A DNA stretch of 46,125 nucleotides from Escherichia coli. GTDB lineage: Bacteria; Pseudomonadota; Gammaproteobacteria; Enterobacterales; Enterobacteriaceae. The position numbers were made by a program, and so were the translations under genes. The stretch is from assembly GCF_965641715.1 (NCBI RefSeq), contig NZ_OZ282456.1; one strand, written 5' to 3'. How positions within the stretch are numbered: position 1 is the first letter of the stretch; each line of letters opens with the position of its first letter. The notes under the pieces are model-generated. The model did no database searches. It worked only from the letters and a program-made list of their open reading frames with translations, and was not told the origin of the DNA. Below, in pieces: positions 1-46,125 of this stretch.

Positions 1-849
1 ATGGATAGACCAATGCAGTCTCTACGTTCAGCTTACGTTTGTAATTTGTCGCCGGAGTTCCAGCCTCCAAAGCACCATACGCACAAGCTGCCGCTGGTGT
101 TATCTGATGCTTTACAGCGCATTAATGGTCGTGATCTTACGTGTGAGGTTGCGTTCTACGTTAATCAACCGTCAGAGCGGAAGCGCCGGATAAACGAGCA
201 TCGTCGTCGGGCGATTAATGCTGTGATTGCTGCAATTTTGCACCATGTAAACATCATTTCTAAGCGGGTTCTGGCCAGTGCTGAGGCGTTGGCTGATTTT
301 TGCGGCCTGTCTACCGTATCCGAAGCTGGGAACAAGTCTATAACACGCTGTACAAGGGCGTTGTCGCAACTGAAAGCGTTAGGTTTTATTGATTATGAAC
401 GTCGCTGGGATCGGGTGAATAAACAGTATTGGCCAGCGAAAATAGAGATTCGTGATCAACTGCTGGAAACCGTTGGTATTACTGAACAAGCATGGAGACG
501 TGCGGTTAGCCAGAAACTTAATTACTTCAATGCGAAGAATAGCGAACGGCTTAAAAAAGCGATAACGGAGGCTGATTATAAGCGTATTGTTATTCAGGAG
601 CAGATGGAGAATGTATGGCGTCAGAGGAAGACGGCCAGAGAGATAAAGGCAAAACAGAAAGCAGCGGAGAGAGCTGCGCGTCTTGTTCGGGAAAAGGGAG
701 AGGCCGAACTTCGTCATCAAATCACTAGAGAGGTTAGCCAGGAATTTGCTGATGGCATGTATCCTGGAGCTGACCTTGCATATTTACGATCCCTCGTTGA
801 GCAGCGTTATAACAGGTTAAGAAAGACCTGGAAATCACTCCAGCATTAA
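1..849 (+). CDS. repA: Plasmid replication initiator RepA (IncFII RepA1-like)
   Basis: 282-aa ORF beginning at window position 1; central segment SITRCTRALSQLKALGFIDYERRWD resembles the IncFII RepA1 family as recalled; followed downstream by a DnaA box and AT-rich tract as in IncFII oriR. Confidence 0.7.
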   Translation: MDRPMQSLRSAYVCNLSPEFQPPKHHTHKLPLVLSDALQRINGRDLTCEVAFYVNQPSERKRRINEHRRRAINAVIAAILHHVNIISKRVLASAEALADFCGLSTVSEAGNKSITRCTRALSQLKALGFIDYERRWDRVNKQYWPAKIEIRDQLLETVGITEQAWRRAVSQKLNYFNAKNSERLKKAITEADYKRIVIQEQMENVWRQRKTAREIKAKQKAAERAARLVREKGEAELRHQITREVSQEFADGMYPGADLAYLRSLVEQRYNRLRKTWKSLQH

Positions 850-879
850 CCCACCTGAATGATGAATCCGGTTTTGCCG

Positions 880-1110
880 GAGGATTATCTACGTCGCAAT
901 AAAATAGCTGTTCAAAAAACAATCTAAATTAATTTTCTCTAAACCTGAACACAGTAAAAATATCGCCTTTACAGGCATCGGCTAATAAAGTTATCCACAG
1001 TTTTGATATGTATATGCAAATGGTTTTTTATAATAGATGCACTAAACAAATAAATGCAAAATCACTTTCTTTTATTAAGACTTTCTTTATTTAACTTACG
1101 CAGGCTTTGC
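880..1110. promoter_or_regulatory. Candidate replication origin (oriR-like): perfect DnaA box TTATCCACA at 991-999 plus AT-rich tract 1000-1100
   Basis: Exact DnaA-box consensus about 140 bp after the repA stop, followed by about 100 bp of AT-rich sequence; no ORF. Confidence 0.45.
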
Positions 1111-1492
1111 CTGTGAATATGTTCGCCCTTGCAGCGAGCTAAAGCTCGCGCCGGTTCGAGTCGCTACGCTCAAATATACCTCCCCCGGCACTTGCCGGAG
1201 GCATGGAGCAGCCTGATCATCCTTTTCGAAACGGCGCGTTTCGAACTATACAAAATCAATTTATATAAGGCCGAAATAAGGCCTACGGCCAGGCTTTGCA
1301 GGAGGAAGGGGCGAGCCTTATCAATAAACGTCGATAAATACGCACACAGTAGCCATCAGAACGCGATAAAACGTAAGAAACATCATTTCCTATTAGACAT
1401 AGAAAACTTGTCTTATACGCAATGTAGTAAATTTCTATTGCAACATAGGAAAAGATTTCCTACCATCGTAGATATAATAAATGGAGATGGTT

Positions 1493-1780
1493 ATGGATAA
1501 AGATACTGTTTTAAAAATGTTGAATCCGGCTTGTTTAAAAAAAGCGGATGAATGGGAATCTCCTACATGTGGAGAAGTTCGGGCAGTCATTGGCCTGACC
1601 GGAATGAGCGGCTCGCAGTTGGCCAAAAAACTAGGCTTAAAAGATAGTCGCAATGTTCGCAATTGGCAGATGTTAAAGGAGTCCACATCCAGATCCAGCA
1701 TTCCGTATGCAGCCTGGGCGCTGCTGTGTTACTTCGCTGGGTTAGGGTTAATCTTCATTGATAACAAAACAGATGTTTGA
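1493..1780 (+). CDS. Hypothetical protein with possible HTH and C-terminal hydrophobic segment
   Basis: ORF-track frame 1481-1780; ATG at 1493 preceded by GGAGATGG; no recognisable family. Confidence 0.3.
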   Translation: MDKDTVLKMLNPACLKKADEWESPTCGEVRAVIGLTGMSGSQLAKKLGLKDSRNVRNWQMLKESTSRSSIPYAAWALLCYFAGLGLIFIDNKTDV

Positions 1781-1803
1781 AACATGCAAATATGAGGTTT
1801 GTT

Positions 1804-2067
1804 ATGGAACTTGTACGCAAAACACGCAAAGAGTTCTTGGACCTGTATCGCATGGGAGCTTTCACTTGTGTTGTGGCTACCCAGGACGAAGTGACAAAAA
1901 GCTGGCGGCTTTTTGCTCTCAATAAAAAAGGGATTGCCGTTTTCATTGAAAAAGCCCGTGGTGGTATCCGCGAATGGGCGGGATTGAATTATGTGGCTGA
2001 TTTTTGCGCAGCTATGGGGATTCGTCGCTGGGAAGTCCATATGCCAGGAGTAAAGTCACAAAAATAG
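1804..2067 (+). CDS. Hypothetical protein
   Basis: ORF-track frame 1777-2067; ATG at 1804 preceded by GAGG; no recognisable family. Confidence 0.3.
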   Translation: MELVRKTRKEFLDLYRMGAFTCVVATQDEVTKSWRLFALNKKGIAVFIEKARGGIREWAGLNYVADFCAAMGIRRWEVHMPGVKSQK

Positions 2068-2256
2068 GGCTTTCGCGTCGAAAATGAGGCGAAACTGAAA
2101 ACGAGATTTCATTAACAAATAAGCAACATAAAAAACGGTGGAAAACGCCCAGGAAAACATGATCTTTTGAGCGGATTTTTTAGATCCGACAATGAACGGT
2201 GATCCGGTGGTGCCGATAACGTCCATTATGTTAAATAGCCCCGTTTTTCTTGAAAT

Positions 2257-2304
2257 TATAACTCACAGGTTATATAGTTAGTGATATAAACTACAGGTTA
2301 TAGG
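2257..2304 (+). promoter_or_regulatory. Tandem direct repeats (TATAACTCACAGGTTATATA / TATAAACTACAGGTTATAGG) upstream of the toxin-antitoxin operon; candidate autoregulatory operator
   Basis: Two about 20-bp direct repeats sharing the core ACAGGTTATA immediately 5' of the toxin start. Confidence 0.4.
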
Positions 2305-2311
2305 ATTGAGC

Positions 2312-2659
2312 ATGTGGACGGTACTTTTTAGCCAGCGATTTGACGACTGGCTAAATGAGCAAGAAGACGCTCTTCAGGAAAAGGTTTTGGCTGATTTGAA
2401 AAAGCTACAGGTTTACGGACCTGAGTTACCCAGGCCATATGCCGATACCGTAAAAGGTTCTCGGTACAAAAATATGAAAGAGCTTCGCGTTCAGTTTTCT
2501 GGCCGTCCGATAAGAGCCTTTTATGCGTTCGATCCGATTCGCCGGGCCATCGTTCTTTGTGCAGGAGACAAAAGTAACGATAAGCGGTTTTATGAAAAAC
2601 TGGTGCGTATAGCTGAGGATGAGTTTGCAGCACATCTGAACACACTGGAGAGCAAGTAA
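2312..2659 (+). CDS. Type II toxin, Gp49/HigB-like (RelE/ParE superfamily)
   Basis: Motifs FDDWL...GP.L.RPYADTVKGS...NMKELR...RAFYAFDP.RRAIVL.AGDKS...RFY match the Gp49-like toxin family pattern as recalled; ATG at 2312 with AGGA upstream (track uses TTG at 2306). Confidence 0.65.
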   Translation: MWTVLFSQRFDDWLNEQEDALQEKVLADLKKLQVYGPELPRPYADTVKGSRYKNMKELRVQFSGRPIRAFYAFDPIRRAIVLCAGDKSNDKRFYEKLVRIAEDEFAAHLNTLESK

Positions 2660-2958
2660 TGAGAACATTAGATGAGGCGATTGCCAGCCGTTCACCGGAA
2701 AGCCAGGCGCGAATTAAAGAAATGGCAGATGAGATGATTCTTGAGGTCGGCTTGCAGATGATGCGTGAAGAACTCCAGTTATCACAAAAACAGGTTGCTG
2801 AGGCGATGGGTATAAGCCAGCCAGCAGTAACAAAGCTGGAGCAGCGCGGAAATGATTTAAAGCTGGCGACATTAAAGCGTTACGTTGAAGCTATGGGAGG
2901 CAAATTAAGCCTGGATGTTGAGCTTCCCACAGGAAAACGAATAGCGTTTAACATCTGA
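2659..2958 (+). CDS. HTH (XRE-type) antitoxin / transcriptional regulator (HigA-like)
   Basis: Start overlaps the toxin stop (TAATG); HTH segment LSQKQVAEAMGISQPAVTKLE; toxin-upstream HigBA-like order. Confidence 0.6.
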   Translation: MRTLDEAIASRSPESQARIKEMADEMILEVGLQMMREELQLSQKQVAEAMGISQPAVTKLEQRGNDLKLATLKRYVEAMGGKLSLDVELPTGKRIAFNI

Positions 2959-2972
2959 TCAGAACGAATGAT

Positions 2973-3000
2973 AAGCCCCTGTTGCAAAGGGGCTTTTTTG
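2973..3000 (+). terminator. Rho-independent terminator
   Basis: Perfect 8-bp stem AAGCCCCT / AGGGGCTT with 7-nt loop followed by a T-run. Confidence 0.6.
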
Positions 3001-3003
3001 TGC

Positions 3004-3113
3004 TTATATAATTATAGATTTATATAAAAAGTGCTTTACAGGTGGGAAAAAATTTCCTATGGTTATACCCGAAACCGAGCGATACCCGCCCTGGTTAAAC
3101 CGGAGATAACCCG
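3004..3113 (+). promoter_or_regulatory. Copy A of a triplicated ~110-bp promoter-leader element (AT-rich box, -35 TTTACA at 3035-3040, 17-bp spacer, -10 TATGGT at 3058-3063, leader with GGAG)
   Basis: Near-identical to 12067-12175 and 16786-16895; each copy ends at an ATG. Confidence 0.55.
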
Positions 3114-3494
3114 ATGAGCATGATTAAAATCCGCAAAAACGCTTTCCTTAAAATTCAAACTATCCTGGCTGGTTCTGTTGGCGTGATTTGCCGTTCTTCC
3201 TCAAGCCGCATCGATGACTGCTACGATGATGAGTATCGTGTGTCCTCATGCGATGAGGCTTTAACCTGGCTGAAGGAGAATCAGGAACGTGCCCAGGTAT
3301 ATCTGGAAACAGAGAACGGCAATCAGATGCTGCGTATTAGCGGTCGTTATGGATTTGAAACTACATTCATGGCCTATTTTAATCAGGCTTACTTTGACAA
3401 GGAGTTGGCCTGGTACACTGATCGCATGAGCAAAAGCGAGCCAGCCCCGATTACACCGCCGAACAATAAACCATTTTTATTCCTCGTTAAGTAA
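3114..3494 (+). CDS. Hypothetical protein (driven by promoter-leader copy A)
   Basis: 126-aa ORF directly after the conserved leader and Shine-Dalgarno. Confidence 0.45.
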   Translation: MSMIKIRKNAFLKIQTILAGSVGVICRSSSSRIDDCYDDEYRVSSCDEALTWLKENQERAQVYLETENGNQMLRISGRYGFETTFMAYFNQAYFDKELAWYTDRMSKSEPAPITPPNNKPFLFLVK

Positions 3495-3502
3495 ACACAA
3501 TG

Positions 3503-3529
3503 CGCAAAGTGTCATTTTGACACTTTGCG
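3503..3529. promoter_or_regulatory. 27-bp perfect palindrome CGCAAAGTGTCA-TTT-TGACACTTTGCG; candidate operator
   Basis: 12-bp perfect inverted arms around a 3-bp centre, 29 bp upstream of an HTH regulator ATG; half-site copy AAAGTGTCATTTTGA at 12006-12020. Confidence 0.45.
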
Positions 3530-3557
3530 AGTGTTAATATTGTGCGAGGAGGGTGCT

Positions 3558-3830
3558 ATGACGGGTTATGAATTGAAATTATGGCGTCGTGGGATGAACT
3601 GGACGCAGGAGCGAGCCGCCGAAGAATTTGGGATATCGTTGGCTACATATAAGCGATATGAGAAGGGGGAGCCGCCGAGGGTCATTGAGATGGCCATTCG
3701 CGTTCTGTCGTTTGACGATATGGTGAAGGATCTTTCACACCTTGATAAAGATGCGATTCTGTTAAGGCTGCAAACCCTTGTATGGGAAAAGGTTAAAGTG
3801 TCGGCAGAATTGGAACAAGGGATCAAATGA
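3558..3830 (+). CDS. HTH (XRE-like) transcriptional regulator
   Basis: ATG at 3558 with GAGGAGGG upstream; HTH segment WTQERAAEEFGISLATYKRYEKGE; the track TTG start at 3525 lies inside the palindrome. Confidence 0.5.
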   Translation: MTGYELKLWRRGMNWTQERAAEEFGISLATYKRYEKGEPPRVIEMAIRVLSFDDMVKDLSHLDKDAILLRLQTLVWEKVKVSAELEQGIK

Positions 3831-3882
3831 TCCTTTACGGATCGTTTTATGGTGGTGTAATGTAAGCGCCAGAAAGACAAAA

Positions 3883-3905
3883 ACCGCCTTGCCGGGCGGT
3901 TTTCA
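3883..3905 (+). terminator. Rho-independent terminator (possibly bidirectional)
   Basis: ACCGCC-TTGCCG-GGCGGT hairpin followed by TTTT, preceded by an A-run. Confidence 0.45.
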
Positions 3906-4600
3906 GTCTGAAATTTAAATCTTGCTTGGTAGGCTGGATTTAAAAAGACACCTCTTGATTGGGGCGGCTTTCTTGCGTCTAAAGATAATCAAATCTTTTT
4001 GCGCCTGCAACCCCTTTTTTACTGGTGCCCATTTCAGACTCACGCTCGCGTCGTTGTCTTTGCCACTTCGTTGGGTTCGGTGTTTTTGGGCGAAGTGGCG
4101 CGCGGGTATGCGTACAAGGGGAAAGTGTGCTGACGCAAGCCAGGAACAGCGATCTAAACTAAGTCGAGTCTGAGAAAGGCAGGAGTGCGACAACTCGCCT
4201 GTGCTCTATGAGCAGAAGAAGGTATATCAGACGACCAATGGCATGATTGTGGGCCACAGGGCGCACACGGCGGCGAAGCATTGGAAACGATGTGGAGCTA
4301 TCTGGTGGCATGAGTTCCGGTACTCTATCTCGAGCTTTTTTTGATGCTTTTGAGAAGGGGCCGGAACTCCGGTAAAGGGCACCCTGTATGGGGGGAGGGG
4401 GGGTTGTGTCTGAAGGGTGGTTATCGGTTATGGTGGAATTATGATGCGTAGAAAAGCGAGTTTGCTGCAAGCTATTGGGTCCATTATTTCTTTGTTTCCG
4501 GCAGTTGATCATTTTCGTCATATGGCGACACGTTCCAGTATGGGCTTGGCGCGTGACGCTGACGCTATTCGAAAGGATTTTCAGAAAGTCTCTGGTGTTG

Positions 4601-4635
4601 ATAAGAGAGAAAAGAGTAAGGGGCCGTAGCCCCTT
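4601..4635 (-). terminator. Rho-independent terminator of the antirepressor operon
   Basis: AAGGGGC-CGTA-GCCCCTT hairpin immediately after the antirepressor stop, followed on the minus strand by a T-rich run. Confidence 0.55.
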
Positions 4636-4639
4636 GTAG

Positions 4640-5782
4640 TTATGGTCTGCTTTTCTGTGCCAGCTTATCAGCACATGTTTTTATCAGATCCTGTAGTGTC
4701 CTGGCTGGCAGGTTTGCATCCAGTACGCTGAGTATGCTGTTGTGATCTGCTTGGTCTACTACTTTGCCTGTCGGTGGTAGTAGCTTGAGCTGAGGATTCA
4801 GGTTTTCGTCAAAGCTGATAAGTGCTCTGGCGTTTCTGAGCAGATCAAGAAGTAAGGCTGATATCACATTTTCCTGAGTCATTGCTGGCAGATTTAGCGC
4901 CGCTTTGGTTTTCCCTGTTGCCTTGTCAAACTCCTTGATTAGTTCCTTCCTATAGTTCGGTTCCGTTAATAGCCGATTATGCTCTGTTGCCGCGCGGATA
5001 ATCGTTTTTTCCTGGTACAGTCGTTTAGCCAGATCGCGCTCGTACTGTGTTTTTAACACGCTGCTGATAGCGTTAAAGGCTTCAATGTAGGCTAGCTTGA
5101 TATCCTTCACGCCTGGACCGTCGATACTTTCCATGAGCAAGGTAAATCCGTCTTTTGTCATGCGATAGATTGTTATTTCGCGGTCGCTTCCTTCCAACGG
5201 TCGTTGCTCTTTAAAGAAATGACGCGCCGCAGCTGTGCGAGGAATGCGTAACGCATCGATGGCCATAACGATGGAATTGTTTGTGGTGCTGAATGCCTGG
5301 GCTACATCGGCTGAGGTTGTGAGTGGCTCGTTGTTGCACACCTTAACGTAATACATTGGTTTGGCGTTGAGCGTATCGACAACCTCACGAGCATTGTTTG
5401 GCGAGACGGTAACGGTCGCGGCCGTTTGCGCGTTCTGGTTGAAATAGCAGTCTTCCAGTTTTTCGAACACATCCCAAGCCTGATCGGTTTCGAGCATTTT
5501 GGCGTGACGGGCTGCTCCGTGTTCGGTCCAGAGAATTAGGGAGCGGGCATTTTTACCAACTAACCCGATTGTTTCAGGTCTGTTCTTGAACTCGCGTAAT
5601 TCGTTTTTTTCAATTTTAAAGTAATGCTTTCCGGCTATGAATCGCGTCGTGTTGTTCAGAAAGTTATCAGAAATGTTTTTGATTTTTGTTCCGTATAACT
5701 GCGCCAGAAGTTCAGTTGTAATAACGGGGATCTGGTTATGCAAGATAGGCTGTAGGGTGTTAACGGTCGGAAGCGTTTTCAT
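4640..5782 (-). CDS. Phage antirepressor (Ant-like)
   Basis: 380-aa ORF; N-terminal region with ILWTEHGAARHAKMLETDQAWDVFEKLEDCYF resembles antirepressor N-terminal domains and the C-terminal part resembles KilA-C-type domains, by recall. Confidence 0.55.
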   Translation of the reverse strand: MKTLPTVNTLQPILHNQIPVITTELLAQLYGTKIKNISDNFLNNTTRFIAGKHYFKIEKNELREFKNRPETIGLVGKNARSLILWTEHGAARHAKMLETDQAWDVFEKLEDCYFNQNAQTAATVTVSPNNAREVVDTLNAKPMYYVKVCNNEPLTTSADVAQAFSTTNNSIVMAIDALRIPRTAAARHFFKEQRPLEGSDREITIYRMTKDGFTLLMESIDGPGVKDIKLAYIEAFNAISSVLKTQYERDLAKRLYQEKTIIRAATEHNRLLTEPNYRKELIKEFDKATGKTKAALNLPAMTQENVISALLLDLLRNARALISFDENLNPQLKLLPPTGKVVDQADHNSILSVLDANLPARTLQDLIKTCADKLAQKSRP

Positions 5783-5970
5783 TTTGCACCTCCCATAACT
5801 ACTTTGGTTACGAGGGAGATTTTTGCGTCAGAAACAGCGTTATCGTTGCTGGCGATGCGCATAGCTTCGCGCTCGATTATTTCAGCCAGGCGGAATTTAT
5901 CGGCGTATGAGGCTTTCTTGAGAAGGATCTTTACGAGGTTGACGTAATAGTCATGGGGTAAGTTTGTCAT
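5779..5970 (-). CDS. Small hypothetical protein co-transcribed with the antirepressor
   Basis: Internal ATG at 5970 has GGAG 8 nt upstream; stop overlaps the antirepressor start; the track start at 6006 has no SD. Confidence 0.4.
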   Translation of the reverse strand: MTNLPHDYYVNLVKILLKKASYADKFRLAEIIEREAMRIASNDNAVSDAKISLVTKVVMGGAK

Positions 5971-6130
5971 TGTGATATCTCCAATATATGGAACTATCAC
6001 CGCCATTCGAGGCTAATCAAATGGTGGTGAGCCGTACAGGGTTAGCCTTACCGGACACAATGACGAACCGGCGCGGATTTCTCCGCCCCTGTACGACCCA
6101 CCATAATTTGGGCGTAACAGTGCTCTACGC

Positions 6131-6157
6131 ATAAAAAAACCGCTAACGCGGTATGCG
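6131..6157 (-). terminator. Candidate intrinsic terminator (minus strand) in the antirepressor leader
   Basis: ACCGC-TAAC-GCGGT hairpin with a 7-A run on the plus strand (T7 on the minus strand). Confidence 0.35.
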
Positions 6158-6298
6158 CCATCGTGTTATTCAGGAGGCTAATCCCGACCGTAGATTTTGC
6201 TACGGCTCGGAAAGTGTCCACCAATGGCGCATTCATGTCAATACGGCGGGATTTTAACAGAGACAACCACATAGCGTGGGTTTATTGGTAGGCAGAAA

Positions 6299-6333
6299 CA
6301 AAAAAACCGCCCTATTGAGGACGGTTCTTTTGT
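6299..6333 (-). terminator. Intrinsic terminator (minus strand, possibly bidirectional) in the antirepressor leader
   Basis: 8-bp stem ACCGCCCT/AGGACGGT with one G-U pair, loop ATTG, flanked by an A-run on one side and TCTTTTGTG on the other. Confidence 0.5.
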
Positions 6334-6715
6334 GCTGATCGGATTCGCGGTCCTTTCAGCATAACGTCGTTGTGTAAACAACCACGCAAGCACAAGCGGC
6401 GTATCTATTCTTACTCAACTGAGGTGAATAGTCCACTATTCATATAAAGAAATTTAGTTCCTTAGTTCATGCAGAATGAAGTTTTTTAACTTCTTCGGAT
6501 GTAATTACATGTAATAAAAGCAATTGTTATTCCTTCATTATGAAGGCGAGGACGTGTAATATGGCTTGGGGCCTTTTCGCCGATTCGCACCCGGGCACCG
6601 ACTTTAAGGAAAGGATCATCCACTTGCCGTACACGCAAGCACAAGCGGAGTGCTTGCTCTCGCGTCATTTTCGTCGGTGGAGATGCCGTGAAACGGCCTG
6701 TAAGGGCCACACAAT

Positions 6716-6836
6716 GAAAAAATACTGTATGTGTATTTTTATCGTTGTTACTGGAGCTTTGTTTACGCCACATGGGGAGGGTTGGAAGATTACTGATAAC
6801 GCTCTGAATGTGACGATAAACATTAGCAGCAAGTAG
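6716..6836 (+). CDS. Candidate small hydrophobic peptide (40 aa)
   Basis: MKKYCMCIFIVVTGALFTPHGEGWKITDNALNVTINISSK; AAGGG upstream of the ATG; terminator immediately downstream. Confidence 0.2.
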
Positions 6837-6841
6837 CGATT

Positions 6842-6864
6842 AGGCCCCTTCGGGGGCCTTTTTT
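6842..6864 (+). terminator. Rho-independent terminator
   Basis: AGGCCCC-TTCG-GGGGCCT hairpin followed by TTTTTT. Confidence 0.55.
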
Positions 6865-6921
6865 ACTGCAACCTGCATTTGATAGCTGTTTACCATTGCA
6901 GTAGCTTATATACCGTAAGAG

Positions 6922-6934
6922 CCACAAGATGTGG
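6922..6934. promoter_or_regulatory. Operator-like inverted repeat CCAC-AAGAT-GTGG
   Basis: Same ACCAC-N5-GTGGT architecture as the three sites between the repressor and cro-like genes. Confidence 0.35.
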
Positions 6935-7012
6935 TTACGATTTCAATACGGGGTTGATATGAAAAAGCGGTATGACGAATTTGATGGTTTCTAAGAGACG
7001 TTGACCTCTAAT

Positions 7013-7037
7013 GAGGCGGGTTGGTTGCCCGCCTTTT
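7013..7037 (+). terminator. Rho-independent terminator
   Basis: GGCGGG-TTGGTTG-CCCGCC hairpin followed by TTTTTT. Confidence 0.5.
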
Positions 7038-7049
7038 TTATGGCTACAT

Positions 7050-7199
7050 TTAAACGCTGGAACGCATTAAACCTTTCAGAACTGCTTCACGTACCCATTC
7101 TGGCCTGGTTGATAGCAAGGCAAATAAACGCCCAGCTTTGAGTCGCTTGAGGTCTATTAGACGAGTTTTTAGTAACCGTGTATATTGTTGTTCGGACAT
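7050..7199 (-). CDS. Small hypothetical protein (49 aa) downstream of parG
   Basis: ATG at 7199 with GGGG 8-9 nt upstream; track frame 7050-7232. Confidence 0.25.
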   Translation of the reverse strand: MSEQQYTRLLKTRLIDLKRLKAGRLFALLSTRPEWVREAVLKGLMRSSV

Positions 7200-7261
7200 A
7201 ACAAATTCCCCTTGTTGTGTCGCGACGGCCAACAGTTGGCGCTGGAGGTCGTCACCTTCTC

Positions 7262-7510
7262 TTACTTCTGGTTGTATTGAGCCTTGAGTAACTCAAAAGA
7301 TTTTGTCAGCACTTCTTTCAATGACATATCCATTGAACTGGCGAACGTTTTGTACTCGCGTTTAAATTCAGGGTCGACGTTAAACGCCATTTGTGCCCCA
7401 CCTGATTTGGTTCTGGTTGGCGTTTCAGTCGGGTCGAAAACCTGCGGTTGTTCGATCGATGGCGGTACGCCTTTGCTGTTCTTCTTTGGTGGTTTTGATG
7501 GTGCGGCCAT
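7262..7510 (-). CDS. Partition protein, ParG-like ribbon-helix-helix centromere-binding protein
   Basis: 82 aa; disordered N-tail then FNVDPEFKREYKTFASSMDMSLKEVLTKSFELL, matching the RHH pattern of type Ib ParG; lies immediately downstream of parA. Confidence 0.5.
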   Translation of the reverse strand: MAAPSKPPKKNSKGVPPSIEQPQVFDPTETPTRTKSGGAQMAFNVDPEFKREYKTFASSMDMSLKEVLTKSFELLKAQYNQK

Positions 7511-7553
7511 GTGTATCCCCTCTTATATAAATCTATAAAACTATAATTATATA

Positions 7554-8207
7554 TTACGCGGCAGTAGTCAGAGCCTCAAGCTGGTTGATAATCCCCTGAA
7601 TAACGTCGTCTGCCTTTTTGCGTGGCGCAACGTATGAGCATTCAATGAGGCTTAAGCCCTTATCCTGAGCTTTGCTCAGAGCTGGCTTGTGGGGAATGTA
7701 CTTATCGACAACAAAGTATGGCGTATTAGCCAGGTACTCTTGGGCTTCAATATAGTCAGCTTCATTTTCAGCCGCGCCGGAAAACACCATGCAAATTTTC
7801 TTGATTGGCACACCCTTTTTAACGATGCCGTGAGCAGTGTTAACGGTGGTTTCCAGGTCATCGGTAGAGAATCGGGTTGGCAAAATAACCATATCCAGAA
7901 ATTCAGATAGCTTCGGTACTGATTCAGATGCGTAGGCACCGCCATCAACGATAACCAGGTCGTATACTTCTGATTCGATGATTTTCTGGACTTGTGATGG
8001 TGTGCCGCACGGCTGCGCCGCGATTGCTGGTTCGATATTGTTGGCCATTCTGCGTTGTACCCAACGCGTTACCGTTCCGTTAAGCACATCCATATCGATC
8101 AGGCATACATTCCAGCCAGCCTTTGCATAAGCAACTGCTAAAGCACGGGCAATTGTTGATTTGGTTACGCCGCCTTTTCCGTTGAAAATACCTACAGAGA
8201 TAGTCAT
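7554..8207 (-). CDS. parA: Partition ATPase ParA/ParF (Walker-type)
   Basis: Deviant Walker A GKGGVTKST near the N-terminus; ATG at 8207 has GGAG 9 nt upstream (track start 8222 lacks SD). Confidence 0.8.
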   Translation of the reverse strand: MTISVGIFNGKGGVTKSTIARALAVAYAKAGWNVCLIDMDVLNGTVTRWVQRRMANNIEPAIAAQPCGTPSQVQKIIESEVYDLVIVDGGAYASESVPKLSEFLDMVILPTRFSTDDLETTVNTAHGIVKKGVPIKKICMVFSGAAENEADYIEAQEYLANTPYFVVDKYIPHKPALSKAQDKGLSLIECSYVAPRKKADDVIQGIINQLEALTTAA

Positions 8208-8222
8208 TTGTCGAGACTCCAT

Positions 8223-8345
8223 GTGTTTGGTTATATAATTCTATAAATCTATATTTATAGAACGAGGTAAGCATAACCAACTTTTTGGCGGATGGAAAGC
8301 GTTTTATATAATTATATAAATCTATAATCATATAAGCGGGCGTTA
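8223..8345. repeat. AT-rich repeat array upstream of parA; candidate partition site/operator
   Basis: Two copies of TTATATAATT(C/A)TATAAATCTATA at 8231-8260 and 8304-8335. Confidence 0.4.
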
Positions 8346-8357
8346 GCCCGCTTGCAG

Positions 8358-8732
8358 TCAGAGGTCAGCTATCGTTGATATCAGTTGATTTGCTAGCTGT
8401 CGCTGTTTACGTGAGAGGGTTAGAGCAGCTTCTGAGCGGTCGCTAAGAGGAGTGTTTTCATCAAGAATCATGAGGCATACAGAAATAATAGCCCTGTTAT
8501 ATGCCATCAATGGCTGGCACAGCTTCGATACCGCTGGCACATCGTATTGCAAGGCCGTTTTGAGGCAGACTTTTTGTTCTGATGCCAGATGAAGGATAGA
8601 TTCTATCCAGTCGATATCTTTCTCATTATCAATGATTTGGCATAACATACACTCAATCGCTATGTTCAACGCTTGGATTTCGATTCCAGCAGTGATCAGA
8701 GTTTCGTTTTTATTGGCTGTATGTAATTCCAT
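8358..8732 (-). CDS. Hypothetical protein downstream of the repressor
   Basis: 124-aa ORF; no recognisable family. Confidence 0.4.
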   Translation of the reverse strand: MELHTANKNETLITAGIEIQALNIAIECMLCQIIDNEKDIDWIESILHLASEQKVCLKTALQYDVPAVSKLCQPLMAYNRAIISVCLMILDENTPLSDRSEAALTLSRKQRQLANQLISTIADL

Positions 8733-8764
8733 GCGTAGCCTCTTTTATACTTTCACATGTTGTC

Positions 8765-8785
8765 AAAACCACAAATCGTGGTTTT
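8765..8785. promoter_or_regulatory. Operator-like palindrome AAAACCAC-AAATC-GTGGTTTT
   Basis: ACCAC-N5-GTGGT site in the intergenic gap downstream of the repressor gene. Confidence 0.4.
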
Positions 8786-8824
8786 TTTGAGCGTAGAAAT
8801 GCACGGCTTTCGCCGTGCTGTGTA

Positions 8825-9481
8825 TCATAACCAGTTGACAACACTAACTACGCGGCCCAGAACTTTATAACGCTTAAATTCCTCGTTATTCAGATGCTTA
8901 GTGTTCATTTCAGCATCCCTTTCGGTTGACAGCATAACAGCATTGTCACCCGGTATGACTCTACAGTGCCTCAAAACAACCAGGCCATTTCTGTCTTCAA
9001 GGGCATAGATCCCCTCATGAATCTCTGTATCGTCTGTATTAATCAGGACTTGGGAGCCAGGGGATATTGTTGGTGACATTAACTCATCGTTGCTCTGGAG
9101 AACTGACAGAGACGATGGGTTGATGTTCTTGCTTCGTAGAATCTCCTGTTCTATCGCCAGCACTGGCTTTTCTCCGGCGTGCGATGCTATGTCATTTTTT
9201 ATAGCTACAAGCCCAGGAATAACAGGAGCGTTAGTATTCTGGGGTGGGAACGGGTTATCTGTTAAGCACGCGATATAAGGCGCTGATGCTTTCAGGGCGT
9301 GCGCGATTTTCTTGATGGCAGGTATCGATGGTTGTCTTAATCCGGCCTCATAGTTCTGCAAGGTGCTTAAGCCTATTCCAGTGACTTGCTGGAGATCTCC
9401 GGCAGTCATGCCGGATTGTTTCCGTAGAGTCTGAATGCGCAGACCTATTTCTTTCTTGATGTTCTCGTCGTTGCTTTTCAT
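8825..9481 (-). CDS. CI-like prophage repressor (HTH XRE domain plus S24 LexA-like peptidase domain)
   Basis: N-terminal HTH (LRKQSGMTAGDLQQVTGIGLSTLQNYEAG); C-terminal domain with the layout of self-cleaving CI/LexA repressors. Confidence 0.8.
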   Translation of the reverse strand: MKSNDENIKKEIGLRIQTLRKQSGMTAGDLQQVTGIGLSTLQNYEAGLRQPSIPAIKKIAHALKASAPYIACLTDNPFPPQNTNAPVIPGLVAIKNDIASHAGEKPVLAIEQEILRSKNINPSSLSVLQSNDELMSPTISPGSQVLINTDDTEIHEGIYALEDRNGLVVLRHCRVIPGDNAVMLSTERDAEMNTKHLNNEEFKRYKVLGRVVSVVNWL

Positions 9482-9518
9482 GTCTCATCAATCGTGAATG
9501 GTGGGTTATTTATACATT

Positions 9519-9636
9519 ACCACATTTAGTGGTTTTCACATGGTAAGACGAGAGGTGGACCACAAATAGAAGGTTATTTTTTGTTTCGCCCATTGAAAAA
9601 CCCACGATATGTGGTTTTAATACCACATATCGTGGT
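9519..9636. promoter_or_regulatory. Divergent immunity control region with three operators: ACCACATTTAGTGGT (9519-9533), CCACGATATGTGG (9602-9614), ACCACATATCGTGGT (9622-9636)
   Basis: Three copies of the 5-bp inverted repeat ACCAC/GTGGT with 5-bp spacer, plus a half-site at 9558-9566, between divergent repressor and cro-like genes. Confidence 0.55.
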
Positions 9637-9655
9637 TTTAACTGGAGTTCGTTAA

Positions 9656-10150
9656 ATGACCTTTCAGGAGTGGGTTGACGAAAATGGAGGCCAAATTGGT
9701 GTTGCCAGAAAGTTTGGCTTTACGTCATCACTGATTGGTGCCTGGTATCGCTTCGAGAGATTCCCTCGTGCGGATAACCTGACGCTGCTGGTGGCGTATT
9801 CGGAAGGCCGGATTAACGTCCAGCAATGGGCGGCAGATTTTGCCGAACGTCAGCGCCAGCGTAGCGATGGCACATCGGTTCGGCAGAACAAGATCAAAGG
9901 GAATCTCCCTGTTAACTGCTTATCAAGGCTGAAAGCGGTTTTCTCTGAGCTGGGGATGCCTGCGGAGCGTTGCAATCTACGCGGTCCGCGATTCATTGCT
10001 CGCTGGAAACACTCACACGTAACCGTTTCAGAGGTTCGTGATGCGATTACCGTGCTGGAGCTTAAGAATAAAGATTCCAGCGATATCGAGCTGATTCATA
10101 AGGAGATTAGCAACGCCCGGCGTTCAGCACTTGGGAGGCTTGAGGAATGA
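9656..10150 (+). CDS. Cro/CII-like early regulator (N-terminal Cro/YdaS-type HTH)
   Basis: Divergent from the repressor; N-terminus NGGQIGVARKFGFTSSLIGAWY resembles Cro/YdaS HTH. Confidence 0.4.
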   Translation: MTFQEWVDENGGQIGVARKFGFTSSLIGAWYRFERFPRADNLTLLVAYSEGRINVQQWAADFAERQRQRSDGTSVRQNKIKGNLPVNCLSRLKAVFSELGMPAERCNLRGPRFIARWKHSHVTVSEVRDAITVLELKNKDSSDIELIHKEISNARRSALGRLEE

Positions 10151-10662
10151 TGATTCTGGCCTTCTTTGGTGATAATCACCAGATTCAATCGCAGGTGGTG
10201 CACTACCTTGATCAAACGATTAAAGGATTTGTTATCGATCATATTGATAACGATAGCAAACATCTATCTGTAGATCAGAAAATTGGACGTGTGCAGCGAC
10301 TGGTTGCCAGCCGTAACAGACGTGACACCGTAACAGTAGTCACGGGGATAACGGAGGTCATGGAGTACCAGATGTTGCTGCATCGTGGAGCTGTTTTCTG
10401 CGTTCTTCCTGGCATTCTGCCAGCAATTCTTGCTCGTGGTTTTGTCCCTATTGATGAGTCGTTTTTATATGTAACCCCAAGCCGTTCCCTTCTGGATACG
10501 GAGGCGAAGCGTCGCATTTATATGATGCCGGACGAGGCATTTTCTGAATGTTACCGCCGTGAAATGAGGTTGGGTAAACGAGAAGTGTCTGTTGTTCGTG
10601 ATGGCAGGTTTTTAAGAAGCCGCACGGTGAAAAGCACCAGAAATGACGGGGGCCATCAATGA
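10147..10662 (+). CDS. Hypothetical early protein
   Basis: 171-aa ORF with start overlapping the upstream stop (ATGA). Confidence 0.4.
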   Translation: MMILAFFGDNHQIQSQVVHYLDQTIKGFVIDHIDNDSKHLSVDQKIGRVQRLVASRNRRDTVTVVTGITEVMEYQMLLHRGAVFCVLPGILPAILARGFVPIDESFLYVTPSRSLLDTEAKRRIYMMPDEAFSECYRREMRLGKREVSVVRDGRFLRSRTVKSTRNDGGHQ

Positions 10663-10892
10663 GTAGTTATGTTCGCGGTGCTGCGATGCATTGCCAGAAT
10701 TCCCAATTCTGGCGCTTTCTGACCAGTAAAACAGGGAAGAACGTTTCAAACAGTTCTGAGGCCTCTGTGATTCTGCGTGAGTTTTGCGGGATCTCATCCC
10801 GTAAAGAGCTGGCAAAGAACTACGCGGCCAGAAGCATGTATGTCCAGTTAATCAACGAGTTCAACCTCTTTATCAATGGTAAGGGGCGCTGA
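10659..10892 (+). CDS. Hypothetical protein
   Basis: 77-aa ORF, overlapping start and stop with neighbours. Confidence 0.3.
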   Translation: MSSYVRGAAMHCQNSQFWRFLTSKTGKNVSNSSEASVILREFCGISSRKELAKNYAARSMYVQLINEFNLFINGKGR

Positions 10893-11296
10893 TGAACGGA
10901 CGTACACCAACGAAGAAAGAGAAACTTTATATACAAGCGGTGCTCACTCACGTGGGTTGCATAGCTTGCATTATTGATGGCCGTGAAATTGAGAATCCAG
11001 AGCTGTGGACGGAGCTACATCACGATCCTGATTACGGCAGCGTTGATGAGAATTGCCACTTTCATAGCTTTGGATTGTGCGCACCACATCATCGCGGTGT
11101 TGTGCCTGGTGGTGGGCGCGTGCCTCCGCATATCGCCGTTCGTCACCCTCCCCTGAGTAATTGTGCTCGCTTTGTTGAGCGTTATGGCACCGATGAATTT
11201 TTGTGTGCGCAGACGTGGGAGCTGTTGCCGCAGTCAGTTAAAGACGAAATTGGGTTTGATCTTAGTCTTGGTGAAGTACCAGGGGATACCAAATGA
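10892..11296 (+). CDS. Cys/His-rich protein, possible HNH/Ref-like nuclease
   Basis: Motifs CIACI...HHD...CHFH...CAPHHRG suggest a metal-binding nuclease fold; family uncertain. Confidence 0.3.
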   Translation: MNGRTPTKKEKLYIQAVLTHVGCIACIIDGREIENPELWTELHHDPDYGSVDENCHFHSFGLCAPHHRGVVPGGGRVPPHIAVRHPPLSNCARFVERYGTDEFLCAQTWELLPQSVKDEIGFDLSLGEVPGDTK

Positions 11297-11625
11297 GATA
11301 TACCGGCTTTCGCAAACCAGCGACCAGGAAAAGCAAATACGGCAATAAAAAAACGGTTGTCGATGATATCGCTTTTGATAGCAAAAAAGAGGCTGATTAC
11401 TACTGCGAACTGAAGTTACTGAGAAAAGCTGGCCGCGTTGTGACGTTTCTTATGCAGGTGCCTTTTCATCTGCCTGGTGGTGTCGTTTATAAACTTGATT
11501 TCATGGTGTTTTATGACGATGGGACGATTGATTGTGTCGACACTAAAGGTGTGCGAACAGACGTCTACATCATGAAGAAAAAGCAGGTAGAGGCGCTTTA
11601 TCCCGTCACGATACGGGAGATCTGA
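11293..11625 (+). CDS. DUF1064-family phage protein
   Basis: KYGNKKTVVDDIAFDSKKEADYYCELKLL matches the DUF1064 N-terminal signature as recalled. Confidence 0.5.
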   Translation: MRYTGFRKPATRKSKYGNKKTVVDDIAFDSKKEADYYCELKLLRKAGRVVTFLMQVPFHLPGGVVYKLDFMVFYDDGTIDCVDTKGVRTDVYIMKKKQVEALYPVTIREI

Positions 11626-11628
11626 ACA

Positions 11629-12006
11629 GTGAGACGCGATCTGGATAGCTTGTTTGAGCTATGGGCGCTGTGGGTGCGCAATGGCTGCAACGCCCGTAGC
11701 GGTTTCGCGTCGATGTTAGAAATGATGATGGTTACGCGTTGCCAGTTTACCGGAGGGGGCGGCGCACCAAATGACTCACTGGAAACCAGTATCGAGGGAG
11801 CTGTGACGGCCCTCACGGTAGTTGATGAGACTGCGGCGCTGGTTGTCCGAATTGAATACGGGGCGTGGGAGATTCGGGGCCTCGACATAAATGCACCGCA
11901 TATTGATAAAGCCCACGCCCTTTCTCTTAGTCTCAGACAGTATCGCCGGAAGCTGGCAAAAGCCAGGGCGTATGTTGTCGACTATTTGAAAAAGCGAAGA
12001 GAGTGA
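11629..12006 (+). CDS. Putative antitermination protein Q-like
   Basis: 125 aa; N-terminal L.ELWALW pattern and size resemble small Q antiterminators; position just upstream of a promoter-leader copy and the late genes. Confidence 0.4.
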   Translation: MRRDLDSLFELWALWVRNGCNARSGFASMLEMMMVTRCQFTGGGGAPNDSLETSIEGAVTALTVVDETAALVVRIEYGAWEIRGLDINAPHIDKAHALSLSLRQYRRKLAKARAYVVDYLKKRRE

Positions 12007-12066
12007 AAGTGTCATTTTGAGCTGTTTTGATGGTGTGTAGACATCGGGAACATCGAAAATCTATAA

Positions 12067-12175
12067 ATATATAATTATAGATTTATATAAAAAGTGCTTT
12101 ACAGGTGGGAAAAAATTTCCTAAGGTTATACCCGAAACCGAGCGATACCCGCCCTGGTTAAACCGGAGAAATCTG
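12067..12175 (+). promoter_or_regulatory. Copy B of the triplicated promoter-leader element
   Basis: About 97 percent identical to 3004-3113 and 16786-16895 over about 100 bp; one base shorter before the ATG. Confidence 0.55.
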
Positions 12176-13243
12176 ATGAATAAACAAGTAATTATTTCTG
12201 ACTGGATCAACAACCCTAACAGCCTGTTAAGCACTGATACTGGCTACCTATTACGCCATGTTAATGGTCGTATGGTCAAAAGCGATGAGCACGAAACCTT
12301 TTTCTTTGTTGAAGACGATGGGCGTATCTATGAGGATGGTTACTCTTATGAAGCCCAAACTGGTTGTATCCCTGCGGAGCTGGTGGACGTAACAGAAGAT
12401 CTGCGCAAAGCATGGCTTGAACAGCAGCAGCGCGGAGATGATTACGTAAACACCTATCAGGAACGCCAGAACGCGCGTCTTGCCCGATATATTGCTCGTG
12501 CAGAAAAAGCCAGAAAAGAAGGTGCGGTAGCGCATAAGCGAGCGCATGACCTGTTGGATGTGATCCCGTTAGGCCAGCCGATTTTAGTTGACCATTATAG
12601 CGCGAAAGGCCATCGCCGCCGTTTGTCTAAAGCTGATGCGTTATTCAGAAAAGCGTTTGTTGAATGCGAAAGTAAAGCATCACACTACGAGAGCAAAGCC
12701 GCAGGTGTTGGTCGTAATGGAATTTCGTCTGATGATCCTGATGCGCTATTTAAGTTGCTTCGTAAGCTGCAAGGCTGCATGAAGTCACACGTCAAAATGA
12801 AGGCCGCAAATAAGGCCATTCGCAAATACAAAAAAGACCAATTACAGCAGCTTTCTGCATTAATCGATCTCAGGTTTACAGAAAGCGAAGCCAAAGAGTT
12901 ACTGGCCGGAGATTTCTGTGGGCACATCGGATTCCCTTCATACGCACTGAGCAACAATAAGGCCGAAATCAAACGACTACAGAGCCGTATTAAGGAGCTT
13001 GAATCGGTCAAGTCTGTAACAGGAGCACAGCGCGAAGAATACGACGGCTTTTCTATGGAGATAGATCCAGAGGATAACCGCATCCTGTTTTATTTCCCTG
13101 GCAAACCAGAGGCAAACATTCGTTCGCTGCTTAAATCACGCGCCTTTAAGTGGAGTCCAACCCGTAATGCATGGGTTCGCAAGATTACTCCAAACGCCCT
13201 GGCTGATGCCCGATATCTGAAAGAATCGCTATTGAAAGCCTGA
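12176..13243 (+). CDS. DUF3560-family protein
   Basis: Segments GQPILVDHYSAKGHRRRLSKADA, ISSDDPDALFKL and MKAANKAIRKYKK match DUF3560 as recalled. Confidence 0.5.
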   Translation: MNKQVIISDWINNPNSLLSTDTGYLLRHVNGRMVKSDEHETFFFVEDDGRIYEDGYSYEAQTGCIPAELVDVTEDLRKAWLEQQQRGDDYVNTYQERQNARLARYIARAEKARKEGAVAHKRAHDLLDVIPLGQPILVDHYSAKGHRRRLSKADALFRKAFVECESKASHYESKAAGVGRNGISSDDPDALFKLLRKLQGCMKSHVKMKAANKAIRKYKKDQLQQLSALIDLRFTESEAKELLAGDFCGHIGFPSYALSNNKAEIKRLQSRIKELESVKSVTGAQREEYDGFSMEIDPEDNRILFYFPGKPEANIRSLLKSRAFKWSPTRNAWVRKITPNALADARYLKESLLKA

Positions 13244-13320
13244 CAGTAAGCCTACGGCGGGATATCTCCCGCCGTATATAGAATTATATATTTATATAAA
13301 TGTATAAGGACGCCTCGACA

Positions 13321-13602
13321 ATGAAACGCAAAATTATTAACCCCCAAGATGTGATTAATTTCCTGACCGATCACCCATGTTCAAAAGTGGACGTAATCGC
13401 GGAGCACATTGGTGTGTCGCAGAACTCTATGCGTTGCAGACTGAGAAGCATGGTTGCCGAAGGACAGATAACAACCAGGAAAATAAATGGTTGCCTGTAC
13501 TACTCCGCTAAACCGGAATTGCCATTTGGCATGAATCCTAACTCCATGTTGTTTAACACCTTATTAGCCAAAGTTAAGCCGTTGAGAGGGGCTGTGGCAT
13601 GA
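13321..13602 (+). CDS. Hypothetical protein (possible winged-helix DNA-binding)
   Basis: Track frame 13300-13602; the 13300 start lies inside an AT-rich motif, ATG at 13321 preferred. Confidence 0.35.
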   Translation: MKRKIINPQDVINFLTDHPCSKVDVIAEHIGVSQNSMRCRLRSMVAEGQITTRKINGCLYYSAKPELPFGMNPNSMLFNTLLAKVKPLRGAVA

Positions 13603-13992
13603 GCATCAAAACCCATACCGGAATAATCATTACCAATGATGGTGAGAAAAGAGTGAAGTTGCGCGAAACGCCGACAACCTGGTGTGTTGGTCCGAAAGAA
13701 ACATAATGAAGCACATACAACCGAAAACATGGCAGAAACTGGACTCTATGGGCGTTAAGTTGGAGAAGATTACTCAACTTAAGCAGTGGCATATCGGCGA
13801 ATATTATGGAAGTCCTGGTCGGGATGTTCGGTTGGTCAAAAGTTAAGTATTGTTTTTTTATTGATCGATTAACCACAATATGAAGGTTTTTTTATGGGAA
13901 AACCTTGTTTTAGGTGGTAACTGGGTGTAGTGTTTCATTTAACGTAGTAAAACTGCGTTAAGCGATTACCGCGTAATTTGTTGCTTTATGAA

Positions 13993-14023
13993 GCCCTGCC
14001 TTTTCGGCGGGGCTTTTTTTTTT
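13993..14023 (+). terminator. Strong Rho-independent terminator immediately upstream of the lysis cassette
   Basis: 8-bp stem GCCCTGCC/GGCGGGGC (one G-U), loop TTTTC, followed by a 10-T run; holin ATG 14 bp downstream. Confidence 0.65.
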
Positions 14024-14036
14024 AACGAGGATTTCA

Positions 14037-14432
14037 ATGTCAGCAGAACCAATTTCCGGTACGGCCGTTGCTGCTGGTGGCCTGATGGGTGCCAGCGTTT
14101 TTGGTATTGCAACTGGTATTGATTACGGCGTTGTATTCGGGGCATTTGCTGGCGCTGTTTTCTATGTTGCTACAGCGGTGAATATTAGCCGTCTCAAGCT
14201 GATTGGCTATTTCTTTACATCGTTCATTGTTGGAGTGATTGGAGCGCCGTTAGTTGGCTCATTTCTTGCCAAATGGACCAGCTACAACGATCGTCCTCTG
14301 GATGCGCTTGGTGCGGTTATTGTGGCTGCATTGACCATTAAAATCCTCACGTTCGTAAACAGCCAGGATCTCGGTAGCATCTTTGGAATGCTTTCCCGCT
14401 TACGTGGAGGGGGTTCAAATGGTAAGCAGTGA
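14037..14432 (+). CDS. Holin-like membrane protein
   Basis: 131 aa with several hydrophobic segments; first gene of the lysis cassette. Confidence 0.45.
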   Translation: MSAEPISGTAVAAGGLMGASVFGIATGIDYGVVFGAFAGAVFYVATAVNISRLKLIGYFFTSFIVGVIGAPLVGSFLAKWTSYNDRPLDALGAVIVAALTIKILTFVNSQDLGSIFGMLSRLRGGGSNGKQ

Positions 14433-14715
14433 CCCGTCAGCACTGATTAATGCGGTGCTTTGCACAGTAATAGTAATGGCGCTGATGCTTTATCGACGGA
14501 AAGACTCCAGGCATCGTCCATTTGTTTCCTTTCTGGCTTATATCTACGTCATTGTATACGCCAATGTTCCCTTCCGTTATGTGTTCGGTCTTTATCAAGA
14601 ATCCCACTGGCTGGTGGTTATTGGAAATCTGATTATCTGCATCGTTGTTCTGTATTTCAGGGGCAATCTGGCGCGGATAGTTGACGCATTAGGGTTTAAT
14701 CATGACCAAAGATGA
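14419..14715 (+). CDS. Second membrane protein of the lysis cassette (holin/antiholin-like)
   Basis: ATG at 14419 with GGAGG 8 nt upstream; about three predicted transmembrane segments; track frame 14383-14715. Confidence 0.4.
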   Translation: MVSSDPSALINAVLCTVIVMALMLYRRKDSRHRPFVSFLAYIYVIVYANVPFRYVFGLYQESHWLVVIGNLIICIVVLYFRGNLARIVDALGFNHDQR

Positions 14716-15244
14716 GATTTTTAACAGTGTTCTTGGAAAAGAGGGCGGCTATGTGGATCACCCTGACGACAAGGGAGGCCCAACAAAGTGGGGCATTACT
14801 CAGAACACTGCCCGTGCTCATGGATACCGTGGCGATATGCGCGATTTAACTCGCGAACAGGCTCTGGAAATCCTTGAGGCTGATTACTGGTACGGCCCAC
14901 GTTTTGACCAGATAGCAACTCTGTCGCCGGATATTGCCGCAGAACTGTGCGACACGGGCGTCAACATGGGGCCAACAGTGGCGTCAAAAATGCTTCAACG
15001 CTGGCTGAATGTGTTCAACCTGCGTGGGAAGCTGTATCCCGATTTGGATGCAGACGGACGAATCGGTCCACGTACCATTAATGCGCTGCGTGCTTATCTT
15101 GGGAATCGGGGAAAAGACGGCGAACGGGTGATGCTGACGTCGCTGAACTGTACGCAGGGCGAACGCTATCTGGAGTTGGCGGAGAAGCGCGAGGCTAATG
15201 AGTCGTTTGTCTACGGCTGGATGAAAGAGCGAGTGGTGGTATGA
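14702..15244 (+). CDS. Endolysin (GH108-type N-terminal domain with peptidoglycan-binding C-terminal domain)
   Basis: N-terminal signature GKEGGYVDHPDDKGGPTKWGIT typical of GH108 lysozymes. Confidence 0.75.
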   Translation: MTKDEIFNSVLGKEGGYVDHPDDKGGPTKWGITQNTARAHGYRGDMRDLTREQALEILEADYWYGPRFDQIATLSPDIAAELCDTGVNMGPTVASKMLQRWLNVFNLRGKLYPDLDADGRIGPRTINALRAYLGNRGKDGERVMLTSLNCTQGERYLELAEKREANESFVYGWMKERVVV

Positions 15245-15519
15245 CTGGTTTGAAGGCCGTTTTGTCATTTATTGGCACAATTATATTGGTTGCATTTGGC
15301 GCGTTTGGTTTTGGTCGTATGAAGGGGCGAGAAAAGGCCGAAGATGAAGCTGAAAAGCAGCGCATTAATGAGAATGCAGCCGCCGTAAAAGCCACTGCGG
15401 AGCGGCGTATAGAAGTGACAAAAGAGGTGGGGAATGTACAGCAGAGTGTTAACCATATGGCTGATGACGATGTTGATCGCGAGCTGCGGGAGTCGTGGAA
15501 GCGTCCCGGTGGTGGTTGA
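15241..15519 (+). CDS. i-spanin (Rz-like)
   Basis: N-terminal transmembrane helix then charged coiled-coil region; follows the endolysin with overlapping start. Confidence 0.5.
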   Translation: MTGLKAVLSFIGTIILVAFGAFGFGRMKGREKAEDEAEKQRINENAAAVKATAERRIEVTKEVGNVQQSVNHMADDDVDRELRESWKRPGGG

Positions 15520-15643
15520 TACCGCCTGTGATTGGGTAAAGCCCATCTACCTGACTGATCACGACATCGATGTTATGGACCGACAGACAAAGAAAGATAT
15601 TCTGGCTCATAACAGGGCATGGGAAATCAACTGTCCAAAGTAA
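15434..15643 (+). CDS. o-spanin (Rz1-like lipoprotein) overlapping the i-spanin in another frame
   Basis: Lipobox-like LIASC within the signal sequence; overlapped Rz/Rz1-type arrangement. Confidence 0.5.
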   Translation: MYSRVLTIWLMTMLIASCGSRGSVPVVVDTACDWVKPIYLTDHDIDVMDRQTKKDILAHNRAWEINCPK

Positions 15644-15720
15644 TATATATTTCTATAATTATATAAATATATAGTTACAACATTCTATGCGCTTTTCTCA
15701 TGGGCGCACGCATCAACCAT

Positions 15721-15803
15721 GTTTGTCTGATATGCCGCCGCGCCCAAAAATCCTGAATTTATTGGCTGGGATTTTCGTGCGCGGCGCCACACCAGACAAA
15801 CAA
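15721..15803. other. Long multi-tier inverted repeat upstream of the tRNA
   Basis: Outer arms GTTTGTCTG/CAGACAAAC, middle arms GCCGCGC/GCGCGGC, inner arms AAAATCC/GGATTTT. Confidence 0.35.
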
Positions 15804-15812
15804 ATCAAATAT

Positions 15813-15888
15813 GGCCCCTTAGCTCAGTGGTTAGAGCAGGCGACTCATAATCGCACGGTCATCGGTTCAAATCCGGTAGGGGCCACCA
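15813..15888 (+). tRNA. tRNA with CAT anticodon (Met by anticodon; sequence resembles the lysidine-type tRNA-Ile2)
   Basis: Manual cloverleaf: 7-bp acceptor stem GGCCCCT/AGGGGCC, D-arm GCTC-AGTGGTTA-GAGC, anticodon loop CTCATAA, T-loop GGTTCAAATCC, 3' CCA encoded. Confidence 0.8.
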
Positions 15889-16195
15889 ATTCACTCTCAC
15901 ACATAAAGATAAGCGCGGTGGAGTTACTTCTTCGTGCTCATCTTTATGCGTGCCTGGTGCGCATTTCGGGCGAACGTGGGGCTAAGTTACAGGCAGGGCC
16001 TGTTATCCGCAAAGGGGTAAAAGCTGGAGCGGCACGGAACTGTAGCCGTGTTACCAAAACAGCGTTGTCGGGCGATATCCGGCACACAACAGGCAAGGGC
16101 ATTAATCAGTCTGGTTAGTGCCCTTTTCGTTGTGTTTGCTGTAGAGCTGGCCAGCGTTATGACTGCCGGAGATAAGCGCCGGAGGCACAATTAAC

Positions 16196-16783
16196 ATGGA
16201 GGCAATTGCATTGTTTAATCTGATTTATGCAGATCCCCCCTGGGAATACAAAGACAAGTGTAAGGATGGGAATCGTGGAGCTGGTTTTAAGTATCCAACG
16301 ATGAAAGCTGAGGAGATTGCTCGTATTCCTGTCTGGCAGCTTGCTAATCCTGAATCGTGTTTGTTGGCCATGTGGTGGGTTCCGACTCAGCCAGAAGAAG
16401 CGTTGCTGGTGGTTAAAGCATGGGGATTCAGGCTGATGACCATGAAGGGCTTCACATGGAACAAATGTGGTAGCCGACAACCAGATAAGCTGGTGATGGG
16501 GATGGGGCATATGACTCGTGCAAACAGTGAAGATTGCTTGTTTGCGGTAAAAGGCAAACTGCCGACCCGTCTTGATGCGGGGATCATTCAGTCGTTTACA
16601 TCGCCTCGTCTGGAGCATTCTCGGAAGCCTGATGTGGTCCGTGACAAGCTGGTAAAGCTGTTAGGTGATGTTCCTCGTATTGAGCTGTTTGCTCGCGGTG
16701 ATTTACCTGATGGCTGGCATGGCTGGGGCAACCAGTGCAATGGAGGTATCCAGTTGCATGATGCTCTCTGGCAAGTGGCATAG
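16196..16783 (+). CDS. MT-A70-family DNA N6-adenine methyltransferase
   Basis: Catalytic DPPW motif near the N-terminus (IYADPPWEY), size about 195 aa. Confidence 0.75.
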   Translation: MEAIALFNLIYADPPWEYKDKCKDGNRGAGFKYPTMKAEEIARIPVWQLANPESCLLAMWWVPTQPEEALLVVKAWGFRLMTMKGFTWNKCGSRQPDKLVMGMGHMTRANSEDCLFAVKGKLPTRLDAGIIQSFTSPRLEHSRKPDVVRDKLVKLLGDVPRIELFARGDLPDGWHGWGNQCNGGIQLHDALWQVA

Positions 16784-16785
16784 AA

Positions 16786-16895
16786 TTATATAATTATAGA
16801 TTTATATAAAAAGTGCTTTACAGGTGGGAAAAAATTTCCTAAGGTTATACCCGAAACCGAGCGATACCCGCCCTGGTTAAACCGGAGATAACCCG
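16786..16895 (+). promoter_or_regulatory. Copy C of the triplicated promoter-leader element
   Basis: Near-identical to copies A and B; ends at the ATG of 16896. Confidence 0.55.
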
Positions 16896-17165
16896 ATGAA
16901 AGTACAAGACCGTGAAGTAGTAAAAAACCTCCTGCAATACCTGACCTCAAAAAACCTGACGGGCAGCGTTGAGTTCCGTGAAGCGTTAAAACATTTCAAC
17001 GTCACTACGGTTTATCGTTGGGAAAACGAACATTCTGAAAGACCGTATGTGGTGGATGTTTTTGCGCCTGATATTGAGTGCGGTTTTGAGCGTCATTCGT
17101 TCAAGGAGAAACATTCCGCTGATGTTTTTTGTGAGGTTGTATGTGCGGCAGGAGATGATGAGTGA
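16896..17165 (+). CDS. Hypothetical protein (driven by promoter-leader copy C)
   Basis: 89-aa ORF directly after the conserved leader. Confidence 0.4.
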   Translation: MKVQDREVVKNLLQYLTSKNLTGSVEFREALKHFNVTTVYRWENEHSERPYVVDVFAPDIECGFERHSFKEKHSADVFCEVVCAAGDDE

Positions 17166-17362
17166 TGCGTATTTCCTTCAAACGTGCGACTGAGCAGCAA
17201 CGCAAAGAGTTCCTGGCTGATGATGTAGCGGCCGTTTATGACCTCATGAAAGAGGTTGTGGAATCAGGGAACTACACGGCGGCAAAGATGCTTAAACTGC
17301 AATTCTTGCTGGGCGACCTGAAATACAAATCCGAAGTTGTCGCCGGACGACGCGAGCATTAA
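17162..17362 (+). CDS. Hypothetical protein
   Basis: 66-aa ORF with overlapping start (ATGA) to the upstream gene. Confidence 0.35.
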   Translation: MMRISFKRATEQQRKEFLADDVAAVYDLMKEVVESGNYTAAKMLKLQFLLGDLKYKSEVVAGRREH

Positions 17363-17384
17363 ACCGTAACGATAACGAACAACG

Positions 17385-17411
17385 AGCCTCGGCAATTGCC
17401 GGGGCTTTTTT
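17385..17411 (+). terminator. Rho-independent terminator
   Basis: AGCCTCGG-CAATTG-CCGGGGCT hairpin followed by TTTTTT. Confidence 0.5.
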
Positions 17412-17436
17412 ACATCCAGACAAAGGAGAACATGGG

Positions 17437-17892
17437 ATGCCTTCGACAAGCACCAAAAAAGAAATGGCGATTAGTGATGTGCTGTACGCGCTTTCGATTA
17501 TGTGTGACGGAGCAATGATGAGGATGAAAGTCCTCCATGAAGCATACGGAAAAAGTCACGACGAGGCAGCCAAAGAGTGCCTGAATGAGATTGTGGACTT
17601 CATTGATAGCCATCGGTCGCTGATAGCTCTCGATAACCAGCCTCAAGCCGAAGAATGCCAGAAGCGCGAGTATAAAACGATATATGGGAATAAGTTCTCC
17701 TGTCTAAGCGAGTTGGCTGCAAAGGTGGCCGACATTCTGGAGAACAACGGCGGTCGAATGCGTCAGGTTAGCTATCAGTCTGAATATGAAGCTCTAATCA
17801 TGTTAGTTGATCAGTTAGTTGATACCGGAGCTTTACAGCTCAACTGCGTAAGGCTATCTGGTCATCCGATAAAAATGAATGGAAGGATATAA
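17437..17892 (+). CDS. Hypothetical protein
   Basis: 151-aa ORF; no recognisable family. Confidence 0.4.
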   Translation: MPSTSTKKEMAISDVLYALSIMCDGAMMRMKVLHEAYGKSHDEAAKECLNEIVDFIDSHRSLIALDNQPQAEECQKREYKTIYGNKFSCLSELAAKVADILENNGGRMRQVSYQSEYEALIMLVDQLVDTGALQLNCVRLSGHPIKMNGRI

Positions 17893-17894
17893 CC

Positions 17895-18101
17895 GTGGAC
17901 TTGCCGAGTGATTTGTTCTGGTTTCCGCTTCCAATAAGAGATTTGTTGGTATTTCTGGCTGGCGCTTACGTCTGGAGAAAAGCGAAAGACACCTCGTTAT
18001 CTTTGAGGTTTGTCTTAGCTATATCGGTAGGAACCGCGCTGGGGACGGCGTATCTCTTGACATTACTGGAGATATTCATTGAAGAATGGATAGTTTCATG
18101 A
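17895..18101 (+). CDS. Small membrane protein
   Basis: 68 aa with two hydrophobic segments. Confidence 0.35.
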   Translation: MDLPSDLFWFPLPIRDLLVFLAGAYVWRKAKDTSLSLRFVLAISVGTALGTAYLLTLLEIFIEEWIVS

Positions 18102-18250
18102 ATGGTGTTGGCATTTTTCTGATGGTTGTGGCCGTGTGTTTTTGTATCTCGCTGGTGGTTATTGCTGGTGTCCTGTGGCGCATCTTAGTGGCGCAGAGAG
18201 CTTTTCGGCGTAAGCGGGAGCAATTATTGATTGATAAATTTAGGCAGTAA
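18098..18250 (+). CDS. Small membrane protein (50 aa, below the track cut-off)
   Basis: ATG at 18098 overlaps the upstream stop (ATGA); MNGVGIFLMVVAVCFCISLVVIAGVLWRILVAQRAFRRKREQLLIDKFRQ. Confidence 0.25.
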   Translation: MNGVGIFLMVVAVCFCISLVVIAGVLWRILVAQRAFRRKREQLLIDKFRQ

Positions 18251-18336
18251 TTGGTCGATTAAAATGAGGCATAAATAAAACAATGTGTCTTTTTTAAAGG
18301 TTGTGTAACATTTGCGTTCCATTTAAGGAGGGTAAA

Positions 18337-18744
18337 ATGCGCACCGATCTAGATTATCTAAAAAAGATGCTGACTGTGTTTTTGGATTCAGAAAGCACGT
18401 TCATAACAGTAAATCAACTAAGAGATGCGGGGTTTGATATAGCCTCAGAAAAGGGCATGTTTCATTATATGCAATTGATTGAGCAAGGTTTTATCAGCAA
18501 TATGAAGATGGAAACGCGTGATCCTCTGCGTCTTGGCTATGTTAATTCCTTTGCAGGAATGAGGACTGTTGATGTAGATATTAGATTGACTACAGAGGGA
18601 CAGGATTTTGCCTGTGCACTAGAGAGCAAAGATGTTTTCGCTAGACTAAAAGAAATTAGCAATGAGCCATTGGCTGTTATGAAGGATGTTGGTGTAGAAC
18701 TTCTCAAGTCATTGGCAAAGAAGAAGTTTGGTTTATCTGATTAG
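18337..18744 (+). CDS. Hypothetical protein
   Basis: ATG at 18337 preceded by AAGGAGGG; track frame 18301-18744. Confidence 0.4.
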   Translation: MRTDLDYLKKMLTVFLDSESTFITVNQLRDAGFDIASEKGMFHYMQLIEQGFISNMKMETRDPLRLGYVNSFAGMRTVDVDIRLTTEGQDFACALESKDVFARLKEISNEPLAVMKDVGVELLKSLAKKKFGLSD

Positions 18745-18772
18745 TGCAGATACCTGTTTGCTATTTATTTAT

Positions 18773-18802
18773 AAAACCACCTGCGGGTGGTTTTGTTTTT
18801 TT
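18773..18802 (+). terminator. Rho-independent terminator
   Basis: AAAACCACC-TGCG-GGTGGTTTT hairpin followed by a T-run. Confidence 0.55.
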
Positions 18803-19036
18803 AGCATTACAGCAGCTCTTGTGCTTACCAGGGGCTGCGATAATGCGCAAACCAAAGCTGCCTCATTAACTCCAGCTCGCTGTAGAGTTAATGCTGGTTG
18901 CTTTTTTATTACTGGAAGGTGGGCGACCGCCGTCAGTTGCGACCTGACGACAGTCATTCATACCCACAGGGTGCCGTGGATACAAACCGAGGCCCACTTG
19001 CTTGCACAAGCGAGGGGATTTTAGCGGATAAACGGC

Positions 19037-19660
19037 ATGACAAAACATCTTAATGTGGTTTCTTTACCACTTTCTGTGTTGATTGGTTATGAAAAGAACG
19101 CTCGCACACACTCCGTGGAGCAGGTAGATCAGATTGTTGCCAGCATACAGGAGTACGGATGGACTAATCCGATCCTGATAGACGAGAACAACGTTGTAAT
19201 TGCTGGTCATGGTCGAATTGCTGCGGCCACTCAGTTGGGGATGGATGATGTTCCCTGCATTGTTCTGGAAGGGCTAACGGAGAATCAGAAGAAGGCATAT
19301 CGTCTGGCCGACAACCGTATTCCGCTGAATGCTGGTTGGGATGAAGAGCTGTTAAGCGCGGAGCTTGCAGATCTTGCGGCCGATGATTTTGCTCTGGACT
19401 CAATTGGTTTTACTCAGCGCGAACTGGATAACTTATTGAGTGCGGCAGTCTACGATGACACAGAGGGTATGGATATCCCATTTGAGAAGGATGAGGCCAA
19501 ATCAGGCGTAAAAGTTCAGTACCTGTCATTTGGAGGTCATAAAATCCCGGCAACGGATGAGGAAGCGGATCGTTTTGACTGCGCGGTGTCTCGTTATGTT
19601 GATGATAATGGCAGCTATATCGGATTTGTATCCGCATTGCTGGCTGGGGAGGTGTGCTGA
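19037..19660 (+). CDS. ParB N-terminal (ParB/Srx-like nuclease) domain protein
   Basis: Motifs YEKNARTHS and VIAGHGR typical of ParB-like domains found in phages; paralogous to 22327-22917. Confidence 0.6.
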   Translation: MTKHLNVVSLPLSVLIGYEKNARTHSVEQVDQIVASIQEYGWTNPILIDENNVVIAGHGRIAAATQLGMDDVPCIVLEGLTENQKKAYRLADNRIPLNAGWDEELLSAELADLAADDFALDSIGFTQRELDNLLSAAVYDDTEGMDIPFEKDEAKSGVKVQYLSFGGHKIPATDEEADRFDCAVSRYVDDNGSYIGFVSALLAGEVC

Positions 19661-21033
19661 TGCTTCACCTCAATTACGACATAACGCACCTACGCGGCGC
19701 GGAATATAACCCGCGTTTTATCGGTGAGGATGATCTTGCGAGGCTGGCAGAAAGCGTCAGGGAGCTGGGGCTTGTGAAGCCATTGATAGTGCGCGGCGAT
19801 TTGCTGGTGGCGGGACACCAAAGGACGAAGGCGCTACGTAAGTTGGGAATAACGCGTGCTGCGGTGTATGTGTTGCCCTGTGAAACGACGGTATACGACG
19901 AAGTACGGTTTAACCAACTGCATAACGGAACGGATTTTGATAGCGGAGATGAGCGTTGCAGGGTGTCCGGTCTGGAAGATAAGCATGGTTTTGTTCAGGT
20001 ATCGGCAAGCCAGATCTCAGGCAATATGCGCGCGAAAATGGCATATGTTCGAAAGAACATAGCGGAACTGGTTATCAAGTATGGTCCGTGGGGGGGTTGT
20101 GTTGCGACTCAGTCTGGCGAGGTTATTCACTGTGCTCAGTATGCATTAGCAGCGAAGATGACGCGCACACCGCTAACGGTGTTTGTGATCCCTGATGTTG
20201 AGAAGGAAAAATACCAAAGTTATCTGAATAAAACTTATGGTGTATTTGAGTATTCTCATCTGGAGAAAACAACATACATCCAGACGTATGCGCAGCTTAT
20301 GCGGTTGCGTAATGGTGGCAGCCTGAAATCAAACCTGTATGAGTCGTTGATCCTCCCGATCATTGCCAAGACGCCAAGAGGAATTGATTTTGGTTCGGGG
20401 CAGGGAGACTACGCGCGAATGCTCAGGGCAAAGGGGTATAACCTGCATGATCTCGAGCTTTTCCGCCGTAAGGGCGCAGGAAACACTCTGGATAGGGCTG
20501 CAACAAACCGAATGATTGATACGCTGGTGGACGACTTAAAAACGCGAGGGCGTTACGACTACGTGATTTGCGATAGCGTTTTGAACTCGGTCGATAGTGT
20601 CGAGGCTGAATGGTCCGTTCTGACGGTTCTGAAAGGCCTGTGTAAAGCTGGTGGGTCAATATTCTTTTCTGGTCGTAGCCGTGGAGAGCTGGAAACAGTC
20701 CTGAAGCAAACACAAGCGGCGAGTTCCAAAAGCCGGCTTTATTTTATTGATCATAACGGTTTTACCGCGTTGTACCGGAAGGGGCACTGGTTTTACCAGA
20801 AGTTTCACTCTGATGATGAAGTGAAGCAGTTGTGTCGTGTACATGGTTTCAGGATTAAGCGGTCAATATTCAACTGTAAGAGCTGGTATTTGCACGTCAT
20901 TAACGATGATTCCCTTAGTTGGGCGAGTCTGGAGAAAGCTGTTCGTTTTGAGTTTGAGTTGCCGTTGCCTGGTGGTTCAACAATCGGACGATCTGATGAT
21001 GTGCTGGCGGCTTTCCGGCCGTTGATTAAGTAG
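19654..21033 (+). CDS. ParB-N-terminal-domain protein fused to a Rossmann-type SAM methyltransferase-like domain (no DPPY/NPPY motif seen)
   Basis: N-terminal LVAGHQRTKA ParB-like motif; GIDFGSGQGDYA glycine-rich motif and YDYVICDSVL; no PP[YFW] catalytic motif found by eye. Confidence 0.45.
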   Translation: MLMLHLNYDITHLRGAEYNPRFIGEDDLARLAESVRELGLVKPLIVRGDLLVAGHQRTKALRKLGITRAAVYVLPCETTVYDEVRFNQLHNGTDFDSGDERCRVSGLEDKHGFVQVSASQISGNMRAKMAYVRKNIAELVIKYGPWGGCVATQSGEVIHCAQYALAAKMTRTPLTVFVIPDVEKEKYQSYLNKTYGVFEYSHLEKTTYIQTYAQLMRLRNGGSLKSNLYESLILPIIAKTPRGIDFGSGQGDYARMLRAKGYNLHDLELFRRKGAGNTLDRAATNRMIDTLVDDLKTRGRYDYVICDSVLNSVDSVEAEWSVLTVLKGLCKAGGSIFFSGRSRGELETVLKQTQAASSKSRLYFIDHNGFTALYRKGHWFYQKFHSDDEVKQLCRVHGFRIKRSIFNCKSWYLHVINDDSLSWASLEKAVRFEFELPLPGGSTIGRSDDVLAAFRPLIK

Positions 21034-21049
21034 TGTGTAGGAGGCGCTG

Positions 21050-21769
21050 GTGGCTGACAGAATTGAGATAAAGATGGATTTTTCTTCTCAGGATATTCAA
21101 CGACAACTCCAGCGCCTTGAAGAACGCGAATTGCCGTTCGCAATGGCGCTTGCGGCAACCAGAACGGCAAAGGCTTCTCAGGCTGCGATTAAGAATGAAA
21201 TTAATCGGGTATTTGACAGGCCCACGCCGTGGATTCAGAACTCTACTTACGTTTTGGCCGCAAAGAAGAGTGATCCTACAGCCATTGTGTATGCTCGTGA
21301 ATGGGGAGGAACGCCAGCCCCTGTAACGTTGACTCCGCAAATCGAAGGTGGCCAACGACAGTACAAACGCTCAGAAGGGGCGCTAAGGGCTGGTGGATAT
21401 TTGCCTAACGGCTGGCAGCTTGCTCCTGGTCCCGGCGCAAAGCTGGACAAATACGGGAATATTTCGCGGGGGCAATTACAGCAGGTCTTATCTGGCCTAA
21501 GAGTTCAGCGAGATGCGCATCAAAATCGCCGTCAGGGCAAGCCTACGGAGTTTTTTGTTGTTCGACCTGGTACAAGTAACCCGCTTCAACCAGGCGTCTG
21601 GCAGCGCGTTGGGCGGCGTCCTACGTTGATCCTTACGTTTATCCAGCAACCTAACTATTCGCAGCGTCTTGATTGGCATGGCGTGGCGCTGCGTGCTGGT
21701 GAGGATGCGTTTGCTGATGAAGTCACAAAGGCTATTGATGACATTCTTTCTAAGACCTTCTCTCGTTAA
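21050..21769 (+). CDS. Hypothetical protein
   Basis: 239-aa ORF between the ParB-like genes; no recognisable family. Confidence 0.4.
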   Translation: MADRIEIKMDFSSQDIQRQLQRLEERELPFAMALAATRTAKASQAAIKNEINRVFDRPTPWIQNSTYVLAAKKSDPTAIVYAREWGGTPAPVTLTPQIEGGQRQYKRSEGALRAGGYLPNGWQLAPGPGAKLDKYGNISRGQLQQVLSGLRVQRDAHQNRRQGKPTEFFVVRPGTSNPLQPGVWQRVGRRPTLILTFIQQPNYSQRLDWHGVALRAGEDAFADEVTKAIDDILSKTFSR

Positions 21770-21959
21770 TCATCGTGTGGTTGATGGTGTTGTTATGCAG
21801 AGTGTATTCACTGTGTTCTGTAGTGTCGCTCGCTGGCTGTCTGTGGGGGAGCACGAGCATCGTTTCATCGTCCGGCAGAATTGGGTCCTTCTGGCCAAAA
21901 GCGTTGGATGCGGGTCATTCGAACCCCGATGTTCGGCTAGCTAAACGTGAAAAAAGTTA

Positions 21960-22326
21960 GGTTAAAAGTTGCGGTAAAAGAAATTTACTCATCTCATTGA
22001 AAAATATCGGGAAAACGTGATTTTTTGCTGTATTTGTGCTGGTAAAAAGAAAGTAGAAAATTTTCTTTTAGATCATCAAGATACGCGCAGATCTTTAACC
22101 AATGTGATGTTGTTCTGATAAAAATCGTTATAAATCATGCAAATACATCCAATCTTTTAACCAAAACACTATCGCAAGATCCTTTTTACTTATAAAAACT
22201 TAATAAAATCATATAATTATGCTGGTTTGTGTGATTTTTTATGAGTAAAAAGATCGTCATTTTTCTCTTTTAGTATCAATAAGTTAAACAGTTTTCTTTA
22301 ACCTGTTGTGTTATGGCGGTTAAAAA
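21960..22326. other. AT-rich non-coding region with GATC-containing motifs and short direct repeats; candidate cos/packaging or regulatory region
   Basis: About 370 bp without a credible ORF; AGATCA, AGATCT, AGATCC and AGATCG motifs; ATCTTTTAACCAA repeated at 22087-22100 and 22151-22164. Confidence 0.3.
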
Positions 22327-22917
22327 ATGGCTCTAAAAATCGAATATTTACCAGTCGGTAAGCTGCTCAGATATGCCAAAAATTCACGGACTCATTCAGA
22401 TGAGCAAGTTGAACAGTTGGTGAACAGTATCCGTGAGTTCGGTTTCACTAATCCTGTGCTGATCGATGAAAAGAATGAACTGATTGCGGGGCATGGGCGG
22501 CTTGCAGCAGCCGAAATTCTGGAAATGGATAAAGTTCCGGCGATTCGGTTGAGTAACCTTTCTGAAAAACAGAAGAAGGCGTACAGGATTGCAGATAACA
22601 AGCTGGCCTTAAATGCTGGCTGGGATATGCAGCTTCTGGCCGAAGAAGTCAAAGAGTTAATGGATGATGATTTTGATATTGATCTGCTTGGGTTTAATGA
22701 TGCAGAGCTTGACGAAATGTTAAGCGATGAACAGCCGCAGGAAGAAGACGATAATTCTTCCCCTGTTGTTCAAATTAAGTACCTGGCTATTGATCAAGAA
22801 CGTATTCCCGCGACGGATATGGAAATTGCATTGTTGCTGGATGTTTATCGTCAGTACCACGACGCGCATGAAACGCATGAGGGATTTGTTCAGTATCTTG
22901 CTAATGGTTGCAAGTAA
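22327..22917 (+). CDS. ParB N-terminal (ParB/Srx-like nuclease) domain protein
   Basis: YAKNSRTHS and LIAGHGR motifs; similar over about 130 aa to the 19037-19660 product. Confidence 0.6.
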   Translation: MALKIEYLPVGKLLRYAKNSRTHSDEQVEQLVNSIREFGFTNPVLIDEKNELIAGHGRLAAAEILEMDKVPAIRLSNLSEKQKKAYRIADNKLALNAGWDMQLLAEEVKELMDDDFDIDLLGFNDAELDEMLSDEQPQEEDDNSSPVVQIKYLAIDQERIPATDMEIALLLDVYRQYHDAHETHEGFVQYLANGCK

Positions 22918-23468
22918 TGGCCATCGTCAGTAAGTCAGAGTTTGCCCGCCGGAAAGGTATTTCTCCGGCAATGGTTACGAAGCTCTGTCGTTCCGGTCGC
23001 ATTCCAGTGCTGAAAAGCGGCAAGCTGGATTTTGATAAAGCCAGTGCGGCTTATGAAGCGAGCCGACAGGTTGGTCGTGAGGTATCTGCTGAAAATGGAA
23101 AAAGAGGGCATGGGATATCTTCGGAACAACCAGAGTTACCCGCTGATGATGCCGGATTAGCTGGTGGTACTTCCGGTGTTGCGGTGCAATTCAACAAGGC
23201 TAAGACCGCAGAAAAAATTTATCAGGCAAAGCTGAAACGCCTTGAATTTGAAGAAAAGGAAGGCTCTCTCATCGCTAAAGATGCGGTCAGGGATGATGCA
23301 TTTCTGGCAGCTAATGAATTGCGTAGCCGCTTATTTAGTATTGCTCCAAGAGCAGCTCCCCGTTGTGAAGGCAAAACAGCCAGGGAGATCGAACGCATTA
23401 TTGAAGACGAGATTAATTTTGCGCTTCAGGCGCTCCAGGAATCCCGATTTATTAAGCAGGAAGAATAA
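22917..23468 (+). CDS. Terminase small subunit
   Basis: N-terminal HTH-like SKSEFARRKGISPAMVTKLCRSGRIP; immediately upstream of the large terminase; ATG at 22917 overlaps the upstream stop (TAATG). Confidence 0.5.
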   Translation: MAIVSKSEFARRKGISPAMVTKLCRSGRIPVLKSGKLDFDKASAAYEASRQVGREVSAENGKRGHGISSEQPELPADDAGLAGGTSGVAVQFNKAKTAEKIYQAKLKRLEFEEKEGSLIAKDAVRDDAFLAANELRSRLFSIAPRAAPRCEGKTAREIERIIEDEINFALQALQESRFIKQEE

Positions 23469-23473
23469 ACCTC

Positions 23474-25330
23474 ATGGGCGAAACAGTATGGAGCACCGCT
23501 TTTTTCCGTGCGCTTCGCCCTAAATCACGGCTAACTGTTTCCGAATGGGCTGATAAGTATCGTCATGTAGCGCCGGGAACGTCTCCAGAGCCAGGGCCGT
23601 GGCGTACAAGCCGAGTGCCATATTTGCGTGAACCAATGGATGTTATTGGTGACGCTGATACAGAAACAGTAGTGATGCAATGTAGCTCGCAAATTGGTAA
23701 ATCCGAATTACAGCTAAATGTTATGGGTTACTTTGCAGATCAGGAGCCATCTCCTCAGTTGATGATTTATCCAACGGTAGAGGCGGCTGAGGCTTTTTCA
23801 AAAGAGCGTATTGATCCGACGTTCAAATATTCCCCTGGTTTGAAACACAAGCTGCATGAAGGGAAAGAGGGGCGCGGTGCAGCCAAAAAGTCCAGCACGA
23901 CTATACGTATGAAGCATTACGCTGGTGGATATATAGCACTTGTTGGTGCTAATTCCCCAGCAGGTCTTGCATCCAGGCCAATTCGAATACTGTTAGCTGA
24001 TGAGATTGATCGTTACGGTGTGACGCAGGAGGGCGACCCACTAAAACTAGGTATTCAGCGTACTACCAACTTTCATAATCGTAAGAAAGTTTTTGTTTCT
24101 ACTCCTGTTTTGGAGGAAACGAGCAAAATCCACAAGTGGTTTAAGCTCTCCGATCAGCGTTACTACCATGTTCCTTGCCCATGTTGTGGCACCATGCAGG
24201 TGATGAAATGGTCGCAAGTCAGATGGGATAAGAGCGATTCAGGTGAGGCGTTACCGGAAACGGCCAGATATGAGTGCTGTGAGTGCGGCGGGATTATGCG
24301 CGGATCTGGTAAACCAGACGTTGATTGGTTGGCGAAGGGGGTATGGATAGCTGAACATACTGGAGTTAAAGGTATTGTTGGTTTTCATATTAACAGTCTT
24401 TACTCCCCGTGGGTTGCATTGTCAGAGCTGGTTGAAGAATTTACGGAAGCAACCAGAAACCGCGATAAAAATGGATTAATGGAGTTTATTAACCTTAAGC
24501 TGGGTGAGCCATGGAAAGAGGATGCTAAAGACGATATCGATCCTGAATACTTGTTGCAACGCAGAATAAGGTTTGAAGAGTTTTTACCAGATGATGTTTT
24601 ATTGTTAAGTGCTGGTGTTGACGTACAGGACACGTATTTAGTTTGTGAATTGGTCGGTTGGGGAAAAGGTAAGGAGTCATGGGGGATAGAATATAAAATA
24701 TTCCCAGGTGATCCCGCACAAGATGTTGTCTGGAAACAACTTGATGAATACTTACTCCGTAGCTGGTCATTCCGTGACGGTCGAAAATTACAGATTTCTT
24801 CCGTTTGTATTGACTCTGGTGGGCATTTTACGACAGAGGTATATCGCTTTACTAAGCCGAGAGAATCAAGGCGAATATACTCTATCAGGGGGCGTGGTGG
24901 GGTAGGTTTACCATTTATAGGAAAGCCAAGTAATAATAACCGTGTGGGTGCTATGTTGTTTAATTTGGGGGTTGATGATGGTAAAGGGACCATCATGGCA
25001 AGAATTAAACTACATGATCCTGGTCCTGGTTATATGCATTTCCCATTAGATTCTGACAGAGGATATGATACCGAATACTTTAAAGGATTATTATCAGAGA
25101 AGAAAATATTTGAATATAAAAATGGGCAGACAAAAGAAAAGTGGGTGAAAGTCTACGAGCGTAACGAGCCTCTTGATTGCCGTAACTATGCAACTGCCGC
25201 GATGGAAATTCTGAACCCTAATTTTAACTGGCTTGCCGAACAGGAAATGCGAGGTAATGTGTATGTGCAGAACTCGTCAGGTATACGTAGAAGACGCCGT
25301 AGAGTTATAAGTAAAGGCGTAACCATATAG
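23474..25330 (+). CDS. Terminase large subunit (lambda gpA-like)
   Basis: 618 aa; Walker A-like QCSSQIGKSE; overall layout of GpA-family terminases. Confidence 0.85.
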   Translation: MGETVWSTAFFRALRPKSRLTVSEWADKYRHVAPGTSPEPGPWRTSRVPYLREPMDVIGDADTETVVMQCSSQIGKSELQLNVMGYFADQEPSPQLMIYPTVEAAEAFSKERIDPTFKYSPGLKHKLHEGKEGRGAAKKSSTTIRMKHYAGGYIALVGANSPAGLASRPIRILLADEIDRYGVTQEGDPLKLGIQRTTNFHNRKKVFVSTPVLEETSKIHKWFKLSDQRYYHVPCPCCGTMQVMKWSQVRWDKSDSGEALPETARYECCECGGIMRGSGKPDVDWLAKGVWIAEHTGVKGIVGFHINSLYSPWVALSELVEEFTEATRNRDKNGLMEFINLKLGEPWKEDAKDDIDPEYLLQRRIRFEEFLPDDVLLLSAGVDVQDTYLVCELVGWGKGKESWGIEYKIFPGDPAQDVVWKQLDEYLLRSWSFRDGRKLQISSVCIDSGGHFTTEVYRFTKPRESRRIYSIRGRGGVGLPFIGKPSNNNRVGAMLFNLGVDDGKGTIMARIKLHDPGPGYMHFPLDSDRGYDTEYFKGLLSEKKIFEYKNGQTKEKWVKVYERNEPLDCRNYATAAMEILNPNFNWLAEQEMRGNVYVQNSSGIRRRRRRVISKGVTI

Positions 25331-25341
25331 AGGAAATATAA

Positions 25342-25581
25342 ATGAACAATGAAGCATTTTCTCTGACTGAAGCCAGAGAGATGTTATCTGTCTGGCGGGA
25401 AGCATATCGCGCTATTGCTATTGGCGGTCAGTCATATAAATTTGGTACGCGGCAGTTAACTCGTGCGGATTTATCAGAAGTCAGAAAAGAGATGGATTAC
25501 TGGCGTAATGAAGTAGAAAGATTATCAGCAGGTATACGCCGAGGCCCACGAATTAAACGAGTGGTGATAAGAGATTTATGA
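25342..25581 (+). CDS. Head-tail joining protein (gpW-like)
   Basis: 79 aa between large terminase and portal, as in lambda. Confidence 0.5.
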   Translation: MNNEAFSLTEAREMLSVWREAYRAIAIGGQSYKFGTRQLTRADLSEVRKEMDYWRNEVERLSAGIRRGPRIKRVVIRDL

Positions 25582-27152
25582 ATATTCTTGATCGAGTTAT
25601 TGCGCCGTTTTCACCTCAGAGGGCATTAAATCGAGCTTTGGCAAGAAAACGGTTAGAAGCACTTGAAGGTATTAATAACCTTGGATATTCACGTCATGGT
25701 GCAAGCACTCATAAAAAATCATTAAGGGGTTGGTTTAGTAAAGCTGGTTCTCCTGATGATGATATTGTTAAAAATATAGATAAATTGCGTGAGCGTTCTC
25801 GTGATCTCTTCATGGGAAACCCGCTATCGGTTGGCGCAATAAAAACTATCAGGACAAACGTTGTTGGTTCCGGTTTAAAACTAAATGCGAACATTGATGC
25901 CGATTTCTTGGGGATGACGCAGGAAGAAGCGCGAGCATGGGAAAAGCATGTTGAGCGTGAGTTTAGATTATGGGCTGATTCTCCAAATTGTGATGCATCA
26001 AGAATGTGTACTTTTGGACAATTGCAATCATTGGTCCAAATATCTGCGTTAACATCTGGCGATATATTTGCTGCGCTACCAGTTATTAAGCGTAAGGGTG
26101 TTATATATGATTTGTGCGTCTATTTAATTGAAGGTGATCGTGTTTGCAATCCAGAGGATCGTTTTATACCAAATCTTTACGGTGGCGTAGAGGTTGGTGA
26201 ATTTAGCGAGCCTGTGGCGTACTGGGTTGCAAAACATCACCCAGCCGGGACTTCTGGTTTTGTAACCCGCAAGTGGGAACGTATTCCCGCATATGGGAGT
26301 AAAACAGGAAGAAGAAATATTCTGCATGTCATGCAGGATTTTGAAAGGCCTGGGCAACGCCGTGGCGTTCCTGTCCTTGCTCCTGTTATTGAAGCATTGA
26401 AGCAGTTAGGACGATACACCGATGCTGAATTGGTTGCTGCGGTTGTGTCAGGGATGTTTACTGTCTTTATTAAAACAGACGCTCCTGATGGACCAGTCGG
26501 TGAATCGGGTATCCCTCAGTACGAGCAGATCGATAACCATGATGATAACACCCAAGAAATGGGGAATGGCTCCATAGTAAGTTTGGGTGAAGGTGAGTCG
26601 ATAGATACAGCAAATCCCGGGCGACCAAATACGGCATTTGATGGTTTTGTTGTCGCCATATGCCGTCAAATTGGGGCTGCTTTAGAACTCCCTTACGAAC
26701 TCTTGGTAAAGCATTTTACAGCAAGTTATAGCGCAAGCAGGGCCGCATTACTTGAAGCCTGGAAAATGTTCCGTATGCGACGTGACTGGATGGTTCAGTC
26801 ATTTTGCCAACCGATCTATGAGGAATGGTTGGCCGAAGCCGTTGCTAAAGGTCGTGTTATTGCCCCTGGTTTTTTTTATGGGCCTGAATATCGCGCTGCA
26901 TGGAGTGGCGCTCAATGGTATGGCCCATCACAAGGCCAATTAGATCCCCTTAAAGAAGTCAAAGCTGCAAAACTGCGTGTTGAGGAAACATTCTCTACCC
27001 GTGAAAAGGAAGCGGCTGAAATGTCAGGTCTTAACTGGGAAGAAACCGCACAAATTTGTGGCAGAGAAGAGAATGCTCGCCGTGAGTTGGGGCTGATTAC
27101 GCCTCCTGTTTCTGAGGTAAATGAACAAAATATGGAGACAGATGATGCCTAA
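25578..27152 (+). CDS. Portal protein (lambda gpB-like)
   Basis: 524 aa, position after gpW-like gene; size and order of lambda-family portal. Confidence 0.8.
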   Translation: MNILDRVIAPFSPQRALNRALARKRLEALEGINNLGYSRHGASTHKKSLRGWFSKAGSPDDDIVKNIDKLRERSRDLFMGNPLSVGAIKTIRTNVVGSGLKLNANIDADFLGMTQEEARAWEKHVEREFRLWADSPNCDASRMCTFGQLQSLVQISALTSGDIFAALPVIKRKGVIYDLCVYLIEGDRVCNPEDRFIPNLYGGVEVGEFSEPVAYWVAKHHPAGTSGFVTRKWERIPAYGSKTGRRNILHVMQDFERPGQRRGVPVLAPVIEALKQLGRYTDAELVAAVVSGMFTVFIKTDAPDGPVGESGIPQYEQIDNHDDNTQEMGNGSIVSLGEGESIDTANPGRPNTAFDGFVVAICRQIGAALELPYELLVKHFTASYSASRAALLEAWKMFRMRRDWMVQSFCQPIYEEWLAEAVAKGRVIAPGFFYGPEYRAAWSGAQWYGPSQGQLDPLKEVKAAKLRVEETFSTREKEAAEMSGLNWEETAQICGREENARRELGLITPPVSEVNEQNMETDDA

Positions 27153-28209
27153 TTGGTGGGAAATAAAAAATAGCACGGGTGAAGATGACTCTCCGGCTGA
27201 ACTTTTAATCTACGGATATATTGGCGAATTTGATGAGGTTTCTTCTTCTGACATAGTTAATAAATTAAAGGATATATCATCAAATGCTATCAACGTAAAA
27301 ATTAATAGTTATGGTGGTTCTGTTTTTACTGCTCAAGCTATTCTTTCTTCATTAAAACGTCATAAGGCTAATATTACTGTTTATATTGATGGTATTGCTG
27401 CATCGGCTGCAACCATTATTGCAATGGCAGGTGATAAAGTTGTTATCCCATCTAATGCTATGATGATGATCCATAATCCGTGGACATTTGCTGCTGGTGA
27501 TGCGGATGAACTACGTGATATTGCTGAGATGATGGATAAGATACGAGATAGTATTTTATCTGCATATAAGGAGAAAACAGGGCTTTCTGAGGATAAATTA
27601 ATTGAACTAATGGATCAGGAAACATGGCTAAATGCAGAAGAGGCTGTAGAGCTTGGATTTGCTGACGAAGTTGAAAAACCAATGCGCTTATCCGCTTCTA
27701 TAAAGGAAGGGATGCTTTCGCTCAATGGAATAACTTTTGAAGCATCAAGGTTTTCAAAATTACCTGATTCTCTCGCAAAGTTGCCACAAAATAAAAATGA
27801 ATTATCTACTGAATTAAATGAACAAAATGAGGACGATGTTGTGACTCTTGATGAATTAAAAAATAAACATCCAGAATTATACAATCAGGTTTTTAATGCT
27901 GGTAAAGACGAGGGCGTTAAATCAGAACGCGAGCGCATTGAAACAATCGAGAATAGCGTGATTCCAGGTCATGACGACCTGGTTAAGAATGCAAAATTCA
28001 AAACGGGAGTTTCTGCGGCTGAACTTGCTTTGGAAATTATGAATGCAGAGCGAGCGCGTAACAAAAACTTTCTTAATCAACGGCAAGAAGACGCAAATGA
28101 GGTGAATGATTCAGTTGATGTTAATCAACCAGAAAACAACGGCGATAAACAAGCTGAAGTAGTAAAAAATGTTATTGGGTCAGTATTTAAAAACCGCGAT
28201 AAAAATTAA
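27121..28209 (+). CDS. Prohead protease/scaffold (ClpP/S49-like, gpC-like)
   Basis: N-terminal ClpP-like segment (INSYGGSVFTAQAI) followed by acidic scaffold-like C-terminus. Confidence 0.7.
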   Translation: MNKIWRQMMPNWWEIKNSTGEDDSPAELLIYGYIGEFDEVSSSDIVNKLKDISSNAINVKINSYGGSVFTAQAILSSLKRHKANITVYIDGIAASAATIIAMAGDKVVIPSNAMMMIHNPWTFAAGDADELRDIAEMMDKIRDSILSAYKEKTGLSEDKLIELMDQETWLNAEEAVELGFADEVEKPMRLSASIKEGMLSLNGITFEASRFSKLPDSLAKLPQNKNELSTELNEQNEDDVVTLDELKNKHPELYNQVFNAGKDEGVKSERERIETIENSVIPGHDDLVKNAKFKTGVSAAELALEIMNAERARNKNFLNQRQEDANEVNDSVDVNQPENNGDKQAEVVKNVIGSVFKNRDKN

Positions 28210-28218
28210 GGTGAGTTT

Positions 28219-28602
28219 ATGCGAGAGTCTTTTTCATTTGAACCAGATAATCTGATTATTTCTGGTGGTATGCCAGCAATTACAACAAGTATTAAACTTG
28301 CCAGCGGTAAAGTAAATCGAGGTGAGTTGCTTGCTTTTGTCAGTATTGATCAGACAACAAATGTTGTCACTGTAGCACCAATAAATCTCTCTGGTGAGGG
28401 GGTGGCAAAAGAACCGTATTGTATCGCTCAACACAGTATTGATGCGACTGATTCAGCGCAAGTTGGAACAGCATGGCTGACCGGAATGTTCAATGCACAT
28501 GCGGTTATCCTTCCTGAATCAGCAAAGATTGCCGATGTATATCTGGCTTGCCGGAAGGTTGGGATATTCCTTAACACCGCACAACAAAATCCATCTGCAT
28601 AA
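28219..28602 (+). CDS. Head decoration protein (gpD-like)
   Basis: 127 aa, between protease and major capsid gene as in lambda. Confidence 0.6.
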   Translation: MRESFSFEPDNLIISGGMPAITTSIKLASGKVNRGELLAFVSIDQTTNVVTVAPINLSGEGVAKEPYCIAQHSIDATDSAQVGTAWLTGMFNAHAVILPESAKIADVYLACRKVGIFLNTAQQNPSA

Positions 28603-28622
28603 TATAAAGAGGTCGTATTTTT

Positions 28623-29666
28623 ATGCCGAATATTGATATTTTTGAACGACGTACAATGCTTGAGCCTGTTATTCAGAATTTCAAGGCTCGTCGTTTTCTT
28701 CTTCGTACCTTTTTTCCTGGTGTTCAGACCTTTAATACAAAGAAAGTTGATCTGGATTTTGTTCGCGGTGGCCGTACTATGGCTCCGTTTGTTGGTAAAG
28801 GTTTTGGCTCAAAAACCGTTGAGCGACGCGGCTTTGTAACGAGAACTCTGGAGCCACCACTTGTTGCACCTGATTTGGTAACAACAGCAGAGCTGCTTTT
28901 AAACAGGCTTCCGGGTGAGAATATTTACAACGCAAAATCGCCAGCAGAACGAGCCGCCGAGCAATTAGGTAAAGATTTGCTTGAGCTTGATGAAATGGTT
29001 AACCGCCGTGAAGAATGGATGTGTGCACAAGTCTTGTTTACGGGGCAGGTTGATATTGTTGGTGAAGGTGTGGATGACACAGTTTATTTTTGGCCTGAAG
29101 AGGAAGGAGATAAACCATATCTTGAACTGACAGGTGATGATTTATGGAGTGCTGCAAAATCAGATCCGTTGGTCAATGTTCGCAACTGGAAACGTCGGGT
29201 ATCACTAACTTCAGGTTTTACACCTCGTGTTGCCGTAATGGGCGCAAAAGTTGTTGATGCTTTCGTTAAAAATGAAGCAGTAACTAAATATCTTGATAAT
29301 CGCCGAAAAGAGCTTGGGTATATTGAGCCTAAGGAGTTAGAAGAAGGCGTAACTCATTATGGCAATCTTGAAGGTGTCGATTTTTATGGTTACGACGAAC
29401 TTATTCGCAATGATAAAACAGGAAAACCAGAACCATTAGTACCGGAAGATAAGATCCTCTTTGGCTCTCCTGGTCGAGGAACGATGCTGTATGGTGCTGT
29501 AGAGCTTGTAGATGACGCCGAAAAGACTCTAACGATTGTTGAGTCACCACGAGTTCCAGACACCTGGGTAACTCGTAAGCCGGCTGGCCGTTATGTTGCC
29601 ATGAAGTCATCTCCACTGCCTAATCCTGGTGTGGCTGATGCCTATCTGGTGGCTAAGGTGGTTTAA
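28623..29666 (+). CDS. Major capsid protein (lambda gpE-like)
   Basis: 347 aa; position and size of E-family capsid protein. Confidence 0.8.
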   Translation: MPNIDIFERRTMLEPVIQNFKARRFLLRTFFPGVQTFNTKKVDLDFVRGGRTMAPFVGKGFGSKTVERRGFVTRTLEPPLVAPDLVTTAELLLNRLPGENIYNAKSPAERAAEQLGKDLLELDEMVNRREEWMCAQVLFTGQVDIVGEGVDDTVYFWPEEEGDKPYLELTGDDLWSAAKSDPLVNVRNWKRRVSLTSGFTPRVAVMGAKVVDAFVKNEAVTKYLDNRRKELGYIEPKELEEGVTHYGNLEGVDFYGYDELIRNDKTGKPEPLVPEDKILFGSPGRGTMLYGAVELVDDAEKTLTIVESPRVPDTWVTRKPAGRYVAMKSSPLPNPGVADAYLVAKVV

Positions 29667-30059
29667 ATGGCCAGACTGATTAAAAACATTGATACGATAA
29701 GCCACGGCTCGCTAAAAGCGGGCCGTTTGCTTAATGGGCTAATGGATAACTCCAGAATTGCCGAACTGATTGCGTCAGGACATGCTATTGCCACCGAAGA
29801 GGATGGTGATTTGGCATCGGCCGGGGGCTATGATGCTGCTAAGTTAGCTTTTGAGCATGGATACGCATCTGCTGTTAATGATGCTGTGGACGCGGGGTTG
29901 ATTACGCGAACGGAGGCGGGTAGCTGTGTATTCGAGGTTGAGTTTGAGGATGATGGCGGCAATGAGGAAACGGTTGCTGATGATTCATCTGAATCTGTAG
30001 CTACTTCTGATACCAGTAATGCGAAAAAATCAACGCAAAAAAAAGGTAATAAGAAGTAA
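29667..30059 (+). CDS. Hypothetical head/connector-region protein
   Basis: 130-aa ORF with acidic C-terminus, in head completion region. Confidence 0.35.
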   Translation: MARLIKNIDTISHGSLKAGRLLNGLMDNSRIAELIASGHAIATEEDGDLASAGGYDAAKLAFEHGYASAVNDAVDAGLITRTEAGSCVFEVEFEDDGGNEETVADDSSESVATSDTSNAKKSTQKKGNKK

Positions 30060-30403
30060 TGAACTCCTTCAAAGAGGTTATAGCGCAAGATATTTCTGCA
30101 ATATTCCTCAATGAAAAAGAGTTTGCCGATACATATAACATAGACGGCAAGGATATCCTTGCCGTTATTGATACAGACCTTATTCATGAGCGGAATAAAC
30201 GCTCATATGCTGAGTTTGCAGAGGGAATAAATCAGGGGCAAATAATATTATTTGTTTCAAGAAAAGATTTTCCTGTTCTCCCTGTCAAAGACCAGTCAAT
30301 GAAAATCAACGGTAAAAATTATATTGTTGATGAAGTATCAGATAATGTTGGTGTATTGGAAATAACTCTCACTGTTAATACTAACAGAGGAATGCCGATT
30401 TGA
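30059..30403 (+). CDS. Hypothetical head-tail connector-region protein
   Basis: 114-aa ORF with overlapping start and stop. Confidence 0.35.
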   Translation: MNSFKEVIAQDISAIFLNEKEFADTYNIDGKDILAVIDTDLIHERNKRSYAEFAEGINQGQIILFVSRKDFPVLPVKDQSMKINGKNYIVDEVSDNVGVLEITLTVNTNRGMPI

Positions 30404-30885
30404 TTAATCTTTTGATAGATGCAATAAAAAATCGGTTGGAACATGAGGTTTTCCATGATTTATTAGTGCAGGGGCCTCCTTATGATGAAACAGACAGCGA
30501 TATTAAATTGTTTGTTCCAACAATATTTAAAGGGTACTTGCCTCCTAAATCACAACCATCTCCAGATAAACCGCCAGAATTTCCTCATGTGATTATCAGG
30601 CCCACGGAAGGAGGAATGCAGCCTGAAACGGATGAAGTTAAGGTTAAGTTTCTTCTAGGTGGTTTTTGTGAGGACCATACTGGATATGAATGGGTAATGG
30701 CTCTTCTTGAAAGGATGATGTTTCATTTTCAGGAGAAGCCTTTACTTGAAGAGAAATTTCTCTTTCAGGGCGATATCAGATGGCGAATGTTTGATGATCA
30801 ACCGTATCCATATTGGATAACGGAAGCAACTGGAACGTGGCTAGTATTAAAGCCTCAGAATATTCAGTCTCAGGAGTTTATCTAA
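30400..30885 (+). CDS. Hypothetical tail-completion-region protein
   Basis: 161-aa ORF. Confidence 0.35.
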   Translation: MINLLIDAIKNRLEHEVFHDLLVQGPPYDETDSDIKLFVPTIFKGYLPPKSQPSPDKPPEFPHVIIRPTEGGMQPETDEVKVKFLLGGFCEDHTGYEWVMALLERMMFHFQEKPLLEEKFLFQGDIRWRMFDDQPYPYWITEATGTWLVLKPQNIQSQEFI

Positions 30886-31176
30886 ATGGCTAATAAGAAA
30901 AGTAGTAAAGAAGATATAGAAAAGAAGGAAGATGTTGCTCAAACATTTGTATATATAGGACCAACAATCCCTCAACTCTCAATTTTGAAGCATAAACTAT
31001 TTAAGAATGGCTTATCTCCAGAGTGTAAAAAATTAATATCACATATTCCTGGTGCAAAGTGTTTGTTTGTGGCAACCAGTGATTTTGCAGATGCAGAGAA
31101 AAGACTTTCTGATAAAACCAGTGTCGAGTATGTAATGTACTCTAGAGTTTCTTCTTCTATCATGGAGATTAAATAA
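30886..31176 (+). CDS. Hypothetical protein
   Basis: 96-aa ORF immediately upstream of the sheath gene. Confidence 0.3.
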   Translation: MANKKSSKEDIEKKEDVAQTFVYIGPTIPQLSILKHKLFKNGLSPECKKLISHIPGAKCLFVATSDFADAEKRLSDKTSVEYVMYSRVSSSIMEIK

Positions 31177-32639
31177 TGGGATATCGCCACGGTATTTATA
31201 TATCTGAACTGGCTACATCTATAACTCCTCCAGTGCAAGTTAGTGCTGGGTTGATTGTCGCATTTGGTACGGCTCCTGTTAATCAGTTAGAAGATCCAGC
31301 CTCAGCGGTAAATAAACCTATCATTGCTTATACATACGCAGAGGCCGTATCTAAAATAGGATATAGCACAAACTTCGAGAAATATACTTTAAGCGAAGTA
31401 ATTAAAGTCGCATTTGGAATATATGGTGTTGCGCCAGTTGTATTTATCAATGTGCTTGATCCAGCAAAGCATAAGAAAGACGTTACTGATGAGTTAGTAA
31501 AACTTTCTGGCGGGAAAGGTACGCTCTCTAACGATGGTGTCTTATATAAATCTGTTGTTGTGAAAAAAGCAGATGGTGATTCACCTGGGTTAACGGTTGA
31601 TACCGATTATGTGCTGGCGCTGGATGATAATGGCTATACGGTCATTACAGCTATTAGCGGAGGAAAAATTACCGAAAAAGACGCTACTCTTAAGGTTAGT
31701 TATACGCATCTTGATCCCGGTGCCGTAACTAAAAATGACATTATCGGTGGTGTGGATTCCAACACTAAAGCCAATACAGGGCTTGAGTTACTGTCAGATG
31801 TGTATCCCCGCTTCAAGTTAGTTCCTGGACAAGTGATTGCACCTGGATTTAGTTCTGATAGTGAAGTTGGTCAGCTAATGGCGGCTAAAGCCGCGCTGAT
31901 TAGTGAATTGTTCAAAGCAGAAGCTATAACGGATGCGCCGACCGATAAATCTACTATCAGTGATTACTCGGCTGTTCCTGAATGGAAACAGAACAATAAT
32001 CACATGGCCGCTAACCAGACAGTGTGCTGGCCGATGGTGAAACTTGGTGACAATATTTACCATCACTCAACCCATTTAGCGGCCGCAACATGCTTGCTGG
32101 ATAGTCAGTATGGTGATATTCCATCACGTTCTCCGTCAAATATAAAACTACAGATGGACGGTGCTGTACGTAAAAATGGCAGTGAAGTATGGCTTAACAT
32201 TAGCCAGGCAAACTACTTAAATGGACAGGGGATTGTAACAAGCCTTAATTTTGATGGTTGGAAATCATGGGGAAACCGTAATGCTATTTATCCAACATCT
32301 ACAGACCCCAAAGACGCATTTCGTGTTTGCCGACGTATGTTTAACTGGGTGGGTAATACGTTAATTCTTTCGCATTGGTCAAAAATAGACAATCCTGCAA
32401 ACCGTCGATTAATTGAATCGATTGTTACAAGTGCGAATATTTGGCTTAACGGCCTCACAGGTAATCAGGATATTGCAGGTGGTGTTGTTACCTTTGATCA
32501 GTCTGAAAACACGATTACGTCATTAATGGACGGGATTGTTAAATTCCATGTAAAAATGACACCGTTCTCACCTGCCAGAGATATAGAGTTCGTCATGGAA
32601 TATAATCCTGATTATCTGCTGAACTTGTTTTCTGAATAA
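31176..32639 (+). CDS. Contractile tail sheath protein
   Basis: 487 aa, followed by tube gene; Mu/P2-like order. Confidence 0.8.
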   Translation: MGYRHGIYISELATSITPPVQVSAGLIVAFGTAPVNQLEDPASAVNKPIIAYTYAEAVSKIGYSTNFEKYTLSEVIKVAFGIYGVAPVVFINVLDPAKHKKDVTDELVKLSGGKGTLSNDGVLYKSVVVKKADGDSPGLTVDTDYVLALDDNGYTVITAISGGKITEKDATLKVSYTHLDPGAVTKNDIIGGVDSNTKANTGLELLSDVYPRFKLVPGQVIAPGFSSDSEVGQLMAAKAALISELFKAEAITDAPTDKSTISDYSAVPEWKQNNNHMAANQTVCWPMVKLGDNIYHHSTHLAAATCLLDSQYGDIPSRSPSNIKLQMDGAVRKNGSEVWLNISQANYLNGQGIVTSLNFDGWKSWGNRNAIYPTSTDPKDAFRVCRRMFNWVGNTLILSHWSKIDNPANRRLIESIVTSANIWLNGLTGNQDIAGGVVTFDQSENTITSLMDGIVKFHVKMTPFSPARDIEFVMEYNPDYLLNLFSE

Positions 32640-32655
32640 ATAATAGGAGGTTGCT

Positions 32656-33177
32656 TTGAGCAATCAAATTCCTGAGAGACTTATTAACTTTACAGTATAC
32701 GGTGAGGGAAACCGTATTATCGGTGTTGCTGACGCAAAGCTGCCATCAATTGAGATGATGACAGAAACTGTTAGTGGTGCAGGTATCGCTGGAGAGCTTG
32801 AGAGCGGAACGCTGGGGCATTTCAAACCAATGACTGTCTCTCTTAAATGGCGAACTCTGACCTCTGCTGGTACAAAATTATTTCTATCCTCATCTCATCA
32901 GGTAGATTTTCGCGGTAGCCAGCAGGTTTATGATGCAGGAACAGGAAAATATAAAACGGTTCCTATTCGGGCTTCAATGAAGCTAAACCCTAAAAAACTG
33001 GATTTAGGTTCGCTACAGGTGGCAAAGGCTACTGATTCAGAGAATGAATTTGAAGTTCTCTATATCAAATTATTTATTGATGGAAAAGAAGTCCTGGAAA
33101 TTGATAAGTTGAACTTTATTTGTATCTTTGATGGTGAAGATATATTAAAAAGCGTTCGTGATGATTTAGGTTTATAA
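32656..33177 (+). CDS. Tail tube protein
   Basis: 173 aa; TTG start with AGGAGG upstream; follows the sheath. Confidence 0.7.
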   Translation: MSNQIPERLINFTVYGEGNRIIGVADAKLPSIEMMTETVSGAGIAGELESGTLGHFKPMTVSLKWRTLTSAGTKLFLSSSHQVDFRGSQQVYDAGTGKYKTVPIRASMKLNPKKLDLGSLQVAKATDSENEFEVLYIKLFIDGKEVLEIDKLNFICIFDGEDILKSVRDDLGL

Positions 33178-33186
33178 GGTGACAAA

Positions 33187-33468
33187 ATGGAAACCGTTAA
33201 ATTAAGTAAAGAATATCGTTTTGAAGACTTTGAGCCGGTGACTGAACTCAACCTTGATTTAGACAACCTAAAAGGCAGTGATATTTTAGAGGTATCGGAC
33301 TTACTGCAATCTCAAGGGCATGTTTCAGTTCAGACATCACTTGATAATAAAGTCCATGCAGCCTTGGCTGCTCGCTGTATTGGTCGTCCAATAGAGTATC
33401 TGAATGGATTACCAGCGAAAGACTTTGTTAAAGTTTGTCAAAAGGTACAGAATTTTTTGCTCTCGTAG
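33187..33468 (+). CDS. Tail assembly chaperone
   Basis: Small ORF between tube and tape measure; 3' end overlaps a second frame. Confidence 0.5.
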   Translation: METVKLSKEYRFEDFEPVTELNLDLDNLKGSDILEVSDLLQSQGHVSVQTSLDNKVHAALAARCIGRPIEYLNGLPAKDFVKVCQKVQNFLLS

Positions 33469-33617
33469 GTTTTGATGAGCAAAAACCTATTGATAAGCAA
33501 ATAATGAGGGCCGCGAGTTCTCTATCTCAATCATCTCAATCAACACCTATATCCTACTGGCTTTCGCTTCGGTTGAGGCGAATCGTCGCATGGATTGACG
33601 TGTTTAATGAGGATTAA
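33435..33617 (+). CDS. Tail assembly chaperone frameshift extension (-1 frame; expected to be translated as a fusion from 33187)
   Basis: Overlapping -1 ORF; candidate slippery heptamer T_TTT_TTG at 33453-33459. Confidence 0.4.
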   Translation: MSKGTEFFALVGFDEQKPIDKQIMRAASSLSQSSQSTPISYWLSLRLRRIVAWIDVFNED

Positions 33618-33622
33618 TACTA

Positions 33623-36415
33623 ATGGCCAGCAATAAGAACTTTAAGCTGGCTTTTGAAATTGGCGGCAAAGTTGCCGCCTCTCTCCCCAAAAGTTTTACT
33701 ACAGCTAATCAGGCTGTTGCTAAATTAAATGCAGAGCTTGCTGGATTAACGAAAGAACATGGGGAAATTCAAAAGCTACAATCTGTAAAAGTAAAGGTTG
33801 GACAGACTGCCCTCGAATATCATAAAGCTGCTGCTCGCGTTGAAGAGTTACAGAAGCAAATAAAAAACACGGCCAATCCAACCAGAGCGATGCTTCGTGA
33901 CTTTGAGAAGGCAAAAACACATTCATCAAATTTACGAGCATCACTACGTTCTCAGCGTGAAGAACTGGCCGCTTTAAAGTCTGCGTATCAGGGAGCTGAT
34001 ACATCTGCCAGAGCTTTAGCCTCAAGAGAGAAAGAGCTTAAAGCAAGCATTGATCGTAATCGTGAGGCTCAGGCCCGTAGCGTTGAGCAGGTTAACCGCT
34101 ACAGAACGGCTTTGGCTTTAGCCAGAGCAAATGTTCAGCAAGTGAAAAAACAGCAGGAGGAACTTAACCGGGCATTAGAAAAACAACGTATTGATAAAAT
34201 TAACAGCTATAAAAATGCGTTGGCTGAAGCACGGAAAAATGTTCTTGCAGTAAAACGTGCTCAGGAGGAGTTAAACCGCGCGTTGGAAAGGCAGCGTGAA
34301 TTGAAGCGAGAGCATCTTGGTGAGGCAAAGAGTCAACTTGTAAGGTCAGGATTACAAACTGGTGCTGTAGCGGCTGGTGCATTTGCTGCTGCTAACAATG
34401 CAGCAAATTTCAATCGTGAAAACAAAATGATTGGTCTTACGGCAGATATGAAGCCGGAAGAAGTTCAGGCGATGGGGCAGGCGATGCTTGTTACTGGAAC
34501 GGCCACCAACCAGTTTGCATCTGATATTCAGGCCGCTCAGGGTTTTCTTGTCGCTGCTGGGCAGGATTATAAAGAGGCTCAGGCGAATCTACTAACTATT
34601 GGGCGAACAGCTACAGCTACTGGCTCTGATATCCTCGATGTCTCGAAAGCATCATTTACATTAAGTGACTCATTGAAGATTGATCCATCTCAAATGAAGT
34701 CTGCAATGGGGATTCTGGTTCAGGCAGGGAAAGAGGGAAACTTTGAATTTAAAGATATGGCCAAAAATCTTCCTGTGCTTGGTGCTCAGTTCCAGGCATT
34801 AAAAATGGGAGGTAAAGAAGCCGCCGCGACGATGGGGGCAGCTTTGCAGATAGCTCGCAAAGGTGCTGCAACTTCGGATGAGGCTGCTAATAATATGAAC
34901 AACTTTTTGGCGAAAATACTTTCCCCTGAAACACTAAAAAAAGCAAAGAAAAATTTCGGTGTAGATTTATATAAAATTGTCACAACAGCGCAGAAAAAAG
35001 GGAAGAATCCATTCGAAGCTGCAATGCATTCTGTCATGAAAATGACTAAGAACGGAGATCAGAAGTTACTTGGTGAGCTATTTGGCGATATGCAGGTTCA
35101 GAACTTTGTTCGTCCGATGATTCAAAACTGGAAGGAATACCAGAGAATCAAAGCAACATCTCTTGGGGCTGGAAGTGCTGTTATTGACCGCGATTTTGCC
35201 AACATAACGAAAGACAATGCGGAGCGATTGAAACAATTACGTATTCAGGCTAGCAATGCATCATTAAGTTTTGGTCAGGCCTTGCAACCAGCTTTGAATG
35301 CCGCGCTTAGTGTTTTGGTTCCGCTGATTACAAAAATTAGTGAATTTGTAGCTAACAACCCCAATTTTGTGTCTCAGATTGTGATGGCGGCAGGTGCGTT
35401 TCTAACCATGAAAAGTGTGGTTATAGCGTGTAGGGTAGCTATGCTGGCTTTATCTGTAGCGACAAAGCTAACACCCTTCGGGTGGATTCAGATGGCTATA
35501 TCTGCGCTGGTTGCCGCAGGAATATTGCTCTATCAGAACTGGGATAAGATCAGAGATTATGCTGTCAGAGTTTGGCCTTCTGTTAAGGAATATACAGTTA
35601 AATCATTTGAGGCTATAAAAAACTTTATCTTAAACTTTGACCTCAATGGATGGATTATATCTATGTTTGGTAAAGCATGGGATTATCTTTCCAACATAAA
35701 CTGGAGTTCGGCAGGAGTAAGAATTTACAGTACATTAATTAGTGCTTTTAAATGGATGTCTCCGCTTCCGTTCTTAATTAAAGCATTTAAACTTACAACA
35801 AATTACCTTTCTGGCATTAACTGGAGCGAAACAGGAAAGAAAATCATAGATACACTGGTATCTGTTTTTATGCGTTTTTCACCCGTTGGACTCTTTATAA
35901 GAGCATTTCAATCTGTAACAGCTTATTTGTCTGGAATAAACTGGAGTGAGTCAGGCGCAAAAATAATTGAGACGTTAATCACAGGGATAAAATCAAAAGC
36001 AAATGCTCTAATCAATGAGGTGAAAGGCGTTTTTTCTTCTGTTCGTGAGTATTTACCGTTCTCTGATGCGAAAAAAGGTCCATTCTCACAGCTAACAAAG
36101 TCAGGTGGTGCAATAATGACTACTCTGGCATCTGGTGTTAGCAGAAATAACAGCTTACAGAATGCAATCGCAACCCAGTTCGGGCAATCAAATTTATCAC
36201 CTCACGGGATCTCTGCTGCCGGGAGTTCTGGACTTCGCCAGAACGTTAACGCTGTGACTGGTGGAATAACCTATTCACCTGTAATCAATCTTCCGGCTGG
36301 TTCACCAAAGGAAACTGAGGCGGCAGCTAAAAGAGCATTAGATGCGGGATATTCTGATTTTGAGAAGAAATTGAGTGCTCATATGTTCCAACAACGGAGA
36401 TTAAGTTTTGGATGA
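33623..36415 (+). CDS. Tail tape measure protein
   Basis: 930 aa; coiled-coil N-terminal half, hydrophobic central segments, internal repeats (GINWSE x3). Confidence 0.85.
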   Translation: MASNKNFKLAFEIGGKVAASLPKSFTTANQAVAKLNAELAGLTKEHGEIQKLQSVKVKVGQTALEYHKAAARVEELQKQIKNTANPTRAMLRDFEKAKTHSSNLRASLRSQREELAALKSAYQGADTSARALASREKELKASIDRNREAQARSVEQVNRYRTALALARANVQQVKKQQEELNRALEKQRIDKINSYKNALAEARKNVLAVKRAQEELNRALERQRELKREHLGEAKSQLVRSGLQTGAVAAGAFAAANNAANFNRENKMIGLTADMKPEEVQAMGQAMLVTGTATNQFASDIQAAQGFLVAAGQDYKEAQANLLTIGRTATATGSDILDVSKASFTLSDSLKIDPSQMKSAMGILVQAGKEGNFEFKDMAKNLPVLGAQFQALKMGGKEAAATMGAALQIARKGAATSDEAANNMNNFLAKILSPETLKKAKKNFGVDLYKIVTTAQKKGKNPFEAAMHSVMKMTKNGDQKLLGELFGDMQVQNFVRPMIQNWKEYQRIKATSLGAGSAVIDRDFANITKDNAERLKQLRIQASNASLSFGQALQPALNAALSVLVPLITKISEFVANNPNFVSQIVMAAGAFLTMKSVVIACRVAMLALSVATKLTPFGWIQMAISALVAAGILLYQNWDKIRDYAVRVWPSVKEYTVKSFEAIKNFILNFDLNGWIISMFGKAWDYLSNINWSSAGVRIYSTLISAFKWMSPLPFLIKAFKLTTNYLSGINWSETGKKIIDTLVSVFMRFSPVGLFIRAFQSVTAYLSGINWSESGAKIIETLITGIKSKANALINEVKGVFSSVREYLPFSDAKKGPFSQLTKSGGAIMTTLASGVSRNNSLQNAIATQFGQSNLSPHGISAAGSSGLRQNVNAVTGGITYSPVINLPAGSPKETEAAAKRALDAGYSDFEKKLSAHMFQQRRLSFG

Positions 36416-36626
36416 TTATAGAACGGTTCAAGGGGACTCATGGGATAGTATCGCGTTAAAGTTGTATGGTAATGAGTACCTGTCTTATCTTCTTATTGAT
36501 GCTAATACTGAGCACCGCTTTACGGTGCTTTTTTCTGCGGGAATTATTCTTAAAGTTCCTGATGCTCCGGTTATGCCAATATCAGTAAACAATTTGCCTC
36601 CGTGGAGACGCAATAGTGTTACGTAA
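36408..36626 (+). CDS. Small tail protein (LysM-like)
   Basis: 72 aa after tape measure; YRTVQGDSWDSIALKLYG resembles a LysM motif. Confidence 0.4.
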   Translation: MDDYRTVQGDSWDSIALKLYGNEYLSYLLIDANTEHRFTVLFSAGIILKVPDAPVMPISVNNLPPWRRNSVT

Positions 36627-37617
36627 AACGCTTTTTGATGTTATATATCAGAATGTAAATATTACCGCTCATATGTCACCTGATGTTTTGTCAATGTCTT
36701 ATACAGATAATGAAGATGGTCAGGTCGATGATATTTCTATTATATTAAAAAATGATGATGGGAAATGGTCTGGAGACTGGACACCTAAAAAGGGTGATTT
36801 TATTGATTTGAGCTTTAAGCCTATAAATCAAATCGTCCTTGAGTGCGGGAAATTCCAGGTAGATGGCATAACTTGCTCTGGACCACCTTCTGTTGTTGAG
36901 GTAACTGCTGTTTCTGTTCCTGTTTCATCAGGCATTAGACGTGATTTAAAAAGTAATGCATGGGAAAAAACAACTCTTAAAGATATAGCAACTTCTATAG
37001 CTAAATTAGCTAACCTTGAACTGTTTTTTCTTATTGATGGTGATAGTAATCCATATTATGCGCGTGAAGATCAAATGGAGGAAAGCGATTTAAAATTTCT
37101 CCATCGACTTTGCCAGGATGAAGGGTTGTCGTTAAAGGTCACTGATAGCCAATTAATAATATTTGCTCAAGAGATGTTTGAGCAAAAAGATCCTATCGCT
37201 ACGCTTACGTTAGGTATTGATGAGATAATCAGATATAGCTTTAGCACACAATCTACAGATTTGTATAAAAGTTGCACGTGCAAATATCGCGTACCTAAAA
37301 AAAGAAAGTCGCTTTCGTATACTTGGGTAGATCCATCCGTAGAAGAAGGGTCGAATCTTAAGATAAGAAAACTGGTAGCTAATTTAGATGAAGCAAAACG
37401 TAAGGCAAAGGCTGCTTTGCGGATTAAAAATAGATATCAAAATACAGGATCTTTAGTATTGGTTGGAGACACCAGATTGGTTGCTGGTGTAACTATAAAT
37501 CTTGACGGATTCGGTTCATTTTCTGGAAAATATCTTATATCGAAAGCTGTGCATTCAATTGGGGCTAGTGGTTATACCACCTCGATTGATGTCCGAAGAG
37601 TAATTAATGGGTATTAA
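36616..37617 (+). CDS. Baseplate hub / late control gene D-like tail protein
   Basis: 333 aa; position after tape measure in Mu/P2-like tail order. Confidence 0.55.
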   Translation: MLRKTLFDVIYQNVNITAHMSPDVLSMSYTDNEDGQVDDISIILKNDDGKWSGDWTPKKGDFIDLSFKPINQIVLECGKFQVDGITCSGPPSVVEVTAVSVPVSSGIRRDLKSNAWEKTTLKDIATSIAKLANLELFFLIDGDSNPYYAREDQMEESDLKFLHRLCQDEGLSLKVTDSQLIIFAQEMFEQKDPIATLTLGIDEIIRYSFSTQSTDLYKSCTCKYRVPKKRKSLSYTWVDPSVEEGSNLKIRKLVANLDEAKRKAKAALRIKNRYQNTGSLVLVGDTRLVAGVTINLDGFGSFSGKYLISKAVHSIGASGYTTSIDVRRVINGY

Positions 37618-37619
37618 TT

Positions 37620-38240
37620 ATGAATGATTTAGAAACATTATTACGTCAGACTATAAGAGTTGGCGTTGTTTCTGATATTGATGATGGTGATGTTACAGCA
37701 AGAGTTACTTTCGATGATCAGGATAACGTCACTTCGGCAAAGTTATCAGTTATTGTGAAAAATACGGATAAGAATGCTGATTACTGGATGCCAGATATTG
37801 GTGAGCAAGTTTTGTGTATCTTTCATCCCGCAGGGCCGCAACAAGGTTTTATTCTTGGTAGTTTTTATGATGAAACACAGAAGCCGCCATCTAATACGGT
37901 TAATAAACGCGTCATTAGATTTAATAACGGAACTCGTATTGAGGTAGACAGAGAATCTAATTTACTCCTTGTTGATGCTGTCGGAGATGTAACCGTTAAG
38001 GCTACAGGAACCGTAACTATTGATGCTCCAGAAACCATCATTACCGGAAATGCTACAGTTGAAGGATTACTAACCTTCAAAGGTGGAATGAAAGGATCTT
38101 CTGCTGGAGGTGTTGCAGCTACAATTTCTGGGGATGTTAAGGTTGTTGGTGGTGATATAGATGTTGATGGGATTAAATCTAAAGGCCACCATCACACAGC
38201 TCAGGGGGAATACGCTCCGACAACGGAGGCTCAGGCATGA
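37620..38240 (+). CDS. Baseplate spike protein (gpV-like)
   Basis: 206 aa; beta-helix-like repeats GDVTVKATGTVTIDAPE...GDVKVVGGDIDVDG. Confidence 0.7.
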   Translation: MNDLETLLRQTIRVGVVSDIDDGDVTARVTFDDQDNVTSAKLSVIVKNTDKNADYWMPDIGEQVLCIFHPAGPQQGFILGSFYDETQKPPSNTVNKRVIRFNNGTRIEVDRESNLLLVDAVGDVTVKATGTVTIDAPETIITGNATVEGLLTFKGGMKGSSAGGVAATISGDVKVVGGDIDVDGIKSKGHHHTAQGEYAPTTEAQA

Positions 38241-38704
38241 TTGTGGGTATGCTTGGTACAATGCCTTTTGTTGCCTCATCAATAGTGGTGAATACGTTCA
38301 ACAATTTTAAAAGGACGTCAAAGCGTCGTGTTGCGCGCCATGATGTTATTGGGCTTAAACCTGTTCTGGAGGATATAGGTCCAGATCTGGATGAAGTTAG
38401 TTTTAATATGCGGTTGGATACAACACTTGGCATTGTTCCATTGGCTGCGCTTTCATTACTTAGGACAATGCAATCAATTCAGGAAGTAAATCCTGTTGTA
38501 ATTGGTATTCAGTATTTTGGTAATTTTATAATTACAGATATAGAGGAATCATGGACTTATTTCGGTCCAACTGGGAATCCACGAGTGATTATCGTCGGCA
38601 TTAAATTACAGGAAGTCGGACAGACCTCTCTGAAAGAAGCATTAGTTGATATTGCTGGCAATATAGAGTCAAAAACTAGAAGTGCGTTAGGTAAATTATT
38701 ATGA
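38237..38704 (+). CDS. Baseplate protein (Mu gp46-like)
   Basis: 155 aa between spike and gp25-like genes. Confidence 0.45.
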   Translation: MIVGMLGTMPFVASSIVVNTFNNFKRTSKRRVARHDVIGLKPVLEDIGPDLDEVSFNMRLDTTLGIVPLAALSLLRTMQSIQEVNPVVIGIQYFGNFIITDIEESWTYFGPTGNPRVIIVGIKLQEVGQTSLKEALVDIAGNIESKTRSALGKLL

Positions 38705-39021
38705 ATAATACGTTTACCATATCATCACCTTCTTACTCGATTGATTGGTCGCCCAAAACAGTTGTAGAAGAAGTTTTGCAAAATGTCTCTACTATTATTA
38801 ATACTCAGATTGGCACTGTACCATATGCCAGAAAATTAGGAGTTAATTCAAGTCTTGTTGATAGCCCCAGCCCAATTTTTATTGCTACAGCAACACGAGA
38901 AATAATTCAAAAAATTAGTGAGTTTGAGCCTAGAGCGATTATCCATTCTGTTACTTTTGAAAGAACGGACGTTTCTGATGGTTTTATTAGGCCAAAACTT
39001 GTGATAGGAGTTAGAGAATGA
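38701..39021 (+). CDS. Baseplate wedge protein (gpW/gp25-like)
   Basis: 106 aa; size and position typical of gp25-like proteins. Confidence 0.65.
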   Translation: MNNTFTISSPSYSIDWSPKTVVEEVLQNVSTIINTQIGTVPYARKLGVNSSLVDSPSPIFIATATREIIQKISEFEPRAIIHSVTFERTDVSDGFIRPKLVIGVRE

Positions 39022-40142
39022 CGTTGCCGCGCGGTGGTTTGCCAGATATTACTTTCGCAGATTCTAACCCGACTGATATAACAACTCGTTCAATCAGGGC
39101 TTTTGAGAGTATAACAGGTGAAACATTAGCACCTGCTGATCCACGTAGATTATTCATCTTGTCATTGTGTGAGATTATTATACAGCAAAGAAAAGCTATC
39201 GATTTTTCTGCAAAACAAAACCTTCTTACATATGGTGGGGGTGAATATCTCGATCATATAGGCTATCTGACGGATACGCCTAGGCTGGAAGCTCAATCTG
39301 CCTTGACTACATTTGAGTTTAATCTGTCAACAAAATTATCTGGGATATATACAATACCTGCTGGCACTCAAATTTCAACTGGAAATAGTGTTATTTTCCA
39401 AACAGATGTTTTGTTGGAAATACCAGCTGGGAAAACAGTTGGTACAGTCTCAGGATATGCTGTTATACCTGGTTTATCGGGGAATGGCTTTTTACCAGGG
39501 CAAATAAATGAGTTGGTGACTCCGTTGCCGTATGTTTCCAGCGTAAGGAATCTAACAACATCTAATTCTGGTGCTGATACAGAGTCAGATGATAATTATG
39601 CTGAAAGAATAAAACTTTCGCCGGAAAAACTATCTACAGCAGGGCCGGAGGATTCTTATAAATATTGGACAAGAACAGCCAATCAGAATATAAAAGATGT
39701 GAATGTATATACACCATCGCCCGGAACTGTAGAAATCCGTTCTTTGTTAGAGAACGGAGATATACCTTCTGATGAATTATTAGAGCAGATAAATAGCGTT
39801 CTCTCTGCAACTAATATTCGACCATTCACAGATAAAGTTCTTGTTAAGAAACCAGAGAGCATTGAATACGATATAATAATTAAATACTGGATTAACTCAT
39901 CGGACAAAAACAGAACAACTTTAATTCAAGGTGAGGTTGAGAAAGCTATTGATGAGTATAAACAATGGCAACGTTCTGTTATGGGAAGAGATATAAATCC
40001 AGATGAAATTATTCAACGTTTAAAAAATGCTGGGGCTAAAAGATTAGAAATATCAAGTCCTGTATTTACTGTGGTTGGAGAGACGCAGGTCGCCAGAGAG
40101 AGAAATATAAATTGCCAGTATGCGGGGTTAGAGGATGGCTGA
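39018..40142 (+). CDS. Baseplate protein J-like
   Basis: 374 aa following the gp25-like gene. Confidence 0.7.
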   Translation: MTLPRGGLPDITFADSNPTDITTRSIRAFESITGETLAPADPRRLFILSLCEIIIQQRKAIDFSAKQNLLTYGGGEYLDHIGYLTDTPRLEAQSALTTFEFNLSTKLSGIYTIPAGTQISTGNSVIFQTDVLLEIPAGKTVGTVSGYAVIPGLSGNGFLPGQINELVTPLPYVSSVRNLTTSNSGADTESDDNYAERIKLSPEKLSTAGPEDSYKYWTRTANQNIKDVNVYTPSPGTVEIRSLLENGDIPSDELLEQINSVLSATNIRPFTDKVLVKKPESIEYDIIIKYWINSSDKNRTTLIQGEVEKAIDEYKQWQRSVMGRDINPDEIIQRLKNAGAKRLEISSPVFTVVGETQVARERNINCQYAGLEDG

Positions 40143-40716
40143 TATCTTTAATGTTGGCTTGTTGGATGTTTTACCTCCTAACTTAGCTAGAGATCCCAAC
40201 GTGATAGCTATGTCGAAAGCTATCGATGATGAACTACAAGCAATTAACAATTTAATATATAAGACAGAAATATATAGCGTTGTTGATAACCTGGATTCAG
40301 TTGTTCTCGATCATTTAGCCTGGCAATGGAATGCTGATACATGGAGGGATAGTTGGCCTGTATCGTTAAAGCGTTCTGTTTTTAAATCAATAATACGAAC
40401 AAAGCGAATAAAGGGTACAAGGGCAGCGGTTGAAGATGTAGTAAATAGCTTGGGTGGAGAGGTAAACATAACAGAATGGTTTGAAACATCACCACCTGGC
40501 GAACCATATACAGCCTCAATTGTTGCTTCGATTAACTCTTTTGATGGTGCCGTTCCTTCGAAAGAGATGTTGGAAGATACGTTAAGAAGTATCAAGAGCG
40601 CAAAGTCGGCAAGAACATTATTTACATTTTCGCAAGCAGCCAATGTTTCTGGTGGTGTCGGTATTGTTGGTGCTTGTCAGCCTGTGTCTTATGTACGATT
40701 AATTGGCGAGTGCTAA
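40135..40716 (+). CDS. Tail protein I-like
   Basis: 193 aa following J, preceding the tail fibre. Confidence 0.55.
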   Translation: MADIFNVGLLDVLPPNLARDPNVIAMSKAIDDELQAINNLIYKTEIYSVVDNLDSVVLDHLAWQWNADTWRDSWPVSLKRSVFKSIIRTKRIKGTRAAVEDVVNSLGGEVNITEWFETSPPGEPYTASIVASINSFDGAVPSKEMLEDTLRSIKSAKSARTLFTFSQAANVSGGVGIVGACQPVSYVRLIGEC

Positions 40717-40746
40717 TTCGCAATTTGTTAATTCAAGGAATTAAGC

Positions 40747-43065
40747 GTGAGTAAATTATTCTTTACGATGACTGACGCCGGGCGTCAGGAGCTGGTTAAT
40801 GCCAACAAAACAGGAACAAATAAAGTTGAGATTGTTTCTGTTGGTTTAGGTAGTAGATATTATGTCACGTCAACTTCACAAACAAATATAACAAACGAAA
40901 TAAAACGACTTACCACAATAGGTGGCAAAGTTGTTTCCCCTGATACAATTCATGTAACAGCGAAGGATGATAGTAAAGATGAGTATGTTGTCCATACAAT
41001 AGGATTGTATACGAATAAGGGTACGTTGTTTGCTGTATACTCACAAGAACAAGCAATAATAAATAAAGCATCATCTACTATCGCTTTAATATCAAGTGAT
41101 ATAGCAATTAAAACTCTTGATACTAAAAATATTACATTTGGTGATATTGAGTTTATTAATCCTCCCGCGACCGAAACTGTTGTTGGGGTGGCAAGGTTTG
41201 CTAATGAACAAGAAATTGATGCAGGTACAGATGATTCCCTTGCTGTTTCAGCAAAGCGGCTTAAGCAAGCCATTGTGAAACATGAGCAATCACGTAATCA
41301 TCCCGATGCAACTTTAACCTCAAAAGGCTTTGTTCAACTTAGCAGCGCCACCAATAGCTCGTCTGAAACGCTTGCTGCGACGCCTAAGGCTGTTAAGGCA
41401 GCATATGACCTGGCTAATGGCAAATACACCGCACAGGACGCTACCACGGCGCGAAAAGGGATTGTTCAGCTCAGTAGCGCCACTAACAGTGATTCGGAAA
41501 CGCTGGCCGCAACACCAAAGGCTGTTAAGGCAGCGTATGATCTTGCGGCCGGAAAGGCTCCGTCCAATCACACGCATTCGTGGGAGCAGATAACAAATGT
41601 GCCTGTAGCTTCACTGACAGTAAGGGGAATCACTCAGCTCAGTAGTGCAACCAACAGCACGTCTGAAACACTGGCCGCGACATCGAAAGCGGTAAAGGTG
41701 GTAATGGATGAAACGAACAAGAAAGCGCCCTTAAACAGTCCTGCGCTGACCGGAACGCCAACAACACCAACTGCGCCAAAAGGTACTAACAATACTCAGA
41801 TCGCAAGCACGGCTTATGTTATGGCTGCGATCGCTGCCCTCGTGGACTCGTCGCCTGACGCACTGAATACGCTGAACGAGCTGGCTGCGGCGTTGGGCAA
41901 CGACCCGAATTTTGCGACCACCATGACTAACGCGCTTGCGGGTAAGCAACCGAAAGATGCCACCCTGACGGCGCTGGCCGGGCTTGCTACTGCGGCAGAC
42001 AAGTTTCCGTATTTTACGGGGAATGATGTCGCCAGCCTGGCAACCCTGACAAAAGTCGGGCGGGATATTCTTGCGAAATCGACCGTTGCTGCCGTTATCG
42101 AATACCTCGGTTTGCAGGAAACGGTAAATCAGGCTTCTGGCGCATTACAGAAAAACCAGAACGGTGCAGATATTCCGAATAAAGATAAATTCATACAAAA
42201 CACAGGGGCCTGTCGTGCATTTAGCGGTCAGACTGATATCGATGGTTCACAAGGTGCATGGTCGACAGTTGCATTTATCTCGTGGCTGGAGAATAACGGA
42301 GCTTTCCGACATCCATACTGGATGTGTAAAGGGTCATGGTCCTATGCCAGAAACAGGGTTATTACGGATACCGGTTGTGGAAATATCTGCCTTGCCGGAG
42401 CCGTGATTGAGGTTATGGGAACCCGCGGCGCAATGACCATACGCGTTACCACGCCGAGCACGTCCAGCGGTGGCGGAATTACTAACGCTCAATTCACTTA
42501 TATTGATCATGGTGATGCTTATGCCCCCGGCTGGCGACGAGACTACAACACGAAAAACCAGCAGCCTGCATTTGCTTTAGGGCAAACAGGAAGCAGGGTT
42601 GCAAATGATAAAGCTGTTGGCTGGAACTGGAATAGCGGTGTTTATGATGCAGATATCAGCGGTGCATCGACATTAATCCTCCACTTCAATATGAATACGG
42701 GGAGCTGCCCTGCTGTACAGTTCCGCGTGAATTACAGGAACGGCGGTATTTTTTATCGTTCAGCGCGTGATGGTTATGGATTTGAGGCTAACTGGTCAGA
42801 GTTTTACACCACGACCCGCAAACCCTCTGCGGGAGATGTTGGTGCATACACGCAGGCAGAATGTAACTCAAGGTTTATTACAGGTATTCGCCTTGGCGGT
42901 CTGTCATCTGTTCAGACATGGAATGGTCCCGGCTGGTCTGACAGGTCAGGTTATGTCGTTACGGGTTCAGTTAACGGAAACCGTGATGAATTAATTGATA
43001 CAACTCAGGCAAGGCCAATTCAGTATTGCATTAATGGGACGTGGTATAACGCGGGGAGTATTTAA
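40747..43065 (+). CDS. Tail fibre protein (constant N-terminal part plus currently expressed variable C-terminal part)
   Basis: 772 aa; three copies of the fibre repeat [19 protein letters not shown]; crossover site inside the coding sequence at 42104-42128. Confidence 0.8.
42104..42128. other. Left inversion crossover site (gix/cix-like) inside the tail-fibre gene
   Basis: ACCTCGGTTTGCAGGAAACGGTAAA; matches the reverse complement of 45158-45182 at 24 of 25 positions. Confidence 0.7.
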
Positions 43066-43067
43066 TT

Positions 43068-43601
43068 ATGATGCACTTAAAAAATATTACTGCTGGCAAC
43101 CCTAAAACAAAAGAGCAATACCAGCTAACGAAACAATTTAACATCAAATGGCTTTATACAGAGGATGGGAAAAACTGGTATGAGGAACAAAAGAACTTTC
43201 AGCCTGATACGTTGAAAATGGTCTATGACCACAACAACGTTATTATTTGTATTGAAAAGGATGTTTCAGCAATTAATCCAGAAGGCGCAAGCGTCGTTGA
43301 GGTTCCTGATATTACAGCAAATCGCCGGGCTGATATTTCTGGTAAATGGATGTTCAAAGATGGCGTAGTGGTAAAGCGAACTTATACCGAGGAAGAGCAG
43401 AGGCAGCAGGCGGAAAATGAAAAGCAAAGCCTGCTACAGCTCGTTAGGGATAAAACCCAGCTATGGGACTCACAGCTACGGCTGGGCATCATTTCCGACG
43501 AGAATAAACAAAAATTAACCGAGTGGATGCTCTATGCGCAGAAAGTCGAATCTACAGACACCTCCAGCCTGCCAGTAACATTTCCCGAACAACCTGAATG
43601 A
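43068..43601 (+). CDS. Tail fibre assembly protein (current orientation)
   Basis: 177 aa; paralogous to the minus-strand 43630-44160 product (shared [13 protein letters not shown] and [12 protein letters not shown] segments). Confidence 0.7.
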
Positions 43602-43629
43602 GACAAGGCCCGATCGCGGGCCTTAATTT

Positions 43630-44160
43630 TTATTCAGGCTTTTGTGGCCATTCAGGATTTGCCGTATCCACACGGCTGACCAGAACACTGTAGCGTTCCC
43701 ATGCTTCCAGTCGTGTGCGTTCCTCGTCTGTTGCCATATTCAGCCTGACAGCGCGTTCCAGCGGCTGGATGACTGATTCAGCTTCGGAAAGCAATGCGGC
43801 CTTTTGTGATTCGCCTTGTTGTTGCTGTTCGTCTGCCGTATAAATCCGTTTAACTACAGCTCCATCCTTAAACATCCACTTTCCTGAATCATCAGCGCGG
43901 CGGTTGGCTGTAATATCAGGAACCTCAACGACGCTAAAACCTTCAGGGTTAAGCGTGGAGGCATCTTTAGTGATGGCGACAATAATATTATTTGCATCGT
44001 AAACAATCTTTATTGTGTCTGGCTGAAAGTTTTTCACTTCCTCATACCAGTTTTTATCGTCTTCGGACCATAACCAGATAACATCAAAATTCTTTGTTAG
44101 CTGATATTGTTCTTTCGTTTTAGGATTTCCAGACTTAATATTTTTTAAATGCTGCATCAT
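43630..44160 (-). CDS. Tail fibre assembly protein (alternative orientation)
   Basis: 176 aa; paralogue of 43068-43601 on the opposite strand. Confidence 0.7.
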
Positions 44161-45156
44161 TTACACCTGTGCGACGTTATACCATGTGCCATTGATGTAT
44201 TTTTGTATTGGCCTGAAGATGGCTTCATCATCGCCATCTACTTCACCAATGATTCTTAATCCGGTAATTGCGTGTCCGGCTTTTTCATAACGACCACCAC
44301 GCGCCATCAATTGAACAACTCGCGTACCCAGGCGAACATCTCTCACATATCTGGAATCAAAATTGCCATAGTTGCCAGGAATAACTTGCGAGCCACAAAG
44401 CCAGTTACCGTTATTGTCCATGTACGCCTGACCATCGGTGCCATTGGCTGTCCTTGAGTTATTAATCATGTAAAAACCAAACTGGTAGTTACCAAGTCCA
44501 CCGACAAAAAATTTGCGTTCTGCATGGTCTTGTCTTAACAAAGCCTGCGCAGAACTTGTTGATACTGCGTTTCTACCAAAAATGACATTCTGGTTTCGCA
44601 TATCAATCCATGAGGTTGAGCCACTATTAATAGCAAACCTGTTTGCATACACCCAGGCGTTAGTTGTTATATCTCCTGTAACATCCAGACCATGCCCCAT
44701 AGTTATGCGGCCAGTTCTGAGATTAAGCGTAAAGGGACGTAGTGGCCCTATATTACCATTTTCCCCCTCATTCTCTCGTGTAGGGATGATATGCAGGCAT
44801 TCTTCAGAACGGCGAAAAATGGCACCAAAAGATGAATTAAATATCCTCAGTGCATTGACTGTCGATATTTTTACTTCACTGCTGAAAAGAGCTTTAACAA
44901 GAACATACAAAGCATCCCATTTAAGATTCATCAGGTCTTTTGTTGTGGTGCTTTGTTTGCTTCTCCATTTGAAATATTCATTGCCGTTGTCGCCTGTCTC
45001 AAACCACATGTATGAATCAGTGTCACCATCGGCATCATTTTTAAATCCAATCTTCGCCCAGTCAGTATTTCGAATCCAGGCAAGGATTGAGTCATTTTCA
45101 AAAGTAAGCCCACCGGACAAAGTATCGCCATTTTTTTGCACGGCGTTACCAGCCCT
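44161..45156 (-). CDS. Alternative tail-fibre C-terminal segment (silent; no own start, would fuse to the constant part after inversion)
   Basis: Open minus-strand frame continues to the crossover site and encodes LGLQETVN there, identical to the plus-strand fibre at the left site. Confidence 0.65.
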   Translation of the reverse strand, partial: RAGNAVQKNGDTLSGGLTFENDSILAWIRNTDWAKIGFKNDADGDTDSYMWFETGDNGNEYFKWRSKQSTTTKDLMNLKWDALYVLVKALFSSEVKISTVNALRIFNSSFGAIFRRSEECLHIIPTRENEGENGNIGPLRPFTLNLRTGRITMGHGLDVTGDITTNAWVYANRFAINSGSTSWIDMRNQNVIFGRNAVSTSSAQALLRQDHAERKFFVGGLGNYQFGFYMINNSRTANGTDGQAYMDNNGNWLCGSQVIPGNYGNFDSRYVRDVRLGTRVVQLMARGGRYEKAGHAITGLRIIGEVDGDDEAIFRPIQKYINGTWYNVAQV

Positions 45157-45157
45157 G

Positions 45158-45182
45158 TTTACCGTTTCCTGTAAACCGAGGT
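45158..45182. other. Right inversion crossover site (gix/cix-like)
   Basis: TTTACCGTTTCCTGTAAACCGAGGT; contains TTCCTGTAAACCGAGGTTTT, resembling the Gin/Cin crossover sequence as recalled. Confidence 0.7.
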
Positions 45183-45255
45183 TTTTGCGAATTGCCTCTG
45201 TGTCGTCTGAACGATATTTTTTCCCGCTTTTAGCAACAATCGCGGTTTAGAAAGT

Positions 45256-45810
45256 ATGCAATATGGTTATGCGAGGGTGTCAACTTTTGACCAGAATTTG
45301 GAATTACAACTGGAGGCGCTCAGGAGTTTAGGATGTGACCGGATTTTTGAAGATAAAATATCCGGTGCTAAATCAAAACGACCAGGACTTGATAAGCTAC
45401 TTAAGGTGTTACAGCCGGGCGATACGGTTATTGTCTGGAAGCTGGACCGAATGGGGCGTTCTCTGATTCATCTTGTTGATTTACTTAACCATTTTTTATC
45501 AAACAACATTGAGTTTATTTCGATTACGGAAGGGATAAAAATTAGCACTTCAATTGGCCGCTTTGCCTACACGATGCTGAGTGCAGTCGCAGAGATGGAG
45601 CGGGAAAATATGATTGAAAGAACGCGTGCAGGATTGGCGGTGGCAAGGGCTAACGGCAGGATAGGAGGACGCCGCTCAAAATTGGCACCAGAGCAATGGG
45701 AACAGATCGGAAGGCTTATTGCGAATGGTGTTTCACGTAAGCGGATAGCGATTATCTTCGATGTTACCTTATCCACGCTTTACCGCAGGTTTCCGGCTGG
45801 GAATCATTGA
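45256..45810 (+). CDS. Serine recombinase, DNA invertase (Gin/Cin/Hin family)
   Basis: 184 aa; N-terminal YARVSTFDQNLELQ with catalytic Ser context, C-terminal HTH; adjacent to the invertible segment. Confidence 0.85.
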   Translation: MQYGYARVSTFDQNLELQLEALRSLGCDRIFEDKISGAKSKRPGLDKLLKVLQPGDTVIVWKLDRMGRSLIHLVDLLNHFLSNNIEFISITEGIKISTSIGRFAYTMLSAVAEMERENMIERTRAGLAVARANGRIGGRRSKLAPEQWEQIGRLIANGVSRKRIAIIFDVTLSTLYRRFPAGNH

Positions 45811-45941
45811 CTGGAGTTAGGCCAGTAGTATGATGCTCGCAAAACGAGATCCAATTTAGATCCTTTTACTGGTGGATTATCGTTCGATCAGTGAGAGACT
45901 TCGTGCATGACCGAAAGTGTTGTGGTAGAGTTCTCTTAAAA

Positions 45942-45956
45942 CCACGTAACGTGGTT
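45942..45956. promoter_or_regulatory. Operator-like inverted repeat ACCAC-GTAAC-GTGGT
   Basis: Same architecture as the immunity-region operators; between the invertase and the window end. Confidence 0.35.
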
Positions 45957-45994
45957 ATGATTGTGGGTGTCTGGTTGGAAAGTGACCAGATATG

Positions 45995-46028
45995 GAAACA
46001 AAAAGCCCGCAGATAAATCTGCGGGCTT
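45995..46028 (-). terminator. Rho-independent terminator (minus strand)
   Basis: Perfect 10-bp stem AAGCCCGCAG/CTGCGGGCTT, loop ATAAAT, with T-run on the minus strand. Confidence 0.55.
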
Positions 46029-46081
46029 CTTGCGACATCCACGGAAACAAAAACCAACAACAATCCATGGGCGCCTCGACA
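46029..46081 (-). ncRNA. Candidate short antisense RNA (CopA-like) ending at the 45995-46028 terminator
   Basis: Minus-strand -10 TATAAT at 46088-46093 with a weak -35 about 17 bp upstream; predicted transcript about 85 nt; only meaningful if the molecule is circular and this lies in the repA leader. Confidence 0.25.
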
Positions 46082-46125
46082 ACTCCCATTATACGTTGGT
46101 TTTCCGTGGACGCAAGAGCGAACAT

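Follow-up and report, generated by a model that had tools for sequence, protein, structure and literature searches.

A probable, strongly diverged ColE1-type replication origin in a temperate myovirus-plasmid of Escherichia coli

Described systems closest to the locus

ColE1-type origins are textbook material. The primer of ColE1 is 555 nt long and its RNA I 108 nt, and the ColE1 family replicates from a module without an initiator gene, a property in common with the non-coding block described here, which lies in an E. coli phage-plasmid. Further features in common with the ColE1/pMB1 family are a cluster of GATC sites, a similar -10 element (TAATGT here, TAATCT there), and an A-run with a GC hairpin as the first stem-loop, which also terminates an antisense RNA of three stem-loops and ~105 nt, predicted in the present case. 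The block is also colinear with Col-type origins through a GAAA-capped hairpin and, less securely, a T-rich/GATGCT/G-run motif before the RNA-to-DNA switch point. Unlike the Col plasmids, to which the best identity is ~75% and extends over the first 90 nt only, the rest being matched by colinear or profile alignment, the element has no rop, no mob genes and no nearby cer site. The module lies, moreover, within a 46–49-kb myovirus-plasmid beside an IncFII-type RepA and ParA, and its predicted promoter overlaps the 3' end of an HTH gene. It also differs from the ColE1 family in that its predicted RNA I is missed by Rfam RF00106 and in having, at the predicted switch point or past it, an additional G6AG7 tract that is invariant.

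Phage P1 uses oriR/repA for the plasmid state and kilA-repL/oriL, beside the immI c4-icd-ant operon, for lytic growth. The E. coli element has in common with P1 the immI organisation (C4 RNA, an icd-like ORF and ant) and, probably, a second replicon directly beyond ant besides its RepA origin. The oriL of P1, however, is RepL-dependent and co-directional with ant, whereas the E. coli block is ORF-free, convergent on ant and presumably RNA-primed. Another point of comparison is mitochondrial CSB II, at the primer site of the H strand, in which a single A breaks a G-run. The likeness lies in a near-identical succession of G-run, A and G-run on the non-template strand, at a handover from primer RNA to DNA, and is an analogy only, as the polymerases are different and there is no homology.

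In the literature searched, RNA-based prophage origins were reported from mycobacteriophages only (Wetzel et al., 2020, PMC7157519), and for phage-plasmids of enterobacteria no description of an RNA-primed origin of ColE1 type was found. The parABS cluster A mycobacteriophages are extrachromosomal prophages whose replication region expresses a non-coding RNA and no initiator protein; these origins lie near partition/maintenance genes, and their replication was shown experimentally (Wetzel et al., 2020, PMC7157519). The cluster A phages are without repA (PMC7157519), whereas the E. coli element has both repA and a putative RNA-type origin. As these phages are actinobacterial, a sequence relationship to the block is not expected.

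The phage-plasmid and its conserved non-coding block

The window (the whole stretch of DNA that was analysed, 46,125 nt) has the same sequence as CP055628.1, an E. coli plasmid of 46,125 bp. The block is carried by ~70 complete E. coli plasmids of 47–50 kb, a plasmid of ATCC 25922 among them, and by three Yersinia pestis myophages (vB_YpM_39/41/44) that are near-identical to the window. The annotation of one relative contains a phage-plasmid gene set of IncFII-type repA, a RelE/HigA pair, ParA, an XRE repressor, holins, terminase and tail genes, and the element is a temperate myovirus-plasmid of the 46–49-kb class. Its RepA origin looks intact and ParA is also present; no replication gene besides repA was found in the relative's annotation or in a few protein-family scans. 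MOB-suite, via PLSDB, gives no replicon type for these plasmids. The main features around the block are as follows.

1–849: repA, IncFII-type, from the annotation of a relative
991–999: perfect DnaA box
3558–3830, plus strand: HTH gene, left neighbour of the block
3766–3819, plus strand: start of the hyperconserved zone, inside the final ~60 nt of the HTH gene
4390–4403, plus strand: G6AG7 tract, invariant in length, coinciding with the predicted RNA-to-DNA switch or lying just beyond it
4412–4416: limit of the conserved sequence, bordering the cargo slot, beyond which relatives are wholly divergent
4441–4629, plus strand: 62-aa ORF, optional cargo downstream of the predicted origin and outside the replicon
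4618–4635: bidirectional hairpin, terminator of ant (minus strand) and of the cargo or readthrough transcript (plus strand)
4640–5782, minus strand: ORF6N/Rha antirepressor gene (ant), right neighbour of the block

The ant gene is preceded by a P1-type immI region with a C4 antisense RNA, isrK and a small icd-like ORF, and an Rfam scan of the whole window gave gathering scores for C4, isrK, ryfA and one tRNA, all outside the block. A cassette of ~115 bp, consisting of promoter, operator and 5' UTR, is present in three copies (3005–3117, 12062–12188 and 16781–16908), the first of which drives a 126-aa gene and the HTH gene, both reading directly into the predicted preprimer. The palindrome of this cassette is present again at several further sites. 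GC skew is positive nearly throughout the window, which is consistent with replication running in one direction, rightward, from this end of the genome, and does not separate oriR from the ColE1-like origin, the two being 3.4 kb apart.

The conserved block spans ~3766–4416 and is non-coding, and the stretch after the HTH gene is unannotated in all relatives. Block identity is 88–91% in relatives from Salmonella, Klebsiella, Yokenella and Citrobacter, whereas the neighbouring genes and backbone of the same relatives are 50–81% identical; in the Salmonella, Klebsiella aerogenes, Yokenella and Citrobacter elements repA, parA and the structural genes have 68–81% DNA identity, and the HTH protein is just 69–74% identical. 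Identity to relatives rises from 50–67% to 82–97% at ~3766, inside the end of the HTH gene, and the zone 3766–3819 may be upstream promoter context or a recombination boundary. Recent module exchange between lineages could account for part of the high conservation of the block. In the search for more distant relatives, a 20-mer scan of species-representative genomes gave 0 hits, IMG/VR gave family members only, and HTH homologues of ≤57% identity were found in unrelated contexts from which the block is absent.

A preliminary description of this DNA, whose coordinates are off by 1–2 nt, had called the block ORF-poor, and this holds: the sole frame open in 11/12 relatives, of 50 aa on the minus strand, has substitutions spread 9/7/9 over codon positions and for this reason was ruled out as a gene. 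No ORF inside the block was matched in PHROGs, NCBIfam or PADLOC. Among the candidates named in that description were a decayed gene and a slippage-prone phase-variable promoter or leader, and a protein-coding pseudogene, or a G tract acting as a phase-variable switch, might be argued from the overlapping ORFs of 40–170 aa on both strands and from homopolymeric G runs being classic slippage sites. The internal ORFs, however, have neither a family match nor codon-position bias, and frame-breaking 1-nt indels are scattered through the block among relatives; the block is also the best-conserved segment of the region, at ~90% against 68–81% for the backbone. The tract, described as G5AG7 at 4391–4403, is indeed present, but that string is a substring of a G6AG7 at 4390–4403, the length of which is identical in >30 independent copies from Escherichia, Salmonella, Klebsiella, Yokenella and Citrobacter elements. 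Base substitutions in two copies (L011 and L022) are the exceptions, and one error-prone ATCC 25922 assembly with a shorter tract is contradicted by other assemblies of the same strain, so that the variation in tract length among related genomes, which had been proposed as a check, was not found. As the tract is invariant in length it is not phase-variable, and with the lack of codon bias and the 1-nt indels this makes both the pseudogene and the phase switch extremely improbable.

Other candidates for the block were also set aside. A type I toxin-antitoxin system (hok/sok-like) was rejected, as no small plus-strand ORF is conserved across relatives, and a CsrB-like GGA sponge, a group I/II intron, a retron/DRT non-coding RNA and a pac site were dropped after ColE1 homology was found, no partner genes having been seen. 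An Rfam scan of the block region with E up to 1 gave just chance-level matches to Phe_leader and WT1-AS, and a search for tandem or iteron-like repeats in the block gave short two-copy matches only.

The 62-aa ORF is present where the preliminary description had placed it, starting 37 nt past the G tract, and has a weak PHROG match only. It is absent or replaced in relatives, in which the content past 4412–4416 varies between this ORF, a 2-TM protein of 211–218 aa (phrog_23465) and nothing. As a Rop analogue it was rejected, having no Pfam match, and the rop gene of ColE1 is convergent with RNA II, not co-directional.

Resemblance of the block to a ColE1-type origin

The features of the predicted replicon itself are the following.

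3821–3824, 3829–3832 and 3840–3843 (cluster 3820–3843): three Dam sites (GATC), aligning to ColE1 590–613
3835–3863, plus strand: predicted RNA II-like promoter, with -35 TTACGG (3835–3840), a 17-nt spacer and -10 TAATGT (3858–3863)
3871–4412, plus strand: predicted RNA II-like preprimer, highly structured, ~505–540 nt
3880–3903: hairpin AAAACCGCC/GGCGGTTTT, preprimer stem-loop I on the plus strand and intrinsic terminator of the predicted antisense RNA on the minus strand
3975–3870, minus strand: predicted antisense RNA of ~105 nt with three stem-loops
4010–3982, minus strand: predicted promoter of the antisense RNA, with -35 TTGCAG (4010–4005), a 17-nt spacer and -10 TATCTT (3987–3982), a weak consensus match
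4062–4099, plus strand: hairpin with 9-bp arms and a 20-nt loop, a preprimer helix with compensatory changes
4278–4293, plus strand: hairpin with an invariant GAAA tetraloop and two compensatory pairs
4336–4378, plus strand: origin-proximal motif TTTTTTTGATGCTTTTGAGAAGGGGCCGGAACTCCGGTAAAG, aligned with MAFFT to ColE1 TTTTTGTGATGCTCGTCAGGGGGGCGGAGCCTATGGAAAAA

Our main reading, to which we give a probability of roughly 0.8, is that the block is probably a diverged ColE1-family RNA-primed replication origin, on a phage-plasmid that also has an IncFII-type RepA/oriR. A ColE1-type origin was suspected from the A-run and GC hairpin with its better U-tract on the minus strand, from a structured RNA of ~540 nt ending in a G-run, and from the concentration of sequence variation directly past the hairpin. 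Homology to and colinearity with Col-type origins, conservation, an RNA-structure signature and an antisense architecture are all observed in the block.

The spacing of the GATC cluster is that found upstream of and within the ColE1/pMB1 RNA II promoter, and the cluster is invariant in 7 divergent relatives, save for C/T at 3824, in the first GATC, in three Salmonella copies. An operator reading of the palindrome GGATCAAATGATCC was rejected, since it occurs once in the window and is better explained as the ancestral Dam-site cluster. The predicted RNA II-like promoter aligns column by column with TTGAGA-N17-TAATCT of ColE1 (NC_001371), which within segment 590–658 we take to be the RNA II promoter and start, and the +1 of the primer RNA is predicted at ~A3871. 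Window 3820–3888 against ColE1 590–658 scored 17, while dinucleotide shuffles scored 8.25 ± 1.26 and 0/2000 reached 17; this segment is also the top match to 3820–3888 anywhere in ColE1, on either strand. Counting against the ColE1-type reading, a generic promoter scan found neither predicted promoter, both being weak consensus matches.

A 101-nt query (3812–3912) matched ~1,790 plasmid records in PLSDB, of which ~1,700 are outside the family and mostly small Col-type plasmids. The best blastn match there was pB16EC0481-2 (CP088798.1), at 75% over 89 nt (E=5e-4), a MOBP-typed plasmid of 7 kb in which Rop lies ~1 kb downstream in ColE1 geometry; small MOBP plasmids of rep_cluster_2401, such as this one, are the closest sequences found. 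The reverse search, with the pB16EC0481-2 origin against the phage collection, returned the Yersinia phages (E=4e-4), and Col-type origins elsewhere in that collection were in small or vector-like records, with a weak fragment in Salmonella phage SE2. With nhmmer, window 3800–4430 was colinear with pB16EC0481-2 (3809–4302 against 451–972) at E=1.1e-11, a value from a small database and an alignment of low certainty in its middle part, and piecewise shuffle tests of 3990–4260 gave no similarity to Col plasmids that was significant on its own. Further right, the best local match of 4255–4330 in the Col plasmid L042 was the colinear site 929–969 (score 15; shuffles 10.8 ± 1.2, maximum 14), and hairpin 4278–4293 is homologous to the GGAAACG-containing hairpin of Col-type RNA II. 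By BLAST the 3' 166 nt matched family members only. Also counting against the ColE1-type reading, the family profile found no nhmmer match in ColE1 itself, and no conserved primosome-assembly site or DnaA box was found past the origin. Rop/Rom, an accessory protein that not all members of the ColE1 family have, is not annotated in relatives, and there is no rop gene in the element.

The preliminary description had placed the block between two terminators. Both hairpins exist, at 3880–3903 and 4618–4635, but the left one is better read as preprimer stem-loop I and as the terminator of the predicted antisense RNA: its U-tract is better on the minus strand (3877–3870) than on the plus strand, and many small Col-type plasmids have the same hairpin, with 96% identity over 25 nt. 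In the promoter stretch of the antisense RNA, positions 3994 and 4001 alone vary among relatives. The loops of the first and third predicted antisense stem-loops vary (3956–3959 and 3893) whilst their stems are fixed among relatives, and in the middle one both stem and loop are variable (3914–3935); this loop variation is the pattern expected for the specificity determinants of kissing loops.

An RNA family search of the block, as had also been suggested, gave no Rfam family at threshold and only a sub-threshold match to RNAI (RF00106), of 18.1 bits (E=0.36) at 3877–3950 on the minus strand, against a gathering cut-off of 47. Across the family, RNAI scores were 18–20 bits (18.1–19.9) against the same cut-off, and the Rfam RNAI of pB16EC0481-2 (518–618, minus strand) is the positional equivalent of window 3877–3975 on the minus strand. 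A covariance model built from the antisense RNA of the family (R1) had as its top matches, on the correct strand, the Rfam-verified RNAI genes of two Col plasmids, L042 and L043, with 25.3 bits and E ~1.5e-4; the RNAI of pB16EC0481-2 was thus also recovered, at 25.3 bits, and on ColE1 itself the model scored just 11.4 bits.

The proposal of a non-coding RNA in the preliminary description was right in substance, with a structured plus-strand RNA and a predicted antisense RNA, although it had not considered a ColE1-type origin. RNAalifold, with 12 distinct sequences, predicted 160 pairs on the plus strand, and 99.2% of cells were paired in this structure against ~45% with the partners slid. Compensatory double changes occur at 6 pairs, and covariation was above all 500 shuffles; divergence among the 12 sequences is low, so that many helices carry no covariation signal. 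Single changes are mostly from G-C or A-U to G-U, which keeps pairing on the plus strand only. Of the 38 variable pairs, 27 are still canonical on the plus strand and 6 on the minus strand, and when each strand was folded independently the figures were 27/39 (plus) and 9/23 (minus). The hairpin with 9-bp arms and a 20-nt loop that had been described at 4064–4101 is present, with its arms at 4062–4070 and 4091–4099. By itself it is not beyond chance, as there are 15 inverted repeats of ≥8 nt per 900 nt, but it is validated as an RNA helix by three compensatory pairs in relatives, together with U-G wobbles valid on the plus strand alone. The G tract pairs with C4U6 (4011–4020) in RNA folds, and as both sides are invariant this helix carries no covariation signal.

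Such a sequestering helix is also what might be expected if the block specified a structured RNA that descends from RNA II but has, by exaptation, taken on a function outside replication, as a regulatory RNA or as the leader of a cargo gene gated by the cis-antisense RNA, and a cargo ORF (the 62-aa ORF or the 2-TM protein of phrog_23465) often follows directly on the same strand. Several relatives, however, keep the entire RNA without cargo, the cargo genes have their own ribosome-binding sites 37–62 nt away, and the origin-proximal ColE1 motif has been kept, all of which makes exaptation quite improbable.

At the 3' end, the distance from the predicted promoter to the switch is ~505–540 nt, compared with 555 in ColE1. 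The switch from RNA to DNA in ColE1 is at the end of motif TTTTTGTGATGCTCGTCAGGGGGGCGGAGCCTATGGAAAAA. The best local match of 4325–4420 in the whole of ColE1 is 1157–1184, a site that we place beside the origin on the basis of the RNAI site at 645–749 and the primer length of 555 nt; the score of this match alone is not significant. Three reasonable alignments put the equivalent of the ColE1 switch at ~4377, within the G tract or at ~4412, and the G6 run that precedes the switch point in ColE1 has as its counterpart here just AAGGGGCC. The G6AG7 tract is unique in the window, with shuffles averaging 0.15 matches at ≤2 mismatches, and the two Col-type plasmids that were aligned, ColE1 and pB16EC0481-2, have nothing equivalent to it. 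G-rich RNA on a C-rich template is the classic R-loop-forming arrangement, and for this reason the tract is proposed to stabilise the hybrid, as the anchor of an RNA-DNA hybrid (R-loop) or as the switch site itself.

Some of these observations could also be explained by a fossil or silenced ColE1-type origin, derived from a small Col plasmid by cointegration long ago and by now without priming activity. RepA/oriR with its DnaA box and ParA would suffice for maintenance, and with RepA/oriR and partition genes already in the element there is no evident need for another replicon of a normally multicopy kind. The -35 (TTACGG) is a weak one, the promoter scan gave no match, RNAI is below the Rfam threshold, and the canonical G6 run has degraded to AAGGGGCC. 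Against this, the block is the best conserved of the region across genera, its substitutions preserve structure, and the antisense loops diversify while their stems stay fixed; these observations argue for ongoing selection rather than decay, and a fossil origin is therefore unlikely.

Predicted replication and its significance

By analogy with ColE1, a preprimer of ~505–540 nt would start at ~3871, from the Dam-site-rich promoter over the end of the HTH gene, fold, and form a persistent hybrid with the template near 4377–4412, which G6AG7 may help. The hybrid would be processed by RNase H and then extended rightward by DNA polymerase I. The antisense RNA of ~105 nt, with its three stem-loops on the minus strand, would pair with the 5' end of the nascent preprimer, and this pairing would set copy number and incompatibility. 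It is from ColE1 biology that we infer the transcripts, the origin activity and the dependence on DNA polymerase I and RNase H. The origin might serve either maintenance of the plasmid or replication after induction.

A more specific version of the ColE1-type reading is that the module serves as an induced (lytic) origin, its preprimer freed by readthrough from 3005–3117 and its G6AG7 acting like CSB II. In a lysogen, the antisense RNA would restrain the module's own weak promoter, and RepA/oriR with ParA would keep copy number low; upon induction, transcription from cassette 3005–3117 through the 126-aa and HTH genes would run into the preprimer and escape antisense control. During transcription the G6AG7 might then form a G-rich hybrid of RNA and DNA, perhaps as a hybrid G-quadruplex, and so fix the 3' end of the primer, in which case a CSB II-like tract could free priming from the canonical ColE1 G-run or from RNase H. 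The lytic role is attractive because the genes of this cassette read straight into the preprimer, but it is speculative, and we hold it as doubtful.

What is new here is a probable, strongly diverged ColE1-type origin without rop and with G6AG7, in a temperate phage that has a RepA replicon as well. It is at present missed by the tools for replicon typing, and its identification means that an unannotated gap in ~70 complete E. coli plasmids, in Yersinia phages and in elements from further genera of enterobacteria can now be tested as a specific replicon. The G6AG7 tract may offer a bacterial system for studying R-loop and G-run priming. Dual origins, one Rep-dependent and one RNA-primed, would raise the matter of how copy number and incompatibility are set in relation to the small Col plasmids that are common in the same hosts. 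Additionally, a phage in which repA is the only replication gene seen raises the question of how its lytic replication starts.

Candidate origins and the adjoining cargo slot

A perfect DnaA box (TTATCCACA, 991-999), the sole perfect copy in the window, is positioned approximately 140 nt past repA, which fits an IncFII-type oriR and would give the element two candidate origins 3.4 kb apart. In L022, a Yokenella relative, leader- or terminator-like Rfam matches, all sub-threshold (Leu_leader, 33.7 bits), sit immediately upstream of repA at 138-249 (-), the location in IncFII replicons of an antisense RNA of the CopA type. Similarity to Col-type sequence also occurs in an unrelated 43-kb phage, Salmonella phage SE2 (JQ007353.1), in which 170 nt (32099-32270) share 70.7% identity with the RNA I/RNA II region of one Col-type plasmid (E = 7e-7).

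The ColE1-like origin is directly followed by a cargo slot, which is either empty or occupied by one of two things: the 62-aa ORF or a gene for a 211-218-aa protein. This larger protein (phrog_23465) has two hydrophobic, apparently transmembrane segments at its N-terminus and gave no match in Pfam or PADLOC; a role in superinfection exclusion or abortive infection is possible for it.

Cargo slot in the window and in loci from other elements
4412-4640, window
4617-5252, L004
4405-5040, L021
4401-5045, L023
1480-2136, L020

The immI region, ryfA and a tRNA

Upstream of ant lies a P1-type immI control region, comprising C4, isrK and an icd-like ORF, and a full-length ryfA is placed between immI and the partition genes, the rest of this gap being without annotation. 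The ryfA RNA is probably linked to a type I toxin-antitoxin system. ARAGORN calls the tRNA listed below tRNA-Met, whereas RefSeq annotates its positional counterpart in a relative as tRNA-Ile, which would be read here as a lysidine-type tRNA-Ile2.

RNA genes and the icd-like ORF
5779-6006, -, icd-like ORF, 75 aa (phrog_7886)
6108-6020, -, C4 antisense RNA, 70.8 bits
6206-6133, -, isrK, 65.7 bits
6567-6864, +, ryfA RNA, 135.5 bits
15813-15888, tRNA with CAT anticodon

Palindromes and a repeated promoter cassette

Close upstream of the HTH gene, a palindrome with 12-bp arms (CGCAAAGTGTCA-TTT-TGACACTTTGCG, 3503-3529) overlaps a TTGACA hexamer and is probably the operator of the HTH protein itself. 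Distant homologues of this protein (54%) occur in other mobile elements (L027, 3501-4807; L029, 3501-6216), where the genes that follow are defence-like (Mrr_cat; an AAA_15/AAA_21 ATPase with a partner) and the RNA block does not follow.

A second type of palindrome, AT-rich (AATCTATAA...TTATAGATT), belongs to a cassette of approximately 115-128 bp present in three copies in the window (94-96% identity), together with a TTTACA promoter, a conserved 5' UTR and a Shine-Dalgarno sequence with ATG. One copy drives genes that read through into the ColE1-like origin.

Cassette copies and palindromes lacking the rest of the cassette
3005-3117, cassette
12062-12188, cassette
16781-16908, cassette
near 7523-7555, palindrome
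near 8231-8261, palindrome
near 8312-8334, palindrome
near 13276-13300, palindrome
near 15644-15671, palindrome

The occurrence of the palindrome alone at these further sites points to a dispersed set of repressor operators of the kind seen in P1.

Follow-up and report, generated by a model that had tools for sequence, protein, structure and literature searches.

Two probable RNA-regulated modules, a P1 immI-type antirepressor switch and a timPR-type toxin-antitoxin system, side by side in an Escherichia coli phage-plasmid

Upstream of the antirepressor gene of pRHB38-C13_5, a 46-kb E. coli phage-plasmid that encodes contractile-tail genes (sheath, tube and baseplate), there very probably lie two RNA-regulated modules that are independent of each other and belong to known kinds: a P1 immI-type ant switch and a timPR-type toxin-antitoxin (TA) system. 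Together they occupy positions 5960-6870 of the window, i.e., the whole 46,125-nt stretch that was analysed. Both modules have already been described as kinds; it is these copies that are unannotated in the databases. They are anchored by three Rfam families, C4, isrK and ryfA, each of which matches above its gathering score across the full model, and all three of which recur in 6/6 close relatives. Family matches, anatomy, complementarity and co-variation were found for both modules, and terminator-like sites are abundant in the region (8 against 1.7 expected). In the relatives L001 and L003, an HTH gene of 0.7-0.8 kb sits between the modules, at the junction corresponding to window positions 6283/6294, and relatives that carry this insertion and lack 6866-7030 still possess both modules intact. 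Such an insertion argues that the modules are independent. A consensus promoter scan returned no promoter passing the threshold for any of the four RNAs; the hexamers given below were assigned by eye, with agreement with the 5' ends of the Rfam models and conservation as their sole backing, and the promoter positions are in this sense extrapolated from the families.

The first module opens with a minus-strand block at 6213-6279 that is nearly invariant among the relatives and precedes the isrK-C4-orf63-ant operon. It contains an operator, CCACGCTATGTGG (6279->6267), a candidate extended -10 element, TGTTAAAAT (6259->6251, minus strand), and a candidate promoter consisting of TTGACA (6241->6236), a 17-nt spacer and GACACT (6218->6213), which falls below the scanner threshold. 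This placement predicts a transcription start at about 6206, which coincides with the 5' start of the Rfam isrK model. The true ant leader extends from 6279 to 5968 on the minus strand, in the order operator, promoter, IsrK/c4-a1b1 RNA, C4, 63-codon ORF and ant. The CCAC-N5-GTGG operators are those of the main repressor, a 218-aa CI/LexA-like HTH-S24 protein (8825-9481). The window contains 8 palindromes of this form where 0.44 are expected, and the operator positioned to control ant is the putative copy at 6267-6279. The ant gene itself (4640-5782, minus strand) encodes a 380-aa antirepressor with Pfam ORF6N (6e-20) and Phage_pRha (1.3e-11) domains and matches to PHROG anti-repressor families. 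The 63-codon ORF before it (5779-5970, minus strand) takes the position of P1 icd and Gifsy-1 orf45 and matches phrog_7886, a family of unknown function, over its full length (2.3e-47); no similarity of its product to a named family was detected. Its AUG (5970->5968) follows a Shine-Dalgarno (SD) sequence, GGAG (5982->5979), and is kept in all relatives, while the in-frame sequence upstream of it is not. Its stop overlaps the start of ant in the tetranucleotide ATGA (5782->5779), which suggests that the two are translationally coupled.

Two structured RNAs fill the space between the promoter and this ORF. The IsrK-like or c4-a1b1 RNA (6133-6206, minus strand) matches Rfam RF01394 with 65.7 bits (threshold 50); its RF03163 c4-a1b1 match of 35.7 bits stays below the threshold of 46.7, which the locus of the Stx2 phage VT2-Sakai passes with 50.5. 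Its segment a1 (6181->6175) lies in the loop of hairpin 2, b1 (6165->6158) is single-stranded, and a terminator stem (6152->6139) followed by U7 closes the RNA; this is the minus-strand terminator that had been called at 6131-6157, and it forms the 3' end of the isrK match. The C4 antisense RNA (6020-6108, minus strand; RF01695, 70.8 bits against a threshold of 45, model 1-87/87) folds into an outer stem of 17 bp and two hairpins, exposing b' (6063->6056) in the loop of hairpin 2 and a' (6048->6042) in the 3' junction. It is located in the leader of the operon that encodes the small ORF (5970->5779) and then the antirepressor (5782->4640). Its closing stem is followed by CCA, which, from what is known of P1, is compatible with processing by RNase P. 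In some relatives an "ash family protein" has been called over the C4 RNA, probably spuriously.

The targets of C4 lie downstream of it. Just 3' of C4 lies a2, UUAGCCU (6010-6016, minus strand), which pairs with a'; farther on, b2, beginning UCACAAUGA (5962-5975, minus strand), spans the start codon of the 63-codon ORF and pairs with the C4 loop b', the inverted repeat I2 between b2 and the loop being complementary at 12/13 nt. Among the relatives, the C4 stems are 100% paired, with compensatory changes; a' and a2 form 7/7 pairs in 12/12 distinct leaders representing 3 alleles; b' and b2 are paired in 96.9% of cells, with 2 pairs altered on both sides; and a1-a' together with b1-b' are 100% paired, with 6 pairs altered on both sides. 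In one structure test of the switch, 504/504 cells are paired, with 10 pairs changed on both sides, against 34-45% for slid controls, over which the structure has the advantage of having been taken from the window itself. The sets a1/a'/a2 and b1/b'/b2 have 3 alleles each; the 12 relatives carry 5 combinations of them, and all copies of an allele change together. Judged from these sequences, at least five specificity types of the C4 switch exist. The counts for a'-a2 were made with anchored patterns because MAFFT placed a2 off by 1-2 columns in four rows. RNAduplex runs of the whole C4 against its flanks, which ignore intramolecular structure, gave uninformative full-length duplexes and were replaced by element-wise pairing counts. 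Folding of the ant leader, which had been proposed as a check, yielded z = -5.55.

These elements allow a working model in which transcripts, processing, repression and activation are modelled on the families. Minus-strand transcription would begin near 6206, 3' of the repressor operator at 6279->6267, and most transcripts would end at the IsrK terminator, giving an IsrK/a1b1 RNA of roughly 74 nt. Read-through RNA would contain C4, the 63-codon ORF and ant; C4 would probably be cut out of it, and its a' and b' would pair with a2 and b2. Since b2 covers the start codon, this pairing would block translation of the 63-codon ORF, and ant would be blocked along with it because the stop of the ORF overlaps the ant start. 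The decoys a1 and b1 of IsrK would then occupy C4 in cis or in trans and relieve the block. In P1, the block to translation is followed by Rho-dependent termination. The immI logic of P1, in which full repression of ant requires C4, has been described (PMC8198154), and relief of the block by IsrK has been shown in Gifsy-1, where Hfq binding and trans-activation of antirepressor translation are experimental properties of IsrK (PMC4825925).

An improbable alternative is that control is of the Gifsy-1 type only, with the C4-like segment working in cis only, inside an mRNA fold that is inactive until short IsrK opens it in trans, and with no processed, trans-acting C4. The Gifsy-1 experiments do favour a cis switch between structures A and B that is opened by IsrK, and that work did not establish a trans-acting C4-like repressor (PMC4825925); a1 and b1 are also able to pair with a' and b' inside one read-through RNA. 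However, a2 and b2 co-vary with a' and b' as well, something that a cis switch made of a1b1-a'b' alone would not call for, and compensatory changes preserve the fold of C4, long closing stem included. Moreover, STnc1160, a stable RNA 3' of IsrK, was detected in Salmonella (PMC4825925), and P1 needs C4 for full repression of ant (PMC8198154).

As in immI of P1 and P7 (c4 - icd - ant1/2; RF01695, a1b1 RF03163), a C4 RNA lies in the leader of the very operon that it targets. Its a' and b' pair with a1 and b1 upstream as well as with a2 and b2 downstream, where a small ORF that overlaps ant begins, and an operator of the main repressor is located at the operon promoter. The alleles seen here are comparable to a specificity difference between P1 and P7, reportedly described by Citron & Schuster in 1990. 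Unlike P1, where the repressor is C1, the phage-plasmid uses the CI/LexA-like HTH-S24 protein with its CCAC-N5-GTGG operators; its a1b1 part has an intrinsic terminator of its own, like IsrK, its Ant combines ORF6N with Rha, and the element, 46 kb in size and equipped with a contractile tail, is unlike P1-like elements. The Gifsy-1 locus isrK - orf45/STnc1160 - anrP (RF01394; PMC4825925) shares the short, terminated IsrK, a small ORF and an antirepressor placed for read-through, complementarity of IsrK to a downstream stable RNA, and a small-ORF ribosome-binding site in a hairpin; VT2-Sakai shares the order isrK/a1b1, C4, orf34, ant, and Salmonella phage ST64B has isrK followed by C4. Identity to the Gifsy-1 and VT2-Sakai loci is only about 70%, the small ORF here begins 3' of C4 whereas the annotated orf34 and orf45 overlap it, and no link to an antQ-type antiterminator is evident.

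The original prediction had likened the region to the antirepressor control of both P1 and P22. The first likeness holds, as C4 and IsrK/a1b1 stand directly upstream of the small ORF and ant and their pairing sites co-vary. The second is not supported, beyond the general point that P22 immI (ant, sar, arc, mnt) also subjects its antirepressor to RNA-level and repressor-level control. In P22, the sar RNA is antisense to the 5' region of ant, and the arc and mnt repressor genes lie next to Pant. In contrast, the candidate regulator here belongs to the C4 family and is part of the sense-strand leader; we found no sar-type Rfam match and no conserved ORF of the arc/mnt type in 5970-6290, the space being taken by sense-strand IsrK and C4.

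The second module pairs a plus-strand ryfA/timP mRNA (6567-6864; RF00126, 135.5 bits against a threshold of 80, model 1-296/296) with a divergent, minus-strand TimR-like antitoxin sRNA of ~104 nt (6299-6402). The mRNA retains the 7-bp pseudoknot arms of SL1 and SL3, CACCGAC (6596-6602) and GTCGGTG (6673-6679), in which a C-to-U change in one allele gives a G-U pair; SL2 with the TimR site (6632-6657); an SD sequence, AAGGG (6702-6706), inside a GGCC/GGCC hairpin; and a terminator (6842-6859) with a T-run. It contains a timP-like ORF of 40 aa (6714-6836, plus strand), MKKYCMCIFIVVTGALFTPHGEGWKITDNALNVTINISSK, so the earlier statement that the stretch has no convincing ORF does not stand. The peptide aligns with NCBIfam toxic_TimP (NF040796) over residues 1-40/40, with 23 bits (E = 7e-5) where the cut-off is 45, and is 36% identical to EDL933 TimP over 39 aa. 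The ORF is intact in every relative, with in-frame changes only, the most distant copy showing an in-frame 3-nt deletion and conservative substitutions. We did not accept as a gene a longer ORF of 98 codons (6540-6836), which extends timP upstream in frame, starts before the 5' end of the mRNA and is broken in relatives by 1-2-nt indels.

For the TimR-like RNA, we infer the 5' end and the promoter (candidate hexamers TGGACT, 6435->6430, and AAGAAT, 6412->6407). Its terminator (6333->6299), a long hairpin with U7 at the 3' end, had been correctly called at 6299-6333, although the consensus scanner does not list it. The minus-strand RNA, folded as 110 nt, has z = -5.0, and its body and terminator align with the chromosomal timR region of EDL933. 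Rfam matches of this region to RNAI and Thr_leader are weak, below threshold, and were discarded.

The two RNAs are connected by a repeat that had been noticed as a 17-bp direct repeat at 6382-6398 and 6634-6650. It does occur twice, at positions shifted by 1-2 nt: exact copies of CACGCAAGCACAAGCGG lie at 6383-6399 and 6632-6648, a count that no shuffle matched, and they extend to 20 nt with one mismatch (6383-6402/6632-6651). Read in the light of the family, this repeat is the seed of the TimR-like RNA and its predicted target in stem-loop 2 of the timP mRNA. The hairpin reported at the second copy is likewise present, GCAAGCAC/GTGCTTGC at 6635-6642/6650-6657, and is a stem of the Rfam ryfA alignment; chromosomal timPR of EDL933 has a repeat of the same kind, 16 nt long. 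Seed and SL2 target co-vary across 4 allele groups, though parallel change of both copies could in principle reflect gene conversion, and where the copies differ they do so mostly in a G-U-compatible manner, with one A-G mismatch (L017). Cognate seed/target duplexes reach about -36 kcal/mol, and cross-duplexes with chromosomal timPR -18 to -19. The family has at least four seed alleles, along with two unrelated versions of the spacer holding the divergent promoters. By analogy with the family, from which toxicity is also extrapolated, the plus-strand mRNA would encode a 40-aa membrane-toxin-like peptide, and the 5' 17-20 nt of the minus-strand sRNA (~6402->6299) would bind the timP 5'UTR at stem-loop 2 by base pairing, preventing translation. 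In published timPR, the genes are divergent, TimR ends in a terminator, and its 5' end (18 nt) pairs with the timP 5'UTR (PMC7667032); SL2 is the binding site, SL1 and SL3 form a 7-bp pseudoknot, and the SD sequence is sequestered in SL4 (PMC11228461).

The likeness to chromosomal timPR (ryfA/ryfB; PMC7667032, PMC11228461) covers the full ryfA model, a divergent sRNA with a 5' end complementary to SL2, a site >60 nt upstream of the SD sequence, the 7-bp pseudoknot, the sequestered SD sequence, the homologous TimR body and terminator, and a peptide of ~40 aa with the motif MK..C.CI..IV.GAL. Unlike the chromosomal system at the sseA-sseB locus, this copy is carried on a phage-plasmid, its seed differs, and its peptide has the low identity and sub-cut-off NCBIfam score given above. 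That score, the absence of any annotation over the ryfA/timP element in the database records of the relatives, and the description of RyfA as a regulatory sRNA in UPEC and APEC would all fit an element that works as a regulatory sRNA, or has decayed, instead of being an active TA system, with the repeat left over from duplication or recombination. We give this reading little credence: the ORF is unbroken even in the most distant copy, the pseudoknot arms, SD hairpin and SL2 are all retained, the differences between repeat copies are mostly G-U-compatible, the A-G mismatch excepted, and other changes hit both copies in 4 allele groups, and body and terminator of the TimR-like RNA both show homology to chromosomal timR.

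The features from which the original prediction assembled a single leader all exist, then, but they do not form one, and of those cited only the 6131-6157 terminator belongs to the ant leader; the 6299-6333 terminator is part of the timPR-like system, as are the repeat and the hairpin, and C4 had gone unrecognised. The stretch is not one transcription unit because ryfA/timP is encoded on the plus strand. That 6007-6940 (~900 nt) should be one minus-strand ant leader, with two attenuators, the repeat and a distal operator gating ant, is hardly credible: both terminators are oriented with the ant operon, the stretch has no conserved ORF of >40 codons, and an operator-type palindrome is present at 6922, but the isrK model starts at 6206, seven nt past TTGACA-17-GACACT, the operator/promoter block at 6279-6213 leaves the 6299-6333 terminator upstream of the promoter, 6567-6864 is a plus-strand mRNA, and relatives keep both modules with a gene inserted between them and 6866-7030 missing. 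The palindrome, CCACAAGATGTGG, one of the eight in the window, was found exactly where it had been placed, at 6922-6934, which is outside the ant leader. Some 640 bp separate it from the ant promoter downstream, with two terminators and the TA module in between; it falls within a 165-bp segment (6866-7030) that some relatives lack, and is too distant to gate ant, a role for which the 6267-6279 copy is placed. No promoter was assignable to the 6922 operator on either strand, TACGAT occurring 1 nt after it without a -35 element; the position of this hexamer mimics the geometry of the PR-like promoter at 9593-9621.

These assignments make it possible to annotate ~1.3 kb that is blank in all database records of this phage-plasmid family, as four RNA genes and one small protein gene, and they locate the RNA switch that should decide antirepressor firing and induction of the plasmid-prophage. 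They also add a mobile, divergent timPR to its TA family; the published descriptions that we found place timPR only at the chromosomal locus. More tentatively, and with considerable doubt, one may speculate that the phage-plasmid family recruited a mobile, specificity-diversified timPR beside its partition genes, for post-segregational killing or anti-phage action, with a seed orthogonal to that of the host timPR; that timPR would here be plasmid- or phage-borne for the first time; and that the interchangeable a and b alleles of C4 constitute RNA-based immunity types. The a-allele UUGGCGU/ACGCCAA is common to the phage-plasmid family and the Stx2 phage VT2-Sakai, and for this reason there could, if the above holds, be cross-talk between IsrK or C4 of a phage-plasmid and the antirepressor control of Stx prophages residing in the same cell. 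One member of the family, with the same two modules, is the 48.5-kb plasmid of E. coli ATCC 25922 (NZ_CP009073.1), a reference strain, which makes the predictions cheaply testable.

The 6007-6940 region, which the original prediction read as a single structured leader of the antirepressor operon, comprises two modules; the underlying observation is real, and both modules are of known kinds and had previously gone unannotated. An Rfam scan of the window at curated thresholds returned three matches in this region, each spanning the whole model: the C4 antisense RNA (6108->6020; 70.8 bits, threshold 45) and IsrK (6206->6133; 65.7 bits, threshold 50) on the minus strand, and ryfA (6567-6864; 135.5 bits, threshold 80) on the plus strand. 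A permissive scan placed the c4-a1b1 motif, at a sub-threshold 35.7 bits, over the 5' half of IsrK. The C4, IsrK and ryfA RNAs are present in 6 of 6 close relatives. By megablast, the window is the complete 46,125-bp E. coli plasmid pRHB38-C13_5 from pig faeces (CP055628.1), whose record annotates RepA and ParA alongside capsid, portal, tail-sheath, baseplate and holin genes, which makes it a phage-plasmid. Its relatives comprise about 60 plasmids of 46-52 kb, from Escherichia and, in a few cases, Klebsiella and Salmonella, with the 48.5-kb one carried by E. coli ATCC 25922 among them, as well as three Yersinia phages (vB_YpM_39, 41 and 44). In all annotated records examined, no feature is annotated between the small ORF upstream of the antirepressor gene, ant, and the par genes.

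The true antirepressor leader is the minus-strand stretch 6279->5968. In RNA-sense order, it opens with an operator, CCACGCTATGTGG (6279->6267), followed by a possible extended -10 element, TGTTAAAAT (6259->6251), whose -35 region would be covered by the operator, and by a candidate promoter, read by eye, of TTGACA (6241->6236), 17 nt and GACACT (6218->6213). The latter placement would set the start at G6206, coinciding with the first position of the IsrK model; its hexamers fall below the scanner threshold, and the promoter/operator block is nearly invariant among relatives. Next come IsrK with its own terminator, a 24-nt spacer, C4, the a2 site (6016->6010) 3' of C4, a Shine-Dalgarno GGAG within a hairpin (5982->5979) and the AUG (5970->5968) of a 63-codon ORF, the stop of which overlaps the start of ant (ATGA, 5782->5779). 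Ant combines an ORF6N with a Rha domain, and it has matches to anti-repressor families of phages. The 257-nt leader folds at -101 kcal/mol (z = -5.55), far more structured than shuffled sequence. Both of the proposed intrinsic terminators were borne out as minus-strand structures: that at 6131-6157 was detected by the scanner (stem 6152->6139, then U7), and that at 6299-6333 is a long hairpin followed by U7, forming the 3' end of a predicted minus-strand RNA (fold z = -5.0). The latter, however, stands upstream of the ant promoter and is therefore unable to act as the attenuator of the ant leader for which it had been taken. In two related loci (L005:3080-3367 and L006:1290-1577), RefSeq annotates the segment equivalent to window 5779-6066 as an "ash family protein". 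This call is the 63-codon ORF with an upstream extension that covers a2 plus C4's 3' half, and nearly all of its match to Pfam Phage_ASH (residues 2-39, E = 1.9e-5) lies in the portion that the RNA gene contributes; translated RNA may account for the call and perhaps for part of the Phage_ASH family too.

In its predicted fold, C4 exposes two segments, b' in the loop of hairpin 2 (UCAUUGUG, 6063->6056) and a' at the 3' junction (AGGCUAA, 6048->6042). The former has complementarity to 12 of 13 nt over the 63-codon ORF's start codon, and the latter to a2 (UUAGCCU), directly 3' of C4, and likewise to a1 (UUAGCCU), which IsrK carries in the loop of its hairpin 2. The second IsrK copy, b1, is a single-stranded stretch (CACGAUGG, 6165->6158) whose pairing with b' includes two G-U pairs. 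With ten extra loci from a scan of viral contigs, 12 distinct leaders could be compared. They carry three a-alleles (UUAGCCU/AGGCUAA, UUGGAAC/GUUCCAA and UUGGCGU/ACGCCAA) and three b-alleles (CACAAUG, CACCAUG and CAUCAUG, each with a matching loop) in five combinations, and all three copies of each element agree in every leader. All 12 leaders have 7 of 7 pairs in both a'-a1 and a'-a2, against a mean of 4.7 for non-cognate combinations. Over the C4 stems, a1-a' and b1-b', 100% of 504 alignment cells are paired, with 10 pairs altered on both sides, as against 34-45% when partners were slid by 1-3 columns; this control is biased in favor of the tested structure, which was taken from the window sequence, whereas the compensatory alleles elsewhere are independent of that choice. 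The b'-b2 pairing, with b2 at the small-ORF start, stands at 96.9% in the alignment. The UUGGCGU/ACGCCAA allele is common to the Stx2 phage VT2-Sakai (L019:2483-2740) and four loci of phage-plasmid relatives (L005, L006, L015 and L016), which differ from it in the b-allele; partial RNA cross-talk between co-resident Stx2 phage and phage-plasmid elements is conceivable.

The immI-type control originally proposed is the right idea over the proximal 300 nt; of the features cited for it, half belong to the adjoining toxin-antitoxin module. In P1, C1 represses the c4-icd-ant operon, silencing ant, and C4 RNA is required for full repression (PMC8198154). In Gifsy-1, some isrK transcripts pass the IsrK terminator into orf45-anrP, giving a translationally inactive read-through RNA that is activated by short IsrK in trans; STnc1160, a stable RNA downstream of IsrK, is complementary to it (PMC4825925). 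The order isrK/a1b1, C4, small ORF and ant is identical in VT2-Sakai, Salmonella phage ST64B has isrK and then C4 as in the window, and the leader has matches of roughly 70% identity in about 300 phage records. If the P1 and Gifsy-1 models are combined, C4 would stop translation of the small ORF, the block would carry over to ant via the overlapping stop and start, and IsrK would serve as a decoy that releases C4's target. By analogy, we infer that C4 processing, Rho-dependent termination and trans effects would also apply.

The motif CCAC-N5-GTGG occurs at 8 sites of 13 nt in the window (at 6267, 6922, 8769, 9520, 9602, 9623, 40913 and 45942) against 0.44 expected, with the longer common form AACCAC-N5-GTGGTT. 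Three sites adjoin the CI/LexA-like repressor gene (8825-9481), in the divergent region, and one of these sits within the spacer of a TTGAAA-17-TTTAAT promoter; the motif is therefore probably the operator of the main repressor. The 124-aa/ParA gene block has another site upstream of it. The 6267-6279 copy is positioned to control the ant operon, paralleling C1 control of P1 immI. The operator-like CCACAAGATGTGG lies exactly where it had been placed, at 6922-6934, within a 165-bp segment (6866-7030) missing from some relatives; a promoter for this site was sought, and none was assignable. The segment is flanked by GCCTTTTTTA repeats, contains an 11-codon ORF (6960-6995, MKKRYDEFDGF) and has a plus-strand terminator at 7013-7035; it lacks an Rfam match, and its fold is unexceptional (z = -1.3).

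The second module, 6299-6865 on both strands, is a predicted timPR-type type I toxin-antitoxin. The timP mRNA, formerly named ryfA, belongs to the 38-aa toxic inner-membrane protein TimP, and the divergently encoded sRNA TimR has 18 nt at its 5' end that are complementary to the 5'UTR of timP, more than 60 nt upstream of its ribosome-binding site; every species examined has this complementary sequence upstream, on the opposite strand, with a terminator following it (PMC7667032). This geometry is exactly the "direct repeat plus terminator" of the original prediction. The 17-mer does occur in exactly two copies, at 6383-6399 and 6632-6648, 1-2 nt off the positions first given, and grows to 20 nt with one mismatch; the observed count was reached by no shuffle. 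A predicted RNA running from about 6402 to 6299 on the minus strand would bear 6383-6402 in reverse complement and would therefore pair with 6632-6651, a target that falls in the hairpin corresponding to stem-loop 2; the predicted hairpin GCAAGCAC/GTGCTTGC is present at 6635-6657. In timP, stem-loop 2 binds TimR, and a 7-bp pseudoknot between stem-loops 1 and 3 is needed for translation (PMC11228461). Its arms are present here (CACCGAC, 6596-6602; GTCGGTG, 6673-6679), with a G-U-compatible change in one allele, and a Shine-Dalgarno AAGGG (6702-6706) lies inside a small hairpin. The stretch had been thought to hold no convincing ORF, yet a conserved 40-codon, timP-like ORF occupies 6714-6836 on the plus strand. 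Its product, MKKYCMCIFIVVTGALFTPHGEGWKITDNALNVTINISSK, aligns end to end but weakly with NCBIfam toxic_TimP (23 bits versus a cut-off of 45) and shares 36% identity with E. coli TimP. A 98-codon ORF at 6540-6836 was rejected as a gene: it extends timP upstream in frame, with a start that precedes the 5' end of the mRNA, and 1-2-nt indels disrupt it in relatives.

The minus-strand RNA body and terminator align with the region upstream of the chromosomal timP of EDL933, a locus with its own 16-nt repeat of like kind. The module's 11 distinct versions carry four seed alleles, in each of which changes occur in both copies; differences between copies are G-U-compatible except for one A-G mismatch in the related locus L017. 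Predicted cognate duplexes reach about -36 kcal/mol, against -18 to -19 for plasmid-chromosome crosses. At blastn sensitivity, the module is restricted to the phage-plasmid family and the three Yersinia phages, and is annotated in none. The timR-timP divergent spacer keeps a palindrome, AATAGTCCACTATT (6427-6440), in all versions, while the remainder (6404-6566) occurs in two unrelated forms; the palindrome, which overlaps what is presumed to be the timR -35, may be the site of a regulator.

The two modules are mutually independent. In a Yersinia phage (L001:6722-7261) and the ATCC 25922 plasmid (L003:3842-4414), a plus-strand helix-turn-helix gene, a 0.7-0.8 kb insertion between window positions 6283 and 6294, separates the ant operator from the TimR terminator, and both modules are intact. 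This gene, absent in the window, is carried by many relatives, the ATCC 25922 plasmid included. Elsewhere on the phage-plasmid, a RelE/ParE-family toxin and an XRE-family partner are annotated at window 2312-2958 (CP055628.1 22371-23017), higBA-like as in the Yersinia phage, and the plasmid would therefore bear a type II toxin-antitoxin besides the type I timPR-like module. A tRNA-Met (anticodon CAT) lies on the plus strand at 15813-15888.

Follow-up and report, generated by a model that had tools for sequence, protein, structure and literature searches.

What do two short transcription units, each closed by its own terminator and lying one behind the other at 6716–7037 of a phage-plasmid, encode, and do they belong together? 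The window analysed here, i.e. the whole stretch of DNA of 46,125 nucleotides, is the 46-kb Escherichia coli phage-plasmid pRHB38-C13_5, and positions 6300–7040 fall in its maintenance region. A preliminary description had likened the two units to small toxin or small RNA loci. That likeness held for unit 1, which was found to be a timP homologue, but it did not hold for unit 2, which specifies a hydrophilic peptide and corresponds to no known small RNA. There is good reason for confidence that two unrelated modules are represented: a predicted timP/TimR-type toxin–antitoxin locus at 6300–6865, and a 175-bp insertion at 6866–7040 that carries what appears to be a stranded leader. The support for both modules is comparative throughout, and consists of sequence, covariation and predicted folds. 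Units 1 and 2 are not a functional pair; most related plasmids have unit 1 without unit 2.

The timP/TimR module adjoins the partition operon and is situated between it and an immunity cassette (isrK, C4 and antirepressor). The block 6290–6865 has been inherited whole in approximately 60 phage-plasmids, and the ParA operon is always adjacent to it. The standard strain E. coli ATCC 25922 is one carrier of this phage-plasmid family. A RelE/ParE module is already present on the same phage-plasmid.

A timP-like toxin mRNA and its peptide

Rfam family RF00126 (ryfA) was found to cover 6567–6864 on the plus strand over the full extent of its model (positions 1–296 of 296), with 135.5 bits as compared with a gathering score of 80 (E=1e–34). 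The region so delimited would represent a timP-like toxin mRNA consisting of a 147-nt structured 5′UTR, an ORF and a terminator. It is approximately 70% identical, over 200 aligned bases, to the annotated E. coli chromosomal timP genes, and the homologous E. coli chromosomal loci bear the RefSeq label 'small toxic inner membrane protein TimP'.

The ORF begins at +148 of the Rfam match and occupies 6714–6836 on the plus strand, with its stop codon at 6834–6836. The 40-aa ORF with a hydrophobic N-terminus that had been described at 6716–6836 is indeed present, with a corrected start: the ATG is at 6714, and 6716 is its G. The product, MKKYCMCIFIVVTGALFTPHGEGWKITDNALNVTINISSK, was assigned as TimP-like using NCBIfam and BLASTP. 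Residues 4–18 are strongly hydrophobic, with a Kyte–Doolittle mean of 2.16 as compared with 2.13 in E. coli TimP, and BLASTP gave 53% identity to E. coli TimP across residues 1–19. The NCBIfam model NF040796 (toxic_TimP) aligns to residues 1–40 of the 40, with 23 bits (E=7e–5), which is below the curated cutoff of 45. Judged by these alignments, the peptide is a divergent TimP that lies outside the curated chromosomal subfamily, and it is therefore unannotated in all of the plasmid records examined, an annotation gap that extends to the plasmid timP locus itself, which is missing from every one of them. When the peptide was used as the query against a collection of 5.8 billion proteins, only two clusters were obtained, because such small ORFs are rarely called.

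An intrinsic terminator follows the ORF on the plus strand at 6842–6864, where it had been placed previously. It matches the hairpin at the 3′ end of the Rfam model and was recovered by the terminator scan (stem 6842–6859, seven pairs of which six are G–C; T6 at 6859–6864). This terminator and that of unit 2 were the two best-scoring sites of the scan, which called eight sites in 3 kb as compared with 3.3±1.7 in shuffles.

The match to the ryfA family raises the question of whether the RNA itself, rather than the peptide, is the product. Several reports describe RyfA as a small RNA that affects stress resistance, biofilm formation and virulence in UPEC, APEC and Shigella (PMC8205139, PMC10664665, PMC13188913, PMC5333039), and unit 1 might correspondingly be mainly a non-coding 'RyfA sRNA' that modulates host stress and virulence genes, the small ORF being incidental. 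This is considered improbable in view of the work on Salmonella timP, where toxicity depends on the start codon and the protein has been detected (PMC7667032), and in view of the ORF studied here, which is unbroken in all 14 homologues (13 plasmids and one 68%-identical relative) with a pN/pS of 0.53. In one homologue the ORF is unbroken even though the DNA is only 80% identical. Further, the locus has a dedicated antisense RNA, a pseudoknot and a predicted hairpin that masks the Shine–Dalgarno (SD) sequence (all described below), and these are features of translation control. The small RNA role and the toxin role can coexist.

Predicted structure of the 5′UTR

The 5′UTR contains two plus-strand segments that could form a pseudoknot. 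Site 1, CACCGAC in SL1 (6596–6602), is the perfect complement of site 3, GUCGGUG in SL3 (6673–6679). This 7-bp SL1–SL3 pseudoknot is kept; the E. coli pairing, CGCUGGC:GCCAGUG, falls in the same columns and represents two fully compensatory pairs. The hairpin SL4, GGCC-UGUAAG-GGCC (6695–6708, plus strand), was identified from the sequence and the Rfam structure line and holds the SD sequence AAGGG inside it. Its 5′ flank, ACGGC (6693–6697), can pair with site 2, GCCGU (6625–6629). The candidate site 2–4 pairing comprises 5 bp here, as compared with 6 bp in Salmonella and E. coli (GACCGU:GCGGUC), with one compensatory change.

The mechanism of the timP pseudoknot and the site 2–4 pairing has been described (PMC11228461, PMC13000454), as has the role of SL4 and site 2–4 in access to the SD (PMC13000454). 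By analogy with Salmonella timP, translation of the plasmid gene would require the 7-bp pseudoknot 6596–6602/6673–6679, and the second long-range pairing would open the hairpin that hides the SD.

A predicted TimR-like antitoxin and its duplex with the 5′UTR

Homology and folding predict a TimR-like antitoxin small RNA of approximately 100 nt at 6300–6400 on the minus strand. A –10-like sequence, AAGAAT (6412–6407), would put its start at approximately 6400. The body of the RNA aligns with E. coli chromosomal TimR, with which it has in common a stem-loop GCUG..GACCGCGAAUCC..CAGC, and it is closed by an intrinsic terminator on the minus strand (stem 6326–6305, T-run 6306–6300). The predicted fold has an energy of –39.7 kcal/mol (z=–4.05), and none of 200 shuffles was as good. 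An Rfam search of 6296–6412 at E values up to 10 gave sub-threshold, chance-type matches only (RNAI, at 27 vs 47 bits, and leader families). Neither this RNA nor the 5′UTR from 6567 had been included in the coordinates first given for unit 1.

The 17-mer CACGCAAGCACAAGCGG was found twice in the window, where 0.01 matches would be expected. It is apparent that 6383–6399 is an exact direct repeat of 6632–6648, and an RNA transcribed from the minus strand is therefore perfectly complementary to the toxin 5′UTR. On the minus strand, 6383–6399 constitutes the antitoxin seed, CCGCUUGUGCUUGCGUG, nt 2–18 of the predicted RNA; on the plus strand, 6632–6648 is the predicted antitoxin binding site in SL2. 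From this site to the AUG there are 65 nt here, as compared with 61–65 nt across the phage-plasmid homologues; in the E. coli chromosome the figure is 63 nt. A constant distance between the timPR interaction site and the AUG is a pattern described across Enterobacteria (PMC7667032, section 13).

The duplex is kept, with at least five different site sequences, in 13 phage-plasmids, in the relative with 68% identity and in the two copies on the E. coli chromosome. Over ten loci, both sides have changed at 14 of the 21 pairs, and pairing is present in 92% of the cells, a count that is biased toward pairing by the choice of the antitoxin-side site for maximal similarity to the UTR site. In the controls, slid positions were 23–50% paired, and none of 500 shuffles reached the observed values. 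The predicted energy of the cognate duplex is –38.3 kcal/mol, as compared with –28.9 and –22.0 kcal/mol for duplexes with the chromosomal partners; cross-talk between the plasmid locus and the host chromosomal timPR is predicted to be weak.

The interval between the two RNAs, 6403–6566, would serve as a divergent promoter region for both, with a timP –10-like sequence, TAATAT, at 6557–6562 on the plus strand. The RNA starts and promoters of the locus were assigned from weak hexamers, and the consensus scan called none. The region is hypervariable, with three to four unalignable alleles among 13 plasmids, and both of the flanking RNAs are conserved.

Proposed action and role of the plasmid locus

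These features indicate that unit 1 belongs, as far as sequence and predicted structure can identify it, to a complete type I toxin–antitoxin locus of the timP/TimR kind. The plus strand would yield an mRNA of approximately 300 nt, in which the structured 5′UTR would control the making of a 40-aa hydrophobic inner-membrane toxin. The 5′ end of the divergent minus-strand RNA, approximately 100 nt long, would form a 17-nt duplex with SL2 of the 5′UTR; the pairing would destabilize the pseudoknot, and toxin synthesis would be blocked. Toxicity of the peptide and its repression by RNA pairing would be expected here by analogy with the characterized system.

No physiological role has been assigned to chromosomal timPR; timR can be deleted in Salmonella without harm to growth, and no natural inducing condition for timPR was found (PMC7667032). 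On this phage-plasmid the locus may act as a post-segregational killing or maintenance device, because it adjoins the partition operon and its site differs from that of the host chromosomal timPR. The distinct site sequence would insulate the plasmid pair from its chromosomal counterpart.

A possible, although somewhat unlikely, alternative shares this molecular mechanism and differs from it only in the physiological role: timPR might serve phage biology, whether by excluding other phages, by abortive infection, or by membrane damage timed to induction and lysis of the phage-plasmid itself. The position between the immunity cassette and the partition operon would suit such a role, as would the hypervariable promoter region, which conflict might produce. 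Type I toxins have also been tied to phage exclusion, in the case of hok/sok and T4 (cited in PMC13000454), and to prophage release, in the case of hokW-sokW (PMC8621323). The module is, however, a fixed neighbour of the partition genes, which counts against the phage-related role. The presence of a divergent timPR beside the partition genes of approximately 60 phage-plasmids provides a natural setting in which a maintenance or phage-conflict role can be tested, and the site and pseudoknot variants are usable in tests of the published RNA-switch model of timP.

The insertion downstream of the timP terminator

Unit 2 is an insertion of 175 bp (6866–7040, plus strand) that is absent in most related plasmids, in which GCCTTTTTTATGG is found directly after the timP terminator. 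Its boundaries are ambiguous within a 10-nt repeat, GCCTTTTTTA, present at 6856–6865 and at 7031–7040, and it was probably gained via recombination at the common sequence GCCTTTTTTA(TGG). The insertion is 100% identical in six plasmids, and P2-like prophages in approximately 290 E. coli chromosomes carry a segment with 80% identity to it. The partition operon, which is convergent, lies downstream with its 3′ end toward the insertion.

A promoter-like site, TTGATA, 17 nt, TAGCTT (6879–6907, plus strand), was assigned from the sequence and was not called by the consensus scan. The P2-like copies keep these hexamers and their spacing (TTGACC/TTGACA, 17–18 nt, TAGTTT/TAATTT). The operator-like site noted previously at 6922–6934 is present as the inverted repeat CCACAAGATGTGG (CCACA-AGA-TGTGG, plus strand), which is located at approximately +9 of the predicted transcript and forms in its minimum-free-energy fold; it may be either an operator or a 5′ RNA hairpin. 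The arms of the repeat are kept and the loop varies, and other lineages have CCAC-N5-GTGG, TTCAC-N6-GTGAA or CACC-N4-GGTG.

A 21-aa ORF had been proposed at 6929–6993. The open frame exists (6929–6994), but it is not conserved, the ATG being replaced by ACG in the P2-like relatives, and it has no SD. The conserved element is instead a micro-ORF of 11 codons, MKKRYDEFDGF (6959–6994, plus strand), which is nested in-frame within the longer ORF and has the SD GGGG (6950–6953) 5 nt upstream; 34 IMG/VR loci preserve it, with synonymous differences. The 21-aa ORF was therefore rejected as the product of unit 2, its ATG being unconserved and lacking an SD. The GRAVY values are –1.55 for the 11-aa product, which is hydrophilic and acidic, and –0.88 for the 21-aa product, so that neither has the hydrophobicity used as a criterion for type I toxins. 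That the 21-aa ORF represents a second small toxin or small RNA locus, under control of an operator at 6922–6934, is scarcely credible, even though the ORF and the inverted repeat are both present: the ATG at 6929 lies inside the hairpin, no SD precedes it, the P2-like copies have ACG in its place, the product is hydrophilic, and the conserved start is at 6959 rather than 6929.

The micro-ORF is followed by an anti-SD segment, UUGACCUC (7001–7008, plus strand); both the minimum-free-energy fold and the centroid fold pair this segment with GGGGUUGA. The SD is predicted to be unpaired with a probability of 0.72 in the nascent RNA and of 0.07 once the leader is complete, as compared with 0.43 with shuffled tails. 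The intrinsic terminator, previously described at 7013–7037 and likewise recovered by the scan, starts 18 nt after the stop codon and consists of a nine-pair stem (7013–7035) and then T6 (7013–7039 in all, plus strand).

A micro-ORF family upstream of DUF4760 genes

Of 38 distinct regions preceding DUF4760 genes, which were found via the protein alone, independently of the peptide, 37 contain a micro-ORF ending in [DE][EN][FYW][DE]G[FY]-stop, generally with a terminator between it and the gene. The cassette is defined here by this ending together with an SD 5–8 nt upstream of the micro-ORF; a terminator is situated 16–29 nt after its stop in most of the related leaders checked, none being found in one of them (L100). 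The cassettes occur on phage contigs; in those whose context was inspected, which were mostly P2-like, they occupy a cargo site next to the portal gene. Defence genes are known at this position in P2-like phages. Elsewhere the cassette, with its promoter, 5′ hairpin, 11-codon ORF and terminator, is the leader of a gene for a DUF4760 membrane protein.

In the window the motif, the SD and the terminator are all present, and no DUF4760 (PF15956) gene lies downstream. Because the window contains no DUF4760 gene (best tblastn E=2.5), the cassette of unit 2 is an orphan. It is most likely a stranded leader from this micro-ORF family, which is apparently undescribed. A stranded relic is the default reading of unit 2, and at most it would give rise to a short terminated transcript and the peptide MKKRYDEFDGF. 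No paper describing the DUF4760-leader micro-ORF was found, and the literature search on DUF4760 itself yielded one paper, with a single passing mention. DUF4760 gave no PADLOC match to a known defence protein, and its PHROG families are of unknown function. A 280-aa neighbour of DUF4760 weakly matches Csx27 (E=1e–5).

It was of interest to determine what the leaders have in common. Hiding of the SD by the segment after the ORF was rejected as a family-wide property, the mean unpaired probability being 0.34 as compared with 0.36 for shuffled tails, and lower in 15 of 26 leaders; SD sequestration is clear in the window and its close relatives only. RNAalifold gave only two elements, the terminator and, at the stop codon, a small hairpin. 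Two resemblances of the peptide were also set aside. Mimicry of the DUF4760 invariant YQEFEWL is not supported by the variants YKDFEKL, YRHFEKM and YQCLERA, which occur without a matching change in the peptide, and the likeness of its acidic character and C-terminal Phe to the C-terminal tip of SSB gave a poor alignment.

It is unlikely, in our estimation, that unit 2 is a working gene whose 11-aa peptide or approximately 125-nt RNA acts in trans, for example as an antidote or regulator of DUF4760 proteins from resident P2-like prophages, or as a small RNA. Its promoter, SD, ORF and terminator are all intact and are identical in six plasmids, and a second orphan copy, L036, also looks intact; the orphan lineage L017/L029, however, shows decay, its start codon being ATA and its terminator broken, and the L001 copy has single-base deletions in the –10 and the anti-SD. 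The C-terminal motif of the peptide is conserved across DUF4760 loci whose proteins are only 32–40% identical, from which it can be argued that the amino-acid sequence itself matters. As for the RNA, Rfam gave no family for 6866–7045 at E values up to 10, and action as an antisense regulator within the window was rejected, complementarity to the rest of the window being at chance level (five matches of 11–12 nt, as compared with approximately two expected by our own estimate). None of the six plasmid-bearing E. coli genomes has a chromosomal copy (the 298 matching records represent 298 genomes), a count that is uninformative as to co-occurrence with DUF4760 prophages.

A more speculative and rather doubtful proposal is that the micro-ORF family partners DUF4760 in phages as a nascent-peptide sensor of terminator read-through or as a labile antidote, and that the orphan is kept for action in trans, for example in disarming the DUF4760 module of a competing prophage. 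Under the preferred reading, that of a stranded leader, the significance of unit 2 is that it brought to light a micro-ORF which precedes nearly all of the DUF4760 genes examined and constitutes a regulatory puzzle.

Comparison with known systems

In its native context, unit 2 resembles trpL, tnaC and the leaders of antibiotic-resistance genes in having a very short ORF with a good SD, a terminator at a fixed short distance past the stop and then the gene to be regulated, and the micro-ORF is like tnaC in that its strongest conservation is in the residues right before the stop codon. It differs from these attenuators in that it has no run of a single amino acid and no convincing antiterminator conserved family-wide, and in that the window provides no downstream gene to regulate.

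On the sequence criteria applied, unit 1 is a further member, divergent and located on a phage-plasmid, of the known timP/TimR kind. It resembles the chromosomal timP/TimR loci (ryfA/RyfB1, STnc2070) of Salmonella, E. coli and Shigella in matching the same RNA family, in having its ORF at approximately +148 from the model start (+145 in Salmonella) and in the hydrophobic N-terminal half of a peptide of approximately 40 aa. It also shares a divergent, non-overlapping antitoxin with 17–21 nt of complementarity to SL2 at approximately 63–65 nt from the AUG, and the SL1–SL3 pseudoknot; the body and the terminator of the antitoxin are homologous to those of chromosomal TimR. A candidate site 2–4 pairing and a predicted SD-hiding SL4 have counterparts there as well. 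In contrast to the chromosomal loci, it resides on a phage-plasmid and not between sseA and sseB, the C-terminal half of its peptide is PHGEGWKITDNALNVTINISSK rather than an Asn/Leu-rich tail, its interaction site has a different sequence, its promoter region is hypervariable, and its peptide scores under the NCBIfam cutoff.

Like hok/sok of plasmid R1, which is the natural model for a maintenance role of the plasmid timPR, the locus would combine a small membrane toxin with an antisense RNA on a plasmid near stability functions. The two systems are unrelated in sequence and in structure: 3′ processing and the mok leader are required for hok, and sok overlaps its target, whereas the timPR antitoxin is divergent and would act on a pseudoknot-dependent 5′UTR. 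In the arrangement of the antitoxin, transcribed away from the toxin and having a short repeat in common with the toxin 5′UTR, the locus is like tisB/istR-1, zorO/orzO and shoB/ohsC, although the sequences are unrelated. The tisB, zorO and shoB toxin mRNAs are activated by processing, and that of timP by a structural switch (PMC11228461).

Replicon and genetic neighbourhood

The window corresponds to the entire plasmid pRHB38-C13_5 (CP055628.1), in reverse orientation (position in the record = 25329 − x), the host of which is an E. coli from pig faeces. RepA, ParA and a RelE/ParE pair are encoded alongside a full capsid, contractile-tail, holin and lysis gene set, and the plasmid is therefore a phage-plasmid. 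Its relatives comprise approximately 60 plasmids in PLSDB (46–52 kb; Escherichia, Salmonella and Klebsiella) and three Yersinia phages. The deposited record contains zero annotated features across the equivalent of 5971–7261.

An immunity cassette resembling immI of P1/P7 occupies 4640–6206 on the minus strand. It consists of an isrK RNA (6206–6133; 65.7 bits) and a C4 antisense RNA (6108–6020; 70.8 bits), both unannotated in the record, a 75-aa ORF (6006–5779) and an ORF6N/KilAC antirepressor gene (5782–4640). The second addiction-type module of the replicon, a RelE/ParE toxin with an XRE antitoxin, is situated at 2312–2958, and a tRNA gene with a CAU anticodon loop at 15813–15885 (67 bits). 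The partition operon ends with an unannotated 60-aa ORF on the minus strand (7050–7232), the only match of which was a weak one to phrog_22022 (E = 0.0017); it is longer than the 49-aa hypothetical protein (e.g. WP_000003577) found at this position in the relatives.

A timP-like toxin mRNA

The preliminary description of 6716–7037 had likened two short terminated units to small toxin or small RNA loci. This proved apt for the first (unit 1), a timP toxin mRNA, but not for the second (unit 2), which is an orphan leader cassette. The 40-aa ORF attributed to unit 1 is present and ends at 6836, but its start is the ATG at 6714, two bases before the one originally assigned. Both terminators were correctly placed: a 7-pair stem at 6842–6859 and a 9-pair stem at 7013–7035, each followed by T6. 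Among the eight terminator-like sites detected in 3 kb (shuffles, 3.3 ± 1.7), these two score highest.

The Rfam ryfA model matched 6567–6864 on the plus strand over its full length, with 135.5 bits (gathering score, 80; E = 1e–34). Originally named as a non-coding RNA, ryfA was shown by Andresen et al. to encode TimP, a 38-aa toxic inner-membrane protein whose synthesis is repressed by a neighbouring small RNA, TimR (PMC7667032). When 5,426 complete E. coli genomes were searched at the DNA level, 6569–6766 proved approximately 70% identical to chromosomal timP loci, labelled 'small toxic inner membrane protein TimP' in RefSeq. The 40-aa peptide aligned end to end with the NCBI TimP model at 23 bits, below the cutoff of 45. 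The N-terminal halves are similar and of equal hydropathy (MKKYCMCIFIVVTGALFT in the window vs MKIRCFCIVLIVSGALLT in TimP), whereas the C-terminal half of chromosomal TimP is unlike that of the window peptide. Judged by its sequence, the peptide is a divergent branch of the TimP family, which, with the sub-cutoff score, accounts for its lack of annotation in every record examined. The toxin ORF is intact in all homologues, and pN/pS was 0.53 between the window and a distant relative.

The predicted antitoxin RNA and its pairing with the toxin 5′UTR

Upstream of every enterobacterial timP gene, the opposite strand carries a complement of the toxin 5′UTR and, after it, a terminator (PMC7667032, section 13). 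In the window, CACGCAAGCACAAGCGG occurs on the plus strand at 6383–6399 and 6632–6648, its sole two matches (0.01 expected), so that a minus-strand RNA spanning 6383–6399 would be perfectly complementary to the 5′UTR over 17 nt. This putative antitoxin lies beyond the region of the preliminary description. A minus-strand −10-like AAGAAT (6412–6407) would put its start near 6400, and the complementary stretch at the extreme 5′ end of the putative RNA, as in Salmonella TimR. The RNA would end near 6300, at a strong terminator (stem 6326–6305, then T7). The predicted 101-nt RNA has a fold z of −4.05, and its body can be aligned to E. coli chromosomal TimR, central stem-loop included.

The block 6290–6865 is inherited as one unit in related plasmids (80–99% identity), and the duplex was found in 12 of the 12 examined (17–21 nt, ending 61–65 nt upstream of the AUG). 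Its interaction site occurs in three versions, with differences matched on both sides (GCGG/CCGC, ACAG/CUGU and GCAG/CUGC). A fourth version, with AUGCAAGCACUAACCUG on both sides and an AUG distance of 65 nt, is found in a more distant relative (peptide 68% identical) that likewise adjoins a ParA operon; the two chromosomal copies of E. coli add two more, and the distance to the AUG is 63 nt in the one measured. Across ten loci, 92% of the cells of the intermolecular helix pair and both partners change in 14 of the 21 pairs, a count biased toward pairing by the choice of antitoxin-side sites for similarity to the UTR site; 0 of 500 shuffles reached these values, and slid controls gave 23–50% pairing.

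The cognate TimR–timP duplex has a predicted energy of −38.3 kcal/mol, compared with −28.9 kcal/mol for host TimR on the plasmid toxin mRNA and −22.0 kcal/mol for the reciprocal pairing; host TimR is therefore a far poorer predicted partner of the plasmid toxin mRNA than the cognate antitoxin.

Among 13 plasmids, the 164 bp separating the antitoxin and toxin starts (6403–6566), which contain both predicted promoters, form three or four mutually unalignable alleles, and the flanking RNAs are 90–100% identical. This suggests promoter swapping or diversifying selection. Some related plasmids (L005, L006, L008, L012 and L013) carry a plus-strand helix-turn-helix gene (~570 nt), absent from the window, which follows the immunity cassette and overlaps the antitoxin terminator with its 3′ end.

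The translation switch

Translation of Salmonella timP depends on two pairings in the 5′UTR: a 7-bp pseudoknot between stem-loops SL1 and SL3, and a helix between an upstream segment, site 2, and the 5′ flank of SL4, the latter pairing exposing the Shine-Dalgarno sequence. When TimR binds SL2, the pseudoknot is destabilised (PMC11228461, PMC13000454). The window sequence CACCGAC (6596–6602) is the exact complement of GUCGGUG (6673–6679); the same alignment columns in E. coli hold CGCUGGC and GCCAGUG, with two fully compensatory pairs relative to the window. Site 2, GCCGU (6625–6629), is complementary to ACGGC (6693–6697) at the foot of SL4, over 5 bp rather than 6 and with one compensatory change. 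SL4 (GGCC-UGUAAG-GGCC) contains the Shine-Dalgarno AAGGG, 8 nt before the AUG. The published switch is thus predicted to be retained in the window.

Potential role of the timPR-like locus

The comparison shows that the peptide and the two RNAs are homologues of their timPR counterparts, that the duplex forms and co-varies, and that the switch elements are conserved. By analogy with the timP family, the peptide would act as an inner-membrane toxin whose synthesis the minus-strand RNA would block through pairing at SL2. The locus is always flanked by the immunity cassette on one side and the ParA operon on the other, and from this fixed context a role in maintenance, by post-segregational killing, is considered most likely; an involvement in phage conflict or in the timing of lysis is a serious rival. 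For the maintenance role, insulation from host TimR is what would be required in a host already carrying timPR. The searchable literature yielded no account of a timPR locus carried by a plasmid or phage-plasmid, and the interest of unit 1 lies in the testable biological setting that it provides for timPR.

Unit 2 as an insertion

In most related plasmids, GCCTTTTTTATGGTTGAATTTAAACGCTGG directly follows the timP terminator. In the window, the same backbone resumes past the second terminator, as GCCTTTTTTATGGCTACATTTAAACGCTGG, so that 175 bp (6866–7040) sit between two copies of GCCTTTTTTA (6856–6865 and 7031–7040). The insertion is present in only a handful of plasmids, six of them in the E. 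coli genome collection (at least 99% identity). The same 170 bp were found at 80% identity in approximately 290 E. coli chromosomes and in Peduoviridae phages, where they occupy a cargo site beside the portal gene. Most simply, unit 2 was brought in by recombination at the shared GCCTTTTTTATGG.

A micro-ORF cassette associated with DUF4760

A promoter-like pair is conserved with the phage copies (TTGATA/TTGACC/TTGACA and TAGCTT/TAGTTT/TAATTT, 17–18 nt apart). The inverted repeat CCACAAGATGTGG, noted previously, is indeed present at 6922–6934; in the phage copies its arms are conserved and its loop varies. The 21-aa ORF proposed earlier (6929–6994) exists mechanically but is not conserved, its ATG being ACG in the phage copies, and it was rejected as the conserved ORF of unit 2. 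A G-rich Shine-Dalgarno precedes an 11-codon ORF (6959–6994), in which several differences across copies are synonymous; the window product is MKKRYDEFDGF, E. coli prophages encode MKKMYDEFDGF, and a Citrobacter phage encodes MKKVFDEFDGF.

Scanning IMG/VR with a degenerate pattern yielded 34 micro-ORF loci, with many synonymous variants, a strong Shine-Dalgarno and a following terminator. Of 39 loci (these 34 plus five others), approximately 30 have a DUF4760 (PF15956) membrane-protein gene that starts 40–70 nt past the micro-ORF stop, right behind the terminator. Since the scan presupposed the peptide, the search was repeated from the protein side. The 49 DUF4760 loci found in IMG/VR by protein alone (L053–L101; down to 32% identity) represent 38 distinct upstream regions, 37 of which contain a micro-ORF of 8–15 codons ending [DE][EN][FYW][DE]G[FY]-stop (e.g. 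MRINEEFDGF, MIVKSIRDEYEGF, MNVLPVQANEEYEGF and MKPMHQEGWDGY); the single exception had lost the region to an insertion. An intrinsic terminator lies 16–29 nt after the micro-ORF in most leaders checked, with none found in L100. No description of this association was found in the literature searched, in which a single paper mentions DUF4760, once and only in passing; the cassette family appears to be undescribed. In its native setting the cassette may work as a nascent-peptide attenuator; alternatively, the peptide and an effector may form a pair whose genes are separated by a partial terminator.

Several additional observations were made. The micro-ORF stop codon is in the loop of a small hairpin (alignment A6 columns 49–62; window ~6983–6998), two stem pairs of which co-vary with synonymous third positions of Asp and Gly codons (CG in 7–8 sequences, UA in 4). 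The sequence GCCTTTTTTA(TGG), at 6856–6865 and 7031–7043, is common to the plasmid backbone and the P2-like DUF4760-leader terminator, at which phage cargo swaps also seem to break. A DUF4760 protein encoded outside the window (L002, 4181–4675) was modelled by AlphaFold (pLDDT 92) as an N-terminal membrane helix and a helical bundle; its best PDB matches were the EP domains of EDS1, PAD4 and SAG101, which act in plant immunity, a weak resemblance (probability 0.97–0.98, TM 0.53–0.58, E only 0.3).

The window contains no DUF4760 gene, and beyond the unit 2 terminator comes the partition operon, which is convergent and is reached 3′ end first; unit 2 is therefore an orphan leader. Among other orphans, one lineage is decaying (ATA start, broken terminator) and another is seemingly intact. 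The predicted transcript (~6914–7039) comprises a 5′ hairpin, a Shine-Dalgarno helix and the terminator (z = −2.45), with the Shine-Dalgarno GGGGUUGA paired to UUGACCUC at 7001–7008. This hiding is strong in the window but not family-wide, and no consistent antiterminator could be derived from the leader alignment. In the window, unit 2 can act in cis neither as an attenuator nor as a peptide–effector pair; its interest is that it led to the micro-ORF family.

Comparison with known systems

Overall, the finding is largely explained. Unit 2 is a stranded cassette copy that belongs to no described family. Unit 1 agrees with timPR in the sequence-level features tested, although its site 2–SL4 pairing is 5 bp rather than 6 and its peptide scores below the NCBI protein cutoff, and is a new, divergent, mobile-element member of that known family.

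Follow-up and report, generated by a model that had tools for sequence, protein, structure and literature searches.

A 21-bp palindrome shared by the immunity region, the antirepressor operon and the repA promoter region of a phage-plasmid, and its likely control by one CI-like repressor

The window analysed here, the whole DNA stretch of 46,125 nucleotides from Escherichia coli (contig NZ_OZ282456.1), carries several copies of the palindrome ACCAC-N5-GTGGT, some of them between the divergent genes for a CI-like repressor and a cro-position protein and others dispersed over the sequence, which raises the question of which protein binds them and what is brought under its control. A previous sequence-only reading had suggested a single repressor acting on lytic genes, antirepressor and possibly replication. 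From the sequence and its relatives it appears likely that one non-cleavable CI-like repressor controls the lytic genes, its own gene, repA and the antirepressor. The window is a complete closed circular phage-plasmid (CP055628.1) and the copy at 45941 is therefore located ~185 bp upstream of an IncFII/L-M-type repA, across the circle junction. The diverged relatives examined come from Salmonella, Citrobacter, Klebsiella and Yokenella, with repressor identities of 60-66% and a DNA-level identity of ~76% for the single lineage compared that way.

Four exact matches to ACCACNNNNNGTGGT were found, at 8768-8782, 9519-9533, 9622-9636 and 45941-45955, the last of which had been correctly recognised but placed one base off, at 45942-45956. 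The proposed count of ACCAC-N5-GTGGT against expectation gave 4 sites observed versus 0.02 expected, and none of 100 shuffles reached 4. Two copies given as 9602-9614 and 6922-6934 do contain perfect CCAC-N5-GTGG cores, but the corresponding full-length sites (9601-9615, starting CCCAC, and 6921-6935, starting GCCAC) carry one mismatch. One site with a single mismatch, at 6266-6280 (ACCACATAGCGTGGG), had been overlooked, and the remaining one-mismatch matches (19066, 36882 and 40912) lie within structural genes in a number that corresponds to chance expectation (~1.3). A 21-bp weight matrix (PWM) trained on non-window relatives only yielded six sites in the window at 21.9-31.8 bits (8768, 45941, 9622, 9601, 9519 and 6266), compared with a best score of 18.7 bits in 100 shuffles. 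The full consensus is a 21-bp palindrome, AAAACCAC-N5-GTGGTTTT. The features of the immunity region are as follows.

8768-8782, no strand: Od, the distal operator, with the cI terminator hairpin on one side and orf124 (8358-8732) on the other; exact match; PWM 31.8, the top score of the window
8801-8818, minus strand: cI terminator hairpin, GCACGGC-loop-GCCGTGC, GC-rich, after cI
8825-9481, minus strand: CI-like repressor gene, 218 aa, with an HTH_3/XRE N-domain and a degenerate S24-like C-domain
9519-9533, no strand: O3, 38 bp upstream of the cI start codon; exact match; PWM 25.8
9559-9573, no strand: half-site block ACCACAAAnAGnAGG, between O3 and O2
9593-9621, plus strand: putative PR, with -35 TTGAAA (9593-9598), a 17-bp spacer and a -10-like TTTAAT (9616-9621)
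9601-9615, no strand: O2, occupying the 17-bp PR spacer; one mismatch; PWM 29.7
9622-9636, no strand: O1, directly 3' of the PR -10-like hexamer; exact match; PWM 30.0
9656-10150, plus strand: cro-position gene, 164 aa, first in the rightward operon; phrog_7452

Five sites are syntenic in 6-7 lineages, with invariant arms (2.0 bits per position in the core arms), variable centres (0.4-0.8) and diverged flanks (0.03-0.4). Deviations particular to one site are kept as well, such as the weaker left arm CCCAC of O2, which is retained in every diverged lineage and reads CTCAC in close E. coli/Yersinia relatives. With this synteny in diverged relatives, these constant arms and these changing centres, the palindromes behave as protein-binding sites, as the operator family postulated before would, and are very probably bound by the immunity repressor of the phage-plasmid.

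The clustering of palindromes between the divergent CI-like and cro-position genes was corroborated, three sites and a half-site being contained in a spacer of 174 bp. O1 and O2, 21 bp apart, flank the -10-like hexamer of the putative PR on both sides, with O1 lying over the position where the rightward (cro-side) transcript would be expected to begin; O1 was found in 7/7 lineages at a constant 21 bp from O2. The relatives maintain the -35 TTG together with a TTWAWT hexamer (alignment of 7 lineages), and the consensus promoter scan does not list PR because its hexamer has no A at position 2. O3, conserved across all lineages at 81-83 bp from O2, is the probable autoregulatory site of cI, for which no consistent promoter location emerged across 7 aligned lineages. 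The arrangement is thus not the lambda-like tripartite operator previously described, as the spacing is wrong: a 21-bp pair at PR is accompanied by a third site 81-83 bp off. The half-site block has its core, ACCACAAA, at 9559-9566, also conserved in relatives; its left arm and the next bases are kept in 7 lineages and its right arm is mismatched.

The copy at 8768 had rightly been counted in the family, since Od is conserved in every lineage examined, its centre varying even between close relatives. Its alternative description as a weak terminator is unlikely because cI already ends in a separate, conserved GC-rich hairpin (8801-8818), whose stems are invariant and loops variable in 7 lineages, with a T-run following in relatives, and which by this pattern is the real cI terminator. 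Od may take part in looping with the OR sites, as their distal partner, or else be an operator of orf124. The palindromes were also considered as a class of intrinsic terminators, which was rejected: they do not present a GC-rich stem with a T-run at a unit end.

The repressor matches PHROG phrog_4 over residues 4-217 (E=9.6e-27) and, in Pfam, HTH_3 (6.8e-11) and, weakly, Peptidase_S24 (4.6e-4), the latter being detected at E<=0.1 in 11/12 members. Across 12 clusters (60-66% identity) 33/38 of the HTH columns (12-49) are invariant, compared with 38/110 in the C-domain, for which the AlphaFold model was too poor for use. Neither the S24 catalytic Ser (G-x-S-M) nor the Lys is conserved in the alignment with reference sequences, where the stretches corresponding to these motifs read DELM[A/S]PTI and LRHCR in the family. 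The CI-like repressor is thus probably non-cleaving, and induction would presumably proceed via the antirepressor. Searches of phages (tblastn) and of protein databases recovered close homologues only from within its own family. The HTH and the arms are both preserved in all relatives found, with no diverged HTH or heteroimmune variant among them. The cro-position protein has no Pfam or NCBIfam match and belongs to a PHROG group of unknown function.

Outside the immunity region the sites accompany the replication and antirepressor genes, together with the following features.

1-849, plus strand: repA, IncFII/L-M-type replication initiator (NCBIfam NF040977, RepA_IncFII_LM)
4640-6206, minus strand: antirepressor module, comprising isrK (6133-6206), C4 antisense RNA (6020-6108), orf75 (5779-6006) and ant (4640-5782)
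6213-6241, minus strand: conserved promoter TTGACA-17-GACACT, whose start coincides with the 5' end of isrK (~6206)
6251-6259, minus strand: TGTTAAAAT, candidate extended -10 for an upstream promoter of the ant operon, read from the sequence
6266-6280, no strand: Oant, operator-like with one mismatch, at the head of the isrK-C4-orf75-ant operon; PWM 21.9
6921-6935, no strand: palindrome with one mismatch, part of a 181-bp cassette (6865-7045); PWM 5.4
45923-45961, plus strand: candidate repA promoters overlapping Orep, from an alignment of 6 lineages
45941-45955, no strand: Orep, in the repA promoter region; exact match
45993-46027, minus strand: hairpin and T-run terminating a probable countertranscript RNA of the repA leader

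The repA assignment rests on 232 bits to NF040977 (cut-off 70) and agrees with the annotation of CP055628.1 as RepA. Orep, with the second-best PWM score in the window (31.0), is kept in 6/6 lineages with repA in reach, and its position in the repA promoter region of a circular element bears out the suggested extension to replication. Two candidate promoters can be placed here: an invariant extended -10, TGnTAGAGT (45923-45931), which would position Orep at ~+2 to +17, and TATGAT (45956-45961), which abuts Orep. The leader hairpin shows a compensatory change in relatives (GCAGAT/ATCTGC to GCGGAT/ATCCGC), consistent with a countertranscript RNA, and no Rfam CopA match was found in the leader.

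A closer look at the antirepressor module showed Rfam matches to isrK (65.7 bits) and C4 (70.8 bits, gathering 45), an ant product matching the anti-repressor groups phrog_8244/2379, and the same isrK-C4-orf75-ant order in relatives. The centre of Oant lies 67 bp upstream of the isrK 5' end, and the site occupies the same position in L017, L019, L020, a Yersinia phage and 7/9 close relatives whose fetched stretch reaches it; it is absent in lineage L014. TTGACA-17-GACACT is conserved in an alignment of 5 lineages and the Rfam isrK model begins at 6206. Oant sits upstream of this promoter, not on it, and would span ~-22 to -36 of the candidate upstream promoter, overlapping its -35 region; an equivalent extended -10, TGGTAGATT, is present in L017/L019/L020.

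The site at 6922 had been taken for a regulon copy near the head of the antirepressor leader, where it does not lie; the conserved site beside the ant operon is the one at 6266-6280. The palindrome at 6921 scores at background level and belongs to a cassette that contains, besides it, an 11-aa ORF (MKKRYDEFDGF) and a terminator, and that occurs in only 6 of ~61 family plasmids, being absent in all other relatives fetched. It is probably a passenger and not a conserved member of the regulon. The cassette is also found in P2-like prophages without this repressor, and the homologue there has a perfect site; the palindrome is consequently not exclusive to this repressor system. The parS of the ParA/ParG-like system was likewise considered as an identity for the palindrome and discarded, the par region having its own AT-rich repeats (TTATATAATTCTATAAATCTATA..., 8231-8335 and 7524-7553), unlike ACCAC-N5-GTGGT.

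In the scheme that we infer for the binding protein, the exact promoters and the direction of each effect, the repressor would bind the palindromes most likely as a dimer, their arms being 10 bp apart and therefore both on one DNA face. Occupation of 9601 and 9622, probably cooperative, would shut off the cro-side lytic operon, and site 9519, beside the repressor gene, would serve autoregulation. At 45941 the repressor would also limit transcription of the replication initiator, at the point of action of CopB in classical IncFII plasmids; upon induction, derepression would boost replication. Through site 6266, over the candidate upstream ant promoter, it would hold down its own antagonist.

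Another phage protein could be the main ligand of the palindromes, namely the 164-aa cro-position protein or a second small HTH protein (90 aa, 3558-3830), the target of the CI-like repressor then being a different one; we regard this as unlikely. The recognition region of the 90-aa protein is invariant across lineages too, but no palindrome lies near its gene. The gene encoding the HTH_3 and S24-like protein has three or four sites around it. Cro-type proteins usually use the same operators as their repressor, and in phiKO2 and PY54 Cro bound only one of the sites (PMC4997575). In the cro-position protein, however, the N-terminal HTH-like stretch, the putative recognition element, differs between lineages that share constant arms. 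Furthermore, no second palindrome is left for CI among the conserved blocks of the spacer (7-lineage alignment), which otherwise holds only the half-site ACCACAAAnAGnAGG and a short CAYGGT beside O3.

That the palindromes act as nucleic-acid hairpins, either weak bidirectional terminators or RNA stem-loops, is very improbable, although 8768 and 6921 in particular invite this explanation. Each site folds into a stem of 5-8 bp (-8.9 to -9.8 kcal/mol for 8768 and -9.5 kcal/mol for 6921), the consensus scan calls some of them terminator-like, 8768 is flanked by an A-run and a T-run, and the P2-like prophages that do not have this repressor conserve the cassette palindrome. These stems are nevertheless short, with 4 GC pairs and AT-rich flanks, and their z-scores are only ~-2; the arms never change, so that there is no compensatory evidence of pairing. 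Most sites are in promoters, and the only one at a gene end, 8768, has the cI terminator next to it and a T-run that is not conserved among relatives. There is similarly little to recommend Orep as a site of the replicon itself (RepA autoregulation or a host factor) that merely resembles the immunity operators. In one distant non-phage replicon lineage repA is indeed preceded, at a comparable distance, by an inverted repeat, ACCAC-N8-GTGGT, but one with other spacing, without A/T flanks and missing in another lineage, and the nearest non-phage RepA relatives are devoid of the N5 site. Orep, on the contrary, fits the full 21-bp consensus, with arms fixed while the centre changes, as in the immunity sites.

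N15 and P1 already show such a design, carried here by an uncharacterised family, and the likeness to N15/phiKO2 CB and P1 C1 is one of analogy, not homology. N15 has its own large RepA and a siphovirus morphology, and its antirepressor locus, immA, is a separate one that includes a small antisense RNA. The present element shares with N15/phiKO2 the plasmid prophage state, a repressor without autocleavage residues, multiple palindromic operators in the spacer that separates the divergent repressor and cro genes, and an antirepressor at a separate locus with a small antisense RNA. The N15/phiKO2 CB repressor, which also lacks autocleavage residues, binds three OR sites and two operators at the repA promoter and reduces copy number (PMC4997575); in the same way Orep, kept in 6 lineages, overlaps both candidate repA -10 elements and would affect transcription there. 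The N15/phiKO2 operators are, however, 16-bp T-A-N10-T-A elements (PMC4997575) unrelated in sequence to the 21-bp palindrome, the two OL sites at N15 repA contrast with one site here, and the N15 prophage is a linear plasmid (PMC4997575), unlike the element here, whose replicon is circular and of IncFII/L-M type and whose tail is contractile. A further departure from N15/phiKO2 is the distance of 81-83 bp between the pair and the third OR-side site, and no telomere-phage repressor appeared among the repressor matches (phage tblastn and protein-database search).

In P1 the C1 operators are scattered and include the antirepressor operon and a replication function; C1 is monomeric and its operators are asymmetric 17-mers. 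The putative operators of a single repressor, dispersed over a plasmid prophage and including those two functions, recall this system, as does the ant operon preceded by a C4-family antisense RNA and a small ORF, similar to P1 immI (c4-icd-ant). The difference lies in the unrelated protein, against an XRE-type repressor with about six symmetric sites here, and in that P1 controls its lytic replicon (repL) and not the plasmid replicon. With lambda the element shares the divergent repressor and cro-position genes, palindromic operators over what is here a putative PR and the order of HTH and S24-like domains; the adjacent pair would suit cooperative binding and the distal site could permit looping. 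Unlike lambda, it has no three evenly spaced sites, its distal element, at 750 bp, consists of one site only, and the repressor has no catalytic Ser/Lys motifs of the kind found in CI. Finally, the IncFII/L-M RepA and the probable countertranscript RNA in the leader resemble IncFII R1/R100, where CopB likewise has a dyad-symmetric repressor site at the proximal repA promoter. Here, in contrast, Rfam CopA is not detected, there is no copB, the gene upstream of repA encodes a DNA invertase, and the dyad matches the immunity operators of the prophage.

The palindrome ACCACNNNNNGTGGT occurs in the window as four exact copies (8768, 9519, 9622 and 45941) as against 0.02 expected; not one of 100 shuffles gave as many, and this count speaks for the ACCAC-N5-GTGGT operator family put forward in the sequence-only reading. 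Copies with one mismatch lie in the regulatory region at 9601, 6921 and 6266, and the three further ones within structural genes are about as many as expected by chance. The coordinates of that reading were correct except at the repA copy, which begins one base earlier than the 45942 given, and it had overlooked the copy at 6266. The sites and the genes next to them are as follows.

6266-6280: Oant, palindrome of the ant operon
6921-6935: palindrome of a small cassette
8768-8782: Od, the distal palindrome
8825-9481 (-): cI, gene of the CI-like repressor, 218 aa
9519-9533: O3
9593-9621 (+): putative rightward promoter PR, made up of TTGAAA (9593-9598), a 17-bp spacer formed by O2 and TTTAAT (9616-9621), after which O1 follows
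9601-9615: O2
9622-9636: O1
9656-10150 (+): cro-position gene, 164 aa
45941-45955: Orep, palindrome of repA

The window corresponds to the complete circular E. coli plasmid pRHB38-C13_5 (CP055628.1), rotated and reverse-complemented with repA placed first. Its gene content is that of a phage-plasmid, with head, contractile-tail and lysis genes, a DNA invertase, a ParA/ParG-like partition pair and toxin-antitoxin genes, and its RepA meets the NCBIfam equivalog RepA_IncFII_LM with 232 bits (cut-off 70). PLSDB contains about 60 plasmids of 46-52 kb that are nearly identical to it, among them NZ_CP009073.1 (48.5 kb) of the E. coli reference strain ATCC 25922, and the immunity region of three infective Yersinia phages (vB_YpM_39/41/44) is 99% identical to that of the window. 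This family of 46-50 kb phage-plasmids is common in E. coli and also occurs in Salmonella, Citrobacter and Klebsiella; a literature search found no published work on the regulation of its members. A pSLy3-type classification was ruled out, pSLy3 belonging to the SSU5 supergroup, as was a relationship with phage HQ103, which is a 32-kb P2-like phage. Two further loci were observed along the way. A 60-aa ORF on the minus strand (7050-7232), 3' of the ParG-like gene, has no corresponding gene in the gene table of CP055628.1 and is conserved at the DNA level in the diverged relatives L019 and L020. The same two relatives share a match to ryfA RNA, full-length in the window (6567-6864, plus strand, 135.5 bits), which contains a small hydrophobic ORF (MKKYCMCIFIVVTGALF...) and of which a 20-nt piece recurs at 6383-6402; the locus probably encodes a type I toxin acting in plasmid addiction.

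The repressor family comprises about 12 clusters at 90% identity, each 60-66% identical to the window protein, from Salmonella, Citrobacter, Klebsiella and Yokenella, and their loci were fetched for comparison. In every lineage fetched the palindrome stands at the same five places.

A pair of sites exactly 21 bp apart, 5' of the cro-position gene
A site 81-83 bp beyond the pair, adjoining the repressor start
A site between the repressor terminator hairpin and the next gene
A site upstream of repA

This spacing, a 21-bp pair with a third site 81-83 bp further, is not lambda-like, contrary to the earlier description of the immunity region as a lambda-like tripartite operator. When three intergenic regions were aligned, the palindrome arms appeared as islands of identity amid diverged flanks. 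The pooled information content amounts to 2.0 bits in the CCAC/GTGG cores and 1.1-1.8 bits at the adjoining A/T positions, and falls to 0.4-0.8 bits in the five-base centre and to 0.03-0.4 bits beyond the palindrome, which gives a 21-bp palindromic consensus, AAAACCAC-N5-GTGGTTTT. Departures from it are site-specific and conserved, as in O2, which has CCCAC in all diverged lineages, and this suggests a tuned hierarchy of operator affinities. At the 8768 site the centre differs even between near-identical relatives, with the arms unchanged. A weight matrix trained on the non-window lineages only gave scores of 21.9-31.8 bits in the window for 8768, 45941, 9622, 9601, 9519 and 6266; 100 shuffles yielded 18.7 at most. 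The palindromes are a real, conserved set of predicted operators.

At the putative PR the relatives retain the TTG, the spacing and a TTWAWT hexamer; the hexamer of the window, TTTAAT, has no A at position 2, and the promoter was not called by a consensus scan. O3 is placed 38 bp from the cI start. No cI promoter could be assigned, since TATAAA (9509-9514), the best -10 candidate, is not kept in two lineages, that of Salmonella and the Citrobacter freundii-type one. The 8768 site comes after a conserved GC-rich terminator hairpin (8801-8818), about 35 bp before orf124 and at 750-850 bp from the OR sites, and it could act through looping to these sites, in the control of orf124, or in both. O2 and O1 of this plasmid are reverse complements over 14 bp, forming a perfect inverted repeat (9598-9639) with a hairpin of -24.9 kcal/mol (z = -7.4). 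This super-palindrome is not conserved among the relatives, and for that reason the match between O2 and O1 looks like the result of a recent conversion between both sites.

The palindrome at 6921 scores 5.4 bits with the independent weight matrix, which is background. The 181-bp segment around it (6865-7045), containing the palindrome, a -10-like hexamer, an 11-aa ORF, MKK(R/M)YDEFDGF, and a terminator, is present in six family plasmids only and missing from all other relatives fetched. An 80%-identical cassette (L031 1501-1670) is located in a P2-like prophage on an IncC plasmid, where the order is a perfect palindrome (ACCACAAAACGTGGT), TATGAT, the conserved 11-codon ORF and the terminator; in P2-like prophages the cassette stands upstream of a DUF4760 gene. 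The prophage on the IncC plasmid has no further palindrome site, and its sole repressor match is its own P2-type repressor gene, 22% identical and restricted to the HTH. The cassette was found in 296 of 5,426 complete E. coli genomes (~5%), nearly always on the chromosome. This distribution indicates that the 6921 site arrived on a mobile cassette, so that its earlier assignment (as 6922) to the head of the antirepressor leader does not hold. The cassette itself looks like a leader-peptide or attenuator unit. Just upstream of its palindrome, and inside this strain-specific segment, lies the best LexA-box-like sequence of the plasmid (6884-6903, CTGT-N8-GCAG), a weak one with 8 mismatches to the 20-mer consensus.

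The 218-aa protein, whose gene is flanked by three or four sites, matches HTH_3 (E=6.8e-11) and, weakly, Peptidase_S24 (E=4.6e-4), and is grouped in PHROGs with CI-type repressors. Across the repressor family 33 of 38 columns are invariant in the HTH region vs 38 of 110 in the C-terminal domain, and the invariance of the HTH matches that of the palindrome arms; in the structure prediction the pLDDT of the C-domain is below 50. The cro-position protein, with the 21-bp pair lying 5' of its gene, fits less well as the binder, since its putative recognition stretch is variable among lineages, and it has no family match. A second small HTH protein (3558-3830) equals the repressor in invariance but has no site nearby. 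The partition system is likewise a poorer candidate because it has its own, different AT-rich repeats (TTATATAATTCTATAAATCTATA...), located upstream of parA (8231-8335) and between parA and the ParG-like gene (7524-7553), which probably serve as the partition site or as par operator and bear no relation to the ACCAC palindrome. From the comparison of these sequences we infer, with good confidence, that the CI-like repressor is the protein binding the palindromes.

Relatives with a changed HTH, i.e. heteroimmune ones, were found neither by IMG/VR scans with the repressor and RepA nor by a protein search with full repressor and N-domain queries, both of which returned same-specificity members only, and a pattern scan for the O2-O1 double operator gave no heteroimmune relative. 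The other matches of these searches consisted of unrelated GC-rich stretches that appear to form a single repeated sequence family, together with two loci without an adjoining HTH gene.

As previously read, the repA copy stands between the invertase and the window end; the molecule being circular, repA follows about 185 bp downstream of it. One candidate, the invariant extended -10 element TGnTAGAGT (45923-45931), would place Orep at about +2 to +17, and an alternative candidate -10 for repA, TATGAT, abuts Orep in an arrangement as at PR. It is fairly likely that the repressor controls repA via Orep. The repA leader (45993-46125 joined to position 1 of the window) is almost invariant across lineages, and its opposite (minus) strand contains a hairpin and T-run terminator. 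The compensatory stem change seen in this hairpin in relatives points to a countertranscript RNA, as in IncFII-type replicons, and the leader probably encodes such a copy-control RNA. An Rfam scan of the leader for CopA and other antisense families gave nothing near gathering scores, and a copB gene is absent, the gene upstream of repA being the invertase.

The region separating the invertase gene from the repA promoter has two GATC (Dam) sites 11 bp apart (45848-45862), a pair kept in all lineages; a GATC cluster is also seen upstream of repA in a distant pKPC_UVA01-type replicon (L054 343-420). Outside the family, the closest RepA proteins reach only 36-37% identity, and no N5 site was found upstream of their genes. 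In the non-phage KPC plasmid NZ_CP010379.1 (L054 497-514) an ACCAC-N8-GTGGT repeat, with the same arms and other spacing, stands at an Orep-like distance, about 170 bp ahead of the gene of a RepA with 37% identity; a second non-family lineage has no such repeat. Because variable-spacing ACCAC/GTGGT-type matches also occur elsewhere in those plasmids, the resemblance is probably a coincidence.

Two RNAs lie in tandem upstream of orf75 and ant.

6133-6206 (-): isrK, Hfq-binding RNA (Rfam, 65.7 bits)
6020-6108 (-): C4 antisense RNA (Rfam, 70.8 bits)

The relatives from Salmonella, Citrobacter and Yokenella have kept this isrK-C4-orf75-ant module, which is P1 immI-like. A conserved promoter, TTGACA-17-GACACT, has its start at the isrK 5' end. 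In the window, as well as in three diverged lineages, the centre of Oant is located 67 bp upstream of the isrK start; one lineage lacks the site. Oant and the -35 region of a candidate promoter with an extended -10 (TGTTAAAAT, 6251-6259) overlap. Whether the repressor controls the ant operon via Oant is evenly balanced. In the S24-like domain of the repressor the conserved Ser and Lys motifs are missing in 12 of 12 family clusters; in an alignment, DELM[A/S]PTI and LRHCR stand at the positions of G-x-S-M and the catalytic Lys in cleavable repressors. Judged from these motifs the repressor is probably not RecA-cleavable, and induction would then proceed through the antirepressor rather than RecA. 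No convincing match to a LexA box was found upstream of ant.

A wider and rather unlikely proposal is that the prophage repressor has replaced CopB in its role on an IncFII-type replicon and could also cross-regulate genes of unrelated resident prophages, the latter being suggested by the perfect operator on the P2-like prophage cassettes. If true, a single protein would determine immunity as well as plasmid copy number, and would permit run-away replication upon induction. The operator consensus and the six mapped sites provide a testable wiring diagram of lysogeny, copy-number control and induction, and the consensus is a simple sequence signature for spotting family members.

P1 has dispersed C1 operators, including that of the c4-icd-ant operon, and this wiring of dispersed operators and an antirepressor operon matches the family here. 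The wiring of N15/phiKO2 matches as well, CB binding three OR operators and two on the repA promoter, being devoid of autocleavage residues and lowering copy number (PMC4997575). Both systems differ from the family here in operator consensus, repressor lineage, operator spacing and replicon type, the replicon here being a circular IncFII/L-M one, and the phage-plasmid family is not a member of the N15/phiKO2 or P1 families. With this family the N15/P1 principle, that of an immunity repressor whose control reaches replication and the antirepressor as well, would be extended to an IncFII-type replicon.

Follow-up and report, generated by a model that had tools for sequence, protein, structure and literature searches.

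A tRNA gene with anticodon CAU, preceded at a distance of 10 nt by a long imperfect inverted repeat, raises the question of whether the tRNA is an elongator tRNA-Met or a lysidine-modified tRNA-Ile2 that reads the rare codon AUA, and whether the repeat (hairpin hp1 in the following) belongs to the tRNA at all. The initial annotation of the locus proposed tRNA-Ile2, and considered the repeat as a possible processing structure or regulatory site. As for the tRNA, this proves to be correct but ordinary. The hairpin is real, is more constrained than that first reading implied, and was mis-assigned to the tRNA.

The stretch of DNA analysed (46,125 bp, referred to as the window) is the E. coli plasmid pRHB38-C13_5 (CP055628.1), reverse-complemented and rotated, and represents a complete ~46-kb myovirus-type phage-plasmid. 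The family to which it belongs is non-mobilizable, ~47–52 kb in size, and carried by 69 of 5426 complete E. coli genomes. In PLSDB it accounts for 61 plasmids from E. coli, E. albertii, E. fergusonii, Salmonella and Klebsiella aerogenes, and the three Yersinia phages vB_YpM_39/41/44 are members as well; it is found in E. coli, Salmonella and Klebsiella from clinical and animal sources, and E. coli ATCC 25922 carries a member (plasmid NZ_CP009073.1). The gene order begins with RepA, a toxin–antitoxin system, an immunity/par region, an early operon and the lysis cassette (two holins, a GH108 endolysin and overlapping spanins), and continues after a 552-bp non-coding tract with an MT-A70 methyltransferase gene, ParB-like proteins, terminase, head genes and a P2-like tail. 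The features of the non-coding tract are listed in Table 1. At its left border, a 69-residue open reading frame (15434–15643, plus strand) overlaps, in another frame, the 3' end of a 92-residue gene (15241–15519) and has its match in phage mEp390, in the "Rz-like spanin" region. It is probably an unannotated o-spanin gene, which places the end of the lysis cassette at 15643.

Table 1. Features in and around the lysis/late junction, with RNA matches elsewhere in the element; positions refer to the window unless another sequence is named.
Feature	Position	Strand	Basis
AT-rich box, 8-bp TATAxxTT-type units, ending in invariant TAGTTACAACATTC	15643–15688	unassigned	conserved in three lineages
Variable spacer with small hairpin (GCGC...GCGC, 15689–15708)	15689–15719	+	sequence; 5/31 sites polymorphic
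Hairpin hp1, 34-nt imperfect inverted repeat	15720–15802	unassigned	folding, covariation, single copy
10-nt linker, would-be single-stranded 5' leader of pre-tRNA	15803–15812	+	sequence
tRNA-Ile2, anticodon CAU, CCA encoded	15813–15888	+	ARAGORN, Rfam, ileX/P1 trnI alignment, RefSeq tRNA-Ile
Hairpin hp2, immediately 3' of the tRNA	15898–15952	+	27-nt arms, 78% complementary
Structured non-coding leader upstream of the MT-A70 gene (16196–16783)	15960–16195	+	terminator scan, compensatory changes
~130-nt cargo-slot element of relatives	L024 1700–1985; L025 1730–1900; L268/L269 ~1700–1850		
C4 antisense RNA	6020–6108	-	Rfam
isrK	6133–6206	-	Rfam
ryfA-like RNA	6567–6864	+	Rfam

Some further observations concern the element as a whole. 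Compared with the deposited record CP055628.1, a tail-fibre segment of 3.08 kb (42101–45182) has the opposite orientation. With inverted repeats of ~30 bp on either side and an invertase-type recombinase gene (45256–45810) next to it, the segment is a Cin/Hin-like host-range switch. Rfam matches above the gathering score to C4 antisense RNA (P1/P7 immI type), isrK and a ryfA-like RNA suggest that this phage-plasmid, although not itself P1-like, has an antisense immunity module in the style of P1. A palindrome at 9598–9639, with 21-bp arms that are 90% complementary and lack a spacer, is situated between a divergent repressor-like gene (8825–9481, minus strand) and the early operon (from 9656), and is likely the immunity operator.

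The cloverleaf with CAT anticodon and encoded CCA described initially is confirmed by ARAGORN, which identifies it as the sole tRNA of the window, by Rfam (RF00005, 67 bits; gathering score 29), and by inspection of the sequence, where the fold is canonical. The gene was aligned with K-12 ileX, ileY, metT, metU and metZ. Nucleotides 1–42 and the 3' acceptor strand are identical to ileX, and the likeness to tRNA-Ile2 originally noted for the first ~43 nt therefore holds through nucleotide 42 and ends at position 43 (A in place of U). Over its whole length the gene is closest to trnI of phage P1 (72/76 identities, 94.7%), followed by ileX (68/76) and ileY (66/76), and is far from elongator and initiator tRNA-Met, so that the preference for tRNA-Ile2 over tRNA-Met expressed at the outset is borne out. 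The main identity elements for TilS in E. coli are the pairs C4:G69 and C5:G68 (PMC11947777). Both pairs are present here as in ileX; in their place, the elongator tRNA-Met genes (metT/metU) have U4:A69 and A5:U68, and the initiator tRNA is different along its whole length. The anticodon stem-loop is of the Ile2 type and contains the features that we take to be IleRS elements (A73, U12:A23, C29:G41, A37 and A38); A73 and the CCA end are shared with ileX/ileY. The eight differences from ileX are located at positions 43 and 44, in three T-stem pairs (49:65, 50:64 and 51:63) and at position 59 of the T-loop. The T-stem differences are compensatory, with all three pairs maintained, and the one exception to the Ile2-type anticodon arm is a G27.A43 mismatch that replaces G27.U43 of ileX. 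This mismatch counts against the assignment, and is also found in P1 trnI. Within the family, 3 of 76 tRNA sites are polymorphic.

Annotation records are divided. The RefSeq PGAP label is tRNA-Ile in the E. coli plasmids of the family among the matches listed (15 rows) and in four annotation tables, and the P1 record describes trnI as a "tRNA-ile2 (CAT) gene; 89 pct identical to ileX". A Met label is given by ARAGORN and by the GenBank records of the Yersinia phages, from the anticodon alone. In the latter (OR545053–OR545055; L002 and L010 in our set) the gene is labelled tRNA-Met and the flanking genes are all hypothetical; this label is probably a mis-annotation.

Codon usage was compared between the 61 annotated coding sequences of the element and 42 K-12 genes. 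AUA occurs at 15.05 per 1000 codons (23.8% of Ile codons) in the element and at 2.43 per 1000 (4.2%) in the K-12 sample, a ~6-fold difference (odds ratio 6.3, Fisher p = 3e-32). The frequency is highest in the head and tail genes (20.8 per 1000, 31% of Ile codons), with 48 per 1000 in baseplate J, compared with 10.0 (15.2%) in the lysis genes, 7.7 (14.7%) in the block from MT-A70 to terS, and 6.5 (12.1%) in the early operon. Thus, the codon that the tRNA is predicted to read is over-used relative to the host, and most so in the late structural genes, as would be expected for a codon-compensating tRNA. Together with the closest identity to tRNA-Ile2, this supports the proposed role in AUA decoding. 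The size of the effect should be read with some caution, since AGA (9.6 versus 1.2 per 1000 codons) and AGG (6.6 versus 0.7) are enriched as much as AUA without any tRNA-Arg being encoded by the element, so that the AUA enrichment in part reflects low G+C content (44%, compared with 52% in the K-12 sample).

We regard the gene as very probably a tRNA-Ile2 of the ileX/P1-trnI type, i.e., a kind of phage tRNA that is known and already annotated. That it is an elongator tRNA-Met, or mainly a recombination target with homology to ileX and not a decoder, is extremely unlikely. A CAU anticodon on its own does read Met, but in its acceptor stem and anticodon arm the gene agrees with ileX and not with metT/metU, and the PGAP label is Ile. 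The 42-nt identity to ileX could allow rare homologous integration, and of the 70 places found in E. coli genomes one is chromosomal; on the other hand, the element encodes no integrase, its sole recombinase is the small invertase-type enzyme, and the AUA bias provides a rationale for decoding.

The three-tier inverted repeat reported upstream of the tRNA is likewise real. The 34-nt arms (15720–15753 and 15769–15802) are 85% complementary and enclose a 15-nt loop (15754–15768), and the description in three tiers fits the plus strand, where a 10-bp stem is followed by a 3×3 internal loop, 2+8 bp and ~9 bp. Folded as RNA, hp1 is far more stable than shuffled sequences on either strand (plus strand, -40.3 kcal/mol, z = -6.3, with 0 of 200 shuffles as good; minus strand, -53.5 kcal/mol, z = -8.7). 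It is confined to the phage-plasmid family, being found nowhere else in the 5426 E. coli genomes, and a covariance-model search detected a single copy per genome and none in the trnI regions of P1 and D6. Among 43 Escherichia-type copies (18 distinct sequences), 1 of 83 hp1 sites is polymorphic, compared with 6 of 41 in the spacer and linker that flank hp1 (Fisher p = 0.005).

Diverged homologues were collected from IMG/VR by way of the neighbouring MT-A70 gene (L024 and L025), from PLSDB (the Salmonella plasmids L268 and L269), and from a metagenome scan (L231 and L252, one within-family and one Salmonella-type variant). The resulting seven distinct hp1 sequences represent three lineages that are 72–78% identical to each other and align without gaps. 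The 34-pair helix is kept in all seven, with 85–89% pairing (84.9% of cells on the plus strand), and seven to eight pairs have changed on both sides (seven on the plus-strand count), such as pair 12 (U-A, C-G or G-C), pair 21 (G-C or A-U) and pair 17 (C-G, C.A or U-A). The covariation score is 0.127 compared with 0.061 for shuffled alignments, none of 500 of which scored as high, and whenever the register is slid the pairing collapses. In the S. salamae plasmid L269, three changes in one arm restore a perfect 23-bp stem. The most invariant parts are symmetric boxes, i.e., GTTTG...CAAAC, CTG...CAG and (C)GAAAATCC-N15-GGATTTTCG. From these alignments, selection is seen to maintain the base pairing of hp1.

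Searches beyond the family added little. A scan of viral contigs with a longer pattern returned only the 11 contigs already known, and a 14-mer scan gave chance matches, with one relevant contig among the matches listed. Three chance matches only were obtained with species-representative genomes, and BLAST against plasmids and phages revealed no lineages beyond the Escherichia-type, the Salmonella-type and L024. Rfam, at gathering as well as permissive thresholds, offered no match to hp1 except chance miRNA-like ones, and no description of the hairpin or the tRNA of this phage-plasmid family was found in a literature search.

Several known classes of element do not fit hp1. An intrinsic terminator is rejected because a T-run is absent on either strand and the terminator scan does not report hp1. 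In integron attC-type sites (R''(RYYYAAC)...R'(GTTRRRY)) the AAC and GTT face inwards at the base of the stem; in hp1 this geometry is reversed, the arms having GTTTG outermost on the 5' side and CAAAC outermost on the 3' side, and the element contains no integron integrase. A repetitive element of REP or MITE type is contradicted by the absence of hp1 elsewhere in E. coli, and a cos or pac site by the position of the terminase genes 7 kb away. A dif/cer-like site was rejected on sequence grounds.

As noted above, hp1 had been suggested as a processing structure or regulatory site for the tRNA. The spacing at this locus is suggestive: hp1 ends 10 nt upstream of the tRNA, there is a U at position -1, and RNase P would presumably cut between 15812 (U-1) and 15813. 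Because the gap is too short for a promoter, any pre-tRNA made here would carry hp1 or at least its 3' arm. Comparison of the homologues contradicts a dedicated role, however, since the co-occurrence expected for tRNA-linked 5' processing was not seen. In L025, L268 and L269, hp1 is present without a tRNA, and in L024 a CAU tRNA of the same type is located ~320 nt downstream of hp1. Conversely, no hp1-like hairpin is found upstream of trnI in P1 and D6, or of ileX and ileY in K-12. That hp1 is dedicated to processing or regulating the tRNA precursor is thus very unlikely, and on these comparisons hp1 is a single-copy cis element of the phage-plasmid backbone, separate from the tRNA and not an accessory to it. 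The sequence CAAATCA precedes the tRNA both in the window and in L024, so that the 10-nt adjacency looks like a lineage-specific deletion between short repeats.

The sequence directly to the right of hp1 differs between the lineages and constitutes a variable cargo slot. In the relatives, this slot contains a conserved non-coding element of ~130 nt between hp1 and the tRNA position, which gave no Rfam or tRNA call and also occurs, ~88% identical, in Klebsiella phages and in Citrobacter phage phiNP. On the 3' side of the tRNA, the stems of hairpin hp2 co-vary in L024 and L025, where they enclose an additional insertion of ~110 nt. In the structured leader that follows, a terminator-like hairpin (16095–16125) precedes a T-run, and its stem co-varies in L024 and L025, while the leader stretches at ~15960–16090 and 16115–16190 are nearly identical in both. 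The tract comprising hp2 and the leader (15889–16195) folds better on the plus strand (z = -6.3) than on the minus strand (z = -3.3). A rydB-like Rfam match at 16138–16193 is weak and below threshold (28.9 bits; gathering score 50). Judged from this comparative arrangement, the tRNA is cargo in a variable slot between hp1 and the terminator-containing leader.

To the left, hp1 is accompanied in all lineages by the AT-rich box with its terminal TAGTTACAACATTC, even though the lysis cassette on the left differs, while the spacer in between forms a different small hairpin in each lineage. AT box and hp1 thus make up a conserved module of ~160 bp between the lysis cassette and the MT-A70, packaging and structural genes. 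The motif of the box also recurs elsewhere. With up to two mismatches, TATATAATTATAGA has 25 overlapping matches in the genome compared with 0.49 expected, at about eight loci (3005, 7540, 8232–8261, 8305–8334, 12060–12081, 13277–13298, 15652–15673 and 16787). The sites at 7540, 8232–8261 and 8305–8334 lie around parA, on both sides, and several plus-strand genes have such a site upstream. A 114-bp direct repeat is present in three copies that are 96–99% identical (3004–3117, 12068–12180 and 16786–16899), each with the AT motif at its start and GGAG...ATG of a plus-strand open reading frame at its end, and appears to be a repeated promoter, leader and ribosome-binding-site cassette. Given the recurrence of the motif and its position at the head of the three repeats, the AT box is probably an array of the operator/promoter type, and the dispersed motif looks like an array that a partition protein or a global regulator would bind. 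Among the small open reading frames, PHROG and Pfam revealed no identifiable box-binding protein and no late regulator of the Q, Lpa or Ogr type. A sigma-70 scan and a promoter scan of our own detected no consensus sigma-70 promoter near the box on either strand, only weak matches (8–9 of 12 positions), among them a promoter-like pair inside the hp1 arms that is an automatic by-product of the repeat.

Taking together the tRNA identity features, the AUA bias, the conservation and covariation of hp1, its independence from the tRNA and the recurrence of the AT box, the explanation that we favour, by somewhat better than even odds, is that of a tRNA-Ile2 carried as cargo, with hp1 as a backbone component in the leader of a plus-strand transcript controlled by the AT box. 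Promoter activity of the box, lysidinylation of the tRNA and the molecular role of hp1 enter this scheme as predictions. The AT box would act as an operator/promoter array for a transcript that comprises, in order, the leader with hp1, the cargo slot with the tRNA, the structured leader with its terminator, MT-A70 and the late genes. RNase P would remove the hp1-bearing 5' leader from the pre-tRNA and, once the 3' end is processed, C34 would be changed to lysidine (LAU) by TilS of the host; the modified tRNA would be charged by IleRS and then read AUA, which is rare in E. coli and common in the element, especially in the head, tail and baseplate genes. For hp1 itself, a structured RNA element in the plus-strand leader or in read-through lysis mRNA is the specific role that we propose, as a tentative assignment that may well be wrong. 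It could act in RNA processing or stability, whether as a site of the RNase III type or as a hairpin that protects an RNA end, or alternatively in transcription control ahead of the downstream terminator. Since the tRNA follows 10 nt downstream without room for a promoter, save the weak by-product pair in the arms, hp1 cannot strongly block plus-strand transcription. The lack of a consensus sigma-70 promoter near the AT box counts against the proposed transcription start, and symmetric changes in the two arms, which are also expected of a palindromic protein-binding site, count against the leader reading.

A plus-strand leader also leaves a small and unexpected oddity, which is that hp1 pairs better on the minus strand. 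In addition to the difference in the window, folding as RNA gives -54.9 kcal/mol on the minus strand versus -45.7 on the plus strand for L024, and -46.4 versus -41.8 for L025. The difference persists with DNA parameters (-33.8 versus -25.3 kcal/mol), in the RNAalifold consensus (-43.3 versus -32.6 kcal/mol) and in the fraction of paired cells (89.1% versus 84.9%). Eight independent substitutions result in A.C on the plus strand, equivalent to G.U on the minus strand, and one in plus-strand G.U (binomial p = 0.04), a bias that opposes the genome-wide excess of G over C on the plus strand and includes the path from C-G by way of C.A to U-A at pair 17. The three plus-strand A.C positions are at 11, 13 and 27 of the arm. 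This asymmetry argues for a role in minus-strand RNA or single-stranded DNA and not in a plus-strand leader, and hp1 might accordingly be the stem-loop of a leftward antisense RNA or a single-stranded-DNA hairpin, for example a priming (ssi-type) or recombination signal, in which case the adjacent cargo slot, variable immediately to the right of hp1, would be related to it. We consider this doubtful, although it comes closest to the leader among the alternatives. The genes are all on the plus strand for 28 kb to the right of hp1, where the flank differs between lineages and no conserved minus-strand promoter is seen, and no U-run follows hp1 on the minus strand. The asymmetry is based on nine events, the sole within-family variant (L231) favours the plus strand, and G.U pairs on the plus strand are seen in hp2 and in the small hairpin nearby. 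Furthermore, the box geometry is not that of attC-type sites, and hp1 is 15.7 kb from the repA region, which is unlike typical ssi sites.

The symmetric boxes, which are the most invariant parts of hp1, the nearly frozen primary sequence within the family, and the resemblance of the neighbouring AT-box array to a protein-binding array would also be consistent with a site that a dimeric or multimeric protein binds as double-stranded DNA (an operator, a centromere-like site or a recombination site) and that never forms a hairpin, and symmetric co-variation of half-sites would then mimic compensatory pairs. Such a site is nonetheless unlikely. The 34-bp arms, pairing over their full length and seven to eight co-varying pairs exceed the needs of known operators; the likely operator of this genome at 9598–9639 manages with its 21-bp arms and no spacer. 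The strong excess of A.C over G.T among transition-type changes is unexpected for a duplex site, and there is one hp1 copy per genome. A more far-reaching proposal combines the bottom strand with the AT box: as a single-stranded-DNA or antisense-RNA element, hp1 would, together with one member of the dispersed AT-box array, mark a slot for cargo exchange and/or couple control of the plasmid state to the lysis/late boundary. We rate this as quite unlikely; if true, it would be a kind of cis element not yet described for phage-plasmids. The plus-strand leader, with the reservations given above, remains the reading that we prefer for hp1.

With respect to its significance, the tRNA is a further case in which the AUA-rich late genes of a temperate phage or phage-plasmid are covered by a tRNA-Ile2 of its own, and several GenBank phage records mislabel this gene as tRNA-Met. 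The more useful lead is hp1 with the AT box, a single-copy cis module that is unannotated, under strong constraint and situated where the lysis and late genes meet. Its role could clarify the switch between plasmid maintenance and lytic growth, as well as the sites at which cargo is taken up, whereas little changes if hp1 is an ordinary processing site.

Intercistronic hairpins processed by RNase III are known in phages, as in the T7 R1.1 type and the lambda sib/N-leader. By analogy, hp1 has a long irregular stem with internal loops, is positioned between transcription units and lacks a U-tract, and the length of its stem would be compatible with an RNase III site, for which about two turns of dsRNA-like stem are expected; in that case a protective 3' hairpin would be left on the upstream mRNA. 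Unlike those hairpins, hp1 pairs better on the opposite strand, and it has no Rfam match. In HK022, the antiterminator RNA put is made up of a pair of neighbouring stem-loops that closely follow a promoter and affect, in cis, the terminators further along. A succession of a small hairpin, a large hairpin and a downstream terminator-like site is present here; the shape differs, the promoter is only putative and no Rfam family matches. The N15 sop centromere repeats and the RK2 KorB operators are dispersed operator or centromere sites of plasmid-prophages and plasmids. With respect to the AT box only, they may be likened to the short AT-rich dyad or array motif found at about eight loci, clustered around parA and upstream of several operons; the AT motif is unrelated to them in sequence, and hp1 itself is single-copy. 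As for the tRNA, ileX and ileY, which encode lysidine-modified tRNA-Ile2, have the same acceptor stem including the TilS determinants 4:69 and 5:68. The closest counterpart is trnI of P1, also present in P7, D6 and other P1-like phage-plasmids, and likewise carried by an E. coli phage-plasmid. It shares with the tRNA described here the type of acceptor stem, the anticodon arm, A43/C44 and the T-stem. The context differs, in that P1 trnI follows tciA-tciB-tciC and precedes ban, without an upstream hairpin or AT box, whereas the tRNA in the present element is placed between the lysis cassette and the late genes, with flanks that are non-homologous to those of P1 trnI.

Follow-up and report, generated by a model that had tools for sequence, protein, structure and literature searches.

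A block of six small genes, A to F, in a phage-plasmid of Escherichia coli consists of an inherited string of genes followed by an imported one. Sequence comparisons show that genes A to E are old, lineage-specific, fast-evolving genes that were inherited vertically with the backbone of the element and are not imported cargo. Gene F is the only clearly imported gene of the block, and it comes from lambda-like prophages. The explanation proposed here adds to this history an early or middle regulon in which the block would be expressed, and a complex of the products of C, D and E at the cell envelope. Taken as a whole, this explanation is modestly probable. The architecture and evolutionary history of the block are well supported, and its biochemical function is a guess. 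A block of this kind is unsurprising, as phages as a rule carry small early or accessory genes that are not understood. Almost no non-structural gene of the present phage-plasmid family has a known role, and the analysis provides a map that separates the inherited A-E from the imported F. The map also adds gene D, which every annotation examined had missed (no GenBank or RefSeq record examined has a CDS at its position).

The DNA analysed (the window, 46,125 nucleotides) is the whole of the E. coli phage-plasmid pRHB38-C13_5 (CP055628.1), an element of the 46-49-kb, myovirus type. Related plasmids are present in 75 of 5426 complete E. coli genomes (~1.4%), including the reference strain ATCC 25922. 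The same family is also found as the Yersinia phages vB_YpM_39, 41 and 44, and it yields plaque-forming phages on Yersinia pestis. The phage-plasmids pSLy3 and pTZ20_1P and those of ETEC are members of the SSU5 or P1 groups and not of this family. A literature search gave no match for DUF2513/PF10711, the vB_YpM phages or the present plasmid family.

Gene content and transcription signals

The sequence-only reading spoke of five genes in its title and listed six open reading frames. Six are real, all on the + strand and at the places it gave (89, 65/66, 151, 68, 50 and 135 aa in the ORF listing; Table 1). The promoter upstream of the block, which it called copy C, is likewise real and is one of three copies of a cassette. 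Copy C has a 50-nt leader with a GGAG Shine-Dalgarno sequence, and this leader runs to the ATG of gene A. One of the other copies heads a primase-like/DUF3560 gene and a MarR-like regulator, and the remaining one heads an unknown gene and an HTH regulator. The cassette is retained in a divergent relative, L029. Copy A reaches 9/12 in a sigma-70 promoter score, and a sigma-70 consensus scan of the + strand from 15500 to 19500 returned no site. Because a near-identical promoter-operator cassette also drives the primase-like operon and the regulator operon, the promoter with its spacer palindrome would place the block in one co-regulated, de-repressible early or middle regulon. The block is probably not a constitutive lysogenic-conversion unit, a timing read only from the identity of the promoter. 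The palindromes of the CI-like repressor region of the element differ from the GGAAA-N3-TTTCC operator, for which the HTH protein at 3558-3830 and the MarR-like protein at 13321-13602 are candidate regulators.

Table 1. Position and properties of the block genes and their signals in the window
Feature	Position	Strand	Remarks
Cassette copies (three)	3004-3117, 12067-12180, 16786-16899		114 nt each
Promoter/operator/leader cassette, copy C of three	16786..16899	+	91-100% identity across copies
Copy C -35, TTTACA	16817-16822	+	
Putative operator, palindrome GGAAA-N3-TTTCC	16827-16839		inside 17-nt spacer; in all three copies
Copy C -10, TAAGGT	16840-16845	+	
Gene A	16896..17165	+	89 aa; acidic, pI 5.15; soluble; phrog_6143, unknown function
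Gene B	17165..17362	+	GTG 17162 gives 66 aa, PGAP ATG 17165 gives 65 aa; phrog_6621
Intrinsic terminator after B	17384..17413 (hairpin 17384-17407)	+	10 pairs, 7 GC, T6
Gene C	17437..17892	+	151 aa; soluble; four helices by prediction
Gene D	17895..18101	+	68 aa; GTG start; AAGGA Shine-Dalgarno
Gene E	18086/18098-18250	+	54 or 50 aa (50 from 18098); start overlaps D stop (ATGA)
F moron cassette	18226..18802	+	577 bp; 37.5% GC vs 46% for A-E
Gene F	18337..18744 (alternative start 18301)	+	135 or 147 aa; acidic, pI 5.2
F-cassette terminator	18771-18796	+	11 pairs, T7

Both terminators that had been proposed as flanks were recovered, and their hairpins are the strongest of six terminator-like sites between 15500 and 19500 (3.9 +/- 1.9 in shuffles). 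Only 30 nt without a promoter-like site separate the terminator after B from gene C, so C-D-E-F are probably transcribed only by read-through, and this terminator probably holds the membrane proteins at a low level. The downstream terminator does not bound the block as a whole: it lies inside the imported F cassette and is missing in relatives with the ancestral gene at that position.

Downstream of the block, at 18803-19040, lies a structured RNA leader that is supported by covariation and has no Rfam match. A 16-mer scan of IMG/VR for this leader elsewhere returned family members and chance matches only. It may be more interesting than the block itself, inside which Rfam recognized no family.

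Gene A is acidic and gene B basic (pI 9.05, helical by prediction), and the two are translationally coupled, the start of B overlapping the stop of A (TGATG). Gene A is the minimal form of a family that spans 79 to 255 aa, comprises about 30 homologue clusters and shares the N-terminal motif QDRxVVKxLLQYMTxKxLTGSxEFxxALKHFNITT. The gene context of its homologues was seen for a minority only, and the contigs with long forms were too short to inform. An apparent A-B fusion in long A homologues was dismissed as an alignment extension into unrelated helical sequence. Homologues of B (33-71% identity) occur in every examined relative with sequence covering the position. Among close relatives, the A+B pair alternates with a fused 73-aa form or with a diverged pair.

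Genes C, D and E are translationally coupled as well. C is modular, with a conserved N-terminal helical hairpin of about 61 aa followed by a 'YGxKFSxLSxLA...LVDxGxLxLN' domain. Its ancestors were longer (201-323 aa), with a variable insert and a beta-tail, 'ITIxAPxVTI', in addition, and C is a shortened version of them. Another allele, of 99 aa, has the N-domain and the tail only. A simple deletion or frameshift does not account for this allele: its C-terminal segment consists of unrelated DNA, which matches the tail found in the long ancestral forms. The AlphaFold2 (AF2) model of C, with a pLDDT of 54 from an 11-sequence alignment, cannot be relied on. D has two predicted TM segments, its two hydrophobic stretches enclosing a basic loop, RKAKD. 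It carries the conserved motif LLVFLAGAYVW(R/K)K and, in TM2, a small-xxx-small pattern; its homologues are 67-72 aa long and 41-43% identical. E has one N-terminal TM segment and a predicted basic cytoplasmic tail (RILVAQRAFRRKREQ...; pI 11.3), and its homologues are 28-44% identical. The last 8 or so codons of E lie inside the imported F cassette. That D and E are membrane proteins, as first read from the sequence, agrees with their Kyte-Doolittle 19-residue maxima of 1.90 and 3.13, compared with at most 1.4 for A, B, C and F. The ATGA overlap also stands (TGA 18099-18101, ATG 18098-18100), and an overlap between D and E is kept in relatives, at 13 and 28 nt.

Inheritance, loss and selection in genes A to E

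The inherited character of A-E is evident from comparison with relatives whose ParB is about 80% identical. The order MT-A70-A-B-C-D-E-slot4-ParB, slot 4 being the position now held by F, is kept in these relatives, at only 33-48% identity for C, D and E. A different account would regard the whole block as a hotspot of horizontally acquired accessory genes, swapped as cargo for superinfection exclusion, anti-defence or host modulation. It draws on the mosaic state of the locus among close relatives, which differ in the form of A+B, in a C of 151 or 99 aa and in slot 4, for which three alternative contents occur. It also draws on the genuine moron F and on the DNA methyltransferases that flank the block, which have a plausible anti-restriction role. 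Such an account is unlikely, since the order of A-E is unchanged at that ParB distance and these genes diverge in step with the backbone or faster. In addition, the GC content of A-E (46%) equals that of the backbone, and no significant PADLOC match was found. A concatenated phmmer search against 1.84 billion representatives located D and E only in the present lineage. The matches of C were restricted to the lineage except for a repetitive 437-aa protein, P0076 (E 1e-5, context unseen). A word-indexed protein search with a concatenated A+B+D+E query gave two odd matches only, one of them a frameshifted read-through. The description of the locus as an accessory block therefore holds in part: its genes are small, uncharacterised and not universally required, and F is a moron, but A-E are not acquired cargo.

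Losses are documented for several block genes. A is deleted in four relatives (L002, which is the plaque-forming phage vB_YpM_41, and L006, L011 and L024). In 15 Escherichia-group relatives, all genes present have open frames, except E in L002 and a D::slot-4 fusion in L026, in which E is lost. Fifteen of the 16 Escherichia-group loci carry a full-length D and 14 an intact E. L029 is without D and yet keeps E, so D and E are not strictly co-dependent. C-D-E are absent altogether from Salmonella pAR-0407-1. Two plaque-forming Yersinia phages, vB_YpM_41 and 44, are among the relatives with losses or disruptions. These natural variants without A, D, E or C-D-E show that the block genes are not universally required.

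The strength of selection differs along the locus. MT-A70 has a pN/pS ratio of 0.04 and ParB one of 0.19; the ratio is 0.28 for A, 0.23 for B and 0.24 for the N-domain of C, and reaches 0.99 for the C-domain of C, 0.49 for D and 0.62 for E. The value near 1 in the C-domain of C could reflect decay rather than function. Extended to all three genes, this becomes the proposal that C, D and E are decaying, functionless remnants of a larger gene set, in relatives that are too young to have lost the open frames. The high ratios, the occurrence of natural knock-outs and the loss of different parts of the ancestral protein in the 151-aa C of the window and in the 99-aa allele are in line with it. The proposal is nonetheless distinctly unlikely. 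The near-complete retention of intact D and E in the Escherichia group argues against it, as do the length, TM pattern, motifs and overlap of D and E, which are kept at 28-48% identity with synonymous sites saturated. Moreover, both C alleles supply a start codon for D, either GTG with a Shine-Dalgarno sequence or ATG.

Gene F and its cassette

The F cassette comprises an AT-rich upstream region, an AAGGAGG Shine-Dalgarno sequence, gene F and its own terminator. It took the place of the ancestral slot-4 gene (S4alt, phrog_1935). In prophages of Citrobacter, Pantoea and E. coli, homologues of F follow the Rz gene at a distance of about 60-85 nt, and a terminator comes after each of them. The AT-rich stretch GTTGTGTAAnATTTG upstream of F recurs in the Pantoea prophage copies. 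Of the 75 E. coli genomes, only five are matched over at least 80% of the query, and each of these five records is listed with a DUF2513 annotation; among the matches listed (60 of 64 matching plasmid records), this annotation is found in 7 of the 60.

Structural modelling indicates that F is a DUF2513-type winged-helix protein. Its AF2 model (pLDDT 93.7) has a winged helix-turn-helix fold, and a Foldseek search of AFDB50 retrieved dozens of DUF2513 proteins (E 1e-19 to 1e-5, TM 0.7-0.97 over about 135 residues). A search of viral structures (BFVD) with the fold gave nothing significant. The Pfam DUF2513 model (PF10711) matches weakly, at E 0.0037 and 18 bits over model positions 3-96 of 100, and DUF2513 is also the RefSeq (PGAP) name of F. 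F has a conserved C-terminal amphipathic helix. It is probably a small winged-helix binding protein, with DNA binding uncertain in view of the acidity of the protein and the few basic residues (one Lys, one His) of the putative recognition helix, KGMFHYMQLIEQ. A DUF2513 winged-helix gene thus moves between the lambdoid post-lysis moron site and a phage-plasmid, and this movement makes a widespread DUF family a tractable target.

The DUF2513 membership of F qualifies the earlier statement that none of the six proteins has a recognisable family. PHROG families, none of them of known function, are also matched by five of the six. Searches of PADLOC, PHROGs, NCBIfam, Pfam and PDB sequences found no match of known function for any of the six proteins, and the family searches revealed no homology to structural or replication proteins. 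In PADLOC-DB 2.0, only C gave a match, to PtuB, and this was not significant (E 0.013, 13 bits); the other five proteins gave nothing. Sequence and profile searches of the PDB with F, C and the A and B families were without a significant match, and Pfam returned TM-driven noise for D and E. As no protein belongs to a family of known function or fits a PADLOC model, the function of the block stays inferred.

Candidate functions and known systems

C, D and E probably form a small inner-membrane complex that acts on the cell envelope, and the likeliest role of such a complex would be the exclusion of incoming phage DNA. A more specific version is speculative, and we consider it rather doubtful: C-D-E would be an undescribed three-component membrane-associated system for exclusion or abortive infection against competing phages, or against host defence, with the C hairpin and its inserts of 0 to about 170 aa as a 'sensor/adaptor'. 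If this were true, an arms race and not decay would have left its mark in the pN/pS values of 0.5-1.0, in the domain swaps between alleles and in the repeated losses. C-D-E are a coupled module for which natural knock-outs already exist.

The membrane proteins could alternatively serve lysis timing. D resembles class II holins or pinholins in its 68 aa, 2 TM segments and small-xxx-small pattern, E resembles single-TM antiholins, and both are downstream of, and on the same strand as, a holin-holin-GH108 endolysin-spanin cassette at 14037-15643, 2.4 kb upstream. A holin/antiholin or pinholin-like function is nevertheless very unlikely. This lysis cassette already contains two holin-family genes and is complete, and searches of Pfam, PHROGs and NCBIfam gave no holin family for either protein. 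Between the two sets of genes are a tRNA gene, two terminators, a methyltransferase gene and a separate promoter. The endolysin gene is in another transcription unit. The disruption of E in plaque-forming vB_YpM_41 and the lack of C-D-E in the Salmonella element also weigh against it.

The transcriptional arrangement of the block can be compared with that of P1, in which many copies of one operator control scattered early operons. Here, three promoter-operator-leader cassettes head three dispersed operons, and the phage-plasmid carries a P1-type C4 antisense RNA immunity region. The GGAAA-N3-TTTCC palindrome is, however, unrelated to the C1 operators of P1.

The F cassette corresponds closely to the morons known from lambdoid phages, such as lambda bor and HK97 gp15, which are single genes inserted between the lysis and head genes together with transcription signals of their own. 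It is a single gene of deviating GC content with a strong Shine-Dalgarno sequence and a terminator of its own. Only a minority of relatives have it, in place of another gene at the same slot, and its homologues occupy the classical post-Rz moron site. It differs in that no promoter was recognised for F and in that it resides in a myovirus-type phage-plasmid instead of a lambdoid prophage. The F protein departs from the MarR, PadR, HxlR and TubR winged-helix regulators in its acidity, in a recognition helix without the usual basic residues and in its extra C-terminal helix.

Small inner-membrane exclusion proteins are known from several phages, including Imm and Sp of T4, SieA and SieB of P22, gp15 of HK97 and Sim of P1. 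D and E have no sequence or structural similarity to these proteins, and they differ in being coupled to the modular soluble C and in being transcribed, probably, through terminator read-through. They are like them in that both are very small phage-encoded membrane proteins located outside the lysis and structural modules, and in that E, at least, is dispensable for plaque formation.

The six-gene block and its unannotated membrane gene

Six small genes, here called A to F, make up the block behind promoter copy C. The sequence-only reading described the block correctly, and the feature is real. Every ORF that it listed is present on the + strand, although its title counted five genes and the real number is six. 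The 68-aa and 50-aa ORFs (genes D and E) do overlap by ATGA, D's TGA and E's ATG sharing bases, and their description as membrane proteins holds, as both have hydrophobic segments, unlike A, B, C and F. The two terminators that it named are the strongest hairpin sites of the region, and promoter copy C is indeed one of three such cassettes. The block is of an ordinary kind, consisting of lineage-specific small early or accessory phage genes and one moron, a phage gene with its own transcription signals. Three useful specifics emerge: a conserved membrane gene has escaped annotation, C, D and E form a coupled module of which natural knock-outs exist, and a DUF2513 gene is mobile.

Features of the block and related elements in the window (genes A to F from the ORF listing)
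Feature	Position	Strand	Remarks
Gene A	16896-17165	+	89 aa, soluble
Gene B	17162/17165-17362	+	66/65 aa, soluble
Gene C	17437-17892	+	151 aa, soluble
Gene D	17895-18101	+	68 aa, GTG start
Gene E	18098-18250	+	50 aa
Gene F	18337-18744	+	135 aa, soluble
Promoter/operator/leader cassettes	3004-3117, 12067-12180, 16786-16899	+	three near-identical 114-nt copies
AT-rich repeat sites	2996-3027, 7523-7554, 8231-8335, 12051-12090, 13276-13307, 15643-15682, 16778-16809		repeat family D1
Structured RNA-like leader	18803-19040	+	conserved; conservation and covariation
C4 antisense RNA	6020-6108	-	Rfam, above gathering score
isrK	6133-6206	-	Rfam, above gathering score
ryfA	6567-6864	+	Rfam, above gathering score

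Gene D is a real gene, though the GenBank and RefSeq records examined all lack a CDS between C and E. Its reading frame is uninterrupted in the window and likewise in 14 of 15 Escherichia-group relatives, the exception (locus L026) being a fusion of D to the gene in slot 4, the position after E. A Shine-Dalgarno sequence, AAGGA, lies 7 nt upstream of the GTG, and the start is ATG in plasmids carrying an alternative allele of C. The protein has a basic loop flanked by two hydrophobic stretches. Homologues found by a full-sensitivity search (67-72 aa, 41-43% identity) retain the two-TM layout and conserve the motif LL(V/M)(F/I)LA(G/A)AYVW(R/K/Q)K and a C-terminal WI. The E protein has a single very hydrophobic segment followed by a basic tail. 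C is a modular protein. In ancestral forms (201-323 aa), a helical hairpin at the N-terminus is followed by a variable insert, then by a 'YGxKFSxLSxLA...LVDxGxLxLN' domain, and the tail, 'ITIxAPxVTI', is beta-prone; the window allele (151 aa) is without the tail, and the alternative allele (99 aa) is without the middle domain. An AF2 model of C reached a pLDDT of just 54 and cannot be relied on.

Ancestry of genes A to E and the origin of gene F

The window corresponds to the complete plasmid pRHB38-C13_5 (CP055628.1; 46,125 bp) of a pig-farm E. coli, reverse-complemented and rotated. It is a phage-plasmid, with plasmid functions (RepA, ParA and a RelE/ParE-XRE pair), immunity genes (a CI-like repressor, and a P1-type C4 antisense RNA adjoining an ORF6N antirepressor), lysis genes (two holins, a GH108 endolysin and a spanin) and virion genes (a lambda-like head and a P2/Mu-like contractile tail with an invertible fibre segment). 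Close relatives are present in 75 of 5426 complete E. coli genomes, including ATCC 25922, nearly always as 46-52-kb plasmids. E. fergusonii, E. albertii and Klebsiella aerogenes also harbour close relatives, and the plaque-forming Yersinia phages vB_YpM_39, vB_YpM_41 and vB_YpM_44 are close relatives as well. A literature search found no paper on this phage-plasmid family.

Relatives were gathered from plasmids, metagenome assemblies and IMG/VR with ParB as a neutral anchor. The order MT-A70-A-B-C-D-E-slot 4-ParB is retained in elements with just 79-81% ParB identity, in which protein identity to the window is 45-71% for A, 33-71% for B, 22-35% for C, 41-43% for D and 28-44% for E. All these divergent relatives have the D/E start-stop overlap (4, 13 or 28 nt), and C and D abut or overlap in them too. 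Matches to D and E among 1.84 billion representative proteins are confined to the phage-plasmid lineage, as are those to C except for one repetitive 437-aa protein, P0076, whose genomic context is unexamined. The A family comprises about 30 clusters of 79-255 aa with the N-terminal 90 residues in common. The conserved order, low identities and lineage-restricted matches show that A to E are old lineage-specific genes evolving much faster than the backbone, and they are not cargo. The view that the block consists of acquired accessory genes is thus contradicted for A to E by the retained order and is correct for F.

The block genes are not universally required. A deletion creating a 73-aa A'-B fusion occurs in several plasmids and in vB_YpM_41, in which E is also disrupted; E is lost by a D::slot-4 fusion in one IMG/VR contig, D is missing from the divergent relative L029, and Salmonella pAR-0407-1 is without C-D-E. 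In the Escherichia group, pN/pS is 0.04 for MT-A70, 0.19 for ParB, 0.23-0.28 for A, B and the C N-domain, 0.49 for D, 0.62 for E and 0.99 for the C C-terminal domain, from small counts with a consistent contrast between genes. This contrast fits either relaxed constraint or diversifying selection.

Sequence comparison indicates that F, a DUF2513-type winged-helix protein, is the sole imported gene of the block. One replacement junction falls at 18226, among the final ~8 codons of E, and the other at 18802/18803. The 577-bp insert between them is 37.5% GC, compared with 46% in A to E, and carries its own AAGGAGG ribosome-binding site and terminator (18771-18796); the displaced ancestral gene S4alt (phrog_1935; 87-136 aa, 47% GC) lacks its own terminator. 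F is found in just a minority of the family. Its homologues (49-81% identity) come from Citrobacter, Pantoea, E. coli, Pectobacterium, Serratia and Edwardsiella, and each one fetched is a lone gene 60-85 nt past Rz/spanin, ahead of a lambdoid prophage terminase and followed by its own terminator, which is the classical moron site. DNA binding by F is not assured, given the acidity of the protein and the scarcity of basic residues in its putative recognition helix. The literature search found no mention of DUF2513 (PF10711). In some relatives, slot 4 (L004 3083-3793 and L002 4334-5047) holds a 237-aa ORF in which a tail-fibre-assembly-like N-terminal segment is fused to the phrog_1935 protein; PGAP annotates it as a pseudogene plus a hypothetical protein.

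Possible roles of the proteins

No block protein has a homologue of known function in PHROGs, PADLOC, NCBIfam, Pfam or PDB sequences. Given the tight translational coupling, the membrane topology, and the fast evolution with dispensability, our best guess, a tentative one, is that C, D and E come together in a small complex at the inner membrane and act on the envelope, most likely to exclude incoming DNA. A role in lysis timing is unlikely, since the block genes form a unit separate from an already complete lysis cassette, match no holin model, and include an E that is broken in a plaque-forming phage (vB_YpM_41). Decay into remnants is possible for C and less so for D and E, which are deeply conserved.

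Regulatory signals and the immunity region

Each cassette consists of an AT-rich upstream stretch, a -35 TTTACA, a 17-nt spacer, a -10 TAAGGT or TATGGT, a conserved 50-nt leader and an ATG. The palindrome GGAAA-N3-TTTCC lies in all three spacers, with a fourth copy at 1448-1460. It is a candidate operator, since L029 keeps the cassette and the palindrome arms with a changed 3-nt centre. The three cassettes serve different operons: copy B heads a DUF3560/primase-like gene and a MarR-like regulator, and the remaining copy an unknown gene and an HTH regulator. The block therefore probably belongs to a co-regulated regulon, which would be de-repressible and early or middle. A and B sit between the promoter and a good terminator; C-D-E-F, with just 30 nt from terminator to C, would be accessible by read-through alone, and read-through past the B terminator would keep membrane-protein levels low.

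An AT-rich 'TATAAATCTATAA'-type repeat has ten intergenic copies, three of them immediately upstream of the cassettes, and could be a regulator-binding site, an IHF site or a UP-like element. The MarR-like gene (phrog_1687; 13321-13602, +) is last in its operon and is followed, immediately ahead of the holin genes, by a very strong terminator (13990-14016, +; 11-bp stem, T9). The two could provide a late-gene activator or an antitermination checkpoint.

The 234-nt 'spacer' from the F terminator to the ParB/Srx start keeps 87% identity across relatives in which the neighbouring proteins stand at 33-48%. RNAalifold predicts 73 pairs in 8 helices, 12 pairs having compensatory double changes. In this structure 96% of cells pair, against 33-47% with partners slid, and the covariation score of 0.226 (0.04-0.10 when slid) was reached by 0 of 500 shuffles. 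Many G-U pairs point to a + strand RNA. Helix 2 (18854-18904) with its U-tract resembles an intrinsic terminator, and in predicted helix 6, 18971-18976 pairs with 19033-19038, which would sequester the ParB AUG by taking in its first two bases. The leader has no Rfam match, is confined to the phage-plasmid lineage in IMG/VR, and has the F insertion point as its exact 5' edge. It probably regulates the ParB-methyltransferase-terminase gene string, through attenuation or at the level of translation, and merits separate study. Further on, a 239-aa protein (21050-21769, +) between the ParB-methyltransferase gene and a second ParB/Srx gene has conflicting annotations: PHROG 'minor tail protein' and, for a Salmonella relative's homologue, family-1 glycosyltransferase. 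A tRNA gene at 15813-15888 (+; anticodon CAT), flanked by lysis genes and the MT-A70 methyltransferase gene, is tRNA-Met by ARAGORN and lysidine-type tRNA-Ile by PGAP in relatives.

The palindromes of the CI-like repressor region are unlike those of the cassettes. In the gap that separates the repressor gene (8825-9481, -) from the first rightward gene (9656, +), positions 9500-9640 hold CCAC-N5/6-GTGG-type palindromes: CCACATTTAGTGG and a 14-bp perfect hairpin, CCACGATATGTGG...CCACATATCGTGG. These are likely the main immunity operators, distinct from the cassette operator. Upstream of the ORF6N antirepressor-like gene (4640-5782, -) is the C4/isrK pair, an arrangement that resembles the ImmI immunity region of P1/P7 type, here in a phage-plasmid that is not P1.
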